Shown piece after piece: positions 1-52,088 of a stretch of DNA of 52,088 nucleotides. Every line of letters starts with the position of its first letter. The stretch's first letter is position 1. The DNA comes from Octopus bimaculoides (taxonomy: Eukaryota), in contig NC_068991.1 of assembly GCF_001194135.2 (NCBI RefSeq), positions 8,900,799 to 8,952,886 of the forward strand, written 5' to 3'. The position numbers were made by a program, and so were the translations under genes. Below the pieces are notes generated by a model. It had not been told where the DNA came from. It saw only the letters and a list, made by a program, of their open reading frames with translations, and made no database searches.

Positions 1-31
<31 letters not shown>

Positions 32-80
32 TATGTTTATACATATATATATATATGTGTTTATATATATATATATAGAT

Positions 81-472
81 GCAGGCATAGCTGTGTGGTA
101 AGAAATTTGCTCCCCACCCACACGGTCTCAGGTTCAATCCCAGTGTGTGGCACTATCACAGATGTGTTCTGCTATAGCCTTGGGCCAACTAAGACTTGTG
201 AGTAGATTTGGTAGGTGGAAACTGAAGAAAGCCTGTCATATATATGTATGTATGTATGTGTGTGTTTGTGTCTGTGTTTGTCACCCACTACACTGTTTGA
301 GAATCATGTTGGTGTGTTTACATCACCCATAGCTTAGTGGTTCGGCAAAAGAGACCTTCAGAATAAGTACCAGGTTTAAAAAAAAAAGTATTGGGGTTGA
401 TTCACTCAACTAAAAATTCTTTGAGGTGGTGCCCCAGCATGGCCTCATGACTGAAACAAGTAAAACGTAAAA
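81..472 (+). mobile_element. tRNA-derived SINE, family B (CORE-like TTGGGCAA-type centre, CA/TG middle)
   Basis: Head GCAGGCATAGCTGTGTGGTAAG...GGTTCAATCCCA and tail GACTGAAACAAGTAAAA shared with copies at 13490-13850, 29755-30125, 41894-42237 and 47314-47655. Confidence 0.75.
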
Positions 473-488
473 AGATATATATACACAT

Positions 489-762
489 CTTTTATCTTTT
501 ACTTGCTTTAGTCATTAAACTGGCCAGGCTGGGGCGCCAGCTTGAAGAATTTTTTAGCTGAATGAGTTGACCCCAGTACTTATGTTATTTTAACAATTAT
601 TCTATCAATATCTTTTGCTGAACTGCTAAGTTACAGCGATGTAAACACACCAACACTGGTTGTCAAGCTGTGGTGGGAGACAAACACGGACACAATGACA
701 CACACACATAAATAATAATGTGTATATATGATGGGCTTCTTTCAGTTTCTATCTACCAAATC
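489..762 (-). mobile_element. SINE family B, partial copy inverted relative to 81-472
   Basis: Reverse complement of the family B 3' two-thirds (TTTTACTTGCTTTAGTCATT...CAGTTTCTATCTACCAAATCC). Confidence 0.7.
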
Positions 763-1051
763 CTTGTTTCTTTCCGTGTTCCTTTCTGTAGAAGAGCGTA
801 GGCTCGAAACGTTAAAGACTTTCTCAATTCCCAAGCGTTATACTAATACATCTATTTGTTTTCAACACCACCTGTCTTCGTCTGTTGTTTTTTTTTGTGA
901 ATTCTCCCTAAATCTTGGCCACTGGTTTTAAATTAATATTAATCAAATTTATATTTAATTTTTCACTCTTATTATTTAAATTTATTATATATGTTGTCTG
1001 TGGAATATGTTATAAATTTCTGTTTCATCTTTATACTTTTATTTTTTTCAG

Positions 1052-1273
1052 TCATTAATGGGTGTATTTTTACACATTCGAAGTCCAGCCTTCTTTGAGG
1101 ATCTACCTATTTCTGAGTGGGAGTCTCACGGCTACCAAACTGATTATATCAACAATATGTACTCGCAGGCATCTGTGAATTGTTTCATCGCAGCTGGACT
1201 TTATGTAGCAGTGCTGATCTTTTCAATAATTCAACAACGACAGAATGCCAGAGCCAGTTACGTCCTCTCCTAA
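1052..1273 (+). CDS. RNASEK: Ribonuclease kappa (RNASEK / V-ATPase-associated small membrane protein), terminal coding exon; earlier exons lie upstream of the window
   Basis: Polypyrimidine tract + AG at 1050-1051, then SLMGVFLHIRSPAFFEDLP...MYSQASVNCFIAAGLYVAVLIFS...QNARASYVLS*. This matches the recalled RNASEK C-terminal half (FNVHSAVLIEDVP...YEQVSYNCFIAAGLY). Confidence 0.9.
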   Translation, partial: SLMGVFLHIRSPAFFEDLPISEWESHGYQTDYINNMYSQASVNCFIAAGLYVAVLIFSIIQQRQNARASYVLS

Positions 1274-2899
1274 TGAAAAACCAGATGAGTTTGCATGATG
1301 TAGAGCACAAAATAGTTGGGCTGCCTCTCGCGAATTGGCTGCTTTTGAAGGAAACCAAGACGTAAACTAGAAAATGGTGTTAAAACAGAATGTGTATAAA
1401 GATTGTGCTGTGTCAGTAATGGAAAAATGATTTTCTTGAAAACAAACAGAGTAAAATGTTGATAAGCAACAAGGTTTGCCCAATTTTTAGATGTGTGTGT
1501 GTATGTGGGTGTGTGTGACAGATTTTGTTTTTTCTTCCTAGTCAAGAAAGTTTTAGCTGTAAATTTAAACTGGTAGCTGAATTAATTCAAATGAATGGAT
1601 AATTACTGTGAGATAATTGAATGGACTGGAATTGAGCAATAGAAGTGATTTCTTTCCCCCCTTTCTTTTTGTTCAGTATGGAAATATTTTTAGTAAAAAC
1701 TCATTTGAAAGAAGATAATAAAAAAAAACACAAACATTCTTTGCATTATTTTAATGCATTTCTTGTAACCCCCAAACCCCTTTTTACTTCATATATATAT
1801 TTTGTTTCTCTGGGGGTGTATGCTGTTATTTTATTTTTCTCTGTAATTGTTGTTTGCAATGGGATCCTGTTAATATTGAAATAAAATTTGTTGAACTTTA
1901 TCATACCACACTTATATTGGTTCTTCTTTCCACTTCATGCCAGCTGGAACATAAAGCTTTCATCCCCTCTCTCCATCCATCCATGTGGAACCATGTGGAA
2001 CCATGGTTCCACATTTCTCATTTCTCAACTACTGGCCTACCTCTTTTTTCCTTCTTTCTCTTTACAGATTAGGAACTACTTCCTCTTCAAGGTGTTCTGG
2101 ATTCTTCATTCTTCTGTGTTTGTAATCTGAATTTTTTTTCAGGACCAGGTGATTAGCCTAAGGTTAAAATTGAGCTGGTTTCCTATTGGAGTTTTCTCCT
2201 CTTAGATGATTGCATTGCTGCTCATGCTTATAAGCTCCATCATCTGTCCAGGATTTCAAATTGGAACTTCCTTTCCCTTGGAGATTCTCTCCATCTTGAC
2301 CACCCTAGTCTGTAACTCCTGTCAAAAGGAGATGCTGAAAAGTAGTCTTGATATCACATTAGTTGTTTGCACCCATACCACATTAGTCATGGCTTATGTT
2401 GTGTCCATCTTGCTCCATGTCCTGAGAGAATACCCAAACTGACGTGTAAAAGTACAGCAATGGAGTTCACCCCTATCCTGGGAACTGCTGAGCATCCTAA
2501 ACAGGGCTTGTATTGGTTATTGAACGTATTTTTTGTGTAAATAAAGTCATTGATATTGATCATAGAGTCCACAGTAAGTTTTGAACTAAGAATGCAGGGA
2601 ATTTGAGAAAAAAAAAAAACATGAGCTATTTTCTTCTATGTTCTTACAGCTCCACTAATTCACTCCTTAATATATACCACAGACGACAAAACTCCAACAA
2701 TCTATTTCCTGTGAGTCTTCATATTGGTTCTAAATTTTGGTCCAAGGTGAACAAGTCCAGCAGAAGGGTTCAGCCAATTATGTCGACCCTGGTGCTCAAC
2801 TGGTATTTATTGTATCGACCCCAAAGATGAAGCACCTGTCTGCCAGTTACTATCCTTATACTTCTATGTTAGAGACACCACTTCAGGTTTCCTGCTGCT

Positions 2900-3176
2900 A
2901 TAATTTACTTGTTTCAGTCATTTTGACTGCAGCCATGCTGGGGCACCATCATAAAAGATGTTAGTCGAATAAACTGTCCCCAAGACTTTTTTTTATTAAA
3001 TCTAATACTTATTCTATTGATCTCTTTTACCAAACCACTAAGTTATCTAGGACATGAATACACCAACACTAGTTGTCAAGTGATAGTAGGGGACACACAC
3101 ATACATATATGTTGGGCTTCTTTCAGTTTCTACCTACCAAATCCACTCACAAGGTTTTGGTCGGCCTGAAGCTATA
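2900..3176 (-). mobile_element. SINE family B copy lacking its head; abuts the Tc1-like remnant
   Basis: ACTTGTTTCAGTCATTTTGACTGCAGCCATGCTG...CCAAATCCACTCACAAGG...GCTATA, then an abrupt switch to transposase sequence. Confidence 0.7.
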
Positions 3177-3870
3177 GGTGCAGAATCCTGGATAAGCACC
3201 ACATTATCAAGCCCAAACTTCTGCCCTGTCCAAGGTAACAGAGTTCTTCAGGATGTCCAGATACTTCTTTGTGCCGATCTTTAAGCCAGACTTAATGAAG
3301 TGGGGGTCCATGACTTCCATCGCTCGCCACAGCTAGAAATACCATCAGAGAGGCAGGATTCTTAGTCTCAAACACAGGAGGGACGTCAGAAGGGTTGTAT
3401 GCAACCACTCGAGAATTTCTGTGATTCACCTCAGCGTCCACCTTGATGCTTGGTGAATGACAGAAGCTTTGGGCATCTCTCGGCTTTGATTGCTTTGGCC
3501 TTGGCTGTTAGGCGATAGCGTCGTCGAACACAGATCGTCATGCCAAGGTTCCTGTTCACAGCTCTGGACGCCGCAGAAAGGGACACATTGCGTTTCTTTG
3601 CCATGGATGTAGATGGGTTGGCTTTAGTCGAGCGTTTGAGGCCAGCGAGAAACTTTGGATTGCGCTTGGAATCACTTCGAGTCTTGTCTTCTTTTCTATC
3701 AATCTTTTCCTCTTCTTTAAATTGTTTATACACTCGATAAACTACTGCTTTTGGAAGTTTCGTCAACTAAACAATTTTATTGGCAGTGTGCCCGGCGCGC
3801 GCAAAACAACAATGGCGGAACGATTTTGTTGTTCCATGAATTTCTCCTGTCGAATCAGTTTGCTATATAC
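3177..3870 (-). mobile_element. Tc1/IS630-mariner-like transposase remnant (internally deleted, truncated)
   Basis: Minus ORF 3766-3431 resembles the HTH DNA-binding region. Downstream fragments read KNPASLMVFLAVASDG, MDPHFIKSGLKIGTKKYLDILK and VVLIQDSAP (QDGAP-type second catalytic Asp), ending at about 3177. TIRs not identified; the right boundary is approximate. Confidence 0.7.
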
Positions 3871-5143
3871 CTGAAAAATAAAGAGGAGGATTAAATTTTC
3901 AAACAAGCAAGTTTTTGTCAAAAAACGAAATGTTAAACCTATCTCAACTGCTTAAATTTGGTCTCAATTTATCTGTAAGACCCTGTATAAGATAGCTTTA
4001 TTTCAGTTTTCATCTATCAAATCCACTCAATGCTTTGGTCAGCCTGGGGCTATAGTTGAAGGCACTTGTCTAAGGTATCTTGCAGTGGGACTGAACTCAA
4101 GACCACATGCATGATTGGAAAGCTAGCTTCTTGACCACACATTCACACTCCGTGTGTATTTTATTAATAACTGGAGTAGTGTGATCATAAAATATAATGT
4201 TTAGATGGTGGTGCTCTCAGGTTGTGAAGCCATCTAATGATGACTCTGTTCGGAAGGCTGGAATATCATTTGATAAAGGAGCACGGTACAATGAATTCAT
4301 AGAACAAAGCTGTAACTTTAAATACCTTTACTCTGGGTCTCAAATATATACAAGTTGAATGATAACGTAAAGTGTTCATAAGTGAAGGGCTATGTTCATC
4401 TTTTGCGTAACCCCATGTTCTCGCTGCTGCGGGTGTACGAAAGATAGCTGTGACCTCTCAACGTGAAGTAACGTCTCGACTTGGGAAGAAAATTTTTCTA
4501 GTGAACTCTGCATCATTTTAGTAGAGAGGAAAAACACGAACAACAAAACTTGTTTGAATCAAAACTTTTGACATCCCTTCTGTTGTTTCGACGAGTACCT
4601 CGAGGGAGGTGATGGTACCAGTGTCAGGTAAGGATCCTTTATTAACATGCATGATAAGCACGAGAAAGTTTTAACCCTTACACACCTTGCGCTCGTAGTC
4701 AATTGCTCCCCTCGTCCCAAACTTTGGTTTACCACTGGACGGTACACAACGAAATACGGCTGAAATAAAAGACATTAATAAACAACTGGCTAGCTGAGCT
4801 GAGAACTGTTAATTTGATAGGTGCCATGTGAGTCTAAACCACAAAATGGTCATAACATTTACTGGGAGGGAAACAGAGAGAGAAAGAGAGAGTATCTTTT
4901 GAGGGCGCCTGACGTAGCAGCCAAATTTTTCAAATCACATCCGACAGTCTTTAAAAAGAAAAAAAAATGCGAAGACGAATAGAATAATGCAGTATTCTGG
5001 ACGTGACCATTCTGTCTTTTTCGACAGGATGGTAACACGGCTAGAATATCTGATTAGTCCGCTCTAACATGGCTGACTGAGTCAAACAACAACTGGAAGG
5101 GAAGAAGAGAGAGAAATAAAGATTATATGCTGCATATATATAT

Positions 5144-5577
5144 NNNNNNNNNNNNNNNNNNNNNNNNNNNNNNNNNNNNNNNNNNNNNNNNNNNNNNNNN
5201 NNNNNNNNNNNNNNNNNNNNNNNNNNNNNNNNNNNNNNNNNNNNNNNNNNNNNNNNNNNNNNNNNNNNNNNNNNNNNNNNNNNNNNNNNNNNNNNNNNNN
5301 NNNNNNNNNNNNNNNNNNNNNNNNNNNNNNNNNNNNNNNNNNNNNNNNNNNNNNNNNNNNNNNNNNNNNNNNNNNNNNNNNNNNNNNNNNNNNNNNNNNN
5401 NNNNNNNNNNNNNNNNNNNNNNNNNNNNNNNNNNNNNNNNNNNNNNNNNNNNNNNNNNNNNNNNNNNNNNNNNNNNNNNNNNNNNNNNNNNNNNNNNNNN
5501 NNNNNNNNNNNNNNNNNNNNNNNNNNNNNNNNNNNNNNNNNNNNNNNNNNNNNNNNNNNNNNNNNNNNNNNNNNNNN
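5144..5577. other. Assembly gap (N run); others at 14050-14544, 30257-30524, 40363-40625 and 50375-50725
   Basis: Runs of N. Confidence 1.
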
Positions 5578-5840
5578 TTGAAAGAGAGAGACAGACAGAC
5601 AGAAAAAGGAAGAAAATAACGGTTACAAATTACATTTGCTGATTGCAGATGAAATATAATTTATCAATTGAGATTTTCAATAGCTAGATTTATAAACGGT
5701 TATAAAGGTACATGTGGGAATTGAACATTCGATAACTCGGGAACAGTTTCTAAAGATAGTGAAACATCATTTTACACTTTGCTATCTTAAAAAAAAAAGA
5801 AAAAGAAACCACGAAACTGTTTTGAATGTAGTTTGTCTAA

Positions 5841-5872
5841 ATTTGCATAGGTCTCAGTAAGAGAGGATAAAA
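5841..5872 (+). promoter_or_regulatory. Candidate core promoter of paralog 1: octamer ATTTGCAT + TATA-like GATAAAA
   Basis: ATTTGCAT at 5841-5848 and GATAAAA at 5866-5872, about 40 bp upstream of the ATG; an equivalent module precedes paralogs 2 and 3. Confidence 0.45.
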
Positions 5873-5907
5873 ATCGATTGGCAGGCTGCAAATAGAAAGA
5901 CGACACC

Positions 5908-8900
5908 ATGGGGAGCGGACTGTCAACAGACTCGCGATCAACGGGTAATTCCGGTTCACAATCAAACCCAGGACTTCTGCTTCTTTCAGATCTTGTGAAT
6001 AAACAATATCCGTTTGAAAATCTCGTTTTCGAAGGATGCGGGACCAAAGCATTTGCTTACGTTGGAGCCATTAAGGTAATGCTTTTTTTCCTCGTTTTTT
6101 TAAACGATATCAATAAAGACTCTCTTCAAACGGACGCATTCAGTGTTGTGATTTTACTTAAGTCGATACCAGCCTCATTTTTTTTCCTTTTATAAAATGT
6201 TCAATTGACATTTATTGCTTTGTTTAATCACCGTTTTCTTTCAATTTAAAACTAATTTGGTTACTACTGTAATTCGACAGGTCCTCGAAAAAATTGATGC
6301 TCTTTCTAAAATCAAGCGATTTGCTGGTGTCGGCACTGGTGCTGTTGTAGCTTGTCTGTTGGCTGCAGGCTTCGACTGCTGCGCTCTGCGAGACTCGCTC
6401 AAACAACACTTGGAAAATGTACTTACTGGTAAGCATGTGATTTTTATACGAACAAGGGTTAAAAAAACTCCTGAGGTTGTGTTATGAAGATTGTTTGAAT
6501 CTTATTTGTCGTTAACAAAACAATTCTCTGCGCAGGAACGGACAGTGTCAATATTGTCTTAAGGCCGTGGCACACTTGAATAGTTGATTGTGGGGTACAC
6601 GAGGCTAGAGAATGCCCACTTCTGTAACTTGCAATCAATAAGTATTATAGGCCACGGTGCATTGCCTTGCTTGAAGTTTTGAAGTCTTATAATACTACGA
6701 AAATGTCTTTGGCTGTGCTCGTGGCTTTCATAGGCTTTCCACTGTTAATGTGTAGCATAAACGTCTTTCATACACAGACGGTTATTGTCTCGCTTCCAAT
6801 ATTTTACTTTGCTACTGAAGTAGTTTTGTTAACGCGAGTTGCTCTACAGGTCCCGAATGAATACATTAAACGGCTTGCTTTAAAAGAAATTTAATATTTC
6901 TGGTCTAATGCTTCCATTTCTATTTTATAGTAGAAACCTACAACTATTTGATCTACACACCAAAAGCTATAACTATCGAAACGTGTCATTTGTATCGTTT
7001 TCAGCCAACCAGTGCAGCAATAAGGGTCAAGTGAATGAATTACTTCATAAGTTTGGTTGGAATTCCGGCAATAAATTCCTTGATTGGTTGGGGACTCTTC
7101 TGAAGGAGAAATACGAAAACGCCGATATAACGTTCCAAGAGGTAAGTATTCGGTATCGTTAACCCTGATAGACATTGACTGATATTTCTTAGTCGGCACT
7201 TTAATACCTTAAATCTGTTCTTAATTTCTTTCACTGATATTTCAGCTTTATGAGAAAACCGGCAAGGAGTTGTGCATCGTAGTTCTGAATCTAAACCGAA
7301 TGCGAGAAGAGTACTTTCACTGCAAGACCACACCTACTACCGCTATCCGTTGGGCAGTTCAAATGTCCATAAGTGTTCCTGGTAATTTTTATCGGTTGTT
7401 TCCCGTTTGCTTGTTTATCATAGCTTTTTCGTATTTAAAACTTAAACAATAGTTTTGCGTAACAATTGGGTTGGTAGTCAATATCACAGAACAAAGGCGG
7501 TTTCTGATTGTATCTTTCAGGTCTTTTTCAACCCCTTACATTCAACGCTGGAAAATCGCGCAGAAACTATTACTTAGATGGTGGAATTCTCTGCAATTAC
7601 CCCATTCATTGTTTTGATGGTAAGTTTAAAAAAAAAAAAAATTTTTTTTTTAATATCTGAGTCTTCAGTACTGTTTTAATTGGTTTTGAAACTCCTTGTA
7701 GGTTGGTGGCTTTCAATGGAACCCGGGGAAAAAGTCCCTCACAAATATCGACCAACTTCTGACTTGAAGACTTTGATTCGAGAACGCTTCTCTAGATACA
7801 ACTCGAAAACCATTGGATTCGCACTGGTAAGGTTTATAAGTAAACAATATAATTAAGCGTAATTTTACATCGATTCTGAACATTCTAAAATTATCTGGTC
7901 ACCTGCTTAACTGATTCTAATTGATATCTTGGTCATTAAAATTTTTTTTTTATAATAGTTTGACGATTACCACTACCATGATGAAGTGGACATTGAAATG
8001 AAACGGAGACTAGATCAAACTAAAGCAGTGGTTCCTATACCAGCGACCAAACTTGGCAGGTGTGAATTTTAATAGTAATTGAATGACCGAGACTTGGCAA
8101 CAAAATCTTAGATCTTGCTTTTCCTTACGAAATAATTAACCATGTGCTACACAGCTAAGGTTTCATACCCATTGCTATTTTTTTTTTTATTTGTAATACT
8201 GCTACTTTTCTAAGCCGGAGCTTAATCAGGCTACATGGTATACATCAAAAAGAATTTACTGTTTATAAGTAAAGATATTTACTCGTTTGCAGCGACGTGG
8301 TTTCAGGTGCTGTCCCACTGCGCAATATTTTGGGCAGCTATTGTCTATATCCCCGGACCGACCGATTTCTTGTGAATTTAATAGACGGAAAGTGTGGAAG
8401 CCTTTTGTTCTGCACTACTGCCTGACACCCATTAAGTTATGTCCCTTAACATAACGGTTCGTGAAAAGAAACCGATATAAGTACCACACTTAAATGGGTA
8501 AAACATACCCACATACGATATGTTTCGCATTTTGCTTCTATACTTTCTAATTTGGTTCAGGACATCATTAAATCTTAACGGTTTAGGTTCAGAAGCTTAA
8601 GGTTTCTGCTGCTAAATGCCTCCCTTATTTTCTTGTGTAGACACAATAACTAGGTTACTTTCTAGGCTGATTTCTGTTCTTACTGCATCTTTACAAATGT
8701 TAACAATATTTTTCTCACTTTTTTTTTTTTCCAGAAAATACAAAGTTGATATAGAAAATGAGAATAAATTGAAAGAATTGTTTAAGACCTTTCCAGAAGC
8801 TACCAAAAAGCTTGAAACTGTTTGTACCAAAATAGCTACTTAACTATTGCTTTTAAGATATTTCCATCGCCGATTTGATCTCTTTAGCATATGGTTGCTT

Positions 8901-10085
8901 TAGCATAGTAACGCTTTATTTATACTTTCAGGTTTTGGAGACAATTAAAAAAGGTGATGATAATCTAGTGTCGGTTGTTCGATTAGTAAAGGAATTTACT
9001 GGGAAGGTAAATGTCAAAAAATTTTTGTTTTGCCATCACCAGTTGCTTACAACAAATAACGTTGCCACAATTTCATTTAACTATTTTAACCCACCTTAAT
9101 TTCTGCAGAAATCTAATTTCACTCAGTCTGACATCGAAGCATTGTTTGGGATTGAAAAGAACAAAGACCAGTGTTCGAAACTACTGAAGAATGCCAGTAC
9201 CAAGGAGATGGTGAGTAGTGTTGTTCTTAGCTGTTTCATTGGGGGTATTTGAAGGCTAAAAGGTCTTGTTCTTCTTACAGATCTCAACTATTGACATGCT
9301 GCATCTTCTTGATAAGACGAGCCGCTTTCTCTACAATCCCAACAAGCGTACATCAAGAACTGAAGTTAAGAGTATATTTTCATTCTGGGGTGCAATCAAT
9401 GGTGTTGCGCATGCAAACAGTAAATTATTGGTAAGCATCTCTCCTATATTTTCTTTGTCATTAGACTGCAGCTATGCTGGGGCACCGCTTTTATGTATCG
9501 AGTCGAACTAGTCAATCCAGGTCTTAAGGCTCCTACTCATCTAACGGTCTCTTGTCGAAATCGCCAGATGGTACGGCCTTGAATAAACTGACACCGCTTA
9601 TCAAACGGTGGACATGCAGCTGACGGACTACCAGTTTCCTTCTACCGAAACTGCTCATAAAGCTTTAGTTGACCCTGCGTTATAGTCAATACCACATAGC
9701 AGGATTGAACCTGAAGTACCAGTAATATCAAAGAATTTCTTAATCACACAAACATTCCTGTATCTATTACCGCTTTTATTGTTTTTTTTTCTTTCGTAAA
9801 TAACCAAATGAGATTAAAATCTTTGGTTTATTTTTTTTTTAAACCTCCAGAAAGAGAACTTGATGCGTACCATTGGTATTTACACTGGTCATGTTACTAG
9901 TGACGATGTTCAACTTGAAGAAGATGACGAAACTTACCTTTTTCAGGTGAGGTCTTGACATTTTTAGTTTTATTTCCCACCCTATATTATTTCCTTAAAT
10001 TCTTTCTGTAATTGCAAATTTCTTTCATTTGCAGCAAGGATGGAACAGTACAGTAACTTTCTTGCGTCAACTACAGAAGCAATAG
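5908..10085 (+). CDS. Patatin-like phospholipase-domain protein, paralog 1 (490 aa, 13 exons); catalytic Ser replaced by Gly
   Basis: GT-AG exons with consistent phases: 5908-6075, 6281-6428, 7005-7141, 7246-7381, 7521-7619, 7702-7826, 7959-8059, 8735-8819, 8932-9006, 9109-9210, 9281-9430, 9851-9946, 10035-10085 (1473 nt, no internal stop). Motifs: MGSGLS; NLVFEGCGTKAFAYVGA; KRFAGVGTGA; YLDGGILCNYPIHCFDGWWLSM; RTIGIYTGHV. AATAAA at 10252-10257. Confidence 0.88.
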
Positions 10086-11503
10086 TACCGCGTTAACTAC
10101 AAAATTGGCAACGACTATACCTTATCGATCGGCTGCTCCCGGAACACGAAATCGTCAATTCTACTGTGTTGGAATGTTAATTTTTGCTCGCTTCTTGGCT
10201 GTTATTGCTTTCGCAAAATTGTTTTTGCTCGTTAGTTTACCTTTTTATTGAAATAAAACTTCTTAATCGCTATTATTCGTCAATTCAATTCTTTAAATAC
10301 CCACAATTTGAAAATTCTCAAGTTTAGAATTAGTGAATTTATTTCTAAGGTTTGACTCCTTTTCGTTCATTTGAGCAAATCTTGACTGAATTCGAAGCAC
10401 AGGTCTCTGAATGGCTTGTATGTATTGGTAATCAAACGTTATACCATATTTGTAATTTGATACAATCCCTCGACTATTGCTGGTGTTACGTTCCAAAAAC
10501 CTACCGCGATAGGTGAAAATTCAGGAAGTAGAAACTTGCTGTTTATTTTAATTTGTATTTTATAAATGCAAAACTTTACGGAGGAATCAACGTAAAATTA
10601 AATAATGAACTGCGATATTCCGGTATATCGAGATCCCATCTTACGACTAGATGTGGAATTTTAGTTGAAAGAAAATAAGTCATGTTAGCCAACTGGCATT
10701 TATTCACTTGCTAGCACATTACATTTAAATACCTCACTAGTTGACTTTTCTATTATAGGTTAGACACCAATTTAACCATTGAATACGGATCTTTTTGGCT
10801 AATTTACTCATAACAATGCTAAAATTTTAAAGCTTTCAATTGAACTGCTTTGGCCTGATGAAAAACAAATCCAATATTATTCGCTCGATGTGCATATGGC
10901 AGAAGTTGGCATTTAGCTTCTGAATTAGCTGCAAGATAGACTAAAATACACTTTTTAGCTTTACAAAGGCGTAGTCTGATGAAAACCAGATCTAAGTAAC
11001 CTTCATTGTTGCTACTTTTTAGCTTTTAAAACCTTTGTTCGCTTATTTTGATACAAGTTTTAACAAAACCAGTCGTAGTTGACTGATCTTTAAGTAAAGC
11101 AAAGTGAGTATTACAAATGACGAAAGTTAGTTTGGCTTTATCTGGAAGAGATCCATTTCCACGCTCTAGATAGGCCGGTCATGTACTTGCATACAGATTT
11201 AGGAAGTAGAGGAAAATTTTCCCCGTCTTTCTGCATTTAGCTGAGAAATATTTCGAAGAAATAGTATTTCACGTTTTGTGATCGTGTATATTAGTGTTTC
11301 GAATTTTCGGTGAGAGATGCATAGATTTTGGTAAATAATTTTCCGATAATGAAAACTTTGCATATTTTAAATCTCTACGCAGGATTACGTCTGGTAAAAC
11401 CTTTTCGATTAGTATTACAGCTTAATCTGCGATGAAATTGCTCTGAGTTTAAAACTCCTAACACTGAAAGGAATCTGCATTTAAACGTTTTAATTTATTA
11501 GTG

Positions 11504-11670
11504 AAGGTGGCGAGCTGGCAGAATCGTTAGCACGCCGGGCGAAATGCTTGGCGACTTTTCGCCCATCCGTAAGTTCAAATTCTGCCGAGGTCGATTTTGC
11601 CTTCCAGCTTCTTCGGGGTCGATAAAATGAGTACCAGTTGAACACTTGGATCGATGTAATCGACTTACCA
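11504..11670 (+). mobile_element. tRNA-derived SINE, family A (GGCGAGCTGGCAGAATCGTTAGCACGCCGGGCGAAATGCTT head)
   Basis: A/B-box-like head and ...GGGGTCGATAAAATGAGTACCAG tail. Related copies at about 12640-12790, 22835-22925, 25110-25290, 28240-28390 and 28525-28650. Confidence 0.75.
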
Positions 11671-13489
11671 CTTTGTCTGAAATTGACTTTGTGACATTTT
11701 GGAAACTCTTTTTGCCCGGAATGTCAAAATTTCATTGATTCTTACGCAATCTTTATGGGATGTCCACAAAAGCTTAAAATAATTTATTGCGGTCTGAAAC
11801 GTATAAAACTATAAAGAAATTTGATATTAATATGCAAATTTAGTTGCCACCTATTTTAACTTTTGAAAATGTCTCGGCTTTGGCCATCCTGTAATTTGAA
11901 CCAGCAAATGATTTGCTCGTCTGAATCTCCAGCTCTGCTGAAAACAACATATAACTGACTACATTAGTATATAAAAAAGGGGCAGCTTTAAATTTTTAAC
12001 AGGAAAACGTATGTTAAACTTTGATCGGAGATTCATAATTTTCTTAGTTATAATACATATTACTTACATATAAGAATTCATTTCGTCCATCAGTGTAAAA
12101 TAAAAGCCACAAATGTCTGTACGAATAGATAACCTTTGATTTGTTACTTAATATTCTCATTCACACTTTAAAAATATAGCAAACGCTTTTCAATGGGTAC
12201 ATCGAGCAAATATCCATTTAGCTTACTTCCAAACCACGTGGCACCTTCGGCAAGTGTCGTCTACTATAGTCTCGTACCGACCAAAGCCTTGTGAATGGAT
12301 GTAAAAGGCGCCGGCTGTTTTTCACTTAATCTCCATTCAGTATACCACAGTTAAAAATATTTAAAGCCGATGCTATAAGGCGTAAATTCCTTCTCTAGCT
12401 TAACCTGGCTTGTTAGACTAAGGCTTTCTAAATAAAATAATTCTTTAAAAAAATCCTTGCAAAATGGAAACTACTAGACCTCCACCCTCGTCCACTGAGA
12501 CGAGCCGACGGAGGAGCCTGTATGTATTCGTTCGGCCAACTAGAATTAGCAGACAATTTATCCTTAAATTATTCTCCATTGTCCTCAAAAAAAAAAAGGG
12601 AACATCTACATTGTATAATATAGTCCGGAAAGAAAGCGGTGAACTTGGCACAATCATTAACAGTTGCATTACTTCCGGTATTACGTTCTGAGTTCAAATA
12701 CCGCCGAGGCCGTCTTTGCCCATTTATCCTTTCGGGATCGATAAAGTAAGTACCAGTTAAACACTGGAGTCAATGCAGTCGGCTAACTACTTCTAAAAAT
12801 GCTGGTCTTGTACTAAAATTTGAAACCATAATGTAGTCGTAAATGACTGAAAAATTAAACGCGATGATTTTTGTTCACCTTAGAGTATAATGTGGCAGCT
12901 ATAGTACAGTCATTCTATATAATAGAAATGGCAGCCAAGCCTACCTCAAATGTACTGATCAATAAATAAATGAAAATGATCAATTCAAATGGCACAAAAT
13001 AAAACGACGAGTAAACAGCATTAATAACAAGTTCTATCAAAACAGTTAACTTCGAAATCCAAGTGAATTAAAAATTCAATTGTGGCATGTAGTATGGTCT
13101 TTGGTAAGTACAGTAACAACTCGGGGCATGTTCCGATCTCATTACACGTCTTCAACTCAGCATAGATTTTACTAGTTGTTGCCAAATGTATGAACGACTG
13201 AGGGAATAAATAGATTTTTAGTGAGAAATATTGGTTTATTAGACACTTTAACAACAATTATATTAAATATATGAATATACATACTTCATGCAGAAATCAT
13301 CCATGGGGAAATTCCGTCTGTCGTTCTAAAAGGCTGTGAATGCAACGTAAGAATAAAGCTTGAAGGCAAGTGTGACATATTCACTGAGGTGAAGCACAGA
13401 GTTAATCGTAGACATTGTTTGTAATCTTTGTGCTTAAAATATGAATAGACACTTGACAGCAACAACGACGGTAGTGATAGCTAGCTGGT

Positions 13490-13850
13490 ATACTCTTTTA
13501 CTTGTTTCAGTCATTTGACTGCGGCCATGCTGGAGCACCGCCTTTAGTTGAGCAAATCGACCCCAAGACTTATTCTTTGGATGCCTAGTACTTATACTAT
13601 CGGTCTCTTTTGTCGAACCGCTAAATTACGGGACGTAAACACACCAGCATCGGTTGTCAAGCGAAGTTGGGGGGATAAACACAGACACACAAATATATAC
13701 ACACACATACACAGTTTCAGTTTCCGTCTACCAAATCCACTCACAAGGCTTTGGTCGGCCCGAGGCTATAGTAGAAGACACTTGCCCAAGGTGCCACGCA
13801 GTGGGACTGAACCCAGAACCATGTGGTTGGTTTCAAGAAATCATTGGAGT
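13490..13850 (-). mobile_element. SINE family B, near-complete copy
   Basis: High similarity to the 41894-42237 and 47314-47655 copies. Confidence 0.8.
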
Positions 13851-15797
13851 TGTATTGTTTAATTAACTGAGTCAAATTTCAGTCGTCAATGAAAACCATC
13901 ATCACAACCAAACTTAAATTCTTTCTAACAATATTAAAGAACAAGGAAGTAGTGATGTTGCCAATATATGGGGTCAACGAAGAGGGAAACCGCCCCCGCC
14001 CCCGCGGACGTCGACGTAGCCTGGATAGTAGTCGCAGTCTTGCTCGGTANNNNNNNNNNNNNNNNNNNNNNNNNNNNNNNNNNNNNNNNNNNNNNNNNNN
14101 NNNNNNNNNNNNNNNNNNNNNNNNNNNNNNNNNNNNNNNNNNNNNNNNNNNNNNNNNNNNNNNNNNNNNNNNNNNNNNNNNNNNNNNNNNNNNNNNNNNN
14201 NNNNNNNNNNNNNNNNNNNNNNNNNNNNNNNNNNNNNNNNNNNNNNNNNNNNNNNNNNNNNNNNNNNNNNNNNNNNNNNNNNNNNNNNNNNNNNNNNNNN
14301 NNNNNNNNNNNNNNNNNNNNNNNNNNNNNNNNNNNNNNNNNNNNNNNNNNNNNNNNNNNNNNNNNNNNNNNNNNNNNNNNNNNNNNNNNNNNNNNNNNNN
14401 NNNNNNNNNNNNNNNNNNNNNNNNNNNNNNNNNNNNNNNNNNNNNNNNNNNNNNNNNNNNNNNNNNNNNNNNNNNNNNNNNNNNNNNNNNNNNNNNNNNN
14501 NNNNNNNNNNNNNNNNNNNNNNNNNNNNNNNNNNNNNNNNNNNNATACCACCATCAGCAAAAACAGAAGAAGAAGTAAGCGGAACAGAAGGCGAATGGGT
14601 GACAACAGGGAAGAAAAGGAAGAGAAAAAGGAGGAAACCAGGTAAAATAAATACTGAGACCCACCCCACCTAACTCCCACCCACACCCTCTTCTTCCCAC
14701 CCGCTCCCTACAGACACTGAACCTACTCCCCTCCAACACGAAAACAAACACAGTCAGACACAAGTAATTCAACCTCCCTCCCCCCCCGGAAAAAAAGAAG
14801 AAAGGAAACTATGTAATGATGTATGATAACACAAAATTGTGTGTGAAGAAATTAAAAAGCTGAAGGACGTTAGAGCGGTGGACACTCACAAGTTCGACAA
14901 CGTGCAAGGGTGACATTGCTGCCTGTTGTTGGACGAGAACCAAAGGGAAAAAATTTTTAGATTCAAGAAAAGATTTACAGTATGGCAAGTCGATCTGGAC
15001 ACTCAAAATTCGCCAGGAAATATGAACTACATGCTTCTACTGAAGAAATACGGAGTGTATATTTTTGAAGGCTCCGGGTTCAAAAAGAGAAAGTGAACAG
15101 AGGTAAAAATGAAGTAACCCAGAGATGGGGCCGAGGAAATTTCATTCCATTTCTCATCTTCATCTTATCATTCATTATAACATACGCTTTTCTTTTCTTT
15201 TATTTGTTATGTGTCCCCACATGTGATTGTGTTATCCCCTCTGTGTTAGCCCCTTGTGGGCAATAAAGAAAAAGAGTGTCAATTCCAACTAGTCTGTGAT
15301 TGGACGGGTGCGACTCGATACCTTATAGAGACATGTCAAATGATATGAATAAAATTAAATCAGTTATGGGCAGCATACGGCCCATGGGATTTTCTGGATG
15401 GCCGCCTAACAAAAAAATTACTTTCCAAAAATGTTTAGCTATGCGGTCCACCTGGTGATGAGTTATGTCTAATGCGATCCGCTTCTCGATAAAGGTTGCC
15501 CGTGCTTGACTTAAATAGCCAGTGGATGGAAAGATGCGGTGAAAGCATCGTAGGATAAAATACATGGGATAAAATACATGTCATGTGATCAGAAAATAGA
15601 TGGAAAATAGAAAAGAAAGCAGATGAAAAAATTATCCACACAAATTTTGCTTGTTTTACGTATAACTTTAATGGAACGGGTGGGAACTGAACTTGAAAAT
15701 TTCAGTAATATAATTGCAATTCGCAGAGGTACTTTTCACTTCACCTGGTTGCGTAAAATAAAAACGGGCGGAACAATTTCAAATGGAATCTACTGAA

Positions 15798-15826
15798 ATT
15801 TGCATAGGTCTTAGACAAGCTATAAA
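15798..15826 (+). promoter_or_regulatory. Candidate core promoter of paralog 2: octamer + TATA box
   Basis: ATTTGCAT at 15798-15805 (AAATTTGCATAGGTCT shared with paralog 1) and TATAAA at 15821-15826, 40 bp before the ATG. Confidence 0.5.
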
Positions 15827-15865
15827 TTGATTGCCAGAGAGCAGCGGAAGAATGAAACTAGCAAC

Positions 15866-18800
15866 ATGGGAAACCAAAGTTCACGTAATCTCGGATCTGA
15901 ATCAAGCCCAGGACTTCTGCCTGTAACATCCCTCAAGAAACAGCAGTACCCATTTGAAAATCTAATCTTTGAAGGATGTGGTGCCAAAGCATTTGCTTAT
16001 GCTGGAGCAATAAAAGTAAGTTTTTTTTCCTCCGCTTTTTTCTTCAATAGTTCTCATTCTGAAATACGTAAACAATGTTTTCTTTTAAATTACTCTGATA
16101 AATATATAGCTACTTAAATATACAGTTGAAAACTATCGTATCTTATTTTTCAAAGATTGACTGTAGTTTTATTGCTTTTTTTTTTTTTTTTTTAAACTTG
16201 AAAGTTCTTACATTAATCGCAATCGGAAGCCTTGTTCCCATAAACTCTTCTCTTTTAAACTTCTGAAAATCTTGCAGGTCCTCGAGAAAACTGGCATTCT
16301 TTCTAATATCAAACGATTCAGTGGTGCTGGAACTGGTGCTATTGTAGCCTGTCTTTTGGCCGCTGGTTTCAGTTGCAATTCTCTGCAACAGACCGTCAGT
16401 GAACACCTGGAAAAGTTCTTGTCTGGTAAGAATACAATTTTTGATATTCCTTAATACTGCCACTCTCCCTCGATAATTTTGCAGAGAACAACTTCTGGCT
16501 TACCTGTTCGAATCGGAGTCTCCACTGCAATTGATAAATAGTATTGTTGCACGTAATTAGTGTTTATAACTGATTCTAGCATTGTTAAAATTCGAATTTT
16601 AGGATTCGATATTCTATAGCTTTCGTATAACTCTTGGTACTTGTTGTTGGATCTCCTACATTTATTTGCATTCGTAAGTCACGGCAATAAACTAAATCCA
16701 TGTGTGTCAACTAATCTTAATCTAGAACAATTCTTTTACCCTTTTCAGACAACCAGTGCACTGATGAGATTCCCCAAGATGAGATGTTCGAGAAGTTCGG
16801 TTGGAATTCTGGCCAAAAATTCTTTGACTGGTTCGGTGATATTCTAACTCAAAAGTGTGGAAACGCTGACATAACATTTCAAGAAGTGAGTACACAATGC
16901 ATATATTTATTACAGGTGATATGTATTGGGAGAACAATTCTAACCTTATTTCCTGTTCATACTATTTCAGCTTTACAATAGGACTGGCAAGGAATTGTGT
17001 ATCGTTGCTGTGAACTTAAACCGAATGAAAGAGGAGTATTTTCACCCCAAAACAACACCTGATGTCGTTGTTCGTCGTGCAGTCCTTATGACCATCTCTG
17101 TTCCTGGTAATTATGCAATCTACAATTCAATTTTTCCTTCTCTTTAACCTAATGCTTTGCTGTATTATTCCAATGTTTTAAAAATCGATGTTTTTATGTT
17201 AGACATTTGACTAGCTCCATGTAGCTTTTAGCCTATAATACCTCATTTGTAAATTTGCCCACTTGTTAATTAAAATTTTTTTTAGCCCTCTTGCTCTCAC
17301 TATTTTGCTTCATCCTTTTATCTTTGAATACGATACTATATTTTGAAAACGCATCAAAACTTGGCTCTGACTTTAAAAATGTCAGTTCTTTTCTGTTCTT
17401 CCCATGACCGCTGCAAACCAGTTTTTGAATACTTTTCACTCTTTATTCTTAATAGGAATGTCCCAGCCTGTGAAATTTAGTGTGGCCGATTCCCCCGAAA
17501 GCTACTACCTTGATGGTGGGATGCTTTGCAACTACCCCATTCACTGCTTCGATGGTTGGTGGCTATCAATGCAATCCGACAACTCATTTCTTCAGAAATG
17601 TCAAACTCCTGATATTAGAACGCTGAATAAAGAACGTTTCTCTGGCGTTAACTCCCAAAGCCTCGGATTTATCATGGTAAGTTTTAGTTTCCTCAAACTT
17701 TCATATTCGTTTCAGTACTGCAGTCCACAGCGTTCCGTTTTGTGTCCTGTCTTATATAGATGTCCCAGTTAATCACTATCTAGTTTAGTGAATAACTAAT
17801 ACCAGTAAACTAGAATAATTTACAAAAATGGTATAATATAAGTTACTGTGTAATGTTTCTGTAAGAATTTTCAAGAACTCCGAAATTAACACTAAAGCCT
17901 AAAGTTCAAAAGATTTCTAATTTTGACTTCATTTGGTTTCTCAGCGCATTAAATTTGTGTTCTCGTTTAAATCCAGTTCGACGATTATCACTTCGCTAAG
18001 ATTTATGATGCAATGAAGGAGCGCCTGGATCTTACGGAAGCTGCTATCGCCATACCCGAAAGTAACCTTGGCAAGTAAGTATTTTCGAGTACATATGATG
18101 TATGACAATGTGAGTGGGCATAGACCATAACTTCAGATAATATGGTCTTTATTTAAATACGAAGTTAATATTTTCATAGCTGATGGTATTTAGTTTCAAC
18201 AAAATTATATTTCTTTTAAAGGAAATACAAAGACGTTGGTCAAAACATTGAGCAGATGAGACTGATATTTGAGAAGTTTCCAGAAGCCATGACAAAACTT
18301 CGTGAAGTAAGTTACAAATTTTCAAATTTAAATCTGTCTATTGAGCTTAATCCTGATTATGTAAATGGCTTAAAATATAACTGAATTCCTGTCTATAAAC
18401 AGGTTTTGGAGAAAATCAAAGACAGCAACAATTTGGTATCGGTTTCCGAATTGACAAAGGAGATAACCAAAGTAAGCTTTTAGCCTAATTTCCTCTAAAT
18501 CGTATCTGTCGTTCACTTTGATACCCGAATACTTGAAAATGGTTTTGGTCACTTATCTGTTTCTAGGAACATTTCTCTGCGATAGAAATTCAGGCGTTAT
18601 TTGGAGTTGAAAATAATGAAAATGAGTGCCTTGCTTTTTTCCAAAAGCATTTTGATGCAAAGGAGATGGTGAGTTAGATTGCCCTTAGATATATTCAAAC
18701 TTGTAATGGATTTTATTGTAAACTTTTCACTTATTTCTTTCAGCTTCCAGTTACTGAAGTTATAAGCTTTATTGAGAAAAGAACCTCTCGCAAGTTTTAC

Positions 18801-19322
18801 AGCTATAGTAAGATTTCAACAAGGTCGAATGTGACCAATTTATCGTCATTCTGGGGGACAGTAATTAATTCCATCCACGAAATCAACAAATTGGCTTCGG
18901 TAAGTGTCGTTATATATAGTTAAGACAATGTCGGCAATATATAAGATGTTTGAACTTATTCCTCGTGTCTATCTTCCAGGAAGACGACTTGACCCGTACT
19001 GTTGGTATTTACACCGGTCATATTAGTAATAATGATATTGATCTGGATGAAGCCGACGAAATATATTTATTTCAAGTGAGTCCTCGATTTCTTTTTCTCG
19101 CGTCTCCAAATTCTCCGTCTCCTATAATTGTGACTTTCTAATTTGTAGCATGGTTGGAACTGTACAGTGGCCTTCTTGCGACAATTCGGTGCCCTATCAA
19201 TTACAACACCAGAAGAAATGGTATCTATCAGTACCCAGGCACCACCACATGAACCAAACCAAGAGCTCGAAACAACAACGGAACCGACAACTGAATCTAA
19301 ACCCACGGACCTTGAAGATTGA
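15866..19322 (+). CDS. Patatin-like phospholipase-domain protein, paralog 2 (523 aa, 12 exons); catalytic Ser replaced by Gly; T/E/P-rich tail
   Basis: Exons 15866-16015, 16278-16425, 16749-16885, 16971-17106, 17456-17676, 17977-18074, 18222-18306, 18403-18471, 18567-18668, 18744-18899, 18980-19075, 19149-19322 (1572 nt, open). Motifs: MGNQSS; NLIFEGCGAKAFAYAGA; KRFSGAGTGA; YLDGGMLCNYPIHCFDGWWLSM; RTVGIYTGHI. AATAAA at 19393-19398. Confidence 0.88.
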
Positions 19323-19836
19323 CTTTAATGTTTATATGCACCTGGAATCTTTGTTATCGCTTTATTTTTTTGGCCTCGTTTTGACTTCTAGAAATAAAAT
19401 AAATTGTCTTTGAACTATATTTTTGTCTTTACTATTTCTTTTAGCACTACATCGCTTAGTGCGTAAAAACTGAAAGCTCTTGAAGACGAGCAGCTCCTCG
19501 TGTTCAAAGTTACCATTGTGGGCGCAGGTTTTGATGTCAAAACATAAACAGCCGGTTATACATGCCACAAAGCATCTGGTTCAACTCTGACAGTTTCGCT
19601 AATGTTAGGTGAGCTTTTAATCGAACTCGGAAAAGCTGAAAGGTGGTTGATCTCGGGACAATTTACAGTCAGCCGAGACAATTACAAGGCCAATTGCCTA
19701 ACGTTGAAATCTTTCAACTGGAAGTGTCCGTCAAATGACTTTAGAACTTTTGTCGCAAGTCGCTATACATTACAACCCCATAACCCTGGTTCATTCTGAA
19801 AACGATGGTCACTAAGAAATTGATGGGTTTTTATTT

Positions 19837-20019
19837 AAAAAAAAAAAAAAAATCGATCTTGGTGAGGCATTGAAATTAAGATTTAGGAAATGCAAACTGT
19901 AGAAAAATTATCTACTTATTTCGAGAAGTATACTGTATTTTCTTTAGTTTGTATTTCCTAGAACTTAATCTTACTTTCAATGCCTTACCAAGATCGAATT
20001 TTTTTTTTTTTTTTTTTTT
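19837..20019. repeat. Hairpin/inverted repeat capped by poly(A) and poly(T) tracts
   Basis: Arms at about 19851-19906 and 19938-20000 (ATCGATCTTGGTGAGGCATTGAAA / TTTCAATGCCTTACCAAGATCGAAT), loop about 31 nt. Confidence 0.75.
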
Positions 20020-21854
20020 CCACTGTTCGGTCTTTATTCGAAAATTTAGCATTTTCTTTTTATCCATCCAAGATTTAAATTTGTTTCATAATCAATATCG
20101 TTAAATTTCGAACAGAACTTTTCTGATGCAACTCGCGATAGCAATAATTTGGTATGTTGGAAGCATCTGATCTTTCGTCTACCAGTCTAGTTAACTTCAC
20201 TTTGGCAAAATATAAAGTCTATTTATTTATTTATTTATATGTTTCAGCCAATTGGCTGCGGTCATGCTGGTGCACCGTTTGACATTTCCATCAAACTCGA
20301 AGGACATTGCCTGTGCAAGTTTTCATATGACTGACAAATATTGAACTCGTTTCAATTGTTACTTCACGACTTTACTCCATTACAACTTATATATATATGC
20401 CAATAGTGTTATAAGTTTTGTTCTATAATCCAGTGTTTTTTGTACTTGGTACAGCCAGGAAATCGCGTGCATTTTGTCTCCTCTCTGGAAATTTAACCAA
20501 ATTAAATTTCACAGCTTTATATTTAAGTCTATAATCTGTTTCTTAGGAATTTTTCGGTTAATATCTTAACTTTTAAAATTTGCTTCAGTAAAATTAGAAT
20601 TTGTCACTTTTATAAGCAGTAACTTCGCATCAACTCTCACGCATTTGAATCTTATTCATGACGCTTGCACCTTGCCTATTTTCTGATTTCTGTAGCCAAT
20701 CGCCTTGTTCCCAATATACTTCCCCCCCCACCCATGTAATTTACTTCCATTTACAGACCATAAACTTGATGCTAGTTAATACGAACGCTATTCAAACCTG
20801 CAGCCACCCCCACCTTAGGTAGTGGCAGTATGACAATATAGAAACCACATGATAGCGCAGATGCAGTTTGGGGACTCAACTACCAAAGACTAACACAAGC
20901 GATATTACGAAACTACTAATCATTCTACAATACATTGAGTAAAATCTTCGATAACATTAGTTCGACTTGTTGCATAAACTTTTTCTCCAATAGCAAAGTG
21001 CTCAAACATCTTGAATCTGTTTTAGCTAGTAAATAGCAATTGCGATAAATTCGCAGTATCCCGATTTTCGGTACAGTCATCCAAAACTTGTAAACTGTAA
21101 AATCTGTCGTCTTTTTGGCTAGGCGTAGCGGTGGCAGCAATGAAATGCTAGTTCTCTCGAATATAGATTTAACTTAATGGAGCTATCGAAATGCTATTGC
21201 TTAACCAGTTCATCTTTGTATCCTTCGCCAATTGTTTCAATCTATAGATTACTGCGTTAGTTCCTAACACGCCTGTTTTCAACTGAGAAATGACTCAGAA
21301 GCCACGACTTGATATTTTAGTCTGTCGATTTCTTAAAAGTGGACCATCGTAGGCAAAAGGACCTGGTTGTGGGGGAACCAAAATGAAACTATTGCCACGC
21401 ATCAAGCAGCACACCATTAAGTCTCTTATTCGCATGCGAACGGTTTTAAAGTGTGTGCAGGTATGAGAAACTTACCTACAGCAGCTTCTTTCATTCCACC
21501 GACTTTCTATTTGACATTTCCCAGTTCTGAATAATTCACTGCAACCGAAGATGAATAAACATTGACTACGTTCATTGCATGATTTTTACAGACGCGACAA
21601 ATTCTATTTGATCAATTTTATCGATACGTCTCTGAACGTCAGTTTGGTGACTGGTCATTCAGCAACTTGGGCGATCTTACGATACCAGTCACACGACTGT
21701 CACTTAAGAAGCACGTGTTTATTCACATTCGTGAAGATGATCGTCGGTTTCCGTAAAAGCTTACTTTTTTCACATGCGGAAAAGGGGATCTTTTGAAGTC
21801 GTAGTGCGATTGTATGAGGGATGTTCTTTCGAAGTTGGTGTGAAGCAGAAGAAT

Positions 21855-21885
<31 letters not shown>

Positions 21886-21888
21886 GAA

Positions 21889-22135
21889 AGCGCGTGGCTC
21901 AGTGGTTAGAGTGTCGAGCTTACGATCATGATGTTGTGAGTTCGAATCCTGGACCGGGCTGTGTGTTGTGTTCTTGAGCAAGACGCTCCAGTTCACTCAG
22001 CTGTAGAAATGAGTTGCGACGTCACTGGTGCCAAGCTGTATCGGCATTTCCCTTGGATAACATTGGTGGCGGGGAGGCCGGTATGTATGGGCGACTGCTG
22101 GCCATCCACCAACAACTTTGCCAGTTACACCACAT
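21889..22135 (+). mobile_element. tRNA-derived SINE, family C (GCGCGTGGCTCAGTGGTTAG head; TTCTTGAGCAAGAC core)
   Basis: A box TGGCTCAGTGG and B box GTTCGAATCC followed by a non-tRNA body. Related copies at about 40990-41210 (-), 43170-43390 (+) and 37960-38230 (-). Confidence 0.75.
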
Positions 22136-23680
22136 CTGATGGTTCTTAAGTCCAACTTTTCTCTTGAAATTATTCGGAAGAGTAGCGGTATAAAAGAAAT
22201 GGTAAACATCTCCCCCAACTTAATTATTTTTTTTTTGTTTACGTAGCGTGTTATTCTATTTTGCACAAATGAATTCTAAAAACTTTTCCGTTCCAAATTC
22301 AACGTTGGTTTCTTCTACGATACCGCAAAGTAAAAATTCTGTTTAACTAGGGATCTAACACCACACAATCTTGAACTGAAATGTCTACATATCCTCGAGA
22401 CGAGTAAAGCACTGTAAAATTTAAGCTGAAAATCCATCTAAGAAAGCCTTCTTGGTTAGTAGATTTAACCTGCTCCCAAGTTTGACATAATAGGTTCTAG
22501 GATACCTTTTTAGGCCAGATGAACAAAACACGATTAGTGCCAACGACTTGCTGAAATTGATTTTAAATTTATGCACATGCCCAGTAAGCTCGAGGGGAGG
22601 GGATTAGTCTATTACATTGATCCCAGTGTTCAACTGGTAAGCCAACATCGACGGGATTTAAACAACTAAGACAGACGAAATGCATAACACTTCGCCCGGC
22701 TTGCACGATCCTGGCAGATCGCCGCCTGTACCAGCTGAAATATTAAAATAGTTATTGCATGATCATTTCCGATATATTTCAGTGAGCGGCACGTCACTTC
22801 GACGCCAGATAATTGTAAATAAAATAAGCAGTATGGTGGTGGCGAAACGCTTAGCAGTATTTCGTTTGTCTTTATGTTCCGAGTTTAAATTCAGCCGTGG
22901 TCGACTTCGCCGTTCATACTTTCGTAGTCGATAAAAAGGTCAATCTAAGAGTATATGTAGATATATCTCCATTGAAAACCTGCTACAAGCAGATTGGAAT
23001 TGAGCAGTTCATTTGAAACTGCTTGTGTTGATAATGAAGGAGATAATTCCTGATCACACATTCTGACCAAAGTCGTGGTCGTCTGAGGTAGAGGAAAAAC
23101 GTTAACACGATTGGTTGCGATTCGAATGAGAAGTGGTTACCGTAATCTATCAGGTCAAGGATCACCCGTTGAATCGATGGCGTTTTATGCAGGTTAATAT
23201 AGAAAAGGGGACTCAAAAAATAACTATTTTAGGTAAAGTAAAGAGTGTACGTCGAATATTCAGAAATGTGACGAAGTTGGTTTTGAAGTTAAAACTGTCT
23301 GCAAAGTAGGACAGTCATTTTTCTACTGATTACATCACTGATCTTAAATGTAGTACAGTAGCAGTTTTAAAGCTCGATCTTAAATTTTTTAATATTTGAT
23401 ACACGGTATTTATGCACAATGTTAATAATTCGTAGTCATTTTAACAGATTCTGTTGAAACGATTGTATATTAATTTGTGAACAAAAAAAAAATATAACCA
23501 CATACATTCGTTGTAAAACTTTATTTCGATAAAGACAATTCATTAAAGCCATAAACTACTATTTCCTTGAAATAAACCAAAAACTGCAAATTCGAGACGA
23601 GTACAAATTGAACAAAGATTTTTCGGGTATTCGTAGCCATTATTGAAGCAAAATTCGTTTAAAGGGATTCGTCAACGGAT

Positions 23681-26600
23681 TCAGGAAGTGTCTGAACTGC
23701 TAGATAACAAGTTTTTCTGTCCTGACGTAGTAGGGGTGGATGTCTGGGTAATCTCTCGCAAGAACGCCACAGTGCAGTTCCAGCCATGCTAAAAAAAAAA
23801 AAAAAAAAAAAGATTGAAATTACACAAGATATTCCTGGTGAGAATAACAGTCTGAGAATGGAATATACAAACTCACCTGATACAGGTAGATTGCGTCGGC
23901 TTCCTGCAGGCCAGTATCATTATTGGTAACATGGCCAGTGTAGATACCAATAGTACGGAACAAGTCGGTTTTCTGTAGGTTAGATATCAAACGTAAAACT
24001 AAATGTTATAAACTGTCTTCAAGTTTTGAAATTATATGTAAAACGTTATCGTACTATACAATTGTTACTGACGTAGCCGGGCACTACTCACATTACAGTA
24101 CCGGCTTGGGGCAACCCAAGTTAAGACTTAAGGTGGCCTCCCTTTAAATTATATCAAACCTGGCAAATTAATAATGTGGATTCTAATTATTTTGAAACCA
24201 GTTACCTGAAGATAAGTTCTTAGCCACTAGCGGAGCTAGAATGTGTCGCCCGGGGCGGCCTATCCATTTGCCTTTAACAATTTTGAATTACTTGGAAAAA
24301 TTAAAAAAAAAAAAAAAAGCTGCACCTACCGACACTGATTTGTTCTTTTCGTTCGATACACTATTAACCGCTCCCCAAAATGAAGACAAATTAGTCACTG
24401 CAAACGTTGGTGTTATCTTGCTGTAAGCGTAGAAATTCTGCCAGTGTCTTTTCTCGGCAATAGACAGAATAGTGCCAATTGACAGCTAAGAGATAATATA
24501 GAAAGATATATTAGCGCTCGGATTCCTCAAATATTCACGTTGTTTCAAACTAATCATCCGTTATCTCAGTTTCTAGATTTCGGTAATGCGATTTTCTTTT
24601 TCTCAAAGAAAACCTTGTACGATATGTGTTCGGCTGGATCTGGCAGTTTGTAAAAGTTTAAAAGGCTACGTTAAACTATCTTGCAGACAATTTAGCGGCA
24701 AAATAAATTCAAGCTTGATAACCTACCCGATCTTCACTGTTGGCATATCCTCGAAGCAATTCCAAACATTCTCTTTCGTCATTATCCACACCAAATAATA
24801 CCTGGAGCTCAGCCGAAGAGAAAACAGTCTAAGAAAAAGAAATGAAAGCTACGTAAATGTATTTGAAAAAATCCTTATGATTACAGACTGATCGTCTACG
24901 TATCTAAACAAACGGTATGGATTACATACGAAAATAATTTACTCACGCTATCGGTAAGTTCTTTTGCCAATCTAACAATAGATACTAAGTTGTCATCTTC
25001 CTGAAGCGTCTCCAAAATCTGAAAAGTTACACCATAACCAGTATTAAATACTAATAAGGTAAAAGCTATCGAGTCTAAAATACTTGTTTCAAATTTTGGC
25101 ACATGGCCAATAGCTTAGCGGGAGGGACTAAGTCGATTACATCAACCCCAGTGCTCAACTGGTACTTATTTAATTGAACACGAAAGGATGAAAAAGGAAA
25201 GTTGAACCCCAGTGGAATTTGAACTCAGAACGTAATGGCGGGCAAAATGCCAAGTATTTTGCTCAGCGTGCTAACTATTCTTCCAGCCCGCTGCCTTTTA
25301 TCAAAATTTAAGGATACCGACAGAGAAAAGAGTCAAATTCTTATTAAATTCACACCCTACTCCATTAAAGAGAAGCATGCATATCCAAGATACATTAAAA
25401 TGAAATGAATAATTATTTAAGCCTTTTATCATCGGCTAATTCATCAGGGTTGCACTGGGATAGGCAAAAACTTTAGCTCGAATTGAAAACCTAATTAAAA
25501 AGCGGGCGGTAGACACTCACAGTTCCTAGTTTTTCACTGGCTTCTGGAAAGCCCTCCAATTGTAGTCGCATCAGTTTCAGCCTTTCCTTGGCCTCTTTAC
25601 ATTTCCTTAGAATTTAAAAAAAAAAATCAGAAAAGTGCATTACACTAAATATTGCCACCAATGACCTTAAGATCAATCTAATACTGGTTTAGAACGTTAT
25701 TGAAAGACAGCGAGAAGAAAAATACTTACTTGCCAAGTTCGGTTGCTGGTGTAGAGATAACGCCATCGACTTGTTCAAGTCGCCGTTTCATTACATCGTA
25801 TGTATCATTGTTGTGGTAATCGTCAAACTGGAAAAAAGTTGCATCAAACAGTAAATTGACCGATGCTATTGAAACTTAAGTGTGGCTGCCTGGAGACTAT
25901 AGATACTTATGAAAAAGTATCAATCAAACATTTAAGGAGCAAATAGGATTTTAAAAAAACTTACAGTAGTAGATTTAATGAACGAAATACATTAAAATTA
26001 TCAAATATTTATGAAGAAAAAAAATCCCTTTACCGTCATAATGCCAAGGCTTGTGTGGTTAAATCCAAAGAAACATTCAATCTCCAAAGATCTCAAGTCA
26101 ATAGACGGTTGACATTTGTGAAGAAAGCGGTCATCAGGCTCCATCGATAGCCACCATCCTATAGAAGAATTTGAAAGGTCAGGAGAACTGCAACACCTAT
26201 TTTTAAAATTTTTTTATTATTATAAAGAAAACGTCGCTGCACATACCATCAAAGCAGTGAATTGGATAATTGCAGATAATCCCACCATCCATGTAGTAAT
26301 CTTCAGGGGATTCATCCAGACTTAATTTGAGGGGACGGTATATACCTATATAAAAAGAGGTCAAGTACGAATAATTTAGCCAATTGGTCTTAACTAAATA
26401 TTAGTCAGGTTACCATATTTCGTGAAATGAAAATTTTCTGTTAAACTTATGAACATAAAAAAAATCAACTAAGTTTCACTGAAGGAGTACGGGGGGAAAG
26501 CACATTTATAGTTAAATCAACGAGAAATTAAGTTGGAAGCTATGCAGAACTAGCTTAAATTGTAGAGAAAACAGAAGTAATCGCAAGTCAAAATAGTAAT

Positions 26601-27045
26601 TCAGACGTAAAAAAAAAAATTAAAAAAAAAAATTCAAAAATTTTAATTTTAAACCGGCGTTAGTGCGTTTACGACCCATAACTTAGCGATTCAATAAGAG
26701 AGACGAATAGAATCAGCACCGGGATAAATTCATTATACTAAAAATTGAAGACGGTGCCCTAGCACTACCACTGTCTGATGATCGAAACAAAGTAAAAGAA
26801 AAAAAAAATTACCCGGTATAGACATGGCTAAGGAAATTGCCCGTCGGACGACAAAGTCGGGAGTAGTTTTCGGGTGGAAATATTCCATCTTGTTCAGATT
26901 TAAATTCATGACCGGAATACACAGCTCGTTACCGGTTTCGTCGTATAACTGAAATAACGAAAATAAAATTAATCAGAATTAAAGGGTTCCATTTCAAACG
27001 GAAAAAAGATGTTCACAGCAGATACACCGCGGTAAGAGAGAGTAG

Positions 27046-27076
<31 letters not shown>

Positions 27077-28005
27077 TTCGTTTGATTAAAAACCATGAAC
27101 TCACCTGTTGAAAGGTAACGTCAGCGTCTTGAAACTTCTGTATCAAAATACGCCCTAACCAATCGAGAAACCTATAGCCGTCATTCCACCCAAAGTTATG
27201 AAGCACCTCTTCTTGGCGAACCTTGGGGGTATATTGAATATCTGAAATGGAAATCAGAAGGCTGGAAATTCGGTACAAAATATTCAGTCCTGGGTACATA
27301 GTTTATTCATAGCAATCAGAAAATTGATTTGTAGACTTCAGAGCCCGTTAGTTAGTCAGTCATCAAGAATGTCTAAATTTCGGACATCCCGAACAGTAAA
27401 ATTTCTAATCAACGGTTAAGGAGATTAACGGAATGTAATTCGTACACTGAAAAGGAAAGAAAAGAAAAAAAAAAAAGCTTACCGAACGAAAAACTTTGCA
27501 GGTGCATATCTAGTAGACACTGTACAGAATCTGGGGCAAAACCAGCAGCCAAGAGGCAAGCTACGATAGCACCACTACCCATTCCTGCGAATCGCTTAAT
27601 ATTAGAGAGAGCACCGACTTTTTCGAGGACCTGTTGGATTATGAAAGGAGGAAACTCAAGACGATACACGAAGAGATGGAACTACAAAATCTAATTTTTA
27701 TATTGGAAAATAACTTTAAAAATTAATTACAATAAAGGCTGAAAAGGCAATTAGACAGGTTCGAGACCAGCGAATTCGATAAACTTAGTAACAATTTTTT
27801 TTAGCAGAGAAATATCAAAGATGTTGGGGGAAAATACCTTCAAAGCTCCAGCATAAGCATAGCCTTTAACACCGCATCCCTCAAAGATAAGGTTTTGGAA
27901 CGAATAACGTTTACCCATTAGATCAGTTAGAGGCAGAAGCCCTGGGCTAGCTTCAGAGCCAATGTCACGTGGGCGTCTTGTGTTACACGACAGTGATCCT
28001 CCCAT
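23681..28005 (-). CDS. Patatin-like phospholipase-domain protein, paralog 3 (509 aa, 13 exons), convergent with paralog 2; catalytic Ser position is Gly
   Basis: Minus-strand exons 28005-27838, 27630-27483, 27241-27105, 26948-26813, 26345-26247, 26158-26034, 25827-25730, 25605-25521, 25018-24947, 24828-24727, 24485-24330, 23972-23877, 23788-23681 (1530 nt, open). Motifs: MGGSLSC; NLIFEGCGVKGYAYAGA; KRFAGMGSGA; YMDGGIICNYPIHCFDGWWLSM; RTIGIYTGHV. AATAAA (minus strand) at 23525-23520. Confidence 0.88.
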
Positions 28006-28045
28006 GCTGCTTGGTTTTTGTTTTTTTGCACATCATCTAACATGG

Positions 28046-28068
28046 TTTATATATAGGCCAATGCAGAT
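28046..28068 (-). promoter_or_regulatory. Candidate core promoter of paralog 3: variant octamer ATCTGCAT + TATA box
   Basis: Minus strand reads AAATCTGCATTGGCCTATATATAAA (28070-28046), about 40 bp upstream of the ATG at 28005. Confidence 0.45.
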
Positions 28069-28818
28069 TTGGAAAGGTACCATTCGAAAATAGTTTCGTC
28101 CATTTTTAATTAACTCGTACGAAATCTAATTCTATGAGTAGAAATTATAGTTACTAAGGCCTTGTGTTCAATCCCACTTAACAGCTATTTTAATTATTAT
28201 TTGTGTCTTACGGGCGGGGCAGAAGCAAATTTGTGTCCAATCAATGCTGGTATTCAGGCAGTGGATTACTAGATTCATTAAGACGTCGAACAAATGTCAT
28301 GCGATATTTAATTACGGTCGTTTACGTTCTACGTTCAAATCTCGCCGAGGTCAACTTTGCTTTTCATTCTTCTGTGGTTGAAAAATAAAATAAAATAAAA
28401 GTGAGATACTACGGGTTGACATAATTGACTATAACTGTATCCATTTTGGAGACAGGTATATGAAGTAAAAGACGCCCTGTGAAATTGATATATTATTAGT
28501 ACTTAATTTATCGATCATACAAATCGGCGAGCTTGCAGAATCGCTAGCACGCCGAGCAAAATGCTTAGCAGTATTTCGTCCGCTCATCCTTTTGAGATCG
28601 ATTAAATAAGTACCAGTTGAGTACAGGAGTTGATGCCAGAATTTGACACCAATTTATCGAGCATACAGATACGAAAGATAAATTCAACTTCCATCGAAGT
28701 TGAACTCAGCGGAAGGGGGGGGGGCAAGAGAATAAAATAGGTGAAACAGTAGAATTCGAGGAAACTAGTGGCGATTTGTGTCAGCAAATAATAACTACAA
28801 AAGGTTAGGAATAAACAT

Positions 28819-29252
28819 CAGTGTAGCTGGGGTAAGATAGGGGGAATCTGCCTCCAGCGACGCTTTTGGGTCTGCTGCATCAACCTGTGTGGGCTAAAAA
28901 AAAGTCCCGGGCGGCACGCACTGTAGCTATATCACTGGCAGAGGGGTAACCAGGCTCTAAAGTTAGCGGGAGCGAGCACATGAAAAATGGGTGCTGTGAC
29001 ATATACCAAACAATTTTTAACTCATTTGCCTTATATTACGCGAAATATTCCATTAGTTTTAATATACGTAATTGTATCCTAGATTCATTAATTTCATGTT
29101 TCAGTAACAATGTCGTTATGTATGAAATTTGCAACTTCTGATCTAGGAAACTAAAGAGTTTAAAAAGAAATTGTTGAAAAGGTGCCAATTTTGAAAAATG
29201 TGCTCGTAGGGAGCGGTCGCTTTCTTTGGTCCCCTATTTAGCTACGCCACTG
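28819..29252. mobile_element. Probable MITE with CAGTGGCGTAGCT-type termini
   Basis: Left CAGTGTAGCT (28819) and right AGCTACGCCACTG (ends 29252); no clear TSD. Confidence 0.4.
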
Positions 29253-29754
29253 ATCGCGAGAATTAAATTCTTTTGGAGTGAGAAAAGGTGGGAGAAATCT
29301 AACGTTTCAGGCAGAAACTTCTGTTGAGGTGTCCTGATCGTAAGTATTAGACTTTTACGCTTCCTCAGCAAATAATCTATTCCTCTTTGAGAACCTCTTT
29401 TTATCTATGAGAATATATAATTGCAACGAACTTATTACTTCAACGATTTTTGCTATACAGTCTCTTCGTTAAGATTTTTGTTATACAGCCCCTTCTTGTC
29501 AAAACAGCATTTAACGATTTTATTTATTCAACCTCTTCTTGCCAAGACAACCAAGAAACTCTTATTTCGATTCTCGATCTCGTAACTACATTACTCAATG
29601 TGGAGTTCGTTTCTTTCTCAAACTCCGACACTGATAATAGATTTTGTTGCTATTTTGTGATTCGTCCTGTTTCTTCTGATGAAGTCTATTACAAACTACC
29701 TTGGCAGAAAATGCCTTGTAAACAATTCCATACCTCCCTTACACGCACATACTA

Positions 29755-30125
29755 TTCTTTTAACTTGTTTCAGTCATTTGACTGCAATCATGCTGGAGCA
29801 CCGCATTGAAGGGTCTTAGTTGAGTAAATCGACCCAGACTTATTTTTTGGTCTCTTTTGCCGAAAAGATGTTATGGGGACATAAACACACCAACTCCAGT
29901 TGTCAAGTGGTGATGGGAGACAAGCACAGACACAAAAATACACACACACACACACATATATATATACGATGGGCTTCTTTCAGTTTCTGTCTACCAAATC
30001 CACTCACCAGGCTTTGATCAGTCTGAGGCTATAATAGAAGACACTTGCCCAAGGTATCAAGCAGTAGGACTGAACCTGGAACCATATGACTGGGAAGCAA
30101 GCTTCTTACCACACAGCCATGCCTA
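29755..30125 (-). mobile_element. SINE family B, complete copy
   Basis: Family B tail, CA-rich middle and head (CTTCTTACCACACAGCCATGC). Confidence 0.8.
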
Positions 30126-33100
30126 CGCTTATGTATAATAAAACAGAGAATGAGCAAGCAAAACGTGTGGTATCACTCGAGAGCATTTGATTTATAATTT
30201 AATATATATCTCCCCACTCAATGATGAAACACTTCCAGCCATCTTTGGTAGGCAGCNNNNNNNNNNNNNNNNNNNNNNNNNNNNNNNNNNNNNNNNNNNN
30301 NNNNNNNNNNNNNNNNNNNNNNNNNNNNNNNNNNNNNNNNNNNNNNNNNNNNNNNNNNNNNNNNNNNNNNNNNNNNNNNNNNNNNNNNNNNNNNNNNNNN
30401 NNNNNNNNNNNNNNNNNNNNNNNNNNNNNNNNNNNNNNNNNNNNNNNNNNNNNNNNNNNNNNNNNNNNNNNNNNNNNNNNNNNNNNNNNNNNNNNNNNNN
30501 NNNNNNNNNNNNNNNNNNNNNNNNGGACATTGCAAAACAAACACACATAAAAAATTAGAAATTTTATTGAAAATGTAGCATATTTGAATTTTGTAGTTTT
30601 GATTTACATATTTCTTTATTAAATATTAGAAAAAAAAAAAGACAACAGATGTTGAAATATAAAAAGCTATAAATATTAACCTGTATTGAAAGCTTAGAAG
30701 CTTTAACTTTGCAGTCAAGGTCAAGACAACTTCCACAAGCCAGCAGATAAAAAAAAATGATAAAATGAGCCCCCATTTTAGATGATGTAGCTAAAAATAG
30801 ATCAGAACTAACTGCAAAGAATTTGAGTCACTCCTAAAAAGAGTCACATAGGATCTTTTTACAATCGTTTCACATTATTTCCCAATCCTGACAACTGGGT
30901 CATTCAATTTATTTGTTTCTATCTTTTATTTATTTTTTGTCTGGTCTTTACACTACAAGATGATGTAAAGACTTGACTAAAATTAAATTTGTAGAATAGA
31001 AACATTCTTTGGAATATTAAGACTTTGGGCATTTGTTCATTATTAACCTGCACCTCGTGTTATTTTGTTTGCTGACCCTTTCATTGTGACAAAAAATAGT
31101 CACTTGAGGTTAATTTTGGAGAATTTGTTTGGAAACTGTGGATAGTGACCACAGAATAGACTTTTGAAGAAAATCCCTGTTGTCCCATTGACTAAGTGGT
31201 CCTGAAATGAGAGAACCAAGGTAAAATTGCAAGGATGGTAGGCATTTATGATGATATTGCAAATAAACATCCATCAGAAAGAATTCTTTAAGAAAATAAA
31301 TTAAAATTAGAAGAAATAATTGAGACATTGTTCCCATTTTGAAATGCAGGGTAAATAACAAAGAGCCAGATTTTGAGAGTGGTCAGCATTTCAACTGATT
31401 CTTCATTAAAATTGGCTGAAATGACACATTGAAGATTAAATGAGTCTGGCCAATTCCAGGCCATACATAATAAGTCCTCCAGAATTCTGTGTGTAGGTGG
31501 AGGAACAGACTGTAAATGTGATTTAAGGTTTGAGGTTAGCCAATAGGAAGAAGAATTATTAGTGATTCTTGTGAAGGTCCCTGCCCAAAACATCACATAT
31601 TTTTAGTTTATTTTAGTTTAAATATATTGTACCACCACTTCAGACTATCACTGGTTTCCAAGAACTGAAGACAGAGGGAGTGAAAGTTTTCTCATCTGTA
31701 ATTTCAATACATTGTTCTATAGCTGCGTTCATGCTACAGTAGAATTTGTTCTTCTCTACATCTCTGAACGCTGGTCTCTTACAGTGACCCAACAACGCTC
31801 ACTACATGGCATGTATACTTGATTTCTGCACAAGGCTTTTAACAGTTCTTAAGCTGACCATGTATCAAACGAGTCACTGTATCGATCCTTTACCACTTGT
31901 CAGCCAGACAATCAGAGATGGCTAAAATTTGCAGGACACTGTTTCTGTCAAACCTGTCACTGCACTTTTTTTCTATAACCCCATAGCCAGGCCAGCATGA
32001 TGTATGTTCATGAGCTTATGCAGAACAAAGGACTATGCACTGTCCCACAGCTGGTACATACAATGTCATCTTGTACAGCCCAGAGGGAAATTTGCTCAGA
32101 AGTTGGGGGGGGGGGTCAATGTCCAAGAGCGATGTGGCATACACTATGAAGAAGTGAAGCTACAGAATTCTCATGGCTTGTCTAAAACTAATTGATAAAG
32201 TGGTTATTGCAGTGAACATTCCTCTAAATGTATCATGGTATAAAGACACAGTCTTAAACACTCCCAGGTTTTAAAACTATCAAAAGGAAGTAAGGAGGAC
32301 AGAACTTGTAATGATATAAAAGCTCAGCGTTGAGTGGTTTTCTCGAAGGCAGCAGCAGTACCCAGTTTCAACATTTTTTTATATGCTTCAACAAATAAAA
32401 ATATACAAAATATAAATTTCAAATGAAAAACAAGTATTGCAAAATATTTGAAGTTCTGTTCAGGGATTTTGTACACTTCATAACCATTTGAAGATACCCT
32501 ACATACCCTGGATAAGGTTTAACTGTCTACTAAAGACTCTCTAAAGATGACTTGAATTCAACACTAGAAACTGACAAAAACACTTGATAGTTGTAAAGTG
32601 CTCCCACTGTCAACAAGCAGATTATACTTGTTTACAGCTGGGTATGTAAAGTTGATGTCTTTGTCCAGTCTGTGTGTGATTCCATAATTTGTTAGAGAGG
32701 CACAATTCATAAATTTTTTGTCAGGGAGGCAGAGGTGGTAGTGGGGAATGTCTTTAATGGAATTAAGTTTTGGACATGAATGTTATCGTGGTTTTAGGAT
32801 AGAACACTTTTTGGTGTTCTGTTACAACCTGCAGGGATATTGAACACTATACCTTTGTGTTGTAAGAGGCAACTAACTGGAGTAGACAATAGGAAATGTA
32901 TCTGACCATAAAAAAATATTGCCTCACAAAGGGAAAACCATGATGAGAGAAGATACTCATGGAGTTTTATGATGTCAATTCCACTTTAACAAAGAGAATT
33001 TGTCTTAAAATGAATGATGCTATCACTATTATTAGTCGCAATACCATCAAAACGTTTAGTATTTTCATTGACATCTAGGCAGCGAAGAAGAGCAAACAAA

Positions 33101-34309
33101 ATTCTAAACCTTCCAGTTGAAAGACTCTGAATATGGAGAACTGGAAACGGTGGAAAGCAGCATCTAATCCCAGAACAGTGTTGCCTTCAGTACAGATAAT
33201 GATGTCTTATACAGCCATAGAAGATTCACAGACAAATGTACAAGAATGAAACTGAAACTAGTCATTGTTTAGCCCTAGGTAGCTTTGATCAAGTAGATCT
33301 ATGATCAAAGACAAACTAGTTATGACCATCCATTCTTTTTATATGTTACTGTGGAATGAATTTTGTTTTTAAGAGACTGGGATGCAATATGAGGAAGATT
33401 TGCTTGCTATTTCTAGAGGGTCGAGTGACTGCCTAGCAGCTTCCTTATTGAAACTAGTTTTCTGACCAGGCATATAGGAGTTTACCACAGAATACTAGCT
33501 ATCTTTGTTGAGGCACAAGTCTGTGAATGAAGCACATGGTTGTCTTCTAATCACATGGCTGCAGAATCAGACACAAAACTTTATTTTTTTTTAAAGAAAC
33601 AAGCAGTGGAGGCTTGTAACATTTTGAGATAAAAATGAAGTCTTAGATCTACCAGAATAATTCTCCAGATTTCTGTAAGATTAAGTGAATGAGATATGAG
33701 ATGCCAGTCAACTTAAGGAAATTGGCTTAAAGGAAGAATAAAAGGAAGGAGAAGTTTAATATGCAAAATATTGATTTTTGGGTGCTGTATTAACACCATG
33801 GTACCATTTTACAGCTACGTGGACTGAGTTAGCAAATTTTGTTGTAACTATAGACGCTGTACAGTTGTAGGATATAAACCATTTAGTGTTTCAGTGGTAT
33901 TAGTCTGACATTTTACTGACTGAGCAATTGGTGGCTGCCCACCATTGGGGTAGCTTTGACCCTCTGACATCCAACTGGCACGGTTAGTAATGGGTCCTGC
34001 TTTAAAAGTGACCCTAGGTTAAACCACAGAAAGACATCTTCTAAATTTGATACATATTAATCAGCTGACTAGGTAACCAGAAAAAGAAAATAGATCTGGA
34101 TTAAAATTTTATATGTAAAATCAGCAGAAAAAGATCTAGATTTTGTGAGTGTCTGTGAATGATGGTGTGTGTGAAAGAGAGGGTGGGATGACTGGATAGG
34201 GTGACTGAAATAACTGTTGCAGACAGGTTACTAACTGGGGATAAAATATGGCCGGGAATGGAGCAAACGAAGATGGAATTAACTAAAATGGTTGCTTGTG
34301 GTATTGTTG

Positions 34310-34520
34310 TTGTTTAACCCAGGTCAGACCTGGTCAAGCAGATCTATGTTCACAGGTATTCCAAGAATGACCATAACACCTCTCTCTTTTCTTTTTCAGC
34401 AATAGAATACTCTGGACTACATTATCCAATGTGTCCTTTTTTTTCAGTAAGAGAGCAGTGTAGTTTGGAGGGAGACTTAGCTGCTGTTTCTAGCAGATCA
34501 AGCAACCATGTAGAGGCCAC
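34310..34520 (+). repeat. Dispersed repeat (TTGTTTAACCCAGGTCAG...CTATG.TCA...ATGACCAT family)
   Basis: Similar blocks at about 33265-33450 (+) and a head at about 50340-50374 (+). Confidence 0.5.
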
Positions 34521-34841
34521 ATTGTTGGGTCATAAGTCCAGAATATAAGACACAGTAGGTTAACAGGAATAGGGGATGAGGTAAAATATGGTGAATCAAT
34601 GAATGGGGGCAGTTGTAGGAGGGATGGTCGCTATGGAGATTAGGTCATTGGATCTAGATTAAAATTTGTCAAGTAAAACATGGATACTTTGTGGCAGATA
34701 TAGCATGTACATACACAGCAGGCATATCAGACATGCACATACTCATATCTATGTGTGTGTGTATATATATATATACACACATATTTTATATCATACATAC
34801 ATATATATATATATATATACGTACATACATTTATATTTTAT

Positions 34842-34884
<43 letters not shown>

Positions 34885-34910
34885 CTATACATATATATTA
34901 TGCAAATATA

Positions 34911-36188
34911 CAAGGGAGTGCTGAAAAGTTCCTGGCTTTAAAAGTACCACGAAAGGGTAGGGCTGTTACCTTTACAAGGGAGGTAGGCCAACTATTTTGG
35001 AGAAAATATGTAAAAAATCATGATGGTATACAATATATCATTCCCTTTTTTGCAGATTTAACACAAGGTGGCAGTTCCTACAGTAGATTTTGGAAAATTG
35101 AAGCACAGGTGGTCATGAAGTTTCTCTTTTTGAAAGACAAAGGAATGGCAGAAATCCATGGTGAGATGAAAAAAGACTTGAAGGATGGCTGCCCATCTTA
35201 CTGCAAAGTGAAAATTTGGGTGTCAAGGTTTTGGACCGGTCATTTCAAGGTCACAGATGAACCCCAGTCAGAATGGCCAACTTTTACAACTGCCAACACT
35301 GTACATGTCATGATTCTCGAGGACTGCTGGATTTCAGCGGAAGTTATAGCTGAGACTCTGGGGATTTTCTGCGAAAGAGTTAGGCACATCATCCACAACA
35401 TTCAAGACATGAGAAAGCTTTCCACAAAACGGATGCTGAAATGCCTGGATGCAGATCGGAAGCACATCAGAGTGACAACTACATAAGTGATTTGGGACCG
35501 GTTTGCAGCAGGAGAGGCTGATTTTAGGGCTCGTTTAGTCAGCATGGATGAAACTTGGTTTCATCATTATGATCCACAGACCAAGCAGCAACCAATGGAG
35601 TGGCACCACAGCAGTACACCACGTCCTAAGAAGTTTCGGACCCAGAAGCCAGTTGGAAGAATTCTGGCTTCAGAGTTCCAGGACAAAGATGGAGTACTTC
35701 TTATAAAATATCTGCCAAAGAGTCACACCATCTACACAGAATACTACAGGTCTCTGTTGGATGAACTGCGTGAAGCTTTGAAACAGAAACATCATGGAAA
35801 GCTGAGCAGTGGTGTCCTGTCTTTGCAGGACAATGCACCAGCACACACAACACATGAACTCTATGGAAAATATGTGACTTTGGCTTCGAATTGGTAGACC
35901 ACCTATCTTGCTCACCTGACCTGCCTCCCTCTGATTATCATCTCTTTCCGCAACTGAAGAAACATCTCAAGAGAATGAAATTTCACTCTTATTCTGAAGA
36001 GGTCACTACTAGAGAGGCCTGGTTGGAGACTCAAACTTCAAACTTCTTTTATAGGGCTTAGAAAAAGTGAAGAACCGCTGCAATAAGTGTGTGAATCTGA
36101 GAGGGGAATATGTTGAATAAAATCATAATTAACTGATCCTCCTGTATTTTCTTTTACCCAAAGCCCCGAACTTTTCAGAACTCCTTTG
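34911..36188 (+). mobile_element. Full-length decayed mariner element (irritans/Himar1-like), 1278 bp
   Basis: 29-bp TIRs CAAGGGAGTGCTGAAAAGTTCCTGGCTTT (34911-34939) and its inverse at 36160-36188 (25/29 match); TA on the left, TG on the right. Transposase motifs ERVRHIIH..DMRKL, MDETWFHHYDPQTKQQ, QDNAPAH and SPDLPPSDYHLF. In-frame stop at 35484-35486 and later frameshifts. Confidence 0.9.
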
Positions 36189-36189
36189 T

Positions 36190-36208
36190 GTGTGTATGTG
36201 TATGTGTA

Positions 36209-36258
<50 letters not shown>

Positions 36259-36333
36259 ACATATTATACATATATTATGTAAATATATCTCTCATATCAT
36301 ACATATACATAATATTATACACACACACACACA

Positions 36334-36423
<90 letters not shown>

Positions 36424-36425
36424 TT
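36190..36425. repeat. (TG)n/(TA)n microsatellite array; comparable arrays at 1-80 and 34750-34910
   Basis: Direct reading of dinucleotide runs. Confidence 0.9.
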
Positions 36426-37153
36426 TCTACACATGCACGCATGCAAAAGTATCACATAAATAAAACAAGTAAAGTTTGAGAGAAAGAGGAAACAAACAAA
36501 CAAAAAGTATCATGCATAGTGAGACAGATGAAAGCATGTACCTGAAAAGCGTTGAAATATAAAGTGAGAAAAATAACAAACCAAGAAGTGTACAATGAAG
36601 ATTAATATGCCAAAGGAAAAAAGAGAAGAGTAAAAAACTATGATACCAAAAAAGACATTTGTTTACATGGCTGGTTCCACTGTAAACCTGCCAAGTCAAC
36701 AGACATCTGTTTTTGGTATCATACATATTTTTATCTTTCTCCTACCTCTTGAATTTTTTTTCTGCTCTTTGATAAAGGCCATCACCCAAAGCATCAAATT
36801 CTCTTCTGTTTCTACCTTTTGTATACTAAGTTTCATTACACACATCTTAGTATGTTGTTTTTTTTTGTTTTTAGCTTTATATTTCTACACTTTTCAGGCA
36901 CATGCTTTCACTACATGTGGTACTTTTTGTTTGCTTGTTTCTTCTTAGCCTCAAATTTTAACTTGTGTTATTTTCTTAACTATTTTTATTATAATGCCTA
37001 TATAAAATTATTCTCCACTACTTTGTACATTTACCGTAACAATTCTACAGACAGACAGACACACATATAAACAATTTGGGTCAAGATGGAAAAGATGGGC
37101 GCAATCAAGATAGAACTGGAAGCGCATTGTGACCAGCAGTGTATAACATCTGA

Positions 37154-37663
37154 TAGTCTAATTGATAGAGGTGATATATACATATACATATATATATATC
37201 TCCCATGCTAGCATAGAAAAATTAATGTAAAATAATCTTATTTTTCCCTATATATAATAAAAAATAATTTGAGATTTCATAAAGCTGTCCAGGTTTACAG
37301 AGAATGCTTTAAAATGACAGTATGACCATCTAATCCATCTTTAGATATTACAATAGGCTGTGTGTAAAGTAAAGGAACCATGTTACAGAGTCCTTTCACA
37401 GAACAGGTGTAAAGAAGGCACTCAAAGTGTACTTGAAAGGGAGTACACTGGTCAATCACTGGTATATGGATGTCAATTCTGGGTTGACTGGTCAAACTGA
37501 CAATTTCACCATTTGTCTTTGTGAGGTTTGCAAGAAGCTGTTTGCTGGCATCATCTGAAGCAAATGAGAGAAAGGAAAAATAATATAATTTTAAAAAGTG
37601 CAGTAAGTGAGCATGGGAGATATATATATATGTATGTATATATCACCTCTATCAACTAGACTA
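37154..37663. repeat. Inverted repeat pair bracketing the NHLRC2 terminal coding exon
   Basis: 37154-37209 vs 37610-37663 (1 mismatch + 2-nt microsatellite indel), plus 37228-37247 vs 37574-37593 (18/20). Confidence 0.85.
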
Positions 37664-40600
37664 GGGGAATACTTGAATTAAGCAGAGTAAATAAACAGAA
37701 CGGGAGTATTTCAACTAGGCACAATGAGTTAACAAAACAGGAATGCTTATTTTCCTCTTGAATTCAGAATGGGATAGAGAGTTTGATATTTGTTTGTATG
37801 TATTAGTTGAAAGGGGAAGGGACAGGGCCCACAATGTTCCAAGACTGAAAGTGGGTGAAGAATGTTGAAGTTAACCTCAATTCTGGACTGAATATTTAAC
37901 TGGCACTCTATTGGTTAGGATGATAAGTGTTTCAGTTGATCCAGCCAATCATATTAATTTCACCCGCTTGTGAAATTAACATGCAAGTGGCCAAGCATTC
38001 CACAGGCATGCATACCCTTAATGTAGTTCTCAAGGAGATATAGCATGACACAGAATGTGACAAGGCTGGCCCTTTGAATTACTGGTACTACTCATTTTTG
38101 CCAGCTGAGGGGACTGGAGCAACGTGAAATAAAATGACTTGCTAAAGGACATTATGAGTTGCCCAGGAACTGAACTTACAACCTTACAGTTGTGAGTCAA
38201 ATGTGCTAACCACTAAACCACATGCCTTCACAATATTTACAACAAAGTGGACATCACTAAAGGCATCCAAGGACCAGGAGGTAGTCTCAAACTGGGAGAA
38301 AAATTAAGTCTACAACCCAACATAACACATGATCTATCAGATGGGTTTCTTAAGGTTTCTGTAAACCCAATTTCACAGAAAAAGCTAGGGTTAACCAGAG
38401 GCTATAATAGAAGATGCTACCTTAAGGTCCTGTGCAAAACGGGACTGAACAAAGAGAACTTCTTAAGCACATAACCAAAGAAAGATAGAAATAAATCCAA
38501 ACCTTCAGTGAAAATCTGCCAACAGCTGACCATGTCATTGGTCAATGAAACCCCACTTCTGAAACTGATGTCTAACTGGAATGTTAGACAACTTGATGAA
38601 CATAAACGGACAGTTTCCAAAAGCTGAGCTTTTGTCTTTTTTGGAGTGATGCGAAATCTTGTCTTATCTAAATTACAAGAATTTTCGTTTACCGATTCTT
38701 GTAGTTTTTCTATCTTCATAGGAAGCTGCAATGGAGAGAACAAAAATTAGAAATGATAAAACAGTGAAATGAGTGTTAATGATATCCAAGGAGATAAATT
38801 GTTATTATGTCATTGGAGAATAAACATCAATGAGTGTAATCAAAGTAATTAGTGCAACTGGTTTAAGTTACTTACATCGGACAGGGAGTTTGTATGTAAA
38901 TCAAACAGTTTTATGCGGTGGTTATTAGTATCTGCAATGTATATTAACTGCTTGGCTGCATCAACTGCCAGATCAGCCGGTTCGTTAAATGATGACAGTA
39001 ATGGATCAGTAGAAATCAAGTCCCCTGGCTGACCGCAACCAATCAATGTAGAACAAGATTTCGATGACAAATTGACGCGTTTGATCTGCAAAGGAGAGAG
39101 AGAGAAGCTGAAGTAAAGCAAAGGAAATGTTTATTATAAATAATACTTGGAAATAATCATGTAACTTCCTTACCGCAAAAAAACCCCCTGCAGAAATACA
39201 ACCAAAATACACACAGCATACATAATGACATGTATCTCAAGTGTTTTTGTAACCTGGGCTGTGGAGTCGGAGTCTTGGAGTCGGAGTTGTGGAGTCGGAG
39301 TTGTGGAGTCGGAGTTGTGGAGTCGGAGTCAGAAACAATTAAGGGGCAGTCAGATTTGGAGTTGGTAAAACTATACCGACTCCGATTCCGACGCACAATA
39401 TCTTTAATATAAACCAGTTACAACATATAGGCCTACTCAAAGTACAAGCGTATGCATATGCTTTATGAGATATGTAGACCACAATCACTTCATTACATAA
39501 AGAGGAGTCGGAGTCGGAATCGGAGTCGGAGGTGCCAATAGTACAGGAGTTGGAGTCAGAGTTTTTTGTTTCGACTCCACAGCCCTGCTTGCAACTCAAA
39601 AGACTATGGAGCATGAATACAAGATTTATGAAGTAACAGCAGCCTTACCTTGTGGTTATAAGTATCAGCAATTATGAGGGGACCATCGGGAGAATCAGTT
39701 AACAGCTCAACTCCAAGAGGATGTTGCAATTTTGCCTCAATGCCGGAACCATCCACATCGCCAAAAGCAAAAAGATTCTACAATTAAAGATTAAGAAATA
39801 GATAACTGATATAATTAACGATTTATTTAAATTATATAAAATTTTAAAGAACTACTGTAGGTAAATAGAATAAAAATTGGCAGAAAAAGGGAAATGGATT
39901 GTTACCCTTCCTAAGTATACACATATTTACCATTCATTGGAGTGCGGCCATACTGGGGCATTGCCTTCAAGGGTTTAACTCTTTAGCATTCAAATTATTG
40001 TCAAATGTAACACTCATTTATTCACGCATTATCCAACAGCTCATAGCTGAGATGTGATAGTTTATTTTTAGAATGACATTGTAGGGTAGGTATGAGAGGC
40101 CAGATCTGGCCAACTTGAACATAAAAGAGGCAGGATATTCTGGCCAGATATGGCCTGTTTAAATGCTAAAGGCTTAAATCAAACAAATCATTGACAGTAC
40201 CTTTTTTTTTTTTTTATTCCATTTAGTCTCTTATGCCAAACCTCTTTGTTACTGGCATGTAAACAAACCAACACAGGTTGTCAAGCAGTGATGAGAGAGA
40301 TATACTCATGCACACACAGATATACACATATATACAACAGGATTCTTTCAGTTTCCATCTACNNNNNNNNNNNNNNNNNNNNNNNNNNNNNNNNNNNNNN
40401 NNNNNNNNNNNNNNNNNNNNNNNNNNNNNNNNNNNNNNNNNNNNNNNNNNNNNNNNNNNNNNNNNNNNNNNNNNNNNNNNNNNNNNNNNNNNNNNNNNNN
40501 NNNNNNNNNNNNNNNNNNNNNNNNNNNNNNNNNNNNNNNNNNNNNNNNNNNNNNNNNNNNNNNNNNNNNNNNNNNNNNNNNNNNNNNNNNNNNNNNNNNN

Positions 40601-43600
40601 NNNNNNNNNNNNNNNNNNNNNNNNNTATATAACAGAGTTATTAGTGAGGGTTTATTAATCTGGGCAAAATATTTTAGATTAGTAAAGAACTCCAAATATT
40701 CTTGTGGCAGGGTCCAAGGTTATGGTTCATCGCCATTCTATGTTGTAAATCCATGGTTATGTTTCAGTTATAGTGTTTTTTTTTTGTGCAGTTATACAAC
40801 ACATGACATAAATAACAGTCAACCTGAAGGCATTGGTCAACCTGAAGAAATAGTAGAAGACAACTGCCCAAGCTGCCACATGGTGAAAATGAACCTGAAA
40901 CCATGTGGTTATGAAGCAAACTTCTCAACCACACCTGCAGCCATCTAATAATTTACATATTTATATAAAGGGTAAAGACCCCCTTCGGTCATGAATGACC
41001 GTGGGATTGCACCCAGAAAGTTACCCTCCAAAGACTGACACAGCTTGGCACCAGTGCCGTTGCAACTCATTTCTACAGCTGAGTGAAATGGAACAATGTG
41101 AAATAAATGGTCTTGCTCAAGAATACAACACACAACCCAGTCCAGGAATTGAACTCACTACCTCATGATTGTGAGCCCGACTCTCTAACCTCTGAGCCAT
41201 GCGCCTTCACTTACATTTACATAATACTTTCTATAATACGATAAATACATAATAATTTATACAATAGTTATATATTAATTTAAATATTATATATAATTAC
41301 ACAATAATTTATACAACTATGTAGGAGTTTACATCAATTATGATTCAATTAAATATGATGAGAAGATTACAGTAATTTGAATTTACTGGACTTTGAATCT
41401 CTTATTTATATTTTATATATAACTTGTTTATATATATATAGCTAAATTATATATATATAAGAGTGCATGTATATAAACACCAACAATGAAATTAACAGAC
41501 TGGAGAAATATAGTAAACATCTCTCATAATAACACACCTTGTAATTAAGAAGATTAATTATGTGTGAAATAAAGCCATGATAATTAGGATTATTAAAGGG
41601 GATTAGTAACACCGGCCAAAGCTATATTTTCCAAACGACTTTCTAAATAGCCTTTAATCCTCCCTCCCATGCAAACACACACAACAGAGCCTATCTAAGG
41701 TTGCTTGACCAGTTAGAAATAATTTTCAGATCATACCATATTTACTTGGGTAGTCCTCATATATGCTGCTATTTTGATGCCACAAGTGTCTATGTGTTTA
41801 CAGACTGTATGCATGGTCACATTTGGTTGTGTGGTAAAGCATTTCTTTTCGTAACCCATGTAGTCTCAGGTTCAGTCCCACCATGCAGCATTCTTTTGAC
41901 TGCAGCCATGCTGGAGCACCGCCTTTAGTCGAGAAAATCGACTCCAGGACTTATTCTATCGATCTCTTTTTGCTGAACCGCTAAGTTACGGGGGCGTAAA
42001 CACACCAGCATCGGTTGTCAAGCGATAGTGGGGGGGACAAACACAGACAAACAAACACACACACACACACACATATATATGACAGGCTTCTTTCAGTTTC
42101 TGTCTACCAAATCCACTCACAAGGCTTTGGTTGGCCCGAGGCTATAGTGGAAGACACTTGCCCAAGGTGCCACGCAGTGAGACTGAACCCGGAACCATGT
42201 GGTTGGTAAGCAAGCTACTTACCACACAGCCACTCCTTTGACAACAAAGATATACTAATATATATATATATTTGACAACATGGTCACACTAGTAAATATA
42301 TTTTTGACAATATAGGGACACTAGTATATATCAAGTTACCGTAGGATTTCTCTCAGCTCCAACAACTGCTCGGACGGCCTGTGATTTCAAGTCAAAACAC
42401 CGAATACTTGAACTCTCACAGTCAGCGATGTAGACACAATGCTGTGATGGACAGTAAGTTATTCCGGATGGCTGTGCAAAGGAAGCTTTCAAAGGGTAGC
42501 TGTTGTTCCGGTTCTCTTCACACCCGCTGCCAGCAACGCAGACACAGGTACCGCATTCATATTGGCTGTTGTATAGAATATTTAGAAAACAAATACAAAA
42601 CATTAGGTAAAAAAATGACTTCAGTTTTAACAAGAGCAACATAATAAATGTTAAAATGGTGATGACAATAATCCTTTCTATTACAGGGACAAGTCCTGAA
42701 ATTTAGGGGGAGGGCTAGTCGATTACTTTGTCTCCAATGCTTAAGTGGTTACTGATTTCACTGAATTGAAAGGATAGAAGGCAAAGTCCACCTCAGCAGA
42801 ATATAAACTCAGAACATAAAAACAGATGAAATGTTGCTAGGCCTTTTGCTCAGCTTGCGAACAATTCTTATTTCTTTATTGCCCACAAGGGGCTAAACAT
42901 AGAGGGGACAAAGAGATTAAGTCGATTACATCGACCCCAGTGCATAACTGGTACTTAATTTATCAACCCCGAAAGGATAAAAGGCAAAGTCGACCTTGGC
43001 GGAATTTGAACTCAGAATGTAAAGACAGACGAAATACCGCTAAGCATTTCGCCCGGTATGCTAATGTTTCTGCCAGCTCGCTGCCTTAATGATGATGATG
43101 ATTTATTCTAATTTTAACCAGCAATTTTGAGGGGACAGAACAAATCACTTACATTTACTCTGGTATTTGATGCGTGTGGCCTAGTAGTTAAGTTGTTGCA
43201 CTCATGATCGCTAGATTGTGGGTTCGATTCTCTGATTGAGCAGTGCATTGTGTTCTTGAGCAAAACACTTCATTTTGCTCCACAACCCTTTCAATCAGTA
43301 GGGAATGTTAATCTGCTTGCCTAGCCAGCTGGGTGGCGCCATTTGAAGGCTAAAACAAGTGATGTGTAACAACATCTGATAACCTGGTTGGTTGATCATT
43401 TGACTGGAAATTTTATCTTATAATGAAGTAAGGGCTAGAGTGCTACGACCCAGGAAACAAGAAAGATAAAGTTAATGTAAATATTTATTTAATGAATACA
43501 CCATTGTGAAATGATCTTTCTCTGCATTATGATAGGGTACAGGTGAAAGGAGAAACAGGAATGAGATTTTGGTACATTCATGCTTTTCTCATAGAACAAA

Positions 43601-46401
43601 ATAAAATAATTCCAATGGAAGATACCCAGTAGTTGTAAAGCAATACTGTGATGAAATGGTTATTTACCTCTTTTGAAACCAAACTGTATCTTGCAAGAAA
43701 TAGGCCCAGATTTGATGTGAACCAGCCAGAGCAATCAGGAGGACATCGTGTTTACCAGAAACTGAAACTGAAACAGAGATTAGATTTTATACCTAACATT
43801 TTTAGAAATCACAATGTTATAAATTACTCTGGTTTCTGTCACATTATGTGGGTACAAGACACATCTCTCCATGTAGGGCAAGCTAGTCTGTTACAGGGTA
43901 ACTTCTCTCAAGCTGAAGATCTGAAACCAATCACAAATAGCCAGGTTAGGTTGACTGCAACTGTTATTAGAATAATAATAATAATCCTTTCTACAAAAGG
44001 CACAAGCCCTGAAATTTTGGGGGAGGGGTTAAGTCAATCACACTGACCCCAGTACTCCACTGGTACTTAATTTATCAACCCTGAAAGGATGAAAGGCAAA
44101 GTCGACCTCAGTGGAATTTGAACTCAGAACATAAGGACAGACGAAATGGCACTAAGTATTTTGGCCAGCATGCTAACCATTCTGCCAGGAACTTAGACCA
44201 TAAAGAGCTAGGACAATTATTGCAAGGCATTTTGTCTTACATTCTAACAATTCTGTTAATAATAATAATCCTTTCTAATATAGGCACAAGGCCTGAAATT
44301 TTGCAGGGGGTATAAGTTGATTACATCAACTCCAGTACTCAAATGGTACTTATTTCATTGACACCGAAAAGATAAAAGGCAAGGTGATAGTAAGAGTCTC
44401 ACACACATGCACATGACAGGCTTCTTCCAGTTTCCAGCTATAATAGAAGACACTTGCCTAAGGTGCCACGCAGTGGGACTGAACCTGGAATCATGGTCAT
44501 GTGGTTGAGAAGCAAACTTTTTACCATACAGCCATACAAAAACTGTATTGTGGTCCTACAACTGTACACAATACTATCAATATCTTTCGTTCCTATAGGG
44601 TACTTACCAACAGAAGGTACCATCACCAAATCATAAGGAGAGCAGAGGGGTTGCTGTGTACCAAGCTTTCCTCCTTCTTTATCATCACCTTGGAAACCGG
44701 TTCCTGCAATTGTGGTGACTTCATTGTTGGACAGATCAATCTACGACGACACAAGAATCAGAAAACAATATGAGTTAGGGAGAATAACAGATACTACGTG
44801 GCTCAAATTCCATGGAATAATTTAGGGAGAGCGACAGATACAGAGTAACTCAAACTCCCAAGTGTGAGTTATGGAGAGAGTGTGAAAAAAGAGTAAGTGT
44901 GTGAGAGAGAGAGAGAGAGTGTGTGTGTCTGAGAGAAACAGAAAGAGAGAGTATGTGTGAGTGAGTGTTACCTTTCTCACAGAATGGTTATCACAGTCGG
45001 CAACGTACAATGTCTGGTTGTTTAGGACCAAACCCTGAGGATTATTGAATCTGGCATTTTGAAACGAACCATCTTGAAACCCTTTCTCAGGTCCTCCAAT
45101 AACAGTCTGAAATAACAAGAGTAGAAACATGTATAACTTAATGTCACTCATGACCTGAGCATGGATAACAGTCTTGTTTTTTTGAATGGTTTCCGTTAAA
45201 TTTTTAATGACATTGAATATAATGATAATGGTGAATCCATCTCCCTCTCTCTCTCTCACACACATACAGAGGTACACACATTAAGAGGCATACATGTGAT
45301 AGTAAAAAAAAAATGATAAAAGCAATGATGATGGTGATGATGATAGTGGTGCTGATGATAACATATAATAGTTACAACAATAATGTAATGATGATGATGA
45401 TGATGATGAGGTTAGTAGTAGTGGTTGTGATATTAGTTTGGGGAGATAATTATGGTAATGACAATGATAATAGTGTGATGATGTTGACAGTGGTGATGGT
45501 GATGGTGGTGGTTTTGAAAATATTCTTTTCTACTCTAGGCACAAGGCCCGAAATTTTGGGGGAAGGGGCCCAGTCGATTAGATCGACCCCAGTACCCAAC
45601 TGGTACTTAATTTATCAACCCCGAAAGGATGAAAAGCAAAGTTGACCTCGGCGGAATTTGAATTCAGAACGTAAAGACAGACGAAATGTGGTTTTGAAAA
45701 TATTGATAGTTATCATGATTTTCACCAAGGTAGTGATGAGTCACAACAACAATAAGAATGGTTTCTGAGCTCAACGCAAGGCCAGCAGTTTAGAAAGGAG
45801 AGAGTTAATCAATAACATCAACCTTAGTACTCGACTAAGTTTATAAAAAGGATGAAAGACAAAACTGACTATGATGGGATTTGAACTCAGAACGTAAGGA
45901 GCCAAAACAGATATGGCAAGAGATTTTTTTTTTTTTCCACATTCTAATAACTCTGACAGCTCACCACCTAACAATAAAAGTCATAATAATCCTTTTTTAT
46001 TTTGGTATGAGGATAGCAAATTTGAGGGTAAGGAACTCAATTACATCAACCTCGGCAGAATTTGAACTCAGAATGTAAGGAGTTGGAAGCAATTTGTCTG
46101 ACATGTTAATGATTCTGCCAGTTTACCACCTTAAAAATAATAATAATAATCCTTTCTACTATAGGCACAAGGCCTGAAATTTGGGGGTGGGGGATAGTCG
46201 ATTACATTGACCCCCAATATTCAGCTGGTACTTATTTTATTGACCCTGAAAGGATGAAAGGCAAAGTCGACCTTGGTGGAATTTGAACCCAGAATGTGAA
46301 GACGGACAAAATACCACCAAGCATTTCACCCGGCACGCTAACCATTCTGCCAACCTGCCACCTTACTTAATAATAATAATAATATTTTTAGTACTAGTGA
46401 C

Positions 46402-46435
<34 letters not shown>

Positions 46436-47125
46436 GTAGTGGTGGTGGTGATGATGATGATGATAGTGACACTAAAAAAACGATGCTGATTCTTACATTA
46501 AGAATACTTACCTTAATGACACCTGAGGTAAGATCACAGCCAAGTATTCTATTGTGACCACTGTCTGAAATGTATAACGTTGACCCCTGACTATCAACAC
46601 ACAGCTTGCCAGGAAACTGGAGAATGTCTTCGCATCTCTCTAAATCATTTTTCTCGAAATGTAGTGGCAACTGGTGAGGTTTTATTAATCCAGTCTCCCC
46701 GTAATACTCTAAGGCAACATCAACAAATTCCAATATTCTCTGTCTGTTACCTTCTCCAGCAAACGAGTGAAGATACTCATTGTTAGGCCCAAGGACAACA
46801 AAGGTTGGCCAACAGTTTATCATGAGTTCATTCCAGAGGTAAGCATCAGGATCATTAATGACAGGGTGCATGATGTTGTGACGTAGCACAGCATTCCTTA
46901 CATTGTCCAGCACTTTCTCGTTGTTGAATTTAGCTGAATGGACACCGATCACAACCACACCTTTCTCTATGCTGTAAGTTTCCTCCAGCACTTCCAAGTC
47001 TGGCAAAACATGAAGGCAATTCATGCAGCAGTAAGTAAAGAAGTCTAAGACGGCCACTTTACCCTTCAGATGGTTGGTCAGTGAGAGAGGAACAGAGTTC
47101 AGCCAGTCACAACCTTTACAATAAA

Positions 47126-47164
<39 letters not shown>

Positions 47165-49577
47165 AAGAAAAAGACATGAAAGTGTTGAGAAAAAAAATAT
47201 ATGTGATACAGTAACACAAGGGTACAGATCTACATATCTAACCCTTTAGATATCCACCCAAAATATCCTACCTACAATGTCATTCGAAAAATAAAACACT
47301 CCTGAATAGGCACAGGAGTGGCTGTGTGGTAAGTAGCTTGCTTACCAACCACATGGTCCTAGGTTCAGTCCCACTGTGTGGTACTTTGGGCAATGGATTT
47401 GGTAGACGGAAACTGAAAGAAACCCGTCGTATATATGTATGTGTGTGTATATGTTTGTATGTCTGTGTTTGTTCCCCAACATCGCTTGACAACCGATGCT
47501 GGTGTGTTTACGTCCCTGTAACTTAGTGGTTCAGCAAAAGAGACTGATAGAATAAGTACTAGGCTTACAAAGAATAAGTCCTGGGGTCGATTTGCTCGAC
47601 TAAAAGCAGTGCTCCAGCATGGCCGCAGTCAAATGACTGAAACAAGTAAAAGAGTAACCACATCATCAGACTCTTGAAGCTTTGAGATAATGCAATGACT
47701 AATTCAAAACAATGTGAATAAACAAGGATTACATTTGATAGAATAATCTGAATGCTAAAGGGTTTAGAAGTGCTAAATCACTTTAGGAGCAAGTTTTCAA
47801 AATAACCATATTTGATGGCATAGGAGACACGCCCTTATTTCAGCTGTACAAATTCAGGAAAGGAGTTTTTAGTGCATTAACACTTTAGCATTCGAACCAG
47901 CCATATCTGGCCAAAATATTCTACTTATTTTATGTTGAACCTGGCCAGATCTGGCCCCCTGTCATCTACCCTGTAATATCATTGTGAAAAATAAACAATC
48001 ACTTCATCTAAATCTCAAAGCTACAAGAGAATGCATGAATAATCCAAAGCAGTGAATAAATAAGCATCACATTTGACCAAGTAATCTGAATACTAAAGGG
48101 TTAAAGGCAAATATTCTTATACTGGCTTAAGGTGCGTCTATAGATTTATTGTAGAAACTTTCCATACTGAGCCAGGGTGAGGTCTATTTATAACTTTATT
48201 TATGGCTTGTTTCAAGAATTCCAAGAAGAAAAAAAAAAAACGTTTTGCTACACACAAAAGGGTTGGCTGACGCAATTTTGATGTCTAAAAATAAATTTTA
48301 TGATAAAGAAAGTCTGAAATCAGCGACTGAAATTTAAATAAAGGGTAGACCAACAAGCATATTATAACGATCGCAATAATAGTTATGTTAATGTAAATTA
48401 ATAATGAAGCAAAAGTTAATATAACTGTGTATATGTACTGTTAGTGTCTACAACGACTGTCAGGGTGTAATGTTTATTTGACTTGGTGTGTTTATACCAA
48501 TTTGTCTGCATCGAGAATTTTCGGTTAATATAAAGATCTTCACTCGTTCACAAAAGCCAAAAGAAGACAGCCTGTTGGGTGTTAACAACTGTGAGAAAAC
48601 GAATATGACAAAAAAAAAATTGCGCAAACGAACCAGGTGGGGGAGAACTTTCGGAAAATTCACAAGATCCGATTTTTCCGTCATAACTTTCGGGAAAATG
48701 GATATATATTGATTTTATTTTTTAACGGAATCCCACGTTTTTGGTTATGGAGGATCCGATTCTGAAAAAAATTGAAATTTTAAAAATGCGATTTTTGAAA
48801 AATTTCTTTTTTTTTCAGAATAGTATCCTCCATAACCCCAAAACGTGGGATTCCGTTAAAAAAAAAAAATCAATATATATATATATATATATATACATTT
48901 TTCCGAAAGTTATGACGGAAAATCGGATCTTGTGAATTTTTCCGAAAGTCCTCTCCCCACCCCCAGGTTTATTTGCGCAATTTTTTTTTGTCATTCGTTT
49001 TCTACACATTTGTTAACACCCAGAAGGCTGCTTTTTTGTTTTGTTTTTGTTAACGGGTGAAGATCTTTATATTAACCGAATTTTCCTCCATGACAAGATG
49101 TGTGCGTATATATATATATACACACACACACACAGGTGGATGTTCAACAAGTACAAAATCATTTTGAATTTCCTTAATAATAAAGCCGTTAATTTACAAT
49201 ACAACGGAAGCCGATCATGCGACGTTCATGCTTTTTCTGGAACAAACTGAAGCAACTGGACAGTCGAAACCGCTTGGCGAAGTCAGCTCGATATAAGTTT
49301 AGCGAAACAGAAATAAAGAATGAGCGAAAGTATGTTTTAGTTTGAAGAAACAATAAAAAATGATAGTTATACCGTTAAAAACTATAGAAATATATAGATC
49401 TAAATAACTGGATATTAACTAACCGACAGGAAAATCTGGTATTGTGAATTTGTACTTGGAACTAATTAATGCCAAATGTTCGGTAATCAGATCCCGTCTT
49501 TCCTTTTGAAGAAGTGTTTCTTCTAATTTCATCTCCAGGTCTCCGCATAATTCCAAGACACTGTTTAGATCCGCCAT
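37295..49577 (-). CDS. NHLRC2: NHL repeat-containing protein 2 (thioredoxin-like domain + NHL beta-propeller + C-terminal beta domain), 723 aa, 10 coding exons
   Basis: Minus-strand exons 49577-49424, 47113-46512, 45106-44972, 44740-44608, 43767-43668, 42565-42340, 39777-39649, 39085-38876, 38725-38503, 37554-37295 (2172 nt, phases consistent). Motifs [81 protein letters not shown] and FNEPADL match recalled NHLRC2. Confidence 0.93.
39254..39587. mobile_element. hAT-type MITE with GGAGTC(G/T) subterminal repeats, NHLRC2 intron 7
   Basis: TIRs C(T/A)GGGCTGTGGAGTCG at both ends (1 mismatch in 16); flanks TTTGTAAC / CTTGCAAC resemble a decayed 8-bp TSD; internal tandem GGAGTCGGAGTTGT repeats. 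Confidence 0.75.
39979..40173 (-). mobile_element. piggyBac-type MITE (TTAA TSD)
   Basis: TTAA|CTCTTTAGCATT ... AATGCTAAAGGC|TTAA; the body is the reverse complement of 47881-48100. Confidence 0.75.
41894..42237 (-). mobile_element. SINE family B in NHLRC2 intron 6
   Basis: Head AGGAGTGGCTGTGTGGTAAGTAGCTTGCTTACCAACCACATGG on the minus strand, identical to the head of the 47314 copy. Confidence 0.85.
42680..43087 (-). mobile_element. Two head-to-tail family A SINE copies in NHLRC2 intron 5
   Basis: Repeated blocks GTCGATTAC...AAAGGATA.AAGGCAAAGTC.ACCT...GAACTCAGAA at about 42715-42860 and 42915-43087. Confidence 0.8.
43985..46355 (-). repeat. Cluster of same-orientation family A SINE copies and (GAT)n/(GA)n microsatellites in NHLRC2 introns 2-4
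   Basis: Copies at about 43985-44190, 44270-44395, 45525-45690, 45870-45970, 46000-46130 and 46150-46355, all on the minus strand. The interval also contains NHLRC2 exons 3 and 4. Confidence 0.7.
46400..46462. repeat. (GAT)n/(GGT)n trinucleotide microsatellite just downstream (in gene direction) of NHLRC2 exon 2
   Basis: Direct reading; a similar degenerate array lies at 45325-45510. Confidence 0.85.
47314..47655 (+). mobile_element. SINE family B in NHLRC2 intron 1 (central deletion)
   Basis: Same head as the 42237 copy in the opposite orientation; tail CAAATGACTGAAACAAGTAAAAGAGTAA. Confidence 0.85.
47881..48100 (+). mobile_element. piggyBac-type MITE (TTAA TSD)
   Basis: TTAA|CACTTTAGCATTC ... 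GAATACTAAAGGG|TTAA; a partial third copy ends at about 47765. Confidence 0.78.
48502..49096. repeat. About 600-bp foldback palindrome (MITE-like) in NHLRC2 intron 1
   Basis: Arms of about 290 bp pair around a centre near 48790. For example CGGTTAATATAAAGATCTTCAC (48522-48543) is the exact reverse complement of 49057-49078. Confidence 0.85.
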
Positions 49578-51149
49578 AATTAACACATGGGAGCCAAGGA
49601 AGATAACTCTATTTTCTAATCCTCAGGTTTTTTTTTTGGTTTTTTAATTTTCATTCATCACAATACCTGCATCGATTCTCGTTCGATCACCGGTGTTAAA
49701 CAATATCGAGCCTAATTAATGCTTAGATACGAGAACGCTTGGTAAACCATGCTGCTGTAAGCATTTGATTTACAAGAAGTCGGTGCAGGAACGTCTTTGT
49801 GGTCACTGGTGCTGGTAAAAATAACTGTTAAATCTCTCCCTCAAAATCACATCTGCTGTTTTCAAAAAAAAAAAAGAAAGATGACATTCGATATACAGTA
49901 ATATAGGATTGTCATAGCTGGAAAGACTATCACCATTGCAAGTCGAACGGTAATGCGGAAATCGTCTTCTTCCTTCTTTATTGATACTTAAGAGGGTGAA
50001 ACGACTAAGATTACAGGATCGCGTTCTGAGGATCGTATGACAGTTGGGTCGACATTGCTTTTTACATTGACCACTGGGGGTCAATTCTATGATAACACCC
50101 AATGTTGTTGCTTGACACCAGATGAGATCTTATCAAAATGACTTATGTTCAAAGGTGTTCCATTTTTTTGTTGCTTGTTTCTTATTGTCCCCCCCCCCTT
50201 AGTCGCAGTTTATATATAGCACTACATTATGCAAAGTGTCCGCTCTTTTTCAAGATGATGAAATGAAATCTGAGGAAGATTTAACTATTATTTCTAGGCT
50301 CCCTCGTTGGTTCGATGTAATAACAATTGTTGTTATTATTGTTGTTTAATCCCAGGTTAGTTCTGATAGAACGCNNNNNNNNNNNNNNNNNNNNNNNNNN
50401 NNNNNNNNNNNNNNNNNNNNNNNNNNNNNNNNNNNNNNNNNNNNNNNNNNNNNNNNNNNNNNNNNNNNNNNNNNNNNNNNNNNNNNNNNNNNNNNNNNNN
50501 NNNNNNNNNNNNNNNNNNNNNNNNNNNNNNNNNNNNNNNNNNNNNNNNNNNNNNNNNNNNNNNNNNNNNNNNNNNNNNNNNNNNNNNNNNNNNNNNNNNN
50601 NNNNNNNNNNNNNNNNNNNNNNNNNNNNNNNNNNNNNNNNNNNNNNNNNNNNNNNNNNNNNNNNNNNNNNNNNNNNNNNNNNNNNNNNNNNNNNNNNNNN
50701 NNNNNNNNNNNNNNNNNNNNNNNNNGTATATGCATATATACGTACAGGTATGTGCATACCGACATCCACCTGTATGTATAGATGCATATCTGGGTACAGG
50801 ACATTGCAAACAAAACGTAGACGAGAAAACACACAAGCCACATAGAGAACATTCTACTTCATCAGCTACCCCCGTTTTAACACCGGCGTTTCGAAGAGCT
50901 GGGCAGGACGCATCGTTAAAACGGCTCTTCCCATGGACCGCAAATTAAATTTGTATACACAAATTAAATCTTGCCATGGAGGAATGTAGTGGCGGACAAA
51001 AAACAAGACAGGAAAACAAACAGAAAAGGCTTTACGGCCAGACGAGAAAAATTGTGTGTATGAACGCTATGCATGCACAACATTTGCGGAGCAGGTGATT
51101 TTTCTCCAGTTTATTATAAAACAGTTCAGTTACGGCAAAAATAATTATT

Positions 51150-51359
51150 CTTTTCTACTCTAGGCACAAGGCCCGAAATTTGGGTGGGGGCAGTCGATTA
51201 GATCGACCTCAGTACGCAACTGGTACTTAATTTATTGACCCCGAAAGGATGAAAGGCAAAGTCGACCTCGGCGGAATTTGAACTCAGAACGTAAAGACAG
51301 ACAAAATACCACTTAGCATTTCGCCCGGCGTGCTAACCATTCTGCCAGATCGCCGCCTT
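51150..51359 (-). mobile_element. SINE family A, well-preserved copy
   Basis: CTACTCTAGGCACAAGGCCCGAAATT...GAAAGGATGAAAGGCAAAGTCGACCTCGGCGGAATTTGAACTCAGAACG...TTCTGCCAGATCGCCGCCTT. Confidence 0.85.
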
Positions 51360-52088
51360 AAAATAATAATTATTGACACTGTTCCGTTGTTTCTTTAGAC
51401 ATTTCTTCTCTCTTCTGCAATACTTCGCCTTCAAATTCCAACCTTATCGGTTTATCTGTCCGTGTCTCTCTTTTATTTCTGTCTTCCTCTTACCGTTTCT
51501 CCGATCCTTCTCTCTCTCTCTCTCTCTCCTTCAGTTTATCATCCTCTCCGGCACCCTCAATTTCCCCCTTCCCTCTGTCTACTTCATACAAGAACAGATT
51601 TCAGCCAATAAGGATTGTGAGGAATAGCGACCGACTCCCTCTCATATACCATACCTTACTGTCTTAAAAGAACCAGACTGCATAGTCCCATGACGGAGAG
51701 GTCATGACTGGACCACCTTTCAACAGCTGTCTGCTCTGAGATACAATGCTGACGACGACAAGAGCGAAAAATATTTTAAAGGGAAACAACTCCATCTTAT
51801 TTTTAAGCTAACTTATTCCTTCTGTAACAATTTAGCTTTCAACTGAAGCGCTTCAATTTTAACCACAGATATTATGAGTTTGTGGGTATTAAAACCTCGA
51901 TCTCAACTTGTCAGAAGTTCGTTTCTATTTCACAACACCCAAATACCTAAGAGTGATTTACGAGAATGAGATATAATTGATTTTGAAGTAGAGAAAGAGA
52001 GGAGCGATTGAGCGAAACGGACGAGAGAAAGGGTACGCGGAAGAATGAAGTGATACACACACACACACACACACAGACACGCATACAT

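Follow-up and report, generated by a model that had tools for sequence, protein, structure and literature searches.

The window, by which we mean the whole 52,088-nucleotide stretch of Octopus bimaculoides DNA that was analyzed, contains three genes, here termed g1, g2, and g3, and an assembly gap between the first two. Four public runs (X14, X15, X16, and X19) supplied cDNA contigs that defined the three spliced transcripts, the models were refined by translation and by GT-AG placement of the exon borders, and the following features were obtained.

5899-10272, + strand: g1 (LOC106880002), 13 exons, CDS 5908-10085, 490 amino acids, from spliced cDNA contigs and identical to P0005; exons 5899-6075, 6281-6428, 7005-7141, 7246-7381, 7521-7619, 7702-7826, 7959-8059, 8735-8819, 8932-9006, 9109-9210, 9281-9430, 9851-9946, 10035-10272
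14050-14544, no strand: assembly gap (N), intergenic (downstream of g1 and upstream of g2), in no gene model
15854-19417, + strand: g2 (LOC106880001), 12 exons, CDS 15866-19322, 523 amino acids, from spliced cDNA contigs and identical to P0004; exons 15854-16015, 16278-16425, 16749-16885, 16971-17106, 17456-17676, 17977-18074, 18222-18306, 18403-18471, 18567-18668, 18744-18899, 18980-19075, 19149-19417
23507-28023, - strand: g3 (UniProt A0A0L8G0A1), 13 exons, CDS 28005-23681, 509 amino acids, from spliced cDNA contigs, with the exact sequence on record; exons 28023-27838, 27630-27483, 27241-27105, 26948-26813, 26345-26247, 26158-26034, 25827-25730, 25605-25521, 25018-24947, 24828-24727, 24485-24330, 23972-23877, 23788-23507

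The first-pass annotation had described three spliceable paralogs of 490, 523, and 509 residues with near-identical exon sizes, two in tandem on the + strand and the third convergent. The cDNA contigs gave exactly these protein lengths and the same arrangement (g1 and g2 tandem, g2 and g3 convergent), and after refinement all three genes were found to share exons of 148, 137, and 136 nt (exons 2-4) and later ones of 102 and 96 nt. The equivalents of exons 5 and 6 are joined in g2 as one 221-nt exon because one intron was lost from that gene. Expression and splicing were confirmed by the spliced contigs in public runs: a GT..AG placement was possible for 35 of the 35 introns, and no stops or frameshifts were found in the three reading frames. 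The g1 and g2 contigs carry the template-switch oligo immediately at their 5' ends, whereas those of g3 start at 28023, where 22 unaligned letters in the X16 contig could fit the same oligo. The 5' ends lie 9-18 nt before the ATG in all three genes, and the Met-Gly N-termini are therefore genuine. At the 3' side, a poly(A) tail was present at 10272 in a g1 contig, the last exon of g3 was detected in at least nine RNA runs, and full-length g3 cDNA was recovered in several. A fourth paralog sits on another chromosome.

Each protein matched the Pfam patatin family PF01734 (77.4, 74.6, and 70.5 bits for g1, g2, and g3, respectively, against a cut-off of 27.7) over profile positions 1-188 of 191. 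An AlphaFold2 model of g2 (mean pLDDT 88.7, pTM 0.86) was matched by Foldseek, with a probability of 1.00, to CapV, VipD, CapE, PlpD, patatin-17, ExoU, and iPLA2-beta. The closest homologs were EF-hand plus patatin proteins of marine invertebrates (E 1e-60 to 1e-87 over ~90% of the length), and the sequence comparison showed that g1, g2, and g3 descend from this N-myristoylated family, which is presumed to be a calcium-regulated phospholipase A. Its members are uncharacterized and are annotated as "PNPLA domain-containing", "YqhO-like", or "putative protein R571"; canonical copies, e.g., LOC115216174 and LOC115216501, are still present in octopus. The PS00018 pattern of the EF-hand calcium loop was present in none of 17 members of the cephalopod clade that includes g1-g3, compared with 102 of 137 full-length canonical members, and no EF-hand Pfam match at E ≤0.01 was obtained for g1, g2, or g3; the g2 model still has predicted helix-loop-helix pairs. 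The alignment indicates that the EF-hand calcium ligands were lost in the same clade as the catalytic serine. The EF-hand plus patatin parentage, the loss of the calcium site, and the fourth paralog were absent from the first-pass annotation.

The catalytic motifs of the three proteins were located as follows.

6034-6051, + strand: g1 glycine-rich (oxyanion) loop, eroded, G-C-G-T-K-A (canonical G-G-G-x-K-G)
6326-6340, + strand: g1 nucleophile elbow G72-V-G74-T75-G76, with Gly74 (GGC, 6332-6334) at the catalytic Ser position
7577-7585, + strand: g1 D216-G-G motif, dyad Asp kept
15974-15991, + strand: g2 glycine-rich loop, eroded, G-C-G-A-K-A
16323-16337, + strand: g2 nucleophile elbow G66-A-G68-T69-G70, with Gly68 (GGA) at the catalytic Ser position
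17512-17520, + strand: g2 D210-G-G motif, dyad Asp kept
27862-27879, - strand: g3 glycine-rich loop G-C-G-V-K-G
27571-27585, - strand: g3 nucleophile elbow G72-M-G74-S75-G76, with Gly74 (GGT) at the catalytic Ser position
26281-26289, - strand: g3 D216-G-G motif, dyad Asp kept

As had been claimed at first pass, all three proteins lack the catalytic serine. When the proteins were aligned with 120 homologs, all 105 canonical relatives had Ser at the nucleophile position and all 14 clade members had Gly, so that the elbows of g1, g2, and g3 (GVGTG, GAGTG, and GMGSG) read G-x-G-[T/S]-G in place of G-x-S-x-G. The next column was Thr or Ser in all 14 clade members and Ala, Val, Ile, or Phe in 103 of the 105 canonical sequences. 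In the oxyanion loop, g1, g2, and g3 all have Cys for the second Gly and keep the Lys, and g1 and g2 also have Ala for the last Gly. At the positions conserved in 90% or more of canonical members, 81 columns in all, the clade keeps 77% of the cells; besides the eroded GGGxKG loop, the conserved residues that it has lost are S68, S107, P110, N111, P120, T159, M164, R184, and E269.

The description of the proteins as membrane-targeted stands as a prediction. The N-termini MGSGLST, MGNQSSR, and MGGSLSC all fit the N-myristoylation consensus MG..x[S], the sole basis for predicting a membrane anchor, and Gly2 is invariant across the cephalopod clade; no signal peptide or transmembrane segment was found in g1, g2, or g3. 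The secretory role that had been suggested is unsupported, given the lack of a signal peptide, and no evidence emerged for the suggested immune role.

The homolog search confined the clade with Gly in place of Ser to coleoid cephalopods (Octopus, Argonauta, and Acanthosepion [Sepia]), in agreement with the earlier proposal of a lineage-specific family. The clade is set apart by a gap in score (at least 579 bits within it versus at most 457 outside; at least 616 versus 457 in an exhaustive search) and is monophyletic with 100% bootstrap support, as are its octopod and decapodiform subclades (100% each). Since the Gly is invariant across the octopod and cuttlefish sides, loss of the Ser predates both the octopus-cuttlefish split and the duplications, the latter point having been anticipated at first pass. 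The alignment and tree thus show that one copy in the coleoid ancestor changed its nucleophile from Ser to Gly and that the clade was later duplicated in tandem in octopods.

That the missing serine is an artefact of assembly or annotation can be dismissed with near certainty. The gap at 14050-14544 does fall inside the interval originally annotated, adjoins a very high-copy repeat, and has repeat-rich flanks, and a bridging contig was sought among short-read contigs and none was found; but it is intergenic: the g1 poly(A) site lies 3.8 kb before it and the g2 start 1.3 kb after it, it touches no exon, and no reading frame depends on it. For g2 and g3, exon 2 in DNA contigs from four runs or samples was identical to the window, which refutes an artefact for these two genes, and g1 exon 2 was unchanged in cDNA contigs from three runs, with no variant at the elbow; overall, cDNA contigs from three or four independent runs reproduced the exons unchanged. 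Reads or orthologs with Ser would have spoken against the loss, and instead the same Gly was found in the contigs and in the orthologs of three other species. Also improbable, though less remote, is that at least one of the copies, with g3 the foremost candidate, has come under relaxed constraint and is drifting toward a pseudogene that is transcribed but functionless. We calculated dN/dS for each gene against O. sinensis or O. vulgaris, and the expectation that it would be well below 1 held for g2 (0.26-0.36; NG86 0.26, bootstrap interval 0.18-0.39) and moderately for g1 (0.50-0.77; NG86 0.50, interval 0.33-0.72) but not for g3, in which values against O. sinensis were 0.81 (NG86), 0.96 (YN00), and 1.04 (ML). 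The g2 and g1 values point to purifying selection. Because the bootstrap interval of g3 (0.59-1.11) includes 1, its constraint is weak or mixed, and its amino acid identity to the ortholog is only 74%, compared with 84-89% for g1 and g2. Against decay, no nonsense change was seen in the three genes, whereas ~4, 6, and 11 would be expected if every nonsynonymous change were tolerated (11 being the figure for g3, P ~1e-5); relative to O. sinensis, g3 has a single indel, of 9 nt, which preserves the frame, its splice sites are intact, and intact orthologs of it occur in O. sinensis, O. vulgaris, and Argonauta. In each of the three genes constraint is strongest in the patatin domain (dN/dS 0.17-0.50), and in g3 the contrast between this domain (0.50) and the middle region (1.56) is easier to reconcile with constraint mixed with positive selection than with decay throughout. 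Assignment as processed or decaying pseudogenes was rejected on intact ORFs, GT-AG introns throughout, full-length cDNAs, and the lack of nonsense changes.

We favor, with reasonable though far from complete confidence, the reading that g1-g3 are functional genes for cytosolic, patatin-fold pseudo-phospholipases, probably with an N-terminal myristoyl anchor, in which acyl hydrolysis by a Ser-Asp dyad has ceased. The sharing of the Gly by octopus, argonaut, and cuttlefish makes them most likely old, nonenzymatic descendants of a presumed calcium-regulated lipase family. The pseudoenzyme proposal of the first-pass annotation is thus the best reading of the alignment, in which the Ser is gone and about ten conserved residues are replaced, but it is tempered by plant pPLAIII patatins, which combine a GxGxG box with DGG and keep reported lipase activity (PMC7031755, PMC4253999), so loss of the Ser alone is no proof of inactivity. 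DGG and the loop Lys are, moreover, retained in g1, g2, and g3. It may instead be that the three proteins remain acyl hydrolases or transacylases with a non-canonical nucleophile (the Thr/Ser at +1 or some other residue), a reading that we regard as unlikely but deserving serious weight. Such a nucleophile would agree with the hydroxyl residue at +1 in every clade member as opposed to 2 of 105 canonical sequences, with the DGG and loop Lys of the octopod copies (DGG in 8 of 9), with the constraint on the patatin domain, and with the plant precedent. However, the dyad Asp is replaced in four of the five cuttlefish-side copies of the main alignment and in Argonauta P0003, and most additional clade copies also lack it, yet the Thr/Ser after the elbow Gly is retained, even in cuttlefish-side copies devoid of both Asp and loop Lys (NGS, NAS, NGG, and SGS). 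Conservation of this residue is therefore independent of the catalytic partner, which argues against a Thr-Asp dyad. In the g2 model, Thr69 opens the helix 69-78 that follows the elbow, a location suited to helix capping; from the model, a replacement helix cap appears more likely than a new nucleophile. Furthermore, several residues more than 90% conserved in the active relatives vanished along with the Ser.

For the favored pseudo-phospholipases, the change from Ser to Gly may have been a single base substitution, AGY to GGY. The same clade lost the calcium residues of the EF-hand pair and other near-invariant residues and retained roughly three-quarters of the positions conserved in the fold. 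The proteins may still bind membranes via the myristoyl group and may use the preserved patatin surface and the C-terminal helical domain to contact a protein partner or the head groups of lipids. In that case their role would be that of a regulator, competitor, or scaffold rather than a lipase, and a possible target is the set of still-active EF-hand patatin paralogs that octopuses have kept. A bolder version, which we offer as speculation, is that these are coleoid-private, myristoyl-anchored "dead" phospholipases kept since before the octopus-cuttlefish split, in which the pocket senses or sequesters lipid or which dock onto and control the active EF-hand patatin lipases. If so, the G-x-G-T-G pocket could be a phosphate or anion nest, and the tandem expansion with near-neutral to >1 dN/dS in parts of g3 could reflect ongoing conflict, e.g., with pathogen lipases or effectors.

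Among known systems, the EF-hand plus patatin family is the closest, with 30-36% identity to g1-g3 over ~90% of the length, a Met-Gly N-terminus, patatin domain, and helical C-terminal domain in both, and common HPKTTP, CNYPIHxFDGWWLSM, and RTVGIxTG motifs (RTVGIxTG and QGW being retained at the C-terminus). Canonical members differ in having FEGGGxKG, GxSxG, DGG, and a calcium-binding EF-hand loop, whereas the cephalopod clade has Gly for Ser, no EF-hand pattern, and about ten more conserved residues replaced. Serine-less copies of this family also occur in annelids and a gastropod (Helobdella robusta T1FSH4 [GSGTG], Paralvinella P0118, and Lottia V4AP82 [GTNYG]); these, like the clade, have lost the nucleophile, and often they also carry Thr/Ser at +1 and show erosion of the Gly loop and the Asp, but they are scattered single genes that fall outside it by score (at most 420 versus at least 616 bits). 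Two of them were placed as sister group to the clade in a neighbor-joining tree with weak support (75%), which may be long-branch attraction.

The plant pPLAIII subfamily, compared by published description, is similar in having a conserved GxGxG esterase box for GxSxG with DGG usually retained and in having been maintained over long evolutionary time (PMC7031755, PMC4253999). It is dissimilar in lacking the EF-hand-derived C-terminal domain and in its reported lipase activity, and because it is plant-specific the parallel with the octopus genes looks independent. The resemblance to VipD/ExoU-type patatins noted at first pass was upheld, the nearest solved relatives by sequence profile being VipD, ExoU, and PlpD (E-values 6.5e-24, 5e-21, and 2e-14, respectively); by fold the best PDB matches were CapV, VipD, and CapE (E ~1e-10). 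VipD (Legionella), ExoU (Pseudomonas), PlpD, CapV, and CapE share the patatin core and the order of Gly loop, elbow, and DGG, but all have the catalytic Ser and are only 12-17% identical to the octopus proteins, which are encoded by endogenous, intron-bearing animal genes and are not secreted effectors or products of defense islands. The NCBIfam VpdC model gave 57-61 bits against a cut-off of 1000. Membership among the CBASS/anti-phage patatin effectors (CapV and CapE) was considered and rejected, with 23 bits against 200 for NF041079 and 20-23 against 400 for NF053870, the fold alone being common. Finally, giant-virus patatin-like proteins of the mimivirus R571 type gave full-length structural matches, including Yasminevirus, Edafosvirus, and mimivirus LCMiAC02 (TM 0.50-0.56, rmsd 4.6 over 480 columns), and the R571 name is used in some source annotations of the canonical relatives, but identity to the octopus proteins is just 16-20%.

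The transcripts of the three neighbouring patatin-like genes, g1, g2, and g3, were defined by aligning cDNA contigs from four public runs to the corresponding regions of the window, which is AT-rich (36-39% GC) and contains five N gaps. The joined exons gave one ORF per gene, of exactly the lengths that the first-pass annotation had proposed from the sequence alone, and a GT..AG placement was possible for every intron.

Patatin-like genes of the window
g1: 5899-10272, + strand, 13 exons, 490 aa; spliced cDNA contigs; identical to LOC106880002
g2: 15854-19417, + strand, 12 exons, 523 aa; spliced cDNA contigs; identical to LOC106880001
g3: 28023-23507, - strand, 13 exons, 509 aa; spliced cDNA contigs; identical to UniProt A0A0L8G0A1

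After GT-AG refinement, each of the three genes had exons 2-4 of 148, 137, and 136 nt and shared the later 102-nt and 96-nt exons, so that the shared exon sizes noted at first sight are borne out by spliced cDNA; g2 has lost one intron, which merged two exons into a single 221-nt exon. The cDNA 5′ ends, which carried a template-switch oligo for g1 and g2 and fell at 28023 for g3, preceded the ATG by 9-18 nt, and the Met-Gly N-termini (MGSGLST, MGNQSSR, and MGGSLSC for g1, g2, and g3, respectively) are therefore real. The g1 transcript ended in a poly(A) tail at 10272. Full-length contigs of the three genes were present in one 2021 cDNA library at assembler depths of ∼120-340, and at least nine RNA runs of several studies contained the last exon of g3, which other runs lacked. 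Deep cDNA contigs and odd joints at 16175-16196, 19831-20021, 23790-23813, and 27044-27079 connect A/T-rich low-complexity stretches of introns and flanks, with a cDNA word depth of up to about 140,000 at 26982-27162; the joints lack GT-AG ends, and contigs and joints alike resemble cDNA-library artefacts, from repeats or from mis-priming at poly(A)/poly(T), rather than products of splicing. No further fragments of the family were detected in the window by tblastn, and an Rfam scan of it returned no matches.

An N gap (14050-14544) lies between the poly(A) site of g1 and the start of g2 (15854), and none of the contigs from four DNA runs over 13200-15400 crossed it, although contigs entered from both sides. 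The left flank of the gap (13422-13865) is an extremely high-copy interspersed repeat, with a genomic word depth in the millions, that probably caused the adjoining gap. Related copies occur near 1-750, 2900-3300, 29800-30200, 41900-42300, and 47250-47700, and many of the copies in the window cross-match. Length and continuity across the gap are unproven; the three genes do not depend on it for any exon, frame, or splice, and it is irrelevant to them. In the chromosome-level assembly, g1 and g2 are recorded on one 80.9-Mb scaffold.

Upstream of g3 and in the same orientation is an NHLRC2 gene (37298-49577, - strand; thioredoxin-like domain plus NHL repeats), identified by nine tblastn segments that match O. 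bimaculoides NHLRC2. The RefSeq model XP_014785280.2 (1131 aa) skips g3 exon 1 and joins residues 55-509 of g3 onto residues 1-679 of NHLRC2, a structure contradicted by the cDNA, in which g3 has its own 5′ end. Because of this fusion, A0A0L8G0A1 was concealed in an NHLRC2-headed cluster; the possibility that g3 is an unannotated gene was ruled out by the exact match to that entry. The fused model probably also accounts for the name "NHL repeat-containing 2-like" given in O. vulgaris to the orthologs of g1, g3, and a fourth paralog, and both these names and the fusion should be corrected. Between g3 and the NHLRC2 gene, two adjacent ORFs of 243 and 136 aa (34755-35897, + strand) were judged by eye, from the motif "HHYDPQTKQQPMEWHH", to be what we take for a mariner/Mos1-type transposase remnant.

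The three proteins matched Pfam Patatin well over threshold, and they were aligned with the 120 best homologs, giving at the elbow columns 105 canonical members (EF-hand plus patatin proteins with a GxSxG elbow) and 14 members of a coleoid cephalopod clade that includes g1-g3. The nucleophile column held Ser in 105/105 canonical members and Gly in g1 (GVGTG), g2 (GAGTG), g3 (GMGSG), and their cephalopod relatives, as expected if all three genes lack the catalytic serine. The adjacent +1 column contained Thr or Ser in 14/14 clade members, compared with Ala in 88, Val in 11, Ile in 2, Phe in 2, and Ser in only 2 of the canonical members. The Gly-rich loop of g1-g3 reads G-C-G-x-K-[A/G] rather than the canonical G-G-G-x-K-G, and the DGG motif is kept in all three. 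In four samples, DNA contigs reproduced the window exactly over the second exon of g2 and g3, with no Ser at this position, and exon 2 of g1 was unchanged in three cDNA runs. Coding variation in the cDNA was limited to one amino-acid change each in g2 (A158V) and g3 (L95I) and two synonymous changes in g1. The loss of the serine is genuine and non-polymorphic within the present data (cDNA for g1; cDNA and DNA for g2 and g3).

The homologs formed a large and a small group. The large group, from molluscs, cnidarians, echinoderms, hemichordates, amphioxus, annelids, a bryozoan, a brachiopod, and a few bacteria, possesses FEGGGxKG, GxSxG, DGG, and Pfam EF-hand domains, mostly starts with Met-Gly, and bears the database names "PNPLA domain-containing," "YqhO-like," and "putative protein R571"; octopuses retain canonical copies of it (P0018 and P0044). 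The small group is the serine-less clade, composed of g1-g3 and a fourth O. bimaculoides paralog (LOC106878189), the O. sinensis and O. vulgaris orthologs of these four, three Argonauta hians genes, two Acanthosepion (Sepia) pharaonis genes, and ENA and Logan sequences that group with cuttlefish. In a neighbour-joining tree, the clade and its octopod and cuttlefish-side halves each received 100% bootstrap support; g1 paired with Argonauta P0007 (99%), g3 with Argonauta P0003 (96%), and g2 was sister to the g3 lineage (96%). A clade profile separated members (≥579 bits) from other sequences (≤457 bits) in a word-indexed search, and an exhaustive search of 1.84 billion representatives recovered only five clade members (≥616 bits versus 457). 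On the basis of this monophyly and the distinct profile scores, we conclude from the sequence comparisons that a single loss of the serine preceded both the octopod-decapodiform split and the g1/g2/g3 duplications; the earlier proposal of a loss preceding the duplications is upheld, and the event is much older than was visible from the window.

The fourth octopod paralog (P0134; O. vulgaris cluster representative P0008) lies outside the window on another chromosome, has orthologs in O. sinensis, O. vulgaris, and Argonauta, and is more degenerate, with the elbow GVGTSG and the Gly loop LEGNNVKS. On the cuttlefish side, a gene-poor ENA contig (L002; ERZ21867824, ctg103517l, 76.5 kb, 34% GC) contains single uninterrupted ORFs at 10001-11614 and 17475-18926, corresponding to P0009 and a 483-aa neighbour, with P0014 and P0194 on the same contig; its sequences group with Acanthosepion. 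Unlike the octopus genes with their 12-13 exons, these copies are intronless and clustered, which suggests a retrocopy followed by tandem duplication in that lineage. Other serine-less copies in the EF-hand plus patatin family were found in Helobdella (GSGTG), Paralvinella, Lottia (GTNYG), and some further sequences, and 117 additional representatives aligned at the elbow had Ser in 108, Gly in 8, and Asn in 1. Such copies are scattered across the family, so the nucleophile has been lost repeatedly, and only the cephalopod clade grew from such a loss into a conserved, expanded family.

Orthologous coding sequences were rebuilt from O. vulgaris (g1) and O. sinensis (g2 and g3), and each was checked against the annotated protein.

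Divergence from octopus orthologs (dN/dS by NG86 / YN00 / ML; NG86 bootstrap interval; dN/dS of the patatin domain)
g1 vs O. vulgaris: dN 0.076, dS 0.15, dN/dS 0.50 / 0.77 / 0.67; 0.33-0.72; 0.39
g2 vs O. sinensis: dN 0.055, dS 0.21, dN/dS 0.26 / 0.36 / 0.35; 0.18-0.39; 0.17
g3 vs O. sinensis: dN 0.157, dS 0.19, dN/dS 0.81 / 0.96 / 1.04; 0.59-1.11; 0.50

A dN/dS well below 1, which had been named as support for function, was observed for g2 and moderately for g1 but not for g3 (0.81-1.04), in which residues 237-335 reached 1.56. No stops or frameshifts were present in any of the genes; full tolerance of nonsynonymous change would predict ∼6, ∼4, and ∼11 nonsense changes in g1, g2, and g3, and the probabilities of seeing none are about 0.003, 0.02, and 1e-5, respectively. 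The sole g3 indel relative to O. sinensis is 9 nt and in frame, and g3 orthologs are intact even in Argonauta. The three genes evolve fast yet are maintained and are not dying pseudogenes, in agreement with the first-pass annotation.

Over the 81 columns that are at least 90% conserved among the 105 canonical members, the clade retains 77% of cells, including the motifs HPKTTP, CNYPIHxFDGWWLSM, RTVGI, and GW. The residues lost are S68 (the nucleophile), S107, P110, N111, P120, T159, M164, R184, and E269, together with erosion of the Gly loop; the dyad Asp is also replaced in the cuttlefish-side copies and Argonauta P0003 (NGG, NGS, NAS, and SGS). The PROSITE EF-hand pattern was matched by 0/17 clade members versus 102/137 full-length canonical members, and the C-terminal helix-loop-helix pairs are still present in the AlphaFold2 model of g2 (mean pLDDT 88.7, pTM 0.86). 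The scaffold is preserved, whereas residues for catalysis, for calcium binding, and probably for substrate contact have been selectively lost, a pattern typical of pseudoenzymes.

By family sequence profile, the best PDB matches were VipD, ExoU, PlpD, and a cyclic-dinucleotide-activated phospholipase; calmodulin-like EF-hands came next, as matches to the C-terminal part. Foldseek with the g2 model returned CapV, VipD, CapE, PlpD, patatin, ExoU, iPLA2-beta, and cPLA2, and the viral models matched were full-length giant-virus patatin-like proteins. The scores of g1-g3 against the NCBIfam VpdC, CBASS lipase, and anti-phage phospholipase models were far under the cut-offs, and these are therefore fold-level relatives only, not the families of the octopus genes; the ExoU/VipD/YqhO-like architecture ascribed to the trio is fair at that level. 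Neither a signal peptide nor a transmembrane segment was found in the three proteins, in which hydrophobicity peaks at the elbow helix buried in the patatin core. Their only targeting signal is a consensus for predicted N-myristoylation; Gly2 does not vary within the clade, and g3 has Cys7 in addition. As judged from the parent family, in which 105/167 sequences begin with MG, this consensus is inherited. Membrane targeting as first proposed thus stands only in the form of the myristoylation consensus, and a secretory role is unlikely.

We consider it reasonably probable, judging from the residues kept and lost, that g1-g3 are non-catalytic, myristoyl-anchored patatin-fold proteins. The scaffold of the fold would have been retained after the nucleophile, other conserved residues, and the EF-hand calcium ligands were lost, and it may present a surface for lipid or partner binding alongside the myristoyl anchor. 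Pseudoenzymes are common. If truly non-catalytic, this clade would be an animal family of patatin-fold pseudoenzymes whose origin is clear and whose active sister genes sit beside it in one genome; our literature search found no description of such a family, and no relevant paper on the clade or on its EF-hand patatin parent family. The clade would then offer a clean system for learning what a lipase fold does after it ceases lipase work. The parent family is widespread among marine invertebrates and giant viruses and appears to be wholly uncharacterised. Toxoplasma TgPL1 was considered as a Ser-to-Gly patatin precedent and dropped, as two papers mentioning it do not state this.

The main alternative is that g1-g3 retain residual or altered catalysis. 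The conserved Thr/Ser directly after the lost serine makes a shifted nucleophile conceivable, but this residue is also kept in the cuttlefish-side copies that lack the Asp and the loop Lys, and in the model it occupies the first turn of helix 69-78, where it may be a helix-capping substitute for the serine. A precedent comes from plants, where GxGxG is the conserved esterase box of the pPLAIII subfamily, which is nonetheless reported to have lipase activity (PMC7031755, PMC4253999). The non-catalytic reading of the cephalopod clade concerns proteins that are like pPLAIII in GxGxG, a parallel that makes the result of an activity measurement informative either way.

Follow-up and report, generated by a model that had tools for sequence, protein, structure and literature searches.

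Introduction

Can a patatin-like phospholipase lose its catalytic serine and still be kept as a gene, and if so, what has become of its active site? This question is raised by a stretch of 52,088 nucleotides of Octopus bimaculoides DNA (NC_068991.1:8900799-8952886), which we call the window and which is eukaryotic DNA (36% GC, five N-gaps). An initial annotation had drawn attention to three paralogs in which a glycine takes the place of the nucleophile, and had left the choice between a dead pocket that holds a ligand and a shifted nucleophile giving new chemistry.

Results and Discussion

A translated self-comparison of the window revealed three co-linear tandem paralogs, all of them already annotated as uncharacterised PNPLA-domain proteins. 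Paralog 1 (LOC106880002, positions 5908..10085, plus strand) encodes 490 amino acids in 13 exons (5908-6075, 6281-6428, 7005-7141, 7246-7381, 7521-7619, 7702-7826, 7959-8059, 8735-8819, 8932-9006, 9109-9210, 9281-9430, 9851-9946 and 10035-10085), and its spliced model shows 100% identity to the O. bimaculoides protein P0001. Paralog 2 (LOC106880001, 15866..19322, plus strand; 12 exons, 523 amino acids) has lost the intron at alignment column 229, and the protein P0005 threads exactly onto its DNA. Paralog 3 (23681..28005, minus strand; 13 exons, 509 amino acids) is intact as well, and its assembled sequence is identical to UniRef100_A0A0L8G0A1. Every intron of the three genes is of the GT-AG type and all reading frames are intact. 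A search for a fourth paralog in the 30-52 kb part of the window found none; a fourth serine-less paralog, LOC106878189, is located on another chromosome.

Paralog 1 matches the Pfam patatin profile PF01734 over residues 39-226 with 77.4 bits (cut-off 27.7; E 2e-21), and the cut-off is also passed by P0005, P0008 and P0043. All three motifs named in the initial annotation were found, each inside an intact spliced gene: FAGVGTGA in paralog 1 (6320-6343, plus strand), FSGAGTGA in paralog 2 (16317-16340, plus strand) and FAGMGSGA in paralog 3 (27568-27591, minus strand). The elbow proper reads G-V-G-T-G-A in paralog 1 (6326..6343, plus strand), where Gly74 replaces the catalytic serine, G-A-G-T-G-A in paralog 2 (16323..16340, plus strand) and G-M-G-S-G-A in paralog 3 (27568..27585, minus strand), that is G-x-G-[T/S]-G-A compared with G-x-S-A-G-A in the family. 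The serine of G-x-S-x-G is thereby absent, with glycine instead, from all three paralogs and from the whole cephalopod clade to which they belong. The residue after the glycine (+1) carries a hydroxyl group in every copy (T, T and S), and the remainder of the pocket also corresponds to what had been stated, namely a GCG oxyanion loop and an intact DGG. The Gly-rich (oxyanion/anion) loop is E-G-C-G-T-K in paralog 1 (6031..6048, plus strand), E-G-C-G-A-K in paralog 2 (15971..15988, plus strand) and E-G-C-G-V-K in paralog 3 (27865..27882, minus strand), compared with E-G-G-G-x-K in the canonical family; written as G-C-G-x-K-[AG], it deviates from the strict superfamily motif G-G-G-x-[KR]-G. The catalytic aspartate of D-G-[GA] is present in all three genes as D-G-G, at 7577..7594 in paralog 1 (plus strand, dyad residue Asp216), 17512..17529 in paralog 2 (plus strand) and 26272..26289 in paralog 3 (minus strand). 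A shifted register, in which G-T-G-A would be read as x-Nu-x-small, was rejected: the alignment is free of gaps over KRFAG...GA, and the residue at -2 would be Val, Ala or Met.

The three motif copies are inherited by the paralogs and are not independent events. The new glycine uses the codons GGC, GGA and GGT in paralogs 1, 2 and 3, exactly as had been claimed. Because dS among the paralogs is saturated (1.4-1.9), the glycine has indeed been kept through synonymous change, and its retention reflects selection and not recency.

To place these genes among their relatives, we used a word-indexed search together with a profile search of 1.84 billion representatives, with 811 matches below 1e-30; the profile search was run with the spliced model of paralog 3 left out. 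The matches form a large invertebrate family that covers molluscs, cnidarians, echinoderms, hemichordates and amphioxus. The motif columns were tabulated for 252 proteins, 217 with Ser and 22 with Gly at the elbow. Within the Ser class, the loop is GGG in 207 of 217 and the Asp is present in 211 of 217 proteins, while the +1 residue is Ala in 162, Val in 26 and Ile in 13 proteins, with Thr in just one. The Gly class (n = 22) has Thr (15) or Ser (4) at +1, with single cases of Tyr, Ala and Glu, and Gly at +2 in 21 proteins. Thr or Ser at +1 is found in 19/22 Gly-class proteins versus 6/217 of the Ser class. The statement of the initial annotation that the +1 residue is usually small and non-polar is correct for the EF-hand patatin family, where 201 of 217 Ser-class proteins have Ala, Val or Ile, but does not extend to the superfamily. 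Classical patatin and PNPLA9 have the elbow Gly-Thr-Ser-Thr-Gly (PMC10291501), so that a hydroxyl residue at +1 is not unusual there.

The other catalytic elements of the Gly class vary widely. Its loop takes 12 forms among the 22 proteins (GCG in 6, GGG in 3, GGS in 3, GGP in 2, and GCD, GNN, DCG, SGS, SGR, GGC, DGG and GGD once each). The Asp column contains D in 9, N in 5, G in 4 and S, H, E and Q in one protein each, which means that the Asp is lost in 13/22. The same drift is seen inside the cephalopod clade, with GCG, GCD, GNN, GGG, DCG and SGS in the loop and D, N, S and G in the dyad column; the Asp is replaced by N, S or G in 7 of its 17 proteins. The Argonauta ortholog of paralog 3, P0007, has GCD / GMGSG / NGG, and O. 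vulgaris P0008 has GNN / GVGTSG / DGG; the paralogs P0060 and P0062 elsewhere in the octopus genome are fully canonical. Invariant in the clade are M1, G2, K68, R69, F70, G72 and G74, but not C44 or D216. All three window paralogs have Cys44, as do six Octopus and Argonauta sequences, and the loop Lys is retained in all octopod members and lost together with the Gly-rich loop in several decapod members. Free variation among orthologs, which the initial annotation had named as an outcome that would speak against its reading, is therefore what we observe for the Cys and the Asp, but not for the G-x-G-[T/S]-G elbow, which is the best-conserved block of the clade.

In a neighbor-joining tree (100 bootstraps), the serine-less cephalopod proteins are monophyletic with a bootstrap of 100. 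Within this clade, octopods form one group (100), and the other group (100) has the cuttlefish Acanthosepion pharaonis as its named member. A separate serine-less group includes the leech Helobdella robusta (100), and a third one contains the limpets Patella caerulea and Lottia gigantea (100); loop and Asp have decayed likewise in both. From these three separate groups we conclude that the serine was lost at least three times. As octopods and decapods both occur in the cephalopod clade, its serine loss predates the octopod-decapod split. One Argonauta scaffold carries orthologs of paralogs 1 and 3, and O. sinensis has paralogs 2 and 3 next to each other, showing that the tandem cluster is older than the Octopus-Argonauta split. 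Of the 11 introns of canonical P0060, 10 match the window genes in alignment column and phase, so that the window genes arose by duplication at the DNA level. Three proteins of the decapod group, all from one ENA assembly, are intronless single open reading frames, a biased sample in which the gene callers recover intronless genes only.

Structure prediction had been proposed as a check. The AF2 model of paralog 1 (67-sequence alignment; pLDDT 87.4, pTM 0.86) places Gly74 in the turn between a strand (69-72) and a helix (75-84), with Thr75 as the first helical residue; the model of canonical P0060 (pLDDT 90.2) has a strand at 59-63, Ser64 and a helix at 65-74. Both models share one overall architecture and put Gly74 and Ser64 in the same turn, which predicts that the elbow has kept its geometry. 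With the N-terminal half, Foldseek against the PDB returned patatin-fold proteins only, namely CapE, CapV, PlpD, patatin-17, iPLA2-beta and cPLA2, with VipD and ExoU also listed. The fold match covers residues ~37-235 (Foldseek E 7e-10 to 8e-5); the sequence matches to solved patatins are weak. The C-terminal half of the octopus proteins gave no convincing structural match in the same PDB search.

In canonical members, Pfam EF-hands lie C-terminal to the patatin domain (450-480 in P0062, 441-509 in P0016). The corresponding Pfam search found no EF-hand at E<=1 in P0005, P0008 and P0043, and none at E<=0.01 in P0001. In paralog 1 the degenerate EF-hand position lies at 9172..9316 (plus strand) and reads CSKLLKNASTKEM and, after an intron, ISTIDMLHLLDK. 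Aligned with the canonical LDxDxxGxIxxxEL loops, the ligands D-x-[DN]-x-[DN]-G...E are replaced in every member of the cephalopod clade; a helix-loop-helix is still modelled at this position. In this clade the presumed Ca2+ regulator was given up along with the nucleophile. At the other end of the protein, paralog 1 starts with MGSGLS (5908..5925, plus strand), which fits the consensus N-myristoylation start M-G-x-x-x-S. M1 and G2 are invariant in 12/12 clade sequences, and by this consensus the N-terminal MG of the serine-less cephalopod proteins would be a myristoylation signal.

Selection was estimated by the Nei-Gojobori method for paralogs 1 and 2 against their orthologs. Paralog 1 versus O. 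vulgaris has an omega of 0.50 (patatin half 0.40, C-terminal half 0.56) at a dS of 0.15, and paralog 2 versus O. sinensis an omega of 0.26 (patatin half 0.17, C-terminal half 0.33) at a dS of 0.21; both values are significantly below 1 (Fisher p 5e-4 and 1e-12, respectively). Paralogs 1 and 2 are maintained genes under somewhat relaxed constraint. Intact orthologs exist in O. vulgaris, O. sinensis and Argonauta, and intact relatives in decapods. The mutational path to the new elbow is short. In canonical P0060, AGASAGA is encoded by GCT GGT GCA AGT GCT GGG GCA, from which Ser to Gly (AGT to GGT) and Ala to Thr (GCT to ACT) require one transition each; ACT is what paralogs 1 and 2 use for their Thr. 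Single-transition access and the steric constraints at the elbow offer a simple explanation for the recurrence of Gly in independent lineages.

Interpretation

We consider it probable that paralogs 1-3 encode conserved pseudo-phospholipases, probably membrane-anchored, which have kept the patatin fold. Their ancestors would have arisen by ordinary gene duplication from the invertebrate EF-hand patatin-like phospholipases, which are presumably Ca2+-regulated. The nucleophile Ser (AGT) may then have changed to Gly (GGT) in an ancestor common to the coleoid cephalopods. From that point on, relaxed constraint would have let the oxyanion loop GGG, the Asp of the dyad and the Ca2+ ligands of the EF-hand drift, while purifying selection presumably continued on the fold, the putative N-terminal myristoylation signal and the C-terminal helical domain. 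The glycine itself may have been kept because the tight strand-turn-helix bend would accept only a very small residue once the Ser was gone, and the +1 Thr or Ser, modelled as the first helix residue, most likely caps or stabilises the elbow that lacks a side chain. Their role is probably a non-hydrolytic one at membranes: they may bind lipids or the membrane itself, or they may regulate the active paralogs or compete with them. What stands of the initial annotation is hence the remodelled site in its dead branch, with the Ser gone clade-wide and loop and Asp drifting, and not the shifted nucleophile with its new chemistry; an enlarged pocket that traps phospholipid or phosphate would be a further hypothesis.

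The octopus genes of the window still contain the Asp, the loop Lys and the G-x-G loop. Their pocket has therefore decayed less than that of the decapods and might retain some chemistry or ligand binding, which goes against a pure pseudoenzyme, as does the reported activity of plant pPLAIII with the same Ser to Gly exchange (PMC7031755, PMC4623698). Simple decay also leaves the strong preference for Thr or Ser at +1 unexplained.

Other readings of the same data need to be weighed. The proteins might still be acyl hydrolases or acyltransferases that use a non-canonical mechanism as claimed for pPLAIII, in which, for example, an Asp-activated water or the substrate itself assists in a retained pocket formed by G-C-G-x-K and D-G-G. 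Activity has been reported for plant GxGxG patatins whose Asp varies; Asp216, the loop Lys and the G-x-G loop persist in the window paralogs and in most Octopus orthologs; and no part of the protein is under stronger constraint than its patatin half. We nevertheless regard such an enzyme as unlikely: the Asp is exchanged for N, S or G in more than a third of the clade (7/17), including in P0007 as an ortholog of paralog 3, the loop is unrecognisable in several members, and the loss of the EF-hand ligands points to an abandoned regulated enzymatic role.

A second idea is that selection favoured G-x-G-[T/S]-G-A as a nest for anions or phosphate: a strand-loop-helix of the Rossmann-like GxGxxA type, in which the head group of a phospholipid, or some other phosphorylated ligand, would be bound. 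This function would fit an elbow that does not change although its catalytic partners do, the independent origin of G-x-G-T-G-A in the leech-like group, and the loop Lys kept by all octopod members. Several decapod members, however, have lost the facing Gly-rich loop together with its Lys, and the structural need for Gly combined with a single-step mutation accounts for the recurrence in a simpler way, so that we find the nest doubtful at best. Equally doubtful is the broader notion that G-x-G-[T/S]-G-A is a convergently selected motif, shared by cephalopods and leech-like annelids and echoed by pPLAIII, that creates a Ser-independent catalytic or phospho-ligand-binding centre. If this were true, the three tandem genes of octopus would stand for a lipid-handling activity that is new and restricted to coleoid cephalopods.

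Far less probable is the shifted nucleophile, for which the +1 Thr/Ser or the loop Cys44 would have to attack with the help of Asp216. The +1 hydroxyl of 19 of the 22 Gly-class proteins and the conservation of Cys44 in the six Octopus and Argonauta sequences and the three window paralogs speak for it. Neither Cys44 nor Asp216 is conserved across the clade, the loop Cys and the Asp varying among orthologs and paralogs alike (P0007 with GCD and NGG is an example), and the model puts the +1 residue at the start of the helix, not at the apex of the turn. Moreover, in patatin and PNPLA9 a +1 Thr coexists with a true Ser nucleophile (PMC10291501), and active ATGL has a residue other than Gly at the equivalent loop position (PMC3198459). 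Finally, that the genes are decaying pseudogenes and the motif mere debris is effectively refuted, since the lost Ser and the paralog 1 omega of 0.50, which is above that of many enzymes, are outweighed by three intact reading frames over 12-13 exons with omega significantly <1, by the intact orthologs in O. vulgaris, O. sinensis and Argonauta and intact decapod relatives, and by a clade older than the octopod-decapod split.

An uncharacterised animal family of EF-hand patatin lipases has thus given rise, on three or more occasions, to serine-less lineages that persisted; one of them dates back to the octopod-decapod split or earlier, and in octopus it was expanded into a tandem cluster. In addition, a propagated misannotation as 'NHL repeat-containing 2-like' is corrected. 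For paralog 3, RefSeq shows a putative read-through with NHLRC2. The cephalopod clade is not a new fold, system or mechanism.

Comparison with Known Systems

A literature search for EF-hand patatin pseudoenzymes returned nothing relevant, and the serine-less, EF-hand-less cephalopod clade with its annelid and plant convergence appears not to have been described in the literature searched. The nearest relatives are the invertebrate proteins that combine EF-hands with a patatin domain, all uncharacterised, such as Octopus LOC106879483/LOC115216501 and their counterparts in oyster, coral, sea urchin and amphioxus. The window genes share with them full-length homology (~35-39% identity over >90% of the length; E 1e-93 at 97% coverage), intron positions, the predicted architecture and family-specific blocks such as HPKTTP, CNYPIHCFDGWWLSM and GIxTGH...QGWN. 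The canonical members have GGG, Ser, Asp and intact Ca2+ ligands, whereas the window genes have GCG, Gly, a kept Asp and a dead EF-hand.

The solved patatin-fold enzymes (potato patatin-17, bacterial PlpD, the CBASS effectors CapV/CapE and iPLA2-beta; also the bacterial effectors VipD and ExoU) have the same fold but are, unlike the window genes, all active Ser-Asp enzymes. Residue 15 of ATGL is a cysteine. With vertebrate PNPLA1-5/ATGL the window genes have in common the patatin domain and a Gly-x-Gly oxyanion loop, which in ATGL is compatible with activity; ATGL, however, keeps its Ser47-Asp166 dyad, and there is neither a close sequence relationship nor a common C-terminal domain. The oxyanion loop of active ATGL consists of Gly14, the non-Gly residue 15, Gly16 and Phe17 (PMC3198459). 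Taken singly, neither the G-x-G loop nor the +1 Thr is unusual among active patatins.

The closest known parallel is plant pPLAIII, in which GxGxG replaces GxSxG, the dyad Asp is G, T or S in most members, and acyl-hydrolase activity is reported (PMC7031755, PMC4623698). It is this parallel that chiefly keeps residual activity of the octopus proteins in consideration. Both groups have the patatin fold, a Ser to Gly exchange in the esterase box and a variable dyad Asp, and both are kept under selection. They differ in that pPLAIII keeps its DGGGxxG anion box while the cephalopod loop drifts, and in that the cephalopod proteins have the N-terminal MG start, a large C-terminal helical domain and a dead EF-hand; the reports of activity concern pPLAIII. 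We expect an independent origin, in another patatin subfamily and another kingdom, because animal proteins that retain the Ser come out closest to the octopus genes in a tree built without plant sequences. The convergence of the two groups, a Ser to Gly exchange accompanied by a drifting Asp, thus provides an animal counterpart to the question of whether GxGxG patatins are enzymes or pseudoenzymes.

The intron structure of the tandem Ser-less patatin-like genes, in which Gly replaces the catalytic Ser of the elbow, differs between copies. At HCFDG|WWLSM, a phase-1 intron interrupts the coding sequence of paralogs 1 and 3, as it does that of P0060, a canonical octopus paralog that retains the GGG loop, Ser and Asp and lies elsewhere in the genome; paralog 2 no longer has this intron, and its exon 5 (17456–17676) runs through the site. 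The canonical P0060 in turn is missing the intron at alignment column 196.

Upstream of paralog 3 and on the same strand, we found ORFs at 44822–47219 (−) which encode a thioredoxin-like domain together with NHL repeats and, judged by these domains, indicate an NHLRC2 gene. The RefSeq protein XP_014785280.2 (“NHL repeat-containing protein 2”) comprises 1131 aa, while other NHLRC2 models have 721–723 aa, and it falls into one cluster with the 509-aa paralog 3 protein. We believe that XP_014785280.2 probably represents a gene model produced by read-through or fusion, which would explain why patatin proteins of O. vulgaris are named “NHL repeat-containing 2-like”.

The window also holds probable mobile sequence. 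A 243-aa ORF at 34755–35486 (+) matches the Mos1 (mariner) transposase HTH domain weakly (E = 2.5e-4, under the Pfam cut-off) and is likely the remnant of a transposon. Additionally, the intergenic stretch 3′ of paralog 1 (11500–13700) shares short translated similarities with intronic and flanking sequence of paralog 3 (22590–22640, 25120–25300, 26640–26790 and 29980–30100), and dispersed repeat elements are their probable source. Five N runs mark assembly gaps (5144–5577, 14050–14544, 30257–30524, 40363–40625 and 50375–50725), and the long “ORFs” at 5127–5642, 13.9–14.7 kb and 50.3–50.8 kb, each crossing such a gap, are artefacts.

Ser-less relatives were also detected as intronless single ORFs at three loci of the ENA assembly ERZ21867824, whose proteins fall in the decapod group, a biased sample because the gene callers recover only intronless genes there. 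They occupy L001 10001–11476, L002 10001–11470 and L003 10001–11458, on separate large contigs of 76.6, 86.4 and 821 kb, and no further sizeable ORFs were called near them. A reverse-transcriptase ORF (L002 17916–20321) is located 6.4 kb downstream of the L002 gene. All three genes have the appearance of retrogene copies within the genome of a decapod-type cephalopod.

Finally, O. bimaculoides carries a fourth Ser-less paralog, LOC106878189, outside the window on a different chromosome, which is at least 90% identical across Octopus species (P0008 in O. vulgaris). With an E-G-N-N-V-K-S loop, a G-V-G-T-S-G elbow and a retained DGG, its site is, at the level of sequence, altered still further than those of paralogs 1–3.
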